From: Candidatus Saccharimonadota bacterium
GTDB lineage: Bacteria > Patescibacteriota > Gracilibacteria > BD1-5 > UBA6164
NCBI GenBank assembly: GCA_965229705.1
Contig: OZ245922.1
Span: forward strand, 660,001-692,000
Length of the DNA stretch: 32,000 nucleotides
Direction of reading: 5' to 3'
Notes under the pieces: generated by a model
Told to the model about the DNA's origin: nothing
The model's database searches: none
Seen by the model: the letters and a program-made list of their open reading frames with translations, nothing else
Translations under genes and position numbers: made by a program
Part shown: positions 1 to 32,000 of the stretch, piece by piece
Position numbering within the stretch: position 1 is the stretch's first letter
How the letters are laid out: each line of letters opens with the position of its first letter

Positions 1-424
1 TAACGACGAGATGATCTGTGATTCGTCCTGGAGTTCCGACAACAATATGAGGTCCGTTCTTGAGCGATCTGACTTCGTCTCGGATATTTTGTCCTCCATA
101 AAGAAGTGTTATTTTGACTCAAGCGTCTGCAAATGATCCTATTTCTTGAGCGACTTGTATTGCGAGCTCTCGAGTGGGAGTGAGAATCATAGCTTGTATC
201 CCTGCTTTGCTCATATCGAGTTTATCGAGTAATGGAAGTCAAAAACTCGCTGTCTTTCCTGTCCCTGTCTGGGCTTGTCCGAGAACATTTTTTTCTCCTG
301 AGAGTAGGAGTGGTATCACTCAAGCTTGTATGGGGCTTGGGTGTTGGTAGCCTTTTTTTTCTATTGCTTGAAGGAGTGTTTCTGAGAGTCAAAGGTCTCG
401 GAAATGTAGAGTCTGTTCTGTCAT
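1..424 (-). CDS. DEAD-box ATP-dependent RNA helicase, N-terminal part (gene continues beyond window start)
   Basis: Minus-strand translation from ATG at 422-424 with TGA=Gly: [66 protein letters not shown]...GTPGRITDHL. Shows Q-motif, Walker A AQTGTGKT and the TPGR motif. Four in-frame TGA codons sit at Gly-typical positions. Confidence 0.9.
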
Positions 425-681
425 AGTAATTTTACAAAAAAATAAAGAGACATATCTCTCTCTCATAGTGAGTGAGTGTCATACACAAAATAATTATTCA
501 AAAATCTCGCCTAAAAGAGATATTTCTGATAATCGGTATTTTGTAGAAGAAATGTCTCTTTGTGGAATATGCTTTGCATATCTATGTCGAGCGGGACTAT
601 ACAAAGAAAAAAATGTAAAGCAAGCTTTTTTGAAAAAAGTATTGTTTTTTCTATTTTTATGTATATAAAATATTTACACTT

Positions 682-790
682 CTTAAGGAACCTCTGAAAA
701 ACGAAAATTTTCTAATCCACTCTGGCTCTAACGAGCCATCTCTCCTTTGCAAAAGGAGAGAAAAAAGGAGTTTTTCAGAACTTCCTTAAT
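682..790 (+). repeat. Copy A of a ~110-nt interspersed palindromic, hairpin-rich repeat
   Basis: CTTAAGGAACCTCTGAAAAAC...TGGCTCTAACGAGCCA-TCTCTCCTTTGCAAAAGGAGAGA...GTTTTTCAGAACTTCCTTAAT. Terminal inverted repeats of about 20 nt enclose two internal hairpins. Related copies at 12144, 25063 and 29287. Confidence 0.8.
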
Positions 791-843
791 GAAGCGAGTT
801 AAACTTTTAATCTCGCTTCATGAGAGGCGAAGAAAGGACTAAA

Positions 844-999
844 ATGGACCTAAATACAGATAATTTTTTCGCAATGCTTCTAATACTCTTGGTTATTAGT
901 TTATCAGATTACTTCCAAGAAAAAATTTGGGTGAAATATATGAAATATGTAATCTTAGGATTGATTCTTGGATTCTCTTTGCCAATTATCTGATTATAG
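844..999 (+). CDS. Small hypothetical membrane protein (51 aa)
   Basis: ATG preceded by AAAGGA. MDLNTDNFFAMLLILLVISLSDYFQEKIWVKYMKYVILGLILGFSLPIIGL, with one TGA read as Gly, TAG stop, terminator hairpin just downstream. No homology recognised. Confidence 0.4.
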
Positions 1000-1011
1000 C
1001 AGGTATACACT

Positions 1012-1040
1012 AAAAAAGGAGCGTTATAACGCTCCTTTTT
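1012..1040. terminator. Bidirectional rho-independent terminator between convergent genes
   Basis: AAAAAA-GGAGCG-TTATAA-CGCTCC-TTTTT. GC-rich 6-bp stem flanked by an A-run and a T-run. Confidence 0.6.
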
Positions 1041-1041
1041 A

Positions 1042-1266
1042 CTATTTTATTATATTCTTCCAGTTCATAATACTCAGCACATACCCTGCAGCAAGTCCCC
1101 AAAAAAACATATACACCCATACATCAAGTGATAAAAGCACTGGGAAAGCCTTTGCAATCCAAAGTGTTGAAAAAACAATCATCAACTTAAATATCATTAT
1201 GTCACGAATTGTCATTCTATGAAGCGTGTCCATAGATTCTTGGATATATCTTTGGTAAAAGTTCAT
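1042..1266 (-). CDS. Hypothetical small membrane protein (start uncertain)
   Basis: Part of ORF 1042..1365. An internal Met (MNFYQRYIQESMDTL...) avoids overlap with the upstream MAPEG gene. Hydrophobic C-terminal half, TAG stop next to the terminator. Confidence 0.35.
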   Translation of the reverse strand: MNFYQRYIQESMDTLHRMTIRDIMIFKLMIVFSTLWIAKAFPVLLSLDVWVYMFFWGLAAGYVLSIMNWKNIIK

Positions 1267-1316
1267 AAAAAAAGAAAAAATATATAAATCGTATCTTAGA
1301 AAAAAATTGCGAAAAA

Positions 1317-1703
1317 CTACAATAGTATTCCAGAAATTGCCAGTAATAACATACTCACCGTACACAAAAGAGAAATCAGAAATGGAATCATACGCTTTTT
1401 AGGATCTTGCTGATACATAACTGCATACAAAATACGCGAAATAATCCATATTCATCAAATAATAGCAGCAGCTATCTCATAACCTCAAAATGTCGCTACC
1501 CACAATAAGGGAAGAAATACCATCACGCTCTCTAGCGTATTTACCTGAATACGATGAGCAATGATAAACTCTGTATTTTTAGTCGTATAGGTCTCATATG
1601 ACTGAACCTTGTGTTTTGAACGCATAGTTCCAACCCTAAAGGCAAGAAGTACCTGTAAAAGAGAGATAACGCAAGTAATCAGACCTGCATATTCATAGTG
1701 CAT
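1317..1703 (-). CDS. MAPEG-family membrane protein
   Basis: MHYEYAGLITCVISLLQVLLAFRVGTMRSKHK...AHRIQVNTLESVMVFLPLLWVATFGGYEIAAAIIGGIWIISRILYAVMYQQDPKKRMIPF... The R-x-H-x-N-x-x-E and R-x-x-Y...Y...P..R pattern resembles MAPEG. Three TGA codons read through; TAG stop at 1317. Confidence 0.6.
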
Positions 1704-1797
1704 AATAAAAAGTTATAAAAATAACTCTTGTATTGTAGTTTCATTATCTATTTACGCAAACTCAATCAACTATTTATGAAAAACTTTTTCAATAGTA

Positions 1798-3747
1798 CTA
1801 ATCTTTTACATACTCCCCTGCAAACTTACTCGTGAGACTCACAAAATCTGAGATATTTTTGAGTTCTCCTCACTCTAAAAGTACTGCCTGCATATAGGCG
1901 TAGTTGATAAGATCTTTGAGTTTTTTGGATTTTATATCAGACTGAAACTCTTTCTTCATCGCTTTTACCAGCTTATTGTTTGGGTTGAGTTCTAGGATAC
2001 GCTTTGTTTTTGGAACATCTTGTCACATCGCTTTCATCATCTTTTCCATTTGTGGATTCATAGATCCGTCTGGAGTTTTGAGAGCTCCAAGTGAATCTCA
2101 AAGATTTGTATTGAGCTCTACTTTTTCGATCTCATCTGCTCAAAGCGTATTTTTTATAAGCTTAAGCATATCTTTATACTGCTTTTGTGCTGACTCTTCT
2201 TTTTTCTTTTCTTCCTCTGTTTTTTCCTTGAGACTCACATCACTCGCGGTAATGGACTTGAGTTTTGCCCCTTTGTACTCATCAAGTACTCCTATCATCC
2301 ATTCATCAATCACATCTGTCAATAAAAGCACATCTACCTTATTTTCTCGAAACTGTGAGATATATGGACTTGCAAGTACTTCTGAGTGCGATTTTCCTGT
2401 GATATAATAAATAGTTTTTTCAGGAGTGTCTTTTTTTTCTGTCTTGTTTTCTCCTTGAGAAGTTTTTGGACTAGAGGCTTCCAAATACTCGTCTAAGCTC
2501 TGTTTTTTCTCTCATAAAAGTGTCTGAAACTCCAGTACCTCTGCAATATCCTGCTTGATATTATGCTCATAGTACACCCCTTCTTTGAGAATATTTCCAT
2601 AATTTTCAAAAAACTTTGAGTATCTCTCTCTATTATTTTCTCGAACTTTTTTCAGCTCTGTGAGGATTTTTTTCTGGAGCGCTGATTTTATTTTTTCAAG
2701 CGTGGTATTTGATTGGAGCATTTCTCGAGAAATATTGAGTGGGAGATCTGATGTCTCCACCACACCAGAAACACATCTGAGCCATACAGGAAGAAGCTCC
2801 TTTGCATGTTCCAAGATAAGCACATTTTGTACATAGAGTTTTGGACCATAATCTCTATTTGGATCTCGCATATCAGCAAACATATTTACTGATTCTGGGA
2901 GAAAAAGTAAAGCGTTATAACTCACTGCTCATTCTACATTTGTATGCACTCTTGCCAGTGGCTCTTGAAAATCCATACTCACACTCTGGTAAAACTCTTT
3001 ATACTGCTCATCACTGATCGATGATTTTGATTTTTTCCAGATTGCTTTTGTTTCATTGACCCTTTCGTATTTGAGCTCTTTTGGTTCTTTTTTCTGTTCT
3101 TCTTCTGATCGCGTATCATTTTCGAGCATCATAATCGGAACAGCAACATAGTTTGAGTATTTTTTTATGAGTTCTCTGACTTTCCAATCTGTCACAAGTT
3201 CCTGATTTCCTTCACTAAAATACAGCTTTACCGTTGTTCATCTTGACTGTTTCTGAGTCTCTATAAGCTCATATCCTGTTTTCCCATCACTGGTCCATAA
3301 ATGCGCTTTGGTATCCAAAGCACTTCGAGTCGTTACCTCTACCTTTTGCGCGACCATAAAAGCAGAATAAAATCCCACTCAAAACTGCCCAATAAGATTA
3401 TGGTCTCCTCACTGTTTTGCTTTTTCGAGCTTTTCTATAAATTCTTTTGTTCCTGACTTTGCAATCGTCCCAAGATGAGTATGGATTTCATCTTGTGTCA
3501 TTCAGATACCATTATCACTGATAGAGAGTGTTTTTTTATCACTATCAATATCTATTGTAATCTCAAAGTTGGTATCATCTCCGAGAAAGCTGGTATCTGT
3601 CAGAGACTTGAGTCGCGCTTTATCGATAGCATCAGAAGCGTTTGAGATGAGTTCTCTCAAAAATATTTCTTTATTAGAATAAATAGAATGTGTGAGCAGC
3701 TCAAGAATTCTTCCCGTTTCTGCTGCAAAATTATGTTTTTTTGTCAT
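1798..3747 (-). CDS. htpG: Molecular chaperone HtpG (Hsp90), 649 aa
   Basis: N-terminus MTKKHNFAAETGRILELLTHSIYSNKEIFLRELISNASDAIDKARL...SISDNGIGMT (the G of GMT is TGA at 3502-3504). C-terminus ...AYMQAVLLEGGELKNISDFVSLTSKFAGEYVKD. The four listed minus ORF fragments are all in one frame, joined only by TGA codons. Confidence 0.95.
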
Positions 3748-3757
3748 AAAAAATATA

Positions 3758-3784
3758 TTAGCACTTAAAATATATAAGTGCTAA
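3758..3784. promoter_or_regulatory. CIRCE (HrcA operator) inverted repeat upstream of htpG
   Basis: TTAGCACTT-aaaatatat-AAGTGCTAA is a perfect 9-nt inverted repeat with a 9-nt spacer. It matches CIRCE consensus TTAGCACTC-N9-GAGTGCTAA at 8 of 9 positions per arm. It ends 11 nt upstream of the htpG ATG. Confidence 0.7.
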
Positions 3785-3962
3785 TCATTGTATGATTTTT
3801 TCTCCGTGTATCAATAACTTTTCAGAGAAAATAAGAAAAAAATATTTGTATATTATTATTTTTTATTCATAAAGTATTTTTTATAAATTATTTTTTATAT
3901 AAATCAATTCTATTTTACGGTGTTGCATTCACAAATGTCGTTTTTTTGTATAAGATACCCAT

Positions 3963-4379
3963 ATGCAATATAAAATCCCGGTACAAATAGAAAATGAGGA
4001 TCCTATATTTTTAGGATTGAGCCTGAGGCAACTTACTATTATTATGGTAGGTTTTTGAATTGCTTATGGTATTTTTCAGAGTCTTATGCCGAGTGTTTGA
4101 TGAGAAATAGCTCTCATTCCAAGTGGTTTTATCGCGATACTTACCGTGCTTATTGCGGTGTTTAAAATCCATGAAATGACTTTTGTCCCTTTTATCCTCT
4201 CCCTGATACGACTCAATATTTTTCCCAAAGAACGCAAATGGGAGATGAATACTGATAGTTCTTGGTCGCTGGATATCGGATTTTTAACCAGTGAAACCGA
4301 AAAAAAACAACAAAGCATAGATATAGAAAGAAAAATAGATACAATCGAAGAACTCCAAGAAAAACTCAAAAAGATTTAG
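3963..4379 (+). CDS. PrgI-family (VirB3-like) small membrane protein of type IV secretion-like systems
   Basis: MQYKIPVQIENEDPIFLGLSLRQLTIIMVGFGIAYGIFQSL...FILSLIRLNIFPKERKWEMN... The N-terminal motif and two TM segments are as in PrgI-family proteins. Three TGA codons read as Gly; TAG stop. Confidence 0.6.
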
Positions 4380-4412
4380 TCATCTTCTTACTTCTTCTCT
4401 ACAAAGAAACTT

Positions 4413-5120
4413 ATGCCAGAGAAAAAAAAACCTAGTAAATCTCCCGACAGTAGTACCCAAAGACATCTTCCCTTTTCTCAACTGCGAGAAAATATCATGA
4501 TCATGAAAGACTCTTCAGCAAGAGTTGTGATGAAATGTAGTACCATTAACTTTTTACTCAAAAGTAACGAAGAACAAGATGCTATTATTGTAAGTTTTCA
4601 GCGCTTTCTTAACTCTCTGGATTTCCCTGTGCAGATAATAGTAAGATCCAGTAAACTAGATATAGATGGATATCTAGAAAAACTCAAAGAAAAAGCTGTC
4701 AGCCAAAAAAATGAACTCTTACAAAACCAGACATATGAATATATTGATTACCTCAAGAAACTTGTTGAGGTAGCACAAATTATGAAGAAAGAGTTTTATA
4801 TCGTTGTACCTCACGACCTCGAAGAAGATGCGAGCGTGAAATCTCAAGGAATATTTGGCATGTTTAAAAACTTTTGGCGAGCTATTAACAACGGAGATGA
4901 TATTGTAAAAATTCGTAGTCAAATACGCAGTTTTCAAGAAACGAAAAAGGCTCTTATGAACCGCAGTAGTACCGTAAAAACCAGTCTCGAATCTATTGGT
5001 ATTCGTGCAAGCGAACTCAATAAATCAGAACTCGTTGCTCTCCTTTCTGACTACTATAACCCAAGCCTTTGAAACTTTCAGGCTATGAAATCTCCGATTT
5101 CTGATTATAATCTTCTCTAA
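4413..5120 (+). CDS. Protein resembling only the N-terminal domain of VirB4/PrgJ-type T4SS ATPases (235 aa, no ATPase domain)
   Basis: ...RENIMIMKDSSARVVMKCSTINFLLKSNEEQDAIIVSFQRFLNSLDFPVQIIVRSSKLDIDGYLEKL... resembles the N-terminal region of Gram-positive VirB4-like proteins. No Walker motifs. One TGA read through; TAA at 5118. Confidence 0.45.
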
Positions 5121-5142
5121 AGTATTATTTTTTTGAATATAT

Positions 5143-5487
5143 ATGAAATATCTTTACTTCTTTTGATGTTTTTTTCTTCTTGCCCTACATCAAGTACAAG
5201 CAGAAAGCAGTAATATTCTCGGAATCTCTGATGATAAACTACGCTCTTGAGATGTACACTTGAGCGATATCCCTCTTGCTCTTCGTGCGGCGATTGATTT
5301 TTTTATGGCTATTGCCGGAACTATTTCTGTAATATTTATCATCATATGAGCATATAGAATTCTTTTCGGATCTGCCCAGCAAGATAAGACTAAAGGACGA
5401 GATACTATTTTTGCTGCGCTTACATGACTCGCTCTTGCTGCGCTTGCATGGACTATTGTGAAAGTGATACTTGCTAACCTCAGCTAA
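5143..5487 (+). CDS. T4SS pilin-like protein (TrbC/VirB2-like, CPR type)
   Basis: Signal-like N-terminus MKYLYFFGCFFLLALHQVQA, then ...DIPLALRAAIDFFMAIAGTISVIFIIIGAYRILFGSAQQDKTKGRDTIFAALTGLALAALAWTIVKVILANLS. Two hydrophobic helices separated by a charged loop, as in VirB2-type pilins. Confidence 0.6.
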
Positions 5488-5489
5488 AC

Positions 5490-5954
5490 ATGGATAGCCC
5501 TATTCTTCATCAGTGGCAGTACCAAGACAATAAAGATCGTTCACCACTTTGGTATATGATCGCTCTTTCTGTTTCTATTTGACTGATTGTTTGGGGATTT
5601 TTGACACTTCAATATGGAATGAGTATTGTCGTGATGATTGTCACTGGGTTGTTTTATTTTCTCGAAATACACTCTGACGAAATAATAGAAGTAAAAATAT
5701 CCGAAGCTGGTATATGGATACAAAAATCTTTTTATGAGTATTCTCACATTGCTTCTTATAGTTTCATATACTCAGGGAAAGATGTGATATATATGCGACT
5801 CAAACTTCGTCGAAGCCCCATTAGGCTATTATCTCTGCGTATAGACAACTCACAGCTCCTCGCTATTGAGAATATTCTACTTGAGGCTCTTGGAGAACCT
5901 GAGCGTCAAGATATATGAATAGTCGACCGTATCAGTCATTTTCTTAAACTCTAG
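5490..5954 (+). CDS. Hypothetical membrane protein (two N-terminal TM segments)
   Basis: MDSPILHQWQYQDNKDRSPLWYMIALSVSIGLIVWGFLTLQYGMSIVVMIVTGLFYFLEIH... ATG starts 3 nt after the pilin stop. Two TGA codons read through; TAG stop. Confidence 0.5.
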
Positions 5955-5959
5955 CACTT

Positions 5960-6382
5960 ATGAAACTCTTTTTTTCTATCATACTGAACGCCTCTATTTT
6001 GTACGCTATTACCTATCTTCTCTGACCAAATAGCGACAAAGCACTTGAAGCGTGAGTTGCCCTGTGATGTCAAAACTGTGAATACTTCTCTATTCAGGCG
6101 CTCAAGACCTATATTTTAGGAGGAGTCATACTATGAATCATTAACTCCACTCTCAGGCCTATACTGAGAATACTCTCTTTGCCCCTCTACTTTATATTTC
6201 TTTGATTGGTAAGTTTTTTTATCAATGCTATCATTCTCTATGTTTTTGGATATATCATCAATGATATACTCATGATTCCTGGTGTTTGATACGAAATTAT
6301 ATGAAATACAAACTTTATAATTGCAGTTGCAATTTTCACCGTCTTGAATACAGTCTATTCACTTTTGCATTTTAAAAAATAA
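5960..6382 (+). CDS. Phage holin family IV / DUF360-type membrane protein
   Basis: ...LGGVILGIINSTLRPILRILSLPLYFIFLGLVSFFINAIILYVFGYII... matches the hallmark LG..N..vRP.L..L.LP....TLGLF..v.Na core of this family. Several TGA=Gly codons; TAA stop. Confidence 0.7.
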
Positions 6383-6384
6383 GC

Positions 6385-6603
6385 ATGTTTGAAATACTTT
6401 CAACGATAGAAGTCGTTATTGCTATGCTCCTAATATTCGTAGTCCTTATTCAAAATAAAAGTGTTGCCCTCAACCTCTCTACGATGTCTGGCTGAATGTG
6501 AGCAACAGAAAAAAGATGACCCGAAAAAGCACTCCATAAACTTACTATTTTTCTTGGAATGCTTTTTATACTTAACTCTCTTGCCCTCTTTATACTCGCG
6601 TAA
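6385..6603 (+). CDS. secG: Preprotein translocase subunit SecG
   Basis: MFEILSTIEVVIAMLLIFVVLIQNKSVALNLSTMSGGMGATEKRGPEKALHKLTIFLGMLFILNSLALFILA. Size (72 aa), the VLIQ motif and the Gly-rich loop (three TGA=Gly) fit SecG. Confidence 0.75.
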
Positions 6604-6619
6604 TTATTAGAATAAGCTT

Positions 6620-8791
6620 ATGAGAGATTTGGTTCAAAAAAAGCTCAAGGCATACTTATTATATATAAGTATGTTTTCTTTTTTTGTGCTGAGTGGTCAT
6701 CTCTGCTTTGTATATCTCTACCATGATGCTGACACAAGTGCTCTTGAATGAGGAACAATATCTGAGGCACTTATAGGAGATTTTCCACACTTTAATCCCC
6801 TGATTCCCTCTCGAAATCATAACGCTTATATCAATAAACTTCTCTATCGCTCGATACTAGAATACTCTCCCGAAAAACAAAGCCTCGAGCCAAGTATCAT
6901 GAACTGTGATACGAGTAATCTTCTGCTGATCAAATGTTCTATGGAGAGTAGTATTTTTTGGTCTGATGGAAGTGAGATAAGCCCCTATGATGTCCAGGCA
7001 ACCCTGAGCCTCATAAAGCAGACTCGTTCACATCCTATCATTGCCTCTCTTTTGGATAATACTACTATGGAAGTCAGCTCAGAATCTCTCACATTTCGAA
7101 ACACAGCGCGAGATATCAACTTTCTTCATGTACTCCTGCAACCTATTATTCCTCAGGATGTAGCTGAAAATCTCAATAGAGCAAATATTACAGGAAAATT
7201 CTCTGAAGTATGAACCATATATTCAGGAAGATTTCGTCTTGTAAATATTCATCAAGATGAGACTATTGGTGTTACAAAACTGACACTGTGAAGAAATGAA
7301 TATTATTCGCCATCTGATATATTCATCGATTTTTATATCTTGCACCTATTTACCAACGACAATCATTTTGCAAAACATACAAGCTCCTTCAATGTATTCA
7401 ATGACAAGCAAAGACTGATCGCAAACCCTATTCCTCGCCTGAGAAAGTTTGAATACTCTCTGCCACAGTTTACCTGAGTATTTTTTAATACTACAAATCT
7501 CTCTGCTGATGAGAGAGTCACTCTTGCATGACTGATTGATCGAGATGATGTTGTAAAAACTCTCGGAGAATCTGTTGTGCAAGAAGCCTACAACCCTTTT
7601 CTCAGTGATACTTCTATAGATGCCCTATGAAAAGTGGATGTTGAAGTTTTGAAAAAATGAAAACCCTTCTATCGCAAAAAAGAACTCCAAGAAATAGCTC
7701 TTGCGGTAAAGAATCTCAAAAAAGTCACCATATCAGAAGAAGCAAACGCAACTCCAAAAATCACTCAAGAACCACTAAAATTCATACAAAATAGTGATAT
7801 CTTAAAATACAATTTTCTTACTCGTGATAACATCCTCATTTCATGAGATGTTCCTGCAGGAACACAAAAAGTATTTATCAACGACTACGAGCTCACAAAA
7901 TATTCTCCTGGAGACAGCGTATTTTACTATCGGCTTTTAGAGGCGTATGATTCTATTGTGGAGGGTGAAAATGTTTATAGGCTCTATTATGAGTGAGTAA
8001 ATGGGAAAGAGTTTCAAGAAGAGTTTTATGTGTACTACTACAAAGACCAAGAAGACAAAGTTCGTGAAATGCAAGAAACATTTTTCTCCCCTGAAGAAAC
8101 AAACCAAGATACCACCATAGAACAGATTCAAGAACTTGAAGAAAACCTCCTCACCCTTGATATGGCAAATACTCTCCTTGATGGCTATCTCTATGAAAAA
8201 GATGGAAGTATCTTATGATACAAACTTGTCTACAGCAGGGATGATCCCCTTATGGAAAAGACAGCATTGTACCTGCAAGATATTTTTTCATCTCAGAGTA
8301 TCTCTCTTGAGTTAGAAGCTCTGAGTATAGATCAAATTACGAGCCGTATTCGCAGCAATGATCTCTCCTATGATATACTTCTCTTAGGAATAAATACGGG
8401 ATATTTTAGCTCAAATATATTTCCCTATTTTCACTCAAGCCAAATTGAAAATGGATATAATCTGTCAAACTTTAAACTCCTCAGTCTTGATATCCTATTA
8501 GAAGAATTAAAAAGTCATAATATCTGAATACAAAAGAAAAACGAACTCGAAGAAAAAATGCTTGATATTTTTCAGGAAAATCAGATTATGAAAATACTCT
8601 ATACTCCAAAGTATACGCTACTTGTGGATCAAAATATACAAAATTTTTCTTTTCCTGGTATGATTGTTGATGATGCTCTGAGATATCATTTCTTTCTTTG
8701 AACACACCTTTCTGAAAAAAAGACGATTATCTGGAGAGAAAAGTCTCTCTGATGATTTTTCTCGTATCTTATATCACAGTTATCTTTCTAA
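6620..8791 (+). CDS. Extracellular solute-binding protein, family 5-like (peptide/nickel SBP fold), 723 aa, N-terminal membrane anchor
   Basis: One frame joins ORFs 6899, 8030 and 8252 through TGA codons. Family-5-like segments: ...GRFRLVNIHQDETIGVTKLTLGRNEYY..., ...GVFFNTTNLSADERVTLAGLIDRDDVVKTL..., ...DILLLGINTGYFSSNIFPYFHSSQIENGYNLSNFKLLSLDILLEEL.... TAA at 8789. Confidence 0.6.
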
Positions 8792-8794
8792 GAG

Positions 8795-9712
8795 ATGGAC
8801 GCTCAAGAAAAGACATACATGAATAACTCTTTGCTCTATCCCAGTTTAGAACTCATTAAACATGATACAAAGATTAAGGGATTTTACTTTATCCCTGGAG
8901 TTTTTTCTGTTGCTTTTTTGTCGCTTATCCTCGTATACCAAACACTGTATACTTATATCGTATTACTGGGAAACTCTGAAAGTTTTTCAGAGAAGATACT
9001 GGGATTTTTTGACTCTGATTATGGAACTCCTACTCTGATAACTTTATGATGCATTGCCCTATTTTACATCACTTTGATGCCCTTGTTTGAGTGAGCACTC
9101 ATTCGTTATATAGAAGCTAAAAATGAAGATACTCAGGCAAGTCGTTCTGACGCTCTGGGTTTTGGTATTGTTCGCTTTGCTCCACTGTTTGAATACAACA
9201 ATATATTTAATATGTTCAAGTTTATTTCTATCGTTAATGGGTATCTCTTTGCACTCCGTTTTCTTGGTTTGGATTATGTTTTTGCTCTTTCTATTGTTTT
9301 TGGTGTAGCATTTATTTTTTCAGTGATTCTCAATATACTCACTTCCTATGCTCGGTATGAAATAGTACTGGAAAAAAAATGAGTATTTGAAGCGATTGGT
9401 GTTTCTTCACAAATTGCGCTTCTCAATATGAAAACAACTATTCGTCTCTACTTTATGATGTTTATCATGAACTTTAAGGTACTCATTAACTTTATGATAT
9501 TTTTGATATTTCCCCTGCTTACTGTCTCTATTTTATGATTCATTAGCTCACAAATATTTAGTCTTATTACCTTTATAATTTTGGCTGGAGTATTTGTCCT
9601 ACTCTTATGTCTTATGGGGTATATGGCAGGAGTTCTTGAGATATTCACAACGGCTATTTGGTATCATGCCTATAAGCAAGGAAAAGAGAAGCTTTTACAC
9701 AATAAGATGTAA
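8795..9712 (+). CDS. Hypothetical polytopic membrane protein (305 aa)
   Basis: A single frame is open from ATG 8795 to TAA 9710 once five TGA codons are read as Gly. Multiple hydrophobic segments. The listed ORF 9123..9308 is out of frame with it. Confidence 0.55.
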
Positions 9713-9884
9713 AAAGCTTATTCCCAAAAAAATGGGAAAATAAGAAATATGTAAAAATACCCAAGGGGCATAAACTTTGTAGCTCAAGGAAAAACCAACT
9801 TGGCTGAAATAAACGTACTTACTGTACGAGTTTGAAGACAATGTTGAGTTTTGACGATGAAATACGAAGTTTTTCCGCATTTCC

Positions 9885-10685
9885 TTAGGCAGTATAATTT
9901 TGAAAGTGCTTATAATAATAGTTTTTCATATATTCGAGATTTTGTTCCACTCTCTCAGCATTTCATACTCCTATTGCCTTGGGACTCACTCTGAGAGTAA
10001 TATATCCTCCATAACCTAGCGTCTTGAGTTTCATCAAAAAACTCTCTAAAGGCAGATGAGAAATACCTCCTCATGCTCCTCCAGGCAGAATTCATCTTTG
10101 CATTCCATGTTTGTCTGAAAAAAGAACATTTTTTATCGATTTTCCGAGAACTCCATGAGCTTTGACGATATCCATACTGGAAGAGTTATCTATTGCCATG
10201 ATATCGAGTGTTGTGTCTCCTGTGAGCGTCTTGATTTGGCTCAATGTCGCATTTCGATACTCCGGAATCACAAAAAACAAAAATTTCGCTTCTACATTTT
10301 TTACCGCAATAGAGATATGTGTATCTCTTTTTATTTTTACCAGTGATGTTCAAAACCATTTTGTATCTTTGTCAGTAAAATGTGGAGGCGAAAATGTTAC
10401 TACTTGAACAGATAGTTTTTTTGCGATGATCATTATTTTCTCAAGTTTTTTACTACTCATATCTTTTGATGGAGCTGTCAGAGAAAGAACCGGAAGATCA
10501 AATTCTTCTGCAAGTTCTGCAATATAATCTTCATCCCAAAGATCATAGTTCAGCATTCAAAGAGCAATATCAAGACCTGTATAGCCTGCATTTTTTGCAA
10601 ACTGAAAAATACGATGAAGTCCATATCCTGTAAGGCTTGAAGTAGAAAGAAGTAGCATTGTTTTTCGTAAAAATAATAATTTCAT
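9885..10685 (-). CDS. Sugar phosphate isomerase/epimerase-like (xylose isomerase-like TIM barrel) protein
   Basis: MKLLFLRKTMLLLSTSSLTGYGLHRIFQFAKNAGYTGLDIALGMLNYDLWDEDYIAELAEEFDLPVLSLTAP...VQVVTFSPPHF... Three listed minus ORFs are joined by TGA. Start chosen at the Met preceded by GAAAGGA (alternative start 10658). TAA at 9885. Confidence 0.6.
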
Positions 10686-10845
10686 TATTCCTTTCTGTCT
10701 CGCTATGCTCGACATATTTCCCTTTCGACGAAGGAGAGAAATAATATATAACATTATATTACTATAAACCGGCTCTATTTTCAAAAATATGAGCCTATTT
10801 CTTTCTTGCCAAAAGTATGTTTGAGTATATAGAGAAACTTTCACA

Positions 10846-12111
10846 CTACTCTACCACTGTCTTTCCTCCCATATAAGGCCTCAGAACCTCTGGAATAAGA
10901 AATTTTCCATCCTCCGTTTGAAACTGCTCCATAATAGCAAGACCTGTACGAAATGTTACTGCTGTACAATTCAGTGACCAAGCAAATGCCTTATTTCCAT
11001 CTCGAGTGTATGTTGTCTTTAAACCTCGAGTTTGATAGTCAGACGCTGAGCCATTTGAGCACACTTCTCGAAACTTATCCTCTCCAGGAAACCACGCTTC
11101 ATAATCAACCTGTCGACGGTGCTTTGCTGGCATATCTCCACTACATACCTCCACAGAGCGAAAATGAAGACCAAGTTTTGTATATATTTCTTCATTGATT
11201 TTTGCATTGAGCGCAAAAACCTTTTCATCATCTTCAGGTCTACAAAGTGCATCAATCTCTATTTTTTCAAACTGATGAACTCTTAAAATACCTTGTTGAT
11301 CTTTCCCATATGAGCCAGATTCCTTGCGAAAACATGTGGTATTTGCCATCACCAGAATAGGACTATCAAGACTTCCAACATTTTTTTGGGCGTAGTAGCT
11401 CATGAGTGGTTGTTCAGAAGACGGTATCAGATAATAATTGGTATCTTCTGTGATAGGAACTTCATAGAGTTGTCCATCAAAGTCTGGAAGATTTCCTATA
11501 TCTGTCATCGTTTTTTCATTGAGCATGAGAGGAACATACATTGGTTCAAAGCCATTTTCCCATATAAGCTGTTCTACCCAATTAAATAACACTTTTTGAA
11601 AACGTGCTATTTCTCATCTCATATAGTATCATCGAGCTCCCATCACTTGGGCGCCTGCTTTTTGGTCCACATATTTTTTATATACTTCTAGTTCATAGTA
11701 GGGTTTTGGATCAAAGGAAAATGTTGGTTTTGTGCCCCAAATATTTGTTACAGGATTATCTTCATCACTGTTTCATAGAGGAATATTGTCCCAAGTAAGA
11801 TTTGGTACTTTTGCAACTGCTGAAATAAGTATTTTATGATGTTCTCTCACAAGGGATTCTGTATTTTTTATCTCATCGCTGAGACTCTTCATTTCTTTGA
11901 GAGCGGCTTCTCTCTCATCGGTACTCAAAGATGCTATTTTTTTATTAAAGTCATTTTTCTTTTCTAACAGGCTATCAAGCTGACTTTTTCACTGCTTCCA
12001 TGTTTCGTACGCATCATATGCTTGCGTTGCAAAATCTGGGTTTCCTCCGCGTATTTCAAGCTCTTTTTTATAGCGTTCTAGGTTCTCGCTTAGGTGTTTA
12101 ATATCAATCAT
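10846..12111 (-). CDS. serS: Seryl-tRNA synthetase
   Basis: MIDIKHLSENLERYKKELEIRGGNPDF... (N-terminal coiled-coil arm), then the class II core ...FRKESGSYGKDQQGILRVHQFEKIE...EVCSNGSASDYQTRGLKTTY.... Fragments 11989..12177 and 10846..11592 are in frame, joined by TGA codons. TAG stop. Confidence 0.95.
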
Positions 12112-12143
12112 AGTTATTATAAATAATATAAGTAATTTTTCTC

Positions 12144-12252
12144 CCTTAGGAACATCTGAGAAACAAAAATTTTCCAATCCACTTTATCTCTATCGAGACA
12201 TCTCTCTTTTGGAAAAGGAGAGAAAAAAATACCTTCTCAAATCCTCCTTAGA
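12144..12252 (+). repeat. Copy B of the ~110-nt palindromic repeat (more diverged)
   Basis: CTTAGGAACATCTGAGAAACAAAAATTTTCCAATCCACTTTATCTCTATCGAGACATCTCTCTTTTGGAAAAGGAGAGAAAAAAATACCTTCTCAAATCCTCCTTAG is collinear with copy A. Lies between the smpB stop and the serS start. Confidence 0.75.
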
Positions 12253-12266
12253 GGACTCTCAACTTT

Positions 12267-12713
12267 TTAGTAAGATTTTTTCATAACTTTCTGCGCCTCC
12301 CTTTCAAGACTTCGTTCTTTGAGGATTTGGCGTTTTTGGTGTTTTTTCTTTCCTCTTGCAAGTCATACTTCTACCTTCACAAGACTTCCCTTAAAATACA
12401 TCTGAAGGGCTAACAGGGTATATCATCCTTCCTTAAGTTTCGAGCCATAATATATAATCTTTTTTCGTGGAAGAAATATTTTTCGAGGTCGAGAAGTATC
12501 TACTATCTTATTGTTCGGTAGGGCTTTCCATGCTCATATATGAGCTTGCAGAAGAAATAATTCATTATTTTTGAGACTGATATATGAACCTTTGAGATTC
12601 ACATTTTTTTCTCTGAGAGACTTGAGTTCATGCCCTAAAAGTTCTATTCATGCCTCAAGCGTCTCAAGCACTTCATAGTCAAAATAGGCTTTTTTGTTTC
12701 TTGTGATTTCCAT
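12267..12713 (-). CDS. smpB: SsrA-binding protein SmpB
   Basis: MEITRNKKAYFDYEVLETLEAGIELLGHELKSLREKNVNLKGSYISL...RPRKIFLPRKKII...YTLLALQMYFKGSLVKVEVGLARGKKKHQKRQ... AGGAGG lies upstream of the ATG. TGA=Gly in EAGIEL and VGLARGKK. TAA stop. Confidence 0.9.
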
Positions 12714-12752
12714 ACTGTGTTTCTTACCTCCTATTATGGCTGAGAGGAAAAG

Positions 12753-13928
12753 CTAGGGGGTGCTTGGCTCAAATATTTCTTTTTGTTTCCTCAAAGTCTC
12801 CTCATAGCTCATACCCTTTGTGAGCCAATCCCAAAGCATATATGTTATAAAATCATATGTTCCTGCAGTATCTTTATTGTAGGGATTTTTCATAATAGCA
12901 AAATGCAAATGATAATCCTCATAATTCTCTCATGGAACTCCTGTGATTCATACCGTCCCTATAAAATCTCAGCGCTGCACAAACATGCCTTGCTGAAGTT
13001 CTGGATTAACACTTCCAAGATGGCTATAAAATACGACTTCTCCCTTCATAGTTTTGAGCCATACTTGATTTCCTCTGAGGATATCGAGATTTTCTGCCTC
13101 CTGCTGTTCCGTCAAATACGGTCCGTATTTTATCCTCTCAAAATCTTTCTCATTTTCAAAACCATCTACCACTCTGATAATGTATCCATCATCAAGAGCA
13201 ACTGCCTCATCTCATAGATGCGTATCTATATCCCAACCATGATGTATTCCATCAGTGTACGCCTCTCTATAAGGTCTGCCAGAGTTTGGCATTTTTGTAA
13301 ATCTTTCAGGAATCATTTTTCACTCTATCGGAGAGCTATATAGATACTCACGCTTTTCGAGAATATTTTCTAGGAGTTTTTTCTTTTCTTTTGCAAGAAA
13401 ATATTTTCTTTGTTTTTGAAAGTATGAATAATACTGTCCAACGCGTTTCCCTTGGTATTTTGCATAGAGAGAATATCGCTGAATATCTTTTTCAATATCT
13501 TGTATAAAACTTTGTATATCCTCAGAACTATAGTCAAGAAATATTGGTATTTCTTCTTGAATTGAGGAGAGAGAAATATCTTTTCATGAACCTTCGACAA
13601 CTCTTCACTGATATGCAAGGTATATTTTTGTGTCTTCACACTGGGATATTTGTGCAAACGAAAGATGAAAAAAATAGAGTCCCTTGCGAGCATCTAAAAA
13701 CCGAGAATCAATATCACAGGACTGAGAAAAGAGCTCATATCCCTCTATATCGGTAGATGACTGATACACCATAATTGTAGAGTTTAAAGACTCTACATCA
13801 CTATATATTGGAGCTATCGCTCAGCTCTCTCAAATCTTTGGAGGAAAAACATAGCTATAAGCACTTACAAGACCAATACCTAAAAGGCAAAAAAACAATA
13901 TGCTTATGCCTATATATATTTTGAACAT
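12753..13928 (-). CDS. M23-family metallopeptidase (peptidoglycan endopeptidase) with N-terminal membrane anchor
   Basis: ...GIHHGWDIDTHLGDEAVALDDGYIIRV...GEVVFYSHLGSVNPELQQGMFVQRGDFIGTVGITGVPGENYEDYHLHFAIMKNPY... shows the H-x-x-x-D and HLHF M23 motifs. TAG stop at 12753. Confidence 0.8.
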
Positions 13929-14013
13929 AAAAAAATCGCTAAAAAACTGCGTGGAATTGTATAGAAGAAAGGCAGAAAATCAAAAGAGAAAGTAGGATTT
14001 TTCTGTTGGATTT

Positions 14014-14979
14014 TTACTTTCTATGGATAATTTTTTGCAAAAAATTTTGAAAGATATTTTTTCCTTTTTTGAGGAGTATCACAAAATAATACTTCCAAGC
14101 AGATGCTATAAATAGGTATGCTGATGATACCTGCATCTTGTTTGGAGCAAGCTTCATCTTAAAGTCTGTCACTCATCTCAAAGATGAATGTTTATCATCG
14201 TCATTGGCAATACCAAGAAAATCATAATATTTATAATTTTCATTTTTAGCATCTGTGATAGCCGTCCATTGGAGCAGGTAGGGAGACATAAGATTTCGTT
14301 TATTATTTGATGAAGCTCCGTAATAATAGTAGCAAACATCCCCAGCCCCAATACATATAGCTCCTGCAAGTATATCTCCTTCGTGCTGAGCAAAATAGAG
14401 TTTTGTATTAGGGACTCTTTCTAAGAGCTTTGTATAATACTCCAGAGTATTCCCTGAAAAATTATCTCTCTGCGTTGTTTCTTGCATGAGTGTGTAAAAT
14501 ATTTCTCTGTTTTTTTGGGTGTTATCTTTTTTATAAATTTTTACTCATTTTTTTTCTGCAAGACGAATATTGTATCTCCCTTTTTGTTTCATTTCTGCAA
14601 GTATTTCCTCCTGTGATTTTTGTAAATCAATAAGAGTCGTAAAGGGAGGAATAAATTTTTTATAGTATCAGCTTCTATGGTATCTTCTATCATTTTTTCT
14701 CGAATCGATTGGTTTTCATGGAGTGTTTCTTTCAGACTCTGGATAGCTCAAAGTTTCTATCTGACTAAAAAGACATCTTTCTTTTTTACAAAGTCTTATG
14801 AGCGATTTTTCATACTGGAGTGTCAGCTTCGCAGGATCTACTCCTATCACGAAAAGTCCGCACTGCCCAAAAGCTATTTTTCTTTTTTCTACAAAAGTTT
14901 CTTTGAGCATGAAAAAGTCTTCTGTTTGACCAGAAGATTTGAGAAACTCTTGCCATATTTGTGTTTGCCAGAGGGACAT
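14014..14979 (-). CDS. FemAB-family peptidoglycan interpeptide-bridge aminoacyltransferase
   Basis: MSLWQTQIWQEFLKSSGQ...GRYNIRLAEKKGVKIY...YYYYGASSNNKRNLMSPYLLQWTAITDAKNENYKYYDFLGIAN...SLRGVTDFKMKLAP... Fragments 14716..14979 and 14173..14487 are in frame via TGA. TAA at 14014. Confidence 0.75.
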
Positions 14980-14989
14980 ATATAAAAAA

Positions 14990-15297
14990 TTAACGAATAT
15001 CTACATAAGTAATAATGCGAGTATCGTCATCTTGTTCAAATGAAATAAAAAGTACGTTCGCCAAGGAATTATAGCTTTGTTATGAGGGTATGACGGAATA
15101 TCCTCAGAAAGTCGTTGTTTTATAATATTTCGTATTTCATCATAACGATTTTCTGACTCATTAACATATCAAGATATTATTAGATTCTCATTCCATATTC
15201 ATGAATCTAGATAAAGATCTTGGTAATATTCTCGATATCGAGAAATATACGCTTGAATCTGATGAAAAGCCTTTTGAGAAAAAGTAATATTAAACAT
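14990..15297 (-). pseudogene. RelE/ParE-like toxin candidate with an apparent frameshift
   Basis: The frame from ATG 15297 (MFNITFSQKAFHQIQAYISRYREYY...) ends at TAG 15001 with an atypical tail. A second frame over 14990-15080 reads ...SLANVLFISFEQDDDTRIITYVDIR*, a typical RelE/ParE C-terminus. Total span is 308 nt, not a multiple of 3. Confidence 0.35.
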
Positions 15298-15427
15298 ATT
15301 CTATCTCATTATTTTTTCTCTTCTCTCTTAAGTTTTTTCTCAACACTTCGGCTTCTTCTCGAATATGCTCTTTCATCATAATATCCATTTCTTTAATAGA
15401 ATAGGTTTTTTCATATTTTTTTAGCAT
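15290..15427 (-). CDS. Small putative antitoxin-like protein (45 aa)
   Basis: MLKKYEKTYSIKEMDIMMKEHIREEAEVLRKNLREKRKNNEIEYV. Its TAA overlaps the downstream toxin-like ATG by 8 nt (TATGTTTAA), a typical TA operon layout. No family recognised. Confidence 0.3.
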   Translation of the reverse strand: MLKKYEKTYSIKEMDIMMKEHIREEAEVLRKNLREKRKNNEIEYV

Positions 15428-15491
15428 TGTCTCTTATTATAAATATAATAAAATGATTATAGTAATTTTATGATTTTTCCAAAACAACACT

Positions 15492-16505
15492 CTACTCTAA
15501 ATGACTCAGTCCAGCTCCTGTGATCTTTCTCCCTCTCGGAGTTCTCTCAATAAAACCGATTTGTAGAAGATATGGCTCTACCACATCTTCGAGTGTTGCC
15601 TCTTCTTCTCACAGTGTAGAAGCAAGAGTATTTATTCATACAGGTCCTCCTCAAAAGTTTTTCTGAATACTTTCGAGATATTTCCTATCGAGATAATCAA
15701 GTCCTTTTTCATCTATTCCAATATCTTGAAATATATCACTTAACACTTCTGCGTCTTGAATATTTTTTCCTATCGTATGATAATCTCTAAGTATTTTCAA
15801 GAGACGATTAGCTATCCTCGGTGTTCCTCGGGATTTTTGAGAAATGATTTCAAGAGCATTTTTTGAGAGATCGAGATTAAGTTTCTCACAATTATTTTTG
15901 AGGATCAGCGCAATATCTCCTACTTCATAAAAATCGAGTTTGAGAACATTTCCAAACCTGTCTCTGAGTGGTGAACTCAAAGATGAGAGCCTCGTTGTCG
16001 CTCACACAAGGGTAAAAGGTTTTACCGGAAGTTTGACACTTTGCGCCCCAGTACCAGATCCTACTATCACATCTATCTGAAAATCTTCCATAGCTGTATA
16101 AAGTATTTCTTCTACCTGTGGTCGAAGTCTATGAATCTCATCAATAAACAAGATATCCCCCTCTTCCAGATTTGAGAGAATACTCACAAGATCTGACTGC
16201 TTTTCGATAGCTGGTCCCGAGCTTGTCCTGAGATGAGACTCCATTTCATAGACAAGAATATTTGCCAGCGTTGTTTTTCCAAGTCCTGGAGGTCCATAAA
16301 AGAGTATATGCTCGAGAGGTTCTTGGCGAATTTTCGCAGAGTTTATAGATACATTGATATGCTTTTTGAGTTTTTCTTGACCAATATACGAGCTCAGCGT
16401 TTTGGGTCGGAGTTGGTTTTGTAGAAATATTTTTTCACTTCATTTCTCTTCGGGAGAAACAATTCTTTGTTGTTGTGTGGCGTCTTTTTGTGATGAAGAA
16501 ATCAT
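15492..16505 (-). CDS. ruvB: Holliday junction branch migration DNA helicase RuvB
   Basis: ...[19 protein letters not shown]...[25 protein letters not shown]...[10 protein letters not shown]...[24 protein letters not shown]...[11 protein letters not shown]... The G of LVGATTR is TGA at 16002-16004. TAG stop. Confidence 0.95.
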
Positions 16506-16566
16506 AGTTTTTTCCTAAAATATTAGCGATAATATAGCCATAAAATATAAAAAAACAAAAAAAAGT

Positions 16567-16595
16567 TTGCATCTTGGGTATAAAGTGTATATACT
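16567..16595 (+). promoter_or_regulatory. Candidate sigma-70-type promoter for ssb
   Basis: TTGCAT, 17-nt spacer, TATACT; 55 nt upstream of the ssb ATG. Pattern match only, in AT-rich DNA. Confidence 0.3.
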
Positions 16596-16649
16596 CAAAG
16601 GGTATATGAGATAAATATACATTATTTTATTAGCTTATTACGCAATATT

Positions 16650-17099
16650 ATGGATCTAAATAAGGTACAAATTATTGGGAGAATCACTCAAGATATTGAG
16701 CTCAGACAAACTCCTAACGGTCAAAATGTGACAACGCTTTCTATTGCAACTAATAGAACATGGCTTGATGCTCAAGGAGCAAAACAAGAACAAGCCGAAT
16801 TTCATAATGTCGTTTTGTGGTCAAAACTGGCAGAGATAGCACATCAATATCTGTCAAAGGGACGAAAATGTTATATAGAGTGACGATTGCAGACTCGTAG
16901 TTGGGAAGCGCAAGATGGAAGTAAAAGGTATCGTACGGAGATTATTGGGGAAAATATGATCATGCTTGATGGAAACTCAAACACTGAAAATATTCCTGCT
17001 CCGGTAAATGATGCTCCTCCCCAAAATGAAACTCCTGCAGTAAAGAAAACAAATCCCAAAAAAGAAGAAGAAATCTCTGTTGAAGATCTCCCATTTTAA
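16650..17099 (+). CDS. ssb: Single-stranded DNA-binding protein
   Basis: MDLNKVQIIGRITQDIELRQTPNGQNVTTLSIATNRTW...[51 protein letters not shown]... with acidic tail ...EEEISVEDLPF. TGA at 16881-16883 supplies the G of IEGRLQTR. Confidence 0.95.
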
Positions 17100-17116
17100 G
17101 GAATCTCTACGAGTAT

Positions 17117-17144
17117 AAAGCCCCGCGAATGCGGGGCTTTATTT
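17117..17144. terminator. Bidirectional rho-independent terminator (ssb / convergent gene)
   Basis: AAAG-CCCCGC-GAAT-GCGGGG-CTTTATTT. GC-rich stem with a GAAT loop, flanked by A- and T-runs. Confidence 0.7.
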
Positions 17145-17174
17145 ATCAGGAAGACTTAGAGTTTTCAAATGAGC

Positions 17175-17732
17175 CTAGGACTTCATCTGAAAACCTACGA
17201 GTCTTTCTCCGGTAGTTGGGTAGACTGTGTCATAACAGTCCATTTCCTCAAAAATTTCTGGAGTTCCTATTACAAGGATATTTTCTCTTGAACCCTTTTG
17301 TGGGTCAATCGTAATACTTCTTACATCTGGAAATTTTTGAGCAGAAAAACTCTTATATAAATCAACTTCTTTGAATCTTACAGAAAATGTAAACTCGTCT
17401 TCTGTATAGCCCACAAGCCTTGCCATGCAAGGACTTGTTGGGGCTAGAGAGATGTATTCTTTTATTTTTTTATCTCTTAAATCAGTAAAAGTAATACATT
17501 GAATTGCGAGAACAATATATAAAGGCATCATCCTTGAAATCCATTGCATCTCAGAAAAAAAAATACCAACTATAATATGAGAGATACCTAAAGTTATGAT
17601 TATCATGAACCAGAACATGTATTCTTCCCATATGTATACATCTGGAAAGACTGTGAGATGCAATCCTCCTGCTATTAAAAGATACGAAAAAAAGAAAAAT
17701 AAAAAAAATTTCCAATCAAAAACTTTGTACAT
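17175..17732 (-). CDS. Hypothetical membrane protein (185 aa)
   Basis: Intact ORF in the standard code (no TGA). N-terminal half has three or four hydrophobic segments; C-terminal half is soluble. TAG stop. No family recognised. Confidence 0.6.
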   Translation of the reverse strand: MYKVFDWKFFLFFFFSYLLIAGGLHLTVFPDVYIWEEYMFWFMIIITLGISHIIVGIFFSEMQWISRMMPLYIVLAIQCITFTDLRDKKIKEYISLAPTSPCMARLVGYTEDEFTFSVRFKEVDLYKSFSAQKFPDVRSITIDPQKGSRENILVIGTPEIFEEMDCYDTVYPTTGERLVGFQMKS

Positions 17733-17812
17733 GACACAACTCCCTTATCTGTTTTTGTTTGCGTAAAAACATCATAAGACTTATAGTGTTTTTGTCAAAA
17801 AAAAGCTTTTTT

Positions 17813-17833
17813 CTTTGTATCAGAAATACAAAG
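17813..17833 (-). terminator. Possible terminator hairpin after gene 17852..18754
   Basis: CTTTGTAT-cagaa-ATACAAAG, an 8-bp stem, adjacent to the palindromic AAAAAAGCTTTTTT run. AT-rich and therefore weak. Confidence 0.3.
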
Positions 17834-17851
17834 AGGCAAATATACGGATCC

Positions 17852-18754
17852 CTATCTATAATTTTCTAGCTCATACTCCTCACCATCCACAACAACTATT
17901 ACCTTATCTTGCTGCCAAAATATTCTCTCAGGATATCAATCAACCTGCATCAAAACTTTCCTGTGTTTTGAACGCTGATTATACAGTACCAGTATATGTC
18001 CCTTTTCTTCAAAAGAAAAATTTTGCTTCTTTTGTACTTCATCAGCATATACAATCCCTATAACATATTCTCCATCATTCACATAGTCTCGAAACAAATA
18101 CTGAAACTCAAAATCTCACGAATGAATATGATACAAAAAACTCCCCTCAACACTTACCATATGAAATACCGAAGGATTGTTTGTCTCTTTTATAGAAAGT
18201 ATTTCAAAAGGAAATATTATATTCTTCAAAGTTCCTTGCTGAGGAAAATACAGAGCCTGTCTCTCTCCATGACGCAAAAAAATATTTCTACCCGGAGATA
18301 CCTCTTCAGCAACTATCTCAGAGCTGTGAGTATCGTCTCAGAATAGCTCCCTATACTTTTTCTTCTCTCTGAGAAAACGAATAGCCTCCTGCTTGGTATC
18401 CGAACTTGTTTGAGTAAGTGGACGAAGAGCTGCATTTTTTTCTAAAACTCATGAAAGATATATTCACGATCGCCCTCGAAACTTTTTCTCAAAACTCTCA
18501 GATTTATACCCATCAGCGTGTACTCGTATCGTATATGAGAGTGGAGAAATACCAGGGATGATACAAGGATTTTGTTCACAGAAAAAATCTTGTGTTCTCG
18601 CAGACGAGGGAGAAAATAGCTCAACTCTGTACTGCTCTACATTCATATCAAGTTCAAGATGCGCTGTATAATATACAAAAAAATAGAGGTATCAGAGAAC
18701 AAAAATACCAATGGCTCCTATAAAGAGAAAAAGTGCAAAAAGTTTTCGTAACAT
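17852..18754 (-). CDS. Hypothetical protein with N-terminal signal anchor (300 aa)
   Basis: MLRKLFALFLFIGAIGIFVLGYLYFFVYY... A single frame is open from 18754 to TAG 17852 with six TGA codons read as Gly. It contains listed ORF 18464..18646. No family recognised. Confidence 0.55.
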
Positions 18755-18839
18755 AGTATGAGTATATTATGAGAAACTGAATTTGCAAAAGAGCCTGAAC
18801 AGACTATGCTGAGTTTCATCTATTTTTTCAAAAATATAC

Positions 18840-19673
18840 ATGATTCTCGATGGAAAAAAAATCGCAGATGAGATACACGAAGAACTCTCTAAAAATATTT
18901 CCCAGCTCTCAGTAAAACCAAAACTTGCGGCTTTTTTGGTAGGAGACAATCCTGCAAGTCTCAAATATATCTGACAAAAACGAAGATTTGCAGAAAAGGT
19001 ATGAATGAAGTTTGATTTATATCAATATGATACAAATATCAGTGAAAAAGACCTTTCTCTCGAAATAGAGAAATGTAATACTGATCCTCATATTTCCGGA
19101 TACATTGTTCAACTGCCTCTTCCTGAACATATCGATAGCTCTCGTATTTTCTCAAAAATAGATCCTGCAAAAGATGTTGATGGCTTTCATCCGATAAATC
19201 AGTGAAAAGTACTTATTGGTGATACAAGTGGGTTCACTCCCTGTACTCCCGCAGGGATCATGAAGATATTTTCTTATTATAATGTTTCTCTGCGTGGAAA
19301 GTGTATAGTCATACTTGGACAAAGTACGCTTGTATGAAAACCTCTTTCTCTTCTTTGTATGAACGCTGGAGCAACGGTCATAAGCTGCAATTCCAAAACG
19401 ACTGATATTTCACATTATACCAAAAATGCTGATATTATCGTCTGTTCTACGGGTGTAGCTCATTTGCTTACACCAGATATGCTATGAGATACAACATTGA
19501 TTATTGATGTTGGTTTTTCTATTGTAGATGGGAATATCTTTGGTGACGCTGATACAAAAAATATTCTCAAACATGGTCATGATATCACTCCTGTTCCTGG
19601 CTGAGTTGGTCCTATGACAGTTGCAATGCTCTTACTCAATACCTATAAAGCGTATGAATCCTCTTTGTCATAA
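18840..19673 (+). CDS. folD: Bifunctional methylenetetrahydrofolate dehydrogenase / methenyl-THF cyclohydrolase FolD
   Basis: [16 protein letters not shown]...[28 protein letters not shown]...[15 protein letters not shown]...[14 protein letters not shown]...TPCTPAGIM...[17 protein letters not shown]... TGA at 19602-19604 is the second G of PGGVGPMT. Confidence 0.95.
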
Positions 19674-19872
19674 ACTTCTTCTGATATGTGTATTTTCTTT
19701 TTGCCTGATACTTGCGTGATGTTTTGGGTATCTTATAGCGGTAGAAACATACACTCAGGTCTCTTCTCCAAATGAATATATTTCTATAGAATATGAAGAT
19801 AATCAGCTTGAAATTATTGAAATGCCAAAGGATTTACGGATAAAAATAAATGGTGAGTGGCAACCGAAATAA
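19654..19872 (+). CDS. Putative small lipoprotein (72 aa)
   Basis: [33 protein letters not shown]... The lipobox-like LILAGC has its Gly encoded by TGA. Overlaps the folD end by 20 nt. TAA stop. Not in the ORF track because of the TGA. Confidence 0.4.
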
Positions 19873-19933
19873 GGAAAGAAAAAATTTTGACTCTCTTTCT
19901 ATTTTTTATACAATGAGCGAGCTTTAAATTTTC

Positions 19934-20010
19934 GCGGGTGTAGCTCAATTGGCTAGAGCATCTGCCTTCCAAGCAGAGGGTTGTGGGTTCGAGTCCCATC
20001 ACCCGCTCCA
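19934..20010 (+). tRNA. tRNA-Gly (anticodon UCC)
   Basis: GCGGGTG-TA-GCTC-AATTGGCTA-GAGC-A-TCTGC-CTTCCAA-GCAGA-GGGTT-GTGGG-TTCGAGT-CCCAT-CACCCGC-T-CCA. Full cloverleaf with encoded CCA. Confidence 0.9.
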
Positions 20011-20076
20011 TAAAGCAAAGAGAAGCCTAGAATGGAGAATTGTTTTGAAGATTCTCTATGCTAGGTTTTATTTTTT

Positions 20077-20282
20077 CGGGGACTGGCGCAATACGGCTAT
20101 GCCGCACGCTTTGGGAGCGTGGGGTTCGGGAGTTCTCCTCTCGCTACGCGAGACTCTCACAAAAATAAAATTACATCTTCGGGGACTGGCGCAATACGGC
20201 TATGCCGCACGCTTTGGGAGCGTGGGGTTCGGGAGTTCTCCTCTCGCTACGCGAGACTCTCACAAAAATAAAATTACATCTT
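20077..20282 (+). repeat. Two perfect 103-bp tandem repeats, each starting with a copy of the 5' half of tRNA-Pro
   Basis: 20077-20179 and 20180-20282 are identical: CGGGGACTGGCGCAATACGGCTATGCCGCACGCTTTGGGAGCGTGGGGTTCGGGAGTTCTCCTCTCGCTACGCGAGACTCTCACAAAAATAAAATTACATCTT. The acceptor 5' strand and anticodon arm match the real tRNA-Pro that follows. The GTCCCCG 3' acceptor strand is absent. Confidence 0.9.
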
Positions 20283-20359
20283 CGGGGACTGGCGCAATTG
20301 GCTAGCGCACACGCTTTGGGAGCGTGGGGTTGTGAGTTCGAGTCTCGCGTCCCCGACCA
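20283..20359 (+). tRNA. tRNA-Pro (anticodon UGG)
   Basis: CGGGGAC-TG-GCGC-AATTGGCTA-GCGC-A-CACGC-TTTGGGA-GCGTG-GGGTT-GTGAG-TTCGAGT-CTCGC-GTCCCCG-A-CCA. G37 and the C1-G72 pair are typical of tRNA-Pro. Confidence 0.9.
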
Positions 20360-20621
20360 ATATTGTAACACAACTTCGAAACTCTGGAATCAAAACTCAT
20401 TTCGGAGTTTTTTTTGTATTTAGTAGCTTTGTGTAGTACACATTTTATAATGAAGAAAATCGAGTTATATTCACAGTAATGTCCTAAAGCCAAAATATAA
20501 AAAAGGCTCTCCTTTAAGATCAGGTATGAAAAATTAGAAAATATAAAATAAAAATTGCAAATATTTTCATAAGGCTTATATTTTGTATTAAACTATATAT
20601 ATATTAAAAGTATACTTACCT

Positions 20622-22373
20622 ATGAGAAATGCAAGAAATGAATGTTTTGCTGGTGTAGAGATTGAGTATCTCTGAGGTATAGAATCCATAGAAAAACAAG
20701 AAACCATCACCTGATCATGTACCCTATTCTCAGCTCGTGACCTCAAAGGGAATACTATCAAAATCATCATAGATGCTGGGATGCACCAATGATGAAAAAA
20801 AGAAAAAGAAAAAAATGCTGATGTTGATGAGCGAATACTTACTGCTGATCATCTCATTGTTACCCATGCACACATTGACCATATTGGGAAAATACCCTTT
20901 CTCGTAAAAAAAGGATTTCGATGAAAAATACATATGTCTCCAACAACCAAGCAAATTGCTATAGAATCTCTCAAAGACAGTGCAAGAGTTATGAAAAGAG
21001 AATATGAGGAAACTCTCTGATATAATAAAAAAGTAGGTCCTTTACTCAAAGCTATGGTCAAATTGAAAAAGATAGAAGAAACACTACAAAAAAATGGTAT
21101 CAATAAAGCAGACCGAAACAAGTTGGAGCAACAGAAACTACAGATTGGTAAAAAATATACCGCTCAAGAGTTAAAAATACATAGAGACAAATACCCACAC
21201 ATACAAGAAAATTCTGATATTGCATGAGTGCTTCGTCCACCTACTCCTCCTCTTTATTCTCTCGAAGATGTTCTTCAGATTGTCCCAATGATAGAGTCTC
21301 TTGATATAGGACAAAAAAAATCACTGTCTTTTGAGTCAGGGACTTGAGTATCTGATATTTCTGAAACTCCCACTATAGATGGTTTATCTGTTTGCTTTCA
21401 CAATGCTGGGCATATAGCAGGATCTGTGCAGGCTGAAATCTCCATACGCATATCACGAATTATTAACGGAGCAAAGCAGCTTCATTCACCACAAGATACC
21501 CAAGAAGAAAAAATATATCTCTTCTCCTGAGATCTCTGAAGAATGGATACATGAAATGTATCATGACCCCCAAGTATTACTCAAAGTCATGTTGACTACG
21601 CTCAAGTTGAGTCAACCTACGCTTGAAAGAATCATCCAGATAGATGGTCCTCTCACAGCAGGCTTATAGAAATAATCCAAAATGCTCCTTGAAAAATAAT
21701 TATCCCTTGCTTCGCTGTTCAGCGCAGTCAAGAGATACTGCTGTTACTTCTCAAACATGCTGGAGAACTCGGTATATCTCCATGAAATATTATTCTTGAT
21801 AGTCCTCTCGCAAGCCTCATGACAGATGTATATATCAACAATATCGGTGAACCCTACTCCCTGCTTGATCCTGCAATACAAAGAGAAAGACTCGGGAAAG
21901 TATATGTAAAAAGGCTCACCGAAAAAAATGCTTATAAAAAACTCTATAGCGATAGAGCGAGAAATACCAGACAAATCATCATATCTTCTGGTTGAATGTG
22001 TCAATGATGAGCCATCATATCTCACCTTAAACAAAACCTCTCAAACCCCAACTCCACTATTGTATTTATAGGATATACTCCCGAAAATACTCTCTGAAAA
22101 CAAATAAAGAATGCTACACAAGAAGTCTCTATCGAGTGAAACACATATCCCATAAACTGTCATGTTCATGATATAGCATGATTTTCTGGGCATATATGAC
22201 ATGATGAGATTGTACAATACTGTAGTGAGATACACTTTCGTGCTGGAGCAATTCTTGCCCTGACTCATGGTGGAGAATCAAGATCAAAGCTCAGCTCTGA
22301 GATACAATCCCCCAAAAAATGAGGGAAAGTCACTACTCCCCAAGTATGAGATACTGTAAAACTAACATTCTAA
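20622..22373 (+). CDS. Beta-CASP family metallo-beta-lactamase-fold ribonuclease/nuclease (583 aa)
   Basis: ...ETITGSCTLFSA...[11 protein letters not shown]...[29 protein letters not shown]...[11 protein letters not shown]...[15 protein letters not shown]...ISSGGMCQGGAIISHL...HDIAGFSGHIGHDEI...LALTHGGES... carries the HxHxDH motif and beta-CASP motifs A, B and C. About 25 TGA codons, many at motif glycines. TAA stop. Confidence 0.85.
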
Positions 22374-22376
22374 AAT

Positions 22377-23390
22377 ATGAACATCCAAAAATGAATCAGC
22401 CACTGTGATACCATAGGAGATATTTTTAAAAACCCTCTCCTAGTAAAGCTTATTAACAGGTGGCATAAACAGCTGTATAGTAACCAAGGGATACAGCGTA
22501 AAAAAAATAAGCGTATTCGCCCAGAGTATTATGAGTTTCTCCGAAGCATATTTCTAGATAGATCAGATATGCATCTTTTTTTGGACTATATCCGCGAACT
22601 GATCATCACAGAGGATAGTTTATACCAAAGTATTGAAAAGAGTTATAATATAGAAGACCGCATTGTGACACTGCTTGCTTTCGATGAGATACATACACAA
22701 CTCTCAAACTACAATAGGTTCACTCTGCAATGAATATTTCAGACTCGTATATATGACATTATTAACGACGCTAAAAATCGTAGTGCTCATGAAGAAGACC
22801 CAGAAGAATGAGTCTATCCAGAAATATCTGTATATGACGCTTTAGAAGGTATGCTCGAGAGATGAATTCCTATCAGTCAAGATGGAGAAATCATAGGTTA
22901 TATAGCTGATACAAATGACCACTACCTTGTGAGTGTTCAATGAGTTTGATCCTTGCGAGAGGCTGATAGAGTGTGAAACTATGTTGATGAAGATGATATA
23001 CTACAAATATCATGACTTGCTATACCAGCTACAAGAGGTGATATGGTTAAGAGAATTCGTATGATAGAAAATATATTGCAGCATATATGAAGTTGAGATG
23101 ATGAAGAATCTGTTTTATGAGACGATGAAGAAGCACTTTATAATGCTCTTGAGAGTGATTTTGATAGCCAGAGAGATACGCACCTTGATGAGACCATGAT
23201 TCAACAACACTTTTATGAATATGTTGATCAATATAAAACAGAGCTATGAGAAAGACTCAAGAAGATGCCCTGGGATACGCAAAAAGAGTTTCAATGACTC
23301 AAGCTCGTATGAACTTCTGGAGATCCTCATGAATCTTGAAAAAATGCAAACACTCCTACCCGAAAAAAAAATCTTCATATCGTGAAATAA
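22377..23390 (+). CDS. Hypothetical acidic protein (337 aa as written; last ~30 codons doubtful)
   Basis: ATG starts 4 nt after the nuclease stop. MNIQKGISHCDTIGDIFKNPLLVKLINRWHKQLY...DDEESVLGDDEEALYNALESDFDSQRD...KKMPWDTQKEFQ. After about 23295 this frame has three TGA codons in 16 codons and looks non-coding. TAA at 23388. Confidence 0.5.
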
Positions 23391-25047
23391 TATCCTTAAT
23401 CAAAAAAACATGCACTCCTCAAATATAACTCGATCCCAAGTGACTGCTAGTATTCCCCATGAAATTGATTCGTATACGGGGAAAGTCAGAATAGACCCCT
23501 CAGCTATTACTCACATAGTCTCTCAAACACGCTGAGAAACTCTTCATCTCTCTGACGTGAGTCCAGAAAAGCAGGGTCTTCTCCAACATTTTCAAAAAAA
23601 TATTATATGACAAGAGCAGGCATGTGAAGAAGTTGCTGATCGTATCGATATATGACTACATCGTATGCTACAACCAGGCTGACCTCTTGCGATTATTCCT
23701 TTATTTTGACCTACAGGAGTATGAAAAACGCAATTTGCTCGTTGTACTGCGGAGTTCTTTTTTGGTGATTCTTGAGACTTCACAAAAATAGCTGGAGAAG
23801 AACATCAGCAATCACATACAGATAGAAATATATTTTGAGCTCCAAAATCGTATATAGGATATGGAGATTCAACCCCTCTTTCATCGAAAAATTTATTTCG
23901 ATATTATGACAAAAAGAAAAACACTCCTCTTTTACAAAATAGACCGAACTTTTCTATTCTTTTGCTTGATGAAATAGAAAAGTTTCATCCAAGTATTATT
24001 CAATCTTTTCTCTGAATACTTGATACATGAAAAGTCGAACTGACCAATAATGATTCTGTAGATCTGACGAATACCATTATTTTTATTACTTCAAACGCTG
24101 GAGAAGCAGAGGCATCTAATAGAAAACCCATATGATTCTACGCTCATGAAGATCATGATGATGAGGATATTCGTGACAGAGCAATATCTCAAACATTTTC
24201 TCCAGAATTTCGATCTCGAATGGGTTCTCCTATACGACTCAAAAATCTTTCACCAAATGACTGTATTGGTATTATTCATAAAAAAATTCAAGATACTAAC
24301 AAGGTTTTACAAGACTATTATATCTCGTGGAATGTTCATATATGAATTTCTGATTCTGCTGTGGATTTTTTAGTAAAACATTGATTTAACAAAAAACAAT
24401 GAGCAAGACCAATAGAGCATGTGTATAAAAAGTTTGTTAGTAGGAAAATTGATCGAGTGCTAGGTGAGTTGAAGGACTCTCCCGTACTGTACAGAAGAAA
24501 CCCAACCATACTTTTCTTTGATTATCATGAACAAAGTGATGATATGACTGTACAATTATTTTCTCCTGAAATACAAAAAGGGTCCCATTTTATACAGGCT
24601 ACACCCTATCAATATACTCCTACGACTATTGATTTAGTAAACAGAATTCTTTCTCAGTCAGAGAAAGTAACATCATATATCACTGAGCTAACAAAAGACG
24701 GATTTGATAAAAATGCCATTGTATTGTTTTCTACCCTAGATCATCAGAAGATTCTCGAAACTATCAGTATTTTTGAGTTATGGGGTAAATGATCTATCAA
24801 TGTGTATGGAGAACATCCTGATGCTTTTGAAAATTTTCAGCTGAGAGATATAGGGAGGATAATTCTCAATATAGCGCGGCAAATTTTTCAAAATGATAAC
24901 TACTCCAAGCATATATTTATATTGCGAGTCATTGCTCGGGGTATTCTTGTCATCCAAGAACTCATCTGAAGAGAAACACTAAATGAAATACAAAAAAATA
25001 TTATAGTACAAATGTCGGTATCTTCTGCCTTAAAAATATGGAAGTAG
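23329..25047 (+). CDS. Single-domain Clp/Hsp100-like AAA+ ATPase (ClpA/B D2-type) with ~220-aa C-terminal extension; start uncertain
   Basis: ...IDPSAITHIVSQTRGETLH...NIIGQEQACEEVADRI...LFGPTGVGKTQFA (Walker A; both glycines are TGA at 23707-9 and 23722-4)...IFGAPKSYIGYGD...ILLLDEIEKFHPSIIQSFLGILDTGKV...IIFITSNAG...FSPEFRSRMG... Candidate starts at 23329, 23344 and 23410. Frame is +1 relative to the upstream gene. TAG at 25045. Confidence 0.75.
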
Positions 25048-25062
25048 TTTATGAATTGAGTT

Positions 25063-25246
25063 TTAAGGAAACTCTGAAAAATAGAAAAATCTTGTGTAAG
25101 AGACCGGTCTCAAGCCCTTGAAATAAGTAACTCGAGACCGGTTTCGCGAAAACAAAAAATTTCTCATCCTCTCTGGCTCTATCGAGCTTTCTCTCCTTTG
25201 TAAAAGGAGAGAAGAATCTATTTTCCCAAGAAACATAGCCTTCATT
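25063..25246 (+). repeat. Copy C of the palindromic repeat, carrying a 71-nt nested insertion and a degraded 3' arm
   Basis: TTAAGGAAACTCTGAAAAA / [insert 25082-25152] / CAAAAAATTTCTCATCCTCTCTGGCTCTATCGAGCTTTCTCTCCTTTGTAAAAGGAGAGAAGAATC... is collinear with copies A and D outside the insert. Confidence 0.75.
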
Positions 25247-25330
25247 GTTTTGAAATACGACATGAAAGCGAAACGAAAAAGTTGACTTGTGTTTTGTTTT
25301 TATATAATAGCGTGGCTATGAAAGTTGTAG

Positions 25331-25407
25331 GGGCGTATAGCTCAGTTGGTTAGAGCGCACGACTGATAATCGTGAGGTCGGAAGTTCAAATCTTCCTATG
25401 CCCACCA
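25331..25407 (+). tRNA. tRNA-Ile (anticodon GAU)
   Basis: GGGCGTA-TA-GCTC-AGTTGGTTA-GAGC-G-CACGA-CTGATAA-TCGTG-AGGTC-GGAAG-TTCAAAT-CTTCC-TATGCCC-A-CCA. Confidence 0.92.
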
Positions 25408-25424
25408 TAAAAGGCGCTTATATA

Positions 25425-25451
25425 CCTTTGAGGAAACTCAGAGGTTTTTTT
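25425..25451. terminator. Rho-independent terminator after tRNA-Ile (also faces the hisS end)
   Basis: CCTTTGAG-GAAA-CTCAGAGG followed by TTTTTTT. 8-bp stem with one G-U pair and a GNRA loop. Confidence 0.65.
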
Positions 25452-25480
25452 AGTGCGCTTACTTTCAAGTTTGCTGAGTA

Positions 25481-26767
25481 TTATACCAAACAGATTTTCT
25501 CATCTCCTGACTGAAGATGTTTTATTTTGTAACATGATTTCTGACATTCTTCCTCTCCAAAAATAACTACATGAGAAAAATGATGCTTATCTGCATACTT
25601 CATAGCTTTTGCGAGTTTTTTCTTTGAAAGTCAAAGTTCTATATTTTTTCACTGCTGGCGTAAACATGATGCAAGACTTTGCACATCGGAAAATAATACT
25701 CCTTCCAAAAGAGGAAAGTAATACTTTTCTTCTTGAGTATCTACAAGTTTTTTCAAAAGATTATGCCCCTCTAAAAAGAGCTTCATTGTCTCATCTCCAG
25801 GAGCAAATCCTACTGCTGGAATATCCTCTTTTACTCAAAAAATACTTGCTAAACCATTATATCTCCCTCCTCAAAAAAGAGCTCGTGGATTATCTGAGTT
25901 TTGATCAAACATTTCAAAGATAATTCCATCATAGTAGTCAAAACCTCGAATCAGATCTCCCGAAAATTGTATCTCAGAGGCATATCAAAGATCTACTAAA
26001 AAAGTACTTATTTCTGAAAAATCTTGAAAACTCTGCGTTGTAACAATATCAGGAAAAGACTCTGCCAGATCAGAAATACTTTGAGAGCTCATAAATTTCT
26101 CAATAGAAGAAGATATATCGCCTAATCAAAGTTCTCAGAGTCACTGAGTAAAAGCTTCTCACGTCATTTTTTCATATTTATCCAGCAGTCTCATCAATTT
26201 TTTTGAGAGTGTTTCATCTGAGATTTTGAGAATATTTTGAAAAAAACTTTCTATGAGTCATCGATGATTGAGTTTGAGCATATAACTGCCACTTGGGGCA
26301 TCAAAGGCTCTCATGAGTTCCAGAGCGAGTGTCAGTATTTCTCTATCGGCATTCACTCATGATTCTCCAAATATATCTGCGTTGAGTTGCCAAAACTCTC
26401 TATTTCTTCATTTCTGTGGTTTTTCGTTTCGATAAAAATTCGCAATACTAAACCATTTCAGAGGCTTATCACATTCTTTCCACTTACGGCTAACCATACG
26501 AGTAACTGTTGGGGTCATTTCTGGTCGAATTGCGAGTCCATCAAGATGTCATTCACGGTTTGTAATCTGTGTGAGCTCTGATCAACCTACATCTTCTCAT
26601 GATTTTGCTTTCCATATATCGATGGGCTCTACGAGTGGTCCAAGATATTCTTGAAAACCATAGCGTAGGCATACCTGTCTCCAGGTATCAAAGATATATT
26701 TTCTGAGTTTGTATTCTTCGGGAAACCAGTCTGAGGTTCATTTTGGTGGAGTATTTGGGAGTTGCAT
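25481..26767 (-). CDS. hisS: Histidyl-tRNA synthetase
   Basis: MQLPNTPPKGTSDWFPEEYKLRKYIFDTWRQVCLRYGFQEYLGPLVEP...AIRPEMTPTVTRM...FYRNEKPQKGRNREFWQLN...LIRGFDYYDGIIFE...ALFGGGRYNGLASIFG...IPAVGFAPG... The G of PKGTSDW is TGA at 26738-40. TAA stop at 25481. Confidence 0.93.
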
Positions 26768-26845
26768 AAATTGAAAATAGAAATACTAAAATAGTATAAA
26801 GATAAAGCAGAACTTCTCAAAAGACATTGCGAAAAAACAGTGAGA

Positions 26846-27610
26846 TTACATTTTTGAAAATTCACTACTCTTGAGTTTTATCCTAATACCAAAGGCATTA
26901 TTTCCATATACTTCTTCTGGAAAATGCATTTTTCGACGATAGCTATGAAAGAGCTCTTTCTCTTTATAAGTACAATACGGAGAAACTTCTATATGTTTAT
27001 GCAAAACTCCATACTTCAAAAGTTGGTGCTCTGCAGTTGCTCGAAGATGAAAAAAATAATTTTTATTTCTCTGTTCTAAAAAAGAAGTGTACTCCTCAGG
27101 AATCCGAGAAATAAAATCTTCTCCCACCTCGTAATTTTGTACTCAAATACAGGGACCAACAAATACATATAGGTCTTGAGGTTCAGAAGAAAAGCTCTCA
27201 TGCATTTTCTGAAATGTCTTTGAGATAATACCAGAAAAAAGTCATCTCCATCCTGCATGAATGGCTCATACACATGTATTTTTCGCATCGTATATAAGAA
27301 GTGGGATACAATCTGAGGCTAAGACGCTCATAAAGACTCAAGGAATATTTGTAATAGCTGCATCGCCGTAGTGCTCTTGACTATAATTTTCTGAAGTAAT
27401 AAGATGAGTAGTATTTCCATGTTTTTGACTCAGAAACACAAGACTATCTTGTGATATTCATAGTTTCTGAGCCAAATATATTTTATTTTTTTCAGCAGCA
27501 TATGTATCCTCTGATTTATGAATTGAAGAATGGAAAAAATGAGGTTTCGTAGTTATGAAACTCTCCACCTCTGGAAACTTAGAAAAGATGTGAGGATATA
27601 ATATTTTCAC
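26846..27610 (-). CDS. pgeF: Peptidoglycan editing factor PgeF (YfiH / DUF152 laccase-domain protein)
   Basis: ...SDCIPLLIYDAKNTCVGAIHAGWRGLFSGII...VFVGPCIGVQNYEVGEDF...SPYCTYKEKELFHSYRRK... The last G of HAGWRG is TGA. The GTG start shares one base with the comM TAG. TAA stop. Confidence 0.85.
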
Positions 27611-29145
27611 TATGATTCTTCCTTTTTACGATAACTCAATGCCTCTAAAATATGTTCTGAGGAAAGTATATCACTTCCGTCAAGATCTGCAATAGTTCGA
27701 GAAAGCTTGAGGATACGATAATAGCTCCGAGCAGAAAGATCAAGATTCTCTACTGCTTGCTGCAAAAGATCTTGAGCCTCTTCTTCAAGAATGCAGTATT
27801 CTTTTACCTGCTGAGAACTCATCTCAGCATTTGCTGAAATATTGAGCTGTAAAAAACGGTTTTGCTGAATATCCCGAGCCTTTTGAACTCGAAGCTGTAC
27901 TTCCTGTGAACTCTCTGGAGTATTGTCTCTTCACTTTTTAAAATCTTCAAGAGGAACTTTGGGAACATCAATATACATATCCACGCGATCAATCAAAGGT
28001 CCTGAAAGACGAGCGCGATAATTTGCTATCTGATTTAGACTACAAATACACTGCTTATCTGTATCTGTGAGATACCCACACGGACAAGGATTCATCGCTC
28101 AAAGAAGAGAAAACTTTGCCGGATAATTATATGTTGCATTTACCCTCGTTACAGTAATTTCGCCATCTTCCAGTGGCTGACGGAGAACCTCAAGTACCGT
28201 TTTTTGAAACTCCAAAATTTCATCAAGAAACAAGACTCCCTTATGAGCAAGTGATATCTCTCACGGTTTTGCATGACTCCCTCCACCAATAATACTCACA
28301 CTACTTGCAGTATGATGGATACATCGAAACGGTCTTTCGACGACTAAAGGTATATCATTTGATAGTAATCATGATATAGAATATATCTTTGAGATTTCTA
28401 TAGACTCTTCCAATGTAAGATCCGGGAGAATACCCGAAAACGATTTTGCTAGCATCGTTTTTCCACTCCCTGGAGGTCCTTCCATAAGAATATTATGGGC
28501 TCATGCTGCTGCTATCTCCAGAGCTCTTTTTGCCTGAGATTGTCAGACAATATGACAAAAATCATATTTTTGTGAAACATGCTCCTGTCTGAGGGATGAG
28601 AGGTCCAAGACTGGTTCTGGTGTATAGGCAAGTTCCTGATTGAGAATAGCGATAAGTTCTTTGAGGTTTTGTATTTTGATCACCTCAATTCCTGGAATGA
28701 TAGACGCTTCTTTGGTATTAGCTGCAGGAATAAAAATACGAGAAAATCATTTTTCTTTTGCTCCTATTGTTGCTGGAAGTACTGAAGGGATATGCCGTAA
28801 ACTCCCATCAAGCGACAATTCTCCTAAAAATATTGAGTCCTGTACCAGACTCTCATCTCGAATATATCACTGATCCAGCAATATCCCTACCGCAATTCAC
28901 AAATCAAAACTTGGTCAGGTCTTTTTGATATTTGCTGGAGCAAGATTTACGGTGATCCGCGTTGTTGGAAGTTTTGCACCACTCGACTTAAGAGCTGAAC
29001 GCAGACGCTCTTTACTCTCTTGTACTCACTGGTCAGGAAGTCATACGATGGTAAAAGCAGGAAGCCCTTGGTTTATATCTACTTCGATATCAACAAGGGT
29101 TGTATCGAGTCCATTGACACTAATAGCGCGAGTTATAGAAATCAT
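27610..29145 (-). CDS. comM: Mg-chelatase-like AAA+ protein ComM/YifB
   Basis: [38 protein letters not shown]...[29 protein letters not shown]...[11 protein letters not shown]...[12 protein letters not shown]...[19 protein letters not shown]... The G of AAAGAH is TGA at 28501-3. TAG stop. Confidence 0.93.
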
Positions 29146-29286
29146 CTCATAGAATATTATATGCTAAAATACATGTATATATCTCAAATATATTTTGAGT
29201 ATATATTGTATATATTTTTATGCAAAAAAAATATGAACTTTTTTGAAGACTTTTATAAATCTCGTGTTTTATTGTATGAAAATATT

Positions 29287-29396
29287 CTTAAGGAATCTCT
29301 GAGAAACTCCTTTTTTCTCTCCTTTTTCAAAGGAGAGATGGCTTGTTAGAACCAGAGAGGATGAGAAACTTTTTGTTTTTCAGAGTCTCCTTAAGG
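29287..29396 (-). repeat. Copy D of the palindromic repeat (inverted relative to A-C)
   Basis: Reverse complement: CTTAAGGAGACTCTGAAAAACAAAAAGTTTCTCATCCTCTCTGGTTCTAACAAGCCATCTCTCCTTTGAAAAAGGAGAGAAAAAAGGAGTTTCTCAGAGATTCCTTAAG. Lies between the comM start and the Rrf2 stop. Confidence 0.8.
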
Positions 29397-29399
29397 TTT

Positions 29400-29795
29400 T
29401 TAGTTCCCCACTATCTTATCAAGTGTCTGCATCTTCAAGAGAGAGTTTATTCCTCGCTGCAGATGACCTAACGCGTCAGTAGTGTAACAATTATCTTTTT
29501 TTTCACAGTATTCATCGCGTGTACACTCAGTAATACCAATCTCTTCTCCAACTGCCAGAAATATATCATAAAGAGAAATCTGTGATGGTGGAACTGCGAG
29601 CATCACTCAACCACCTCGACCTTGCTTTGAAAGAATAATCCCTGCCTTATGAAGGTCAGGAATAATACGCCGAAGACACGCCTCGCTCATTCACTGATCT
29701 ATCACAATATCTTTTATTTGCACAAGCTCATCTCGATCTGCAATATAACAAAGTGCCTTTAGAGCATCATCTCATGTTTGTGAAAGTTTGATCAT
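29400..29795 (-). CDS. Rrf2-family transcriptional regulator, IscR-like
   Basis: MIKLSQTGDDALKALCYIADRDELVQIKDIVIDQGMSEACLRRIIPDLHKAGIILSKQGRGGG... (wHTH), then ECTRDEYCEKKDNC, a C-x5-C-x5-C spacing like the IscR Fe-S ligands. TAA stop. Confidence 0.85.
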
Positions 29796-29830
29796 GGGAA
29801 GTTTACTGTTTAGAGATTATAAACTCATAG

Positions 29831-30232
29831 CTAGAGTGATAACACGCTATCAAATACATCTTTTTTTCCATCTTGTAGATAGTGATGAAGAGCGTTACGA
29901 GTAGTAAGAAGCCCCAGAATACTTGCTTTTTTGCGTCTTTCGCTCACGGGCATTTGTATCAACTCCTCGATATAACTGTAGCCATAGTGAAATACTTCTT
30001 CTATCTGCATACCAATAATACTTTCTCCAAAGATGCTCGCACAAGCTGTCGTAATAATCGCTGTATCTCACTGGAAAGACCAGTTTTGTATTGTATTATT
30101 TTTGATTTTTATATACACTTTGAGGTCATCTCCACAAGTACGATTTTCTTCCCAAAAGGATACATCGTAGTGAGGAAGTATTCCTTTATTTGGTGGTGTT
30201 CTCGAATAAAATGTAATAATTTCGTTATGCAA
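29831..30232 (-). CDS. NifU N-terminal domain / SufU-like Fe-S scaffold protein (divergent)
   Basis: (TTG start) HNEIITFYSRTPPNKGILPHYDVSFWEENRTCGDDLKVYIKIKNNTIQNWSFQGDTAIITTACASIFGESIIGM...RRKKASILGLLTTRNALHHYL... The NxxCGD motif is present. TAG stop. Start is tentative because there is no in-frame ATG. Confidence 0.7.
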
Positions 30233-30240
30233 GATAGGGA

Positions 30241-30277
30241 AAAGTTTAAAGGGAAAAGCTAAAAGTAAGAGAAAAGT
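30241..30277. repeat. Left arm of a 37-bp inverted repeat bracketing the four-helix-bundle gene
   Basis: AAAGTTTAAAGGGAAAAGCTAAAAGTAAGAGAAAAGT. Its reverse complement matches 30734-30770 (29-nt perfect core; 2 mismatches in the 8-nt extension). Confidence 0.85.
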
Positions 30278-30315
30278 TACGAGTTACAGGTTGGAAGTTA
30301 GAAAAAAATAACTAT

Positions 30316-30666
30316 TTATGCACGCCTCTTTAAAGACTTAATCAGTCAAGCAAGCATTTTAGATATCTCAATACATACTTGAAACAGTTTCTGAAACATT
30401 GTTTGATCTATATATCAAAAATCTAAAGCGATGTATAACATTGAGCGAACTTCTCAACAAGATCATTTAGCAATAAATAGAAATTGTCGTAGCTCTTTAT
30501 CAGTTTGTCGCTCATATCATTCAGCAATATTATTGGAAATAGATACTGCTGCTCTTTCTATTTGGTTTTTAAATCAAAAATCAGAGTTACTTTGAAAAAT
30601 CTTATATATTACAACTGATAAATCTTTTGCCTTTTTCCAACAGTCCAAATCTTCAAATTGTTTCAT
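30316..30666 (-). CDS. Four-helix-bundle protein (23S rRNA intervening-sequence protein family)
   Basis: MKQFEDLDCWKKAKDLSVVIYKIFQSNSDFGFKNQIERAAVSISNNIAEGYERQTDKELRQFLFIAKGSCGEVRSMLYIALDFGYI... shows hallmark motifs Q-x-x-RAA-x-SI-x-x-NIAEG and F-x-x-IA-x-GS-x-x-E. TAA stop. Confidence 0.85.
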
Positions 30667-30733
30667 ATAATCTCTATCCTTAAATGTTAAACTCTCTCAA
30701 CTCTTGCTTTCTGATTTTTTCCTCTTACTCCCC

Positions 30734-30770
30734 ACTTCTCACTTACTTTTAGCTTTTCCCTTTAAACTTT
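30734..30770. repeat. Right arm of the 37-bp inverted repeat; followed by a second CCCTTTAAACTTT copy
   Basis: ACTTCTCACTTACTTTTAGCTTTTCCCTTTAAACTTT. The CCCTTTAAACTTT core recurs at about 30779-30791. Confidence 0.85.
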
Positions 30771-30811
30771 CTACTTTCCCCTTTAAACTTTCCCCTTTCC
30801 ACTTTTCACTC

Positions 30812-32000
30812 TTAGCTTCCAAGCTCAATAATAGCCTGATTCAAAATATCAAAAAATTTCTCTATATCTTCCCGAGTATTATATACTTGTAAACTCATTC
30901 GGCACGTGTGTGTCTGCCCAACATATTCCATGAATGGCTCCGCACAATGCTGACCTGCACGCACGCAGATACTATGATTTGCAAGATAGTCAGAGATATC
31001 AAAACTATGAATTCCCTCTACAACAAAGGTAAAAACTCCGACTCTATTAACAGGAGAAGAAGAACCAATGAGTCTGAGTTGTGGTATTTGAGAAAATTTT
31101 TCTCAAGCATATTGTACTAAATCTGCCTCTATTATTTCAAGTGTTGTGTATCATCAAATACTCTCAATATACTCAAAAGCTTTGAGTATACTCACTGCTC
31201 CTGTAAGGTTTGGTGTTCCTGGTTCAAACTTGTCTGGCAGCTTGCTACTATGCGTAAAATGATGTTGCTTCACTTCTCCTATTGCTCCTCCTCATGAAAA
31301 TATAGGTTTGAGTTCCGTAAGAAGTTCTTCTTTTGCCCATAAAACTCCTATTCCAGAATCTGCAAAAACTTTATGTCCCGTAAAAAAGAGGGCGTCACAA
31401 CCAAGTTTTTCTACATCTACCTGAAAGTGTGGAACACTCTGAGAAGCATCTACAATCAGGAGTGGTTTTTGCTGTCTTCCGTATCGAGCCAAGAGCAATG
31501 AGTTGATATGAGCAATATCAAATATTTGCCCCGTGGTATTACTCACATGTGTCAGTGAAACAACTTTTACCCTACCACTAAGCTTATCTCGAAAGTCATT
31601 ATAGTCTACATCAAAATTTTCCGTCACTCATACAAACTCTACATTGATACCATAGTCTTCTTTGAGTATGAGCCATGGAACAACATTGGCGTGATGTTCA
31701 ACAATCGTGACAAGTACGGTATCTCAGGTTTTGAGTTTATGTGATCGCTGTAAGCTTTGAGCAAGAATATTGAGAGCGTATGTGGAGTTTGCTGTGTAAA
31801 CTATCTCTCTCCAGGACTCTGCTCAGATATGTTTTGCAACCATTTTTTTTGAGTCTTCATAGAGCTTTTCTGATTGTTCTGAGATATCATAACTTCCTCT
31901 ATGAATATTTGCGTAGCTTGATCTGAGATACTCACTCATACCTTCTATAACATGTGATGGTTTTTGAGCTGTCGCAGTACTATCGAGATATACAAGATCT
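30812..32000 (-). CDS. sufS: Cysteine desulfurase SufS/NifS-type (class V aminotransferase); N-terminus beyond window end
   Basis: ...DLVYLDSTATAQKPSHVI...HHANVVPW...SLTHVSNTTGQIFD...FFTGHKVFADSGIGVLWAK...FSGGGAIGEV...FEPGTPNLTGAV...ICVRAGQHCAEPFM...CRMSLQVYNTREDIEKF... TAA at 30812. Confidence 0.92.

Follow-up and report, generated by a model that had tools for sequence, protein, structure and literature searches.

What does TGA mean in the 32-kb stretch of DNA analyzed here (hereafter, the window), where almost every gene appears broken when the standard code is applied? Under table 11 the window holds only three open reading frames (ORFs) of at least 150 aa, and its stop-to-stop ORFs of at least 100 aa add up to 3,905 aa. 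Freeing TGA raised this total to 20,601 aa, compared with 9,981 aa and 8,008 aa when TAA or TAG, respectively, was freed. With TGA as a sense codon, 29 credible genes cover ~89% of the window (GC content, 35.7%), and 28 of them share 193 in-frame TGA codons, as expected from the original prediction that genes here are split by TGA under the standard code; five more short ORFs are apparently spurious. The pieces of each gene had also been said to stay in one frame, and indeed Pfam domains were recovered as single full-length matches running across the TGAs without frame changes. All interruptions of genes were TGA; neither frameshifts nor internal TAA or TAG codons occurred. TGA is a sense codon in the window. 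Its density peaks in the gene for a beta-CASP RNase, and a single credible gene, encoding a hypothetical protein, lacks it. The protein-coding and tRNA genes are as follows, with in-frame TGA counts and stop codons.

2-466, minus strand: DEAD-box helicase, N-terminal part, running off the left edge; 4 TGA (Pfam DEAD, 1.9e-30)
1317-1703, minus: MAPEG-family membrane protein; 3 TGA, TAG
1798-3747, minus: HtpG/Hsp90; 10 TGA, TAG (Pfam HSP90, 1.9e-94)
3963-4379, plus: PrgI-like protein; 3 TGA, TAG
4413-5120, plus: short TraC/VirB4-N-like protein; 1 TGA, TAA
5490-5954, plus: DUF5673-like small membrane protein; 2 TGA, TAG
5960-6382, plus: Phage_holin_4_2 family small membrane protein; 7 TGA, TAA
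6620-8791, plus: SBP_bac_5-like extracellular protein; 14 TGA, TAA
8795-9712, plus: polytopic membrane protein; 4 TGA, TAA
9885-10844, minus: xylose-isomerase-like TIM-barrel protein (weak Pfam match); 5 TGA, TAA
10846-12177, minus: seryl-tRNA synthetase (Pfam); 4 TGA, TAG
12267-12713, minus: SmpB; 4 TGA, TAA (Pfam SmpB, 1e-41, full length)
12753-14084, minus: M23 peptidase (Pfam); 11 TGA, TAG
14014-14979, minus: FemAB-family transferase (Pfam); 4 TGA, TAA
15001-15297, minus: hypothetical protein, no Pfam match; 2 TGA, TAG
15492-16505, minus: RuvB; 5 TGA, TAG (Pfam RuvB_N, AAA_lid_4 and RuvB_C, full length)
16650-17099, plus: SSB; 1 TGA, TAA
17175-17732, minus: hypothetical protein; 0 TGA, TAG
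17852-18754, minus: hypothetical protein; 6 TGA, TAG
18711-19673, plus: FolD, with its start probably near 18840; 8 TGA in the ORF, TAA (Pfam THF_DHG_CYH and THF_DHG_CYH_C)
19934-20010, plus: tRNA-Gly(UCC)
20283-20359, plus: tRNA-Pro(UGG), third unit of a 103-bp tandem array (20075-20339)
20622-22373, plus: beta-CASP metallo-beta-lactamase RNase (Pfam); 24 TGA, TAA
23098-25047, plus: single-AAA+ ClpB-D2-like ATPase; 18 TGA, TAG
25331-25407, plus: tRNA-Ile(GAU)
25481-26767, minus: histidyl-tRNA synthetase; 16 TGA, TAA
26846-27610, minus: PgeF/YfiH (Cu-oxidase_4); 5 TGA, TAA
27610-29145, minus: ComM/YifB Mg-chelatase-like AAA+ protein; 12 TGA, TAG
29400-29795, minus: Rrf2-family regulator; 3 TGA, TAA
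29831-30232, minus: NifU/SufU-like scaffold; 1 TGA, TAG
30316-30852, minus: 23S rRNA-intervening-sequence protein family, true start probably internal; up to 9 TGA in the ORF, TAA
30812-31999, minus: SufS-type cysteine desulfurase, N-terminus past the right edge; 7 TGA, TAA (Pfam Aminotran_5, 1.6e-107)

We aligned window proteins to 12 E. coli K-12 orthologues, which placed 83 TGA positions opposite an E. coli residue. Glycine occupied 43 of these positions against a background of 7.6% (binomial P = 2.7e-26), and neither tryptophan nor cysteine occurred at any (0/83 each), bearing out the proposal that UGA is read as glycine. The glycine score in these alignments was 65-75% for GGN codons and 7% or less for every other amino acid; the share at TGA (52%) is somewhat lower than that at GGN, which is compatible with TGA being used more often at less conserved positions. 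Five of the ten TGAs of HtpG and all three of the Rrf2-family regulator fell on glycines, the latter of E. coli IscR, and RuvB columns 168 and 290, both TGA in the window, are glycine in 61/62 and 62/62 standard-code bacteria. PDB homologues of the histidyl-tRNA synthetase, ComM and the beta-CASP RNase likewise had glycine opposite many TGAs and no tryptophan, with glycine at YLFS[X]D, SSG[X]MCQ[XX] and NTL[X]K of the RNase (X, TGA).

The original prediction had named invariant glycines encoded by TGA, and at every one of its coordinates an in-frame TGA stands within the motif in question. Re-translation located both Walker A glycines of the Clp-like ATPase (LF[X]PTGV[X]KT; 23707-23709 and 23722-23724) and those of RuvB (FTLV[X]ATTR; 16002-16004) and FolD (PVPG[X]VGPMT; 19602-19604); the others lie in HtpG (DNGI[X]MT; 3502-3504), ComM (AAA[X]AH; 28501-28503), SSB (YIE[X]RLQTR; 16881-16883), the histidyl-tRNA synthetase (PK[X]TSDW; 26738-26740), PgeF (HAGWR[X]; 27242-27244) and the DEAD-box helicase (SF[X]LP; 239-241). 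Counting TGA as glycine raises the glycine content of the window genes from 4.2% to 6.3%, and TGA then supplies 193 of 568 glycine codons (34%), a frequency about that of GGA. TGA encodes glycine in the window, and the remaining codons keep their standard meaning throughout, including CGA and CGG as arginine.

Genes terminate at TAA or TAG. The 28 credible ends that could be closed comprised 15 TAA and 13 TAG, so the exclusive use of these two stops, as originally described, held, but the accompanying figure of roughly 36 closed ends did not. The TGAs are not where homologues end: in 10 of the 12 E. coli orthologue pairs all TGAs lay upstream and the alignment stopped no more than 14 residues short of either C-terminus, and all gene ends that could be checked by homology were TAA or TAG. 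For example, the alignment with E. coli HtpG spanned residues 9-615 of 624, and that with E. coli SerS reached residue 425 of 430. For ORFs without homologues an end at TGA is formally possible; the ClpB-like ORF, for instance, has two TGAs in its C-terminal 185 aa, where no homologue aligns.

The nearest relatives of the window are Gracilibacteria. Its nearest RuvB matches were from Candidatus Gracilibacteria metagenome-assembled genomes (MAGs), at 77, 75 and 69% identity, and gene order is partly common to the window and Gracilibacteria MAG contigs: the pair of PrgI-like and TraC/VirB4-N-like genes is kept in one Gracilibacteria locus (L014), and the M23 peptidase and FemAB-family transferase genes are syntenic in two loci (L013 and L017). 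Among the 18 nearest RuvB-containing loci (L012-L029), 16 RuvB genes had 1-20 in-frame TGAs. TGA and GGN swap at the same columns between the window and these relatives, with window TGAs opposite TGA (52) or GGN (86) of the relatives in 138 of 212 cases and, in the reverse comparison, 214 of 329 TGAs of the relatives opposite GGN or TGA of the window; the relatives are thus Gracilibacteria that interchange TGA with GGN. RuvB matches, gene order and TGA use together point to a position within the Gracilibacteria/Absconditabacteria clade (GTDB class JAEDAM01), the group whose signature had been recognized in the original prediction. Because arginine is still the meaning of both CGA and CGG, the assignment narrows further, to Gracilibacteria/BD1-5 and away from Absconditabacteria. 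The species is missing from the GTDB species representatives, where the best RuvB match was 77% identical.

UGA would be read by a dedicated tRNA-Gly with a UCA anticodon encoded elsewhere in the genome, and release factor 2 (RF2), which otherwise terminates at UGA, would have been lost. Neither the 32-kb window nor any of the 18 loci with the nearest RuvB genes, about 16 of which have in-frame TGA, encodes a tRNA with this anticodon, and Pfam searches found no release-factor gene in the window. The tRNA-Gly(UCC) of the window reads GGA and GGG and is not the UGA decoder. A pattern scan of metagenomes returned 120 loci, 69 of which had a conserved 79-nt tRNA(UCA) bearing the identity elements for glycine (G1:C72, C2:G71, G3:C70 and U73). 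The contigs carrying it showed the same TGA-glycine ORF signature as the window, with glycine at 25 of 31 testable TGA positions. This tRNA adjoins another tRNA-Gly in ~13% of those contigs, and it is not found beside the tRNA-Gly(UCC) of the window. ARAGORN calls any tRNA(UCA) SeC. Table 25, tRNA-Gly(UCA) and the loss of RF2 are all known in the clade (PMC8629427; gTranslate preprint 10.64898/2026.05.24.727570).

We propose that the window is almost certainly a chromosomal segment of a member of Gracilibacteria/BD1-5 (CPR/Patescibacteria) that uses NCBI table 25, with UGA as glycine and only UAA and UAG as stops. Were the TGAs true nonsense mutations, in a genome undergoing decay or a region rich in pseudogenes, the interruption of almost every gene under table 11 would be explained, but the interruptions are exclusively TGA, fall on conserved glycines, leave domains at full length in a single frame and align with TGA or GGN codons of relatives. 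We regard gene decay as extremely improbable and, in line with the original prediction, attribute the fragmentation under table 11 to a decoding artefact, because UGA is an ordinary glycine codon. Table 4, in which UGA is tryptophan, is used by Mycoplasmatales and several insect endosymbionts, and in-frame TGA in low-GC DNA would fit it at first sight. Tryptophan, however, is absent from all aligned TGA positions yet matched at 37% of TGG codons in the E. coli alignments (P = 2e-17 for none in 83), the implied tryptophan content of 2.9% would be abnormal, and window TGAs pair with TGA or GGN in relatives rather than TGG, making this reading highly unlikely. UGA is also the selenocysteine codon, and the SeC label given to tRNA(UCA) might suggest selenocysteine or other local recoding, for instance site-specific programmed readthrough; the probability of this is vanishingly small given TGAs spread over 28 of 29 genes rather than a few sites, the absence of cysteine opposite them, and a tRNA(UCA) family of normal size with glycine identity elements instead of a long-arm tRNA-Sec.

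Some large phages recode stop codons, and the PrgI/TraC-like pair and the holin-family protein might seem to mark the window as part of a phage or other mobile element rather than a bacterial chromosome. An origin of this kind is extremely unlikely in view of the housekeeping content (SerRS, HisRS, RuvB, SmpB, SSB, FolD, HtpG, SufS/SufU and three tRNAs) and the gene order common to Gracilibacteria MAG contigs. UGA could, alternatively, mostly encode glycine while serving as a context-dependent terminator of a minority of genes. ORFs without homologues provide no check on their ends, and the last TGAs of the ClpB-like (24790 and 24967) and TraC-like (5070) ORFs have no aligned homologue, but all homology-testable ends are TAA or TAG, genes with such ends are tightly and regularly spaced, and a dual meaning is not described for the clade in PMC8629427 or preprint 10.64898/2026.05.24.727570; we consider it very unlikely. 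There is an equally slight chance that our reading errs in that UGA terminates a few orphan genes in a context-dependent manner or is decoded without the canonical 79-nt tRNA-Gly(UCA).

The use of UGA for glycine in Gracilibacteria is real, relevant for annotation and already known, and the value of these findings is practical rather than conceptual. Annotation with table 11 breaks 28 of 29 genes, such that a healthy CPR genome would seem rich in pseudogenes or would pass for "dark matter" of low coding density, and table 4 would replace 193 glycines by tryptophan, among them the Walker A residues and other catalytic glycines. Read with table 25, the window is densely packed with ordinary housekeeping genes. 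It adds one more lineage to the known code-25 clade and confirms that CGA and CGG are kept as arginine in that lineage.

NCBI table 25 is the Candidate Division SR1 and Gracilibacteria code (Campbell et al. 2013 and Rinke et al. 2013, cited in PMC8629427). The window resembles it in having UGA as glycine and UAA and UAG as sole stops in a low-GC CPR genome, and relatives that are Gracilibacteria MAGs with in-frame TGA; metagenome contigs with the TGA-glycine signature also encode a tRNA(UCA) that bears glycine identity elements. No difference was detected, tRNA-Gly(UCA) and RF2 loss lying outside what 32 kb shows. Table 4, as in Mycoplasma/Spiroplasma and endosymbionts, shares with the window UGA as a sense codon, a reduced AT-rich genome and the expected loss of RF2, but differs in the amino acid, which is glycine here. 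In the variant of Absconditabacteria (SR1), UGA is also glycine, and CGA and CGG are additionally reassigned to tryptophan (Shulgina and Eddy 2021, PMC8629427). We rejected this reassignment for the window, where, unlike in that variant, CGA is common (81 codons) and aligned mostly to arginine (24/43, 56%, against E. coli and 74/98 against relatives), and CGG, in a small sample of 12 codons, aligned to arginine or lysine and never to tryptophan.

Under the bacterial standard code (table 11), the window (G+C content, 35.7%) holds just three open reading frames (ORFs) of ≥150 aa in 32 kb. Stop-to-stop ORFs of ≥100 aa total 3,905 aa in that code. Each stop codon was then freed in turn: the total rose to 20,601 aa with TGA as sense, compared to 9,981 aa for TAA and 8,008 aa for TAG, which shows that the gain is specific to TGA. 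With TGA as sense, a greedy set of non-overlapping ORFs covered 89% of the window, and removal of five ORFs that were short, overlapping or tRNA-overlapping left a credible set of 29 genes. In-frame TGA occurs in 28 of these, for a total of 193 codons; ORFs 17175–17732 and 4413–5072 are intact under table 11. Whole-domain Pfam matches ran across the TGAs, each as one unbroken stretch, indicating that the ORF pieces share one frame.

Pfam families matched across in-frame TGA codons
HSP90
RuvB_N/AAA_lid_4/RuvB_C
SmpB, 1–143 of 143
SSB, 1–104 of 104
THF_DHG_CYH and THF_DHG_CYH_C
Mg_chelatase/ChlI/Mg_chelatase_C
Aminotran_5, 1–371 of 371
tRNA-synt_His
Seryl_tRNA_N with tRNA-synt_2b
Cu-oxidase_4
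Rrf2
Beta-Casp
DEAD
MAPEG
NifU_N

The original prediction, that genes are split by in-frame TGA with the pieces in one frame throughout, is thus borne out, and every position it listed is an in-frame TGA at the named motif (three were re-read directly).

The residue specified by TGA was determined by pairwise alignment of window proteins, with TGA masked as X, to 12 E. coli K-12 orthologues.

Residues of E. coli orthologues aligned to window codons
TGA: 83 aligned positions; Gly 43 (52%), Trp 0, Cys 0
GGA, GGC, GGG and GGT: 12–96 aligned positions each; Gly 65–75%
TGG: 27 aligned positions; Trp 37%

Against a glycine background of 7.6%, and glycine alignment of ≤7% for each remaining amino acid class, the binomial probability of at least 43 glycines in 83 TGA positions is 2.7 × 10−26. 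No further departure from the standard code was found among the 62 codons present in the aligned regions. Among 62 RuvB homologues from other phyla, glycine occupied TGA column 168 in 61 and column 290 in all 62, and ranked first or second among the residues at columns 285 and 299. Glycine was found in at least one of four PDB structures at about 9 of 16 TGA positions in HisRS and in a Legionella structure at 6 of 12 in ComM, while SSG[X]MCQ[XX] of the beta-CASP RNase lay opposite SASGMLEGG; tryptophan appeared at no TGA position in the PDB alignments of these three proteins. Counting TGA raises the glycine content of window proteins from 4.2% to 6.3%, and TGA supplies 193 of 568 glycine codons, similar to GGA (198).

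These data decide among several readings of the interrupted frames. If UGA encoded tryptophan (table 4), the absence of tryptophan from all 83 positions would have a probability of 2 × 10−17 and tryptophan content would reach an abnormal 2.9%, so we reject this code. Selenocysteine is rejected on similar grounds, with 193 sites across 28 genes and cysteine at none of the 83. Gene decay, in which the TGAs would be nonsense mutations in pseudogenes, is also rejected: TGA is the only interruption and is in frame every time, the interruptions favour conserved glycines, and relatives have GGN or TGA opposite. Nor do we accept a phage or mobile-element origin of the window, given that housekeeping genes make up its content and that it is syntenic with Candidatus Gracilibacteria MAGs. 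The assignment of UGA to glycine, as originally proposed, agrees with the E. coli alignments, the RuvB columns and the PDB comparisons alike.

Gene ends could be closed in 28 cases, 15 at TAA and 13 at TAG; the predicted use of these two stops therefore holds, and the predicted count of about 36 does not. In 10 of the 12 orthologue pairs, the alignment ended no more than 14 residues short of the E. coli C-terminus and of the window ORF's TAA or TAG alike, with all TGAs upstream of that end. The two exceptions were the ClpB-like protein and SSB, which has a disordered tail that could not be aligned to its E. coli orthologue. That UGA keeps a terminator role at a few orphan genes is unsupported; formally, orphan ORFs could still end at TGA. 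We conclude that the window shows UGA translated as glycine and termination by UAA or UAG.

When one genome from each GTDB species was scanned with the RuvB protein, the best matches were Candidatus Gracilibacteria MAGs (77, 75 and 69% identity), followed by further Gracilibacteria and Patescibacteria MAGs; Peregrinibacteria and unrelated phyla made up the matches below ~55% identity. Judged by RuvB, none of these GTDB species representatives is near-identical, indicating that the window's species is absent from those scanned. Of the 18 RuvB genes closest to that of the window, 16 contain in-frame TGAs (1–20 each), and the Peregrinibacteria gene has none. The window and several relative loci share the gene order SSB, RuvB, FemAB, M23, SmpB and SerRS, and a second block runs from PrgI through a membrane protein. 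Window TGAs lay opposite TGA (52) or GGN (86) of relatives at 138 of 212 aligned codons, and relatives' TGAs lay opposite GGN (162) or TGA (52) of the window at 214 of 329. TGA and GGN interchange here as synonymous codons do.

The window's only tRNAs are tRNA-Gly(UCC), tRNA-Pro(UGG) and tRNA-Ile(GAU), and Rfam at gathering threshold added nothing to these three. ARAGORN found no tRNA(UCA) in the 18 nearest RuvB-containing loci. The 260 bp upstream of the window's tRNA-Gly(UCC) contain no such gene, so in this genome the predicted decoder must be elsewhere. Metagenomes were scanned with a pattern comprising G1 C2 G3, U8, A14, U33-UCA-A37, G53-TTCRA-C61, C70 G71 C72 and U73. The scan returned 120 loci (L092–L211), and 69 of them contained a single, tight 79-nt tRNA(UCA) family (GCGGGGGTAACATAAAAGAGTGAGTGTACTAAGGCTTCAACCCTTGGGTGTGCGAGTTCAAACCTCGTCCCCCGCTCCA), for example:

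L099, 8932–9010
L114, 3968–4046
L168, 225–303

This very tightly conserved 79-nt tRNA has glycine identity elements, its D region is unusually long, and ARAGORN wrongly labels it tRNA-SeC. On the 69 contigs, table-11 ORFs of ≥150 aa are nearly absent and ORF density is normal with TGA as sense; of the 31 TGA positions there that could be aligned with E. coli proteins, 25 were glycine, and all 69 carry the TGA-as-glycine signature. A second tRNA-Gly follows within 200 nt in nine of the 69 loci (GCC in eight, UCC in one), and the tRNA-Gly beside tRNA(UCA) in L114 shares 94% identity with tRNA-Gly(UCC) of the window.

Within the window, tRNA-Pro(UGG) overlaps a tandem array (20075–20339) in which a 103-bp unit is present in 2.6 copies. 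Copies 1 and 2, identical to each other, match the 5′ two-thirds of this tRNA (acceptor 5′ strand, altered D arm, identical anticodon arm), but diverge beyond it and have no 3′ acceptor strand; they look like tRNA-derived pseudo-copies, and the real tRNA-Pro (20283–20359) is copy 3 alone.

Several individual genes and gaps merit description. The ClpB-like protein (23098–25047, +) has a single AAA+ module whose resemblance to ClpB is confined to the second nucleotide-binding domain (residues 87–464 align to ClpB 506–844); its N-terminus is unrelated, its 185-aa C-terminal extension has no detectable homologue, and weak homologues lie close to RuvB in relative loci L024 and L028. The beta-CASP metallo-beta-lactamase RNase (20622–22373, +) has the window's highest TGA density (24 of 583 codons); in the PDB it best matches chains of 8yhd, 8yhe and 8z4j, labelled 'a protein | Cas14', with Thermus RNase TTHA0252 ranking below them. 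At 3963–5120 (+), a PrgI-like small membrane protein precedes a 235-aa protein that weakly matches the N-terminal part of TraC/VirB4 and lacks the ATPase domain; the pair and four downstream genes are kept in Gracilibacteria locus L014, so it is not a decayed fragment. The ORF at 30316–30852 (−) belongs to the 23S rRNA-intervening-sequence protein family; its upstream part runs across a short 14/21-bp tandem repeat (30745–30805) encoding a Lys- and Ser-rich repeat (KGESLKGKVESLKGK...), and the true start is probably an internal Met just ahead of the Pfam domain. Neither of the comparatively long intervals 466–1317 and 22373–23098 contains a convincing gene, whichever code is applied, or an Rfam match at the gathering threshold, and short ORFs 1042–1365 and 22453–22707 lack Pfam support.

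The window's code is NCBI table 25, known since 2013 from SR1/Absconditabacteria and Gracilibacteria (PMC8629427) and confirmed again by Codetta (PMC8629427) and gTranslate (10.64898/2026.05.24.727570); every feature of it testable within 32 kb is present. Given what is established for this clade (PMC8629427; gTranslate preprint), a tRNA-Gly(UCA) would be expected to read UGA and RF2 to be absent. Both the observation and the interpretation in the original prediction were correct, and the lineage is narrowed to the Gracilibacteria/BD1-5 side; UGA as glycine matters for annotation here and will not surprise specialists. Because Shulgina and Eddy reported that Absconditabacteria, the sister clade, additionally moved CGA and CGG to tryptophan, as some Gracilibacteria did for CGG (PMC8629427), we checked both codons. 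CGA (81 codons) fell on arginine at 24 of the 43 positions aligned to E. coli and at 74 of the 98 aligned to relatives, and CGG (12 codons) lay opposite arginine or lysine and never tryptophan, which rejects an Absconditabacteria-type reassignment. The window can be placed on the Gracilibacteria/BD1-5 side, and its CGA and CGG are unchanged: unlike the Absconditabacteria code, in which both encode tryptophan, it keeps both standard, and its code is plain table 25.

Follow-up and report, generated by a model that had tools for sequence, protein, structure and literature searches.

[quoted passage not shown] Prokaryotic MITEs such as the Correia elements (CREE/NEMIS) of Neisseria, ERIC, RUP, and MITEAba12 are non-coding repeats of 100–200 bp delimited by terminal inverted repeats of ~20–26 bp; they lie in intergenic DNA near gene ends, form a long hairpin when transcribed, and can be nested in one another (PMC10969869). 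Another type of palindromic repeat is represented by REP sequences and their BIME and REPIN arrangements, short imperfect palindromes that are extragenic, reach a high copy number, often form inverted pairs, and are accompanied by a conserved tag; GTAG- and CGTC-tagged classes with RAYT (Y1) transposases have been defined (PMC3733652, PMC3116915). We have analyzed a repeat family that resembles MITEs as a whole and REP sequences in its inner hairpin, in a window of 32 kb (the whole stretch of DNA under analysis) from a marine member of the Gracilibacteria with a genome of ~1 Mb. Candidate Phyla Radiation bacteria, to which this host belongs, have small, streamlined genomes, for which descriptions of mobile repeats are, to our knowledge, few. 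The features of the family in the window are the following:

682–790, + strand: copy A, the best preserved of the four (covariance model, fold), flanked by the DEAD-box helicase gene (− strand), whose 5' end faces it, and by a small ORF on the + strand (845–999)
683–702, + strand: left terminal repeat of copy A
714–718, + strand: ATCC tag of copy A
723–738, + strand: small hairpin (P2) of copy A
739–761, + strand: main hairpin (P3) of copy A
770–789, + strand: right terminal repeat of copy A
10690–10745, + strand: low-confidence candidate for a fifth copy, decayed and limited to the core, in the short space that follows serS
12144–12252, + strand: copy B, whose terminal repeats have decayed, located antisense to transcription between the stop of smpB (12267, − strand) and the start of serS (12111, − strand)
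25063–25246, + strand: copy C, 184 nt including a nested insertion, with a degraded right terminal repeat, 15 nt past the stop of the ClpB-like AAA ATPase gene (+ strand), with the tRNA-Ile promoter downstream
25092–25147, + strand: nested insertion of 56 nt in copy C, read from the sequence, with its own 12-bp hairpin (GAGACCGGTCTC...GAGACCGGTTTC) and an imperfect direct repeat of ~17 nt on either side (GAAAAATAGAAAAATCT / GAAAACAAAAAATTTCT)
29287–29396, − strand: copy D, in sense orientation, starting 3 nt past the rrf2 stop (− strand), with comM ~140 nt downstream

The first-pass annotation had reported four collinear copies, and all of them were found again at the same coordinates. A covariance model built from the four copies (R1) and run over the 32-kb window retrieved each of them with 78–135 bits, together with one further weak match only (10664–10765; 19.4 bits, E 0.024). 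Without the insertion the element is 109–110 nt long, and the copies have no ORF in common. Copies A and D are 89% identical over 108 nt and copies A and B 78–86%, while copy C, in which the two ends and the core correspond to those of the others, differs by the 56-nt insertion and a degraded right end; collinearity extends over the full length, spacer and terminal repeats included, in 4/4 copies. The placement of the copies had been described as strictly intergenic, which holds for all four if TGA is taken as sense and fails under translation table 11. The longest ORF in the window is of 256 aa with table 11 and of 727 aa with TGA as sense, and in the host genome this codon most likely encodes glycine; its use as a sense codon had been missed in that annotation. 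The identity of the neighboring genes was established by Pfam for DEAD, SerS, SmpB, ClpB-like AAA_2, and Rrf2, and for ComM by means of homologues and their precomputed Pfam domains. The ComM of the window, translated with code 4, comes from a contig of 1,006,762 bp. Orientation relative to these genes varies: copy A lies between divergent genes, copy B is antisense between co-directional genes, and copies C and D are in sense orientation past stop codons.

Between terminal inverted repeats of ~20 bp with the sequence (TTA)AGGAAnCTCTGAAAAAC, the element contains a spacer, an ATCC tag with a run of pyrimidines, a variable small hairpin, and a main hairpin, TCTCTCC-TTTGNAAAA-GGAGAGA, which is nearly invariant among the copies. 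The outer stem, the small hairpin, and the main hairpin that had been proposed were all predicted by folding; the AAAAAAGGAG tail attributed to every copy is present in A and D and missing in B and C. In copies A and D the terminal repeats are ~20 bp long with 19–20 of ~21 positions paired, and in B and C they are degraded. Predicted fold energies were −42.2 kcal/mol for copy A (z −7.3), −37.5 for D (z −3.8), −51.3 for C (z −4.3), and −23.2 for B (z −1.8, not significant), the weak fold of the latter being due to the decay of its terminal repeats. Identity between copies reaches 93% in the main hairpin, 84% in the left terminal repeat, and 63% in the right one, and such unequal decay across the element is as expected of dead copies. 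The half-compensated pair noted earlier in the outer stem is real (columns 29/105 are AU, GC, and unpaired in two copies), and covariation is as weak as had been judged: three pairs have both sides changed, and 103 of 500 shuffles reach the same number, so that none of it exceeds the shuffle controls.

We interpret the family as a lineage-specific, non-autonomous, MITE-like palindromic element that would have spread as a whole unit of ~109 nt and is now decaying, with a probability of roughly 0.6. A mobile repeat, MITE-like or REP-like, was the best favored of the three options raised at first, the others being a terminator or mRNA-stability element and a small RNA gene family; transposition itself is what we infer from the copies. 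The MITE-like reading is favored because the whole 109-nt unit was copied and is dispersed, intergenic, in both orientations, unequally decayed, absent in the nearest relatives, and flanked by TTAG at copy B. Neither solo terminal repeats nor solo cores occur in the window. In the nearest relatives (ComM 78–80% identical), no copy was found in ~63 kb of non-redundant DNA (L020–L026), against four copies in 32 kb here; these relatives are too distant and their gene neighbors differ, so that no orthologous empty site could be aligned. When GTDB genomes, JGI metagenomes, and IMG/VR were scanned for exact matches to the central hairpin, no full element was revealed outside the window, and blastn against plasmids and phages gave no match. 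Matches to the terminal-repeat pattern in IMG/VR viral contigs lay within coding sequence and were attributed to chance.

The flanks of copies A and D are TTAA/TTAA, which is palindromic and therefore uninformative for target-site duplication, and those of copy C are TTAA/TTCA. At copy B, the single informative copy, the flanks are direct and not inverted (TTAG...TTAG), which would fit a target-site duplication provided that a 1-nt deletion occurred in the left repeat. No transposase domain was found in the window by Pfam, nor was a longer element or a parent insertion sequence whose terminal repeats are the same, and both results count against the MITE-like reading. Under that reading, the copies would have been moved in trans by a transposase whose gene lies elsewhere in the genome and which would recognize the terminal repeats, insert at TA-containing sites (TTAA/TTAG), and duplicate 2–4 bp; the present copies would be old and decaying. 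The RNA of those located inside transcription units (B, C, and D) is predicted to fold into a long hairpin (−23 to −51 kcal/mol). Judging from Correia and ERIC, such a hairpin could change the processing or the stability of the neighboring mRNAs, as a side effect and not as the reason for the existence of the family.

These features agree with those published for prokaryotic MITEs, including the nesting of elements in one another (PMC10969869), and the size, the lack of coding capacity, the length of the terminal repeats, the intergenic location near gene ends, and the predicted hairpin are likewise those of the Correia/ERIC type, TA-type insertion being suggested only. Mobility, duplication of the target, and processing by RNase III, which characterize that type, are only putative for the element reported here, and no sequence similarity between the two was detectable by blastn against plasmids and phages. 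The host also differs, being a ~1-Mb Candidate Phyla Radiation genome with TGA as sense, and the element encloses a tagged REP-like hairpin with a wide distribution of its own. As a point against the MITE-like reading, the central hairpin is conserved far above the terminal repeats and is present in organisms without them, which hints that the core, rather than the terminal repeats, is perhaps what matters.

Without the terminal repeats, the tag and hairpin core recur in other Gracilibacteria (L006, 40 bits; L014, 38 bits; model positions 31–90 only), Thermodesulfobacteriota, and Omnitrophota, in Mu-like phage contigs, and on cyanobacterial and Acinetobacter plasmids. Poly-C versions occur on the Mu-like phage contigs and on plasmids, the latter including plasmids of Nostoc, Synechocystis, Planktothrix, and Allocoleopsis. 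The existence of an ATCC-tagged hairpin module common to such distant organisms had not been noticed in the first-pass annotation. Several of the related units are located at contig ends. The tag is AATCC or CATCC, and outside the window the core behaves like a REP-like tagged hairpin: as in REP, BIME, and REPIN, it is an imperfect palindrome, of 25–45 nt, next to which a conserved tag remains unpaired on one side, it occurs alone, in inverted pairs, or in arrays, in most cases past the 3' end of genes, and variation in its stems preserves complementarity. Such inverted pairs and arrays were found in other genomes and none in the window, where the palindrome and the extragenic placement are as in REP. 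Differences from REP are the tag, (A)ATCC and not GTAG or CGTC, the pyrimidine/purine asymmetry of the stem with its fixed TTTGNAAAA top, the absence of a RAYT gene from the window, and the inclusion of the module, always, in a larger repeat there. The small dispersed repeats (SDR) of cyanobacteria, which Elhai et al. reportedly described in 2008 as very small hairpin repeats inserting into intergenic DNA and into other repeats, resemble the module by description, and the poly-C module is present on cyanobacterial plasmids.

Based on this distribution, a wider proposal can be made, which we consider tentative and rather doubtful: that the inner module belongs to an undescribed third "tagged" super-family of REP-like hairpins, cross-phylum and horizontally spread, handled by a conserved enzyme binding single-stranded DNA or RNA, with the window element as a local derivative that gained terminal inverted repeats. 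Such a module would be made up of the (A)ATCC tag, a run of pyrimidines, a small hairpin as an optional part, and a pyrimidine/purine stem with TTTGNAAAA at its top. No published description of it was found in the accessible literature, and sequence searches gave unrelated primers only. If the tagged hairpins of the different phyla were one family, the REP-like catalogue would extend past the GTAG and CGTC classes, and the family would offer a starting point in the search for the enzyme responsible for the movement of such hairpins. It is unlikely, for the window itself, that the mobile or functional unit is this inner hairpin, a very small REP/SDR-like repeat on whose single-stranded DNA a tyrosine transposase (HUH/Y1, RAYT-like) would act, with the outer inverted repeats as a local add-on or as remnants of paired units. 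Apart from the cores without terminal repeats and the poly-C versions, such an origin is consistent with a 46-nt unit of sharp boundaries present in five different flanks, with REP/BIME-like arrays of alternating orientation in a Thermodesulfobacteriota MAG, with the position of the tag 5' of the hairpin at 17 of 19 exact-hairpin loci (9% in the background), and with covariation of the stems among variants (both sides changed in 5 of 9 pairs), although these variants were partly found by a filter requiring complementarity. Against it, the core is never alone in the window, where the copied thing is the whole 109-nt element, no Y1 transposase is encoded there, and the tags that define REP sequences, GTAG or CGTC (PMC3733652), are absent. 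Two further ideas on the core were discarded: a triple helix with the pyrimidine run upstream as a mirror of the 5' arm, since the variants fit mirror or direct repeats and the CCCCT variant favors direct ones, and a resemblance to the tRNA T-loop (TTCGAATCC), since the bases preceding AATCC are not conserved.

Selection for a cis-acting RNA element, such as an mRNA 3'-end stabilizer, an RNase III processing site, or a translational device based on alternate pairing of a CU-rich arm, anti-Shine-Dalgarno-like, with either of two purine-rich runs, which are Shine-Dalgarno-like, appears improbable. It would account for the strong folds of A and D (z −7.3 and −3.8), for the start of B, C, and D at 3–15 nt from a stop codon, for the 93% conservation of the main hairpin, and for the purine run GGGGGATT directly upstream of a start codon on the reverse strand of several phage contigs, and Correia and ERIC elements do act in this way (PMC10969869). 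However, the element lies on either strand with respect to transcription (B antisense, C and D sense), covariation among copies does not go beyond that of shuffles, wobbles and mismatches do not favor one strand, the element is missing at these genes in the nearest relatives, and no start codon follows the element at a fixed distance in the window. The suggestion of a terminator was not sustained either, as there is no consistent orientation of a hairpin followed by a T-run: an A-run follows the main hairpin on the tag strand, and a T-run precedes it on the other. A terminator scan gave incidental internal matches only, and the genuine terminators nearby look different. A passive effect of the element on mRNA stability is conceivable.

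A binding site at the DNA level, for a nucleoid protein or as a DNA-uptake-type sequence in inverted pairs, is very improbable: the inverted-repeat arrangement is intergenic, the terminal repeat contains TCTGAA, which we take to resemble the neisserial uptake sequence, and ComM and type IV secretion-like genes are present in the genome, but the conserved part is the central hairpin and not the terminal repeat, and there are just 4–5 sites in 32 kb, each within a long collinear element. The small RNA gene family proposed earlier is scarcely credible, since, in spite of compact, strongly folding units in several copies and an AT-rich −10-like sequence directly upstream of copy A, the flanks of the four copies have nothing in common, neither promoter nor terminator, their orientation is mixed, two copies are visibly degraded, covariation is not significant, and Rfam 15 gave no family at the elements at the gathering score or at E ≤ 5. 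Only three tRNAs reached the gathering score in the window, and Rfam returned nothing relevant in L003, L006, L010, and L011. CRISPR, retron, DGR hairpin, integron attC, and relaxase nick-site were ruled out on anatomy or position alone.

If the density of the window held genome-wide, the host would contain, by extrapolation, roughly a hundred copies. A repeat of this kind would break assemblies, and it could affect the expression of neighboring housekeeping genes, for instance serS, comM, and tRNA-Ile. At ~1 copy per 8 kb, the element would constitute a noticeable part of the intergenic DNA.

A repeat finder ranked as the top family of the window (108-nt arms; copies A and D 89% complementary, B and D 75%) the four copies located by the first-pass annotation, whose coordinates were confirmed and whose description of the repeat family was accurate: the family is real. 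A covariance model built from the four copies (R1) scored them at 135, 127, 117, and 78 bits in a search of the window and revealed nothing convincing beyond them; the next match (10664-10765; 19.4 bits, E 0.024) may be a decayed core (ATCC tag, small hairpin, and main hairpin, without terminal repeats). Pairwise identity between copies peaked in the main hairpin (93%) and was minimal in the right terminal repeat (63%). The copies and their parts are as follows:

682-790 (+), copy A: between the helicase gene and a small, divergently oriented ORF (845-999)
683-702, copy A: left terminal repeat, followed by an A/T-rich spacer
714-718, copy A: tag AATCC, then a short pyrimidine run
723-738, copy A: small hairpin
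739-761, copy A: main hairpin TCTCTCC-TTTGCAAAA-GGAGAGA, followed by an A-run
770-789, copy A: right terminal repeat
12144-12252 (+), copy B: bounded by the smpB stop codon and the serS start codon, antisense to transcription
25063-25246 (+), copy C: starting 15 nt past the ATPase gene stop, sense, ahead of the tRNA-Ile promoter
25092-25147, copy C: nested insertion of 56 nt with its own hairpin and an imperfect direct repeat of about 17 nt at its flanks
29287-29396 (-), copy D: starting 3 nt past the rrf2 stop, sense, ahead of comM

We consider it probable (roughly 60%) that the window element is MITE-like and non-autonomous, that it was amplified in full within this lineage, and that it is now decaying; this is the simplest account for the window. 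The window element matches the overall picture of prokaryotic MITEs in published descriptions (PMC10969869): small intergenic elements with terminal repeats at their ends, which lie within one another and whose transcripts are processed by RNases. No transposase domain was detected by Pfam in any window protein. The nearest database relatives carry a ComM only 78-80% identical to that of the window, and in their comM contigs (L020-L026; about 63 kb non-redundant) the order comM, Cu-oxidase_4, hisS is kept and the genes upstream of comM differ from those of the window. The density seen in the window predicts about eight copies for these 63 kb; blastn, hairpin scan, and R1 detected none, which indicated that the family is lineage-specific and that these genes do not carry it as a conserved regulatory feature. 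The flanks of the four copies shared no sequence. Immediately next to copies A and D, TTAA occurs on either side, which is a palindrome and hence uninformative; copy C is flanked by TTAA and TTCA, and copy B by TTAG on either side, a direct repeat, since the right flank would read CTAA if the inverted repeat extended into it. These flanks would fit target duplication of 2-4 bp at TA-containing sites, copy B being the single informative copy. The duplicated target is TA for IS630/Tc1-type elements and YTAR for IS5-type elements, whose ends begin with GGAAG. Longer duplications were seen at the insertion in copy C and in another locus (L015), where a perfect 17-nt direct repeat, AAACTCTCTTAATCTCT, brackets a segment of about 70 nt bearing a core unit; in both cases the flanking duplications are unusually long.

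The main rival, to which we assign a distinctly smaller chance, places mobility or function in the inner tagged hairpin itself, which would then be a REP-like unit, perhaps mobilized in single-stranded DNA form by a tyrosine transposase; such a reading refines the MITE-like picture more than it contradicts it. GTDB genomes, JGI metagenomes, and viral contigs were scanned for the exact 23-nt main hairpin, which gave 14 loci in the first, 5 in the second, and none in the viral contigs. Window-type terminal repeats were present at none of the 19 loci, and AATC[CA], not a requirement of the search, lay at most 35 nt 5' of the hairpin in 17 of them (background 9% per 35-nt window). The hosts were other Gracilibacteria, a Thermodesulfobacteriota MAG (six contigs), a "Deltaproteobacteria" MAG, an Omnitrophota MAG, and an unclassified bacterium. 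The R1 match in two of the Gracilibacteria MAGs (L006 and L014) was limited to the tag, the small hairpin, and the main hairpin, and their small-hairpin stems, GTCACGC/GCGTGAC and TCC/GGA, are quite unlike the GGCTC/GAGCC of the window. In others, a 46-nt unit, AATCCACACTTGAATTCTCTCCTTTGGAAAAGGAGAGAGGCTRC, showed sharp boundaries in five unrelated flanks, and it frequently had as an inverted partner a second unit, AATCCTTCAC[hairpin]AGAGCTTCC-TTTGGAAAA-GGAAGC. Between housekeeping genes of the Thermodesulfobacteriota MAG, the TC-type unit (TCTCTCC 5' arm) alternates with poly-C units (CCCCCC 5' arm), AATCCCCCC-AG-CCCCCC-TTTGTAAAA-GGGGGG, an arrangement resembling REP/BIME arrays; the TC unit in this MAG reaches about 80 nt (AAAGYTTCTTTAATCC...CAGTTACCAC). 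Two pyrimidine runs compete for one adjoining purine run in the tagged hairpin. RNAalifold predicted the main hairpin from 19 cores, in which ATCC and the TTTGNAAAA top are essentially invariant, with both sides changed in 5 of 9 pairs, a covariation that is indicative only, since part of the set was gathered with a filter requiring complementarity.

A looser pattern, requiring pyrimidine and purine runs and not complementarity, matched 11 IMG/VR contigs (G+C 45-69%), all 11 of poly-C type, in which the outermost pair of the stem is either T-A or C-G. By blastn, the poly-C unit was also found, unannotated, on plasmids of Acinetobacter, Nostoc, Synechocystis, Planktothrix, and Allocoleopsis. 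The arrays and units located were:

L003 170-350, L010 3200-3400, and L008 3540-3630: alternating-orientation arrays of ATCC-tagged hairpins (TC and poly-C types), BIME-like, Thermodesulfobacteriota MAG, between housekeeping genes
L005 3730-3830: alternating-orientation array of ATCC-tagged hairpins (TC and poly-C types), BIME-like, "Deltaproteobacteria" MAG, between housekeeping genes
L037 2806-2838: poly-C unit, Mu-like phage, between MuA-like (transposase A-like) and MuB-like genes
L039 about 2770-2801 and about 3300: two poly-C units, Mu-like phage, among head-morphogenesis genes
L048 1400-1540, L049 901-933, and L050 1501-1540: poly-C unit ATCCCCCTAAATCCCCC-loop-GGGGGA, Acinetobacter, Allocoleopsis, and Synechocystis plasmids

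ORF callers translate the units of L039 straight through ("...NPPCPPLEKGG..."), and in the three plasmid loci the tag and pyrimidine run together repeat the hairpin 5' arm in direct orientation. The repeat family is best filed under a known kind of element, the palindromic intergenic repeats of MITE-like type, with a Candidate Phyla Radiation genome as host in this case, and the cross-phylum ATCC-tagged hairpin is the sole element that might be new. A survey of tagged REPs covers only GTAG and CGTC tags (PMC3733652). A literature search by sequence words, whose reach did not extend to the cyanobacterial small dispersed repeats (SDR), returned nothing relevant to the tagged hairpin. The paper on those cyanobacterial repeats is where an earlier description would most probably stand.

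A selected cis-acting RNA role of individual copies appears improbable. Against shuffled sequence, copies A, C, and D folded far more strongly (z -7.3, -4.3, and -3.8); decay of the terminal repeats explains why copy B did not (z -1.8). The annotation had cautioned that covariation support was weak, and rightly so: 88% of cells in the alignment of the four copies are paired (shuffled mean 87%), and the three pairs changed on both sides and the covariation score were equalled by 103 and 44 of 500 shuffles, respectively. Wobble pairs and mismatches showed no strand preference. Rfam reported only three tRNAs in the window at gathering score, and no match overlapping the copies at E≤5. Promoter and terminator scans of the four copies yielded no common feature, and the genuine terminators nearby (1013-1040 and 25424-25445) are unlike the repeat hairpins. 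Such a role would also leave the mixed orientation, the decay, and the absence in relatives unaccounted for. DNA binding sites (very unlikely) and independent small RNA genes (least likely of all) each found little support. A separate hairpin, GAAGCGAG-N13-CTCGCTTC (793-821), directly follows copy A ahead of ORF 845-999, outside the repeat family.

The longest ORF of the window (G+C 35.7%) is 256 aa under the standard bacterial code (table 11) and 727 aa when TGA is read as sense, with which ORFs tile the window. The best database match to the window ComM (P0001; 98% identical; gene on a 1,006,762-bp contig) differs at 12 positions, all W in P0001 and G in the window reading and all at in-frame TGA codons, which makes P0001 a code 4 translation of the same gene. 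Every ComM homologue bearing a name is from "Candidatus Gracilibacteria". In "IVGLPD", a ComM motif that we take to be conserved, the glycine position is occupied by an in-frame TGA, and we therefore read the window with code 25 (TGA = Gly), the likely code. Among the genes neighboring the repeats, Pfam identified a DEAD-box helicase fragment, SerS, SmpB, a ClpB-like AAA_2 ATPase, Rrf2, and NifU; for ComM, the identification came from its homologues and the Pfam domains precomputed for them. The stretch 3963-5487 encodes type IV secretion-like proteins (PrgI family, a weak TraC/VirB4-like match, and a T4SS pilin).

Two other structures were observed in the window. A 23S rRNA-intervening-sequence protein gene (PF05635; 30316-30666, - strand) is bracketed by a 50-nt inverted repeat (30241-30290/30721-30770; 86% complementary), and gene plus repeats (region 30241-30799), which look like an inserted cassette, separate the cysteine desulfurase and NifU genes of an isc/suf-type operon. 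The intact tRNA-Pro gene (20283-20359) is directly preceded by two tandem 103-nt copies (20068-20273; 97% identical), each of which includes the 5' two-thirds of tRNA-Pro with its anticodon arm, the D and T arms being broken.
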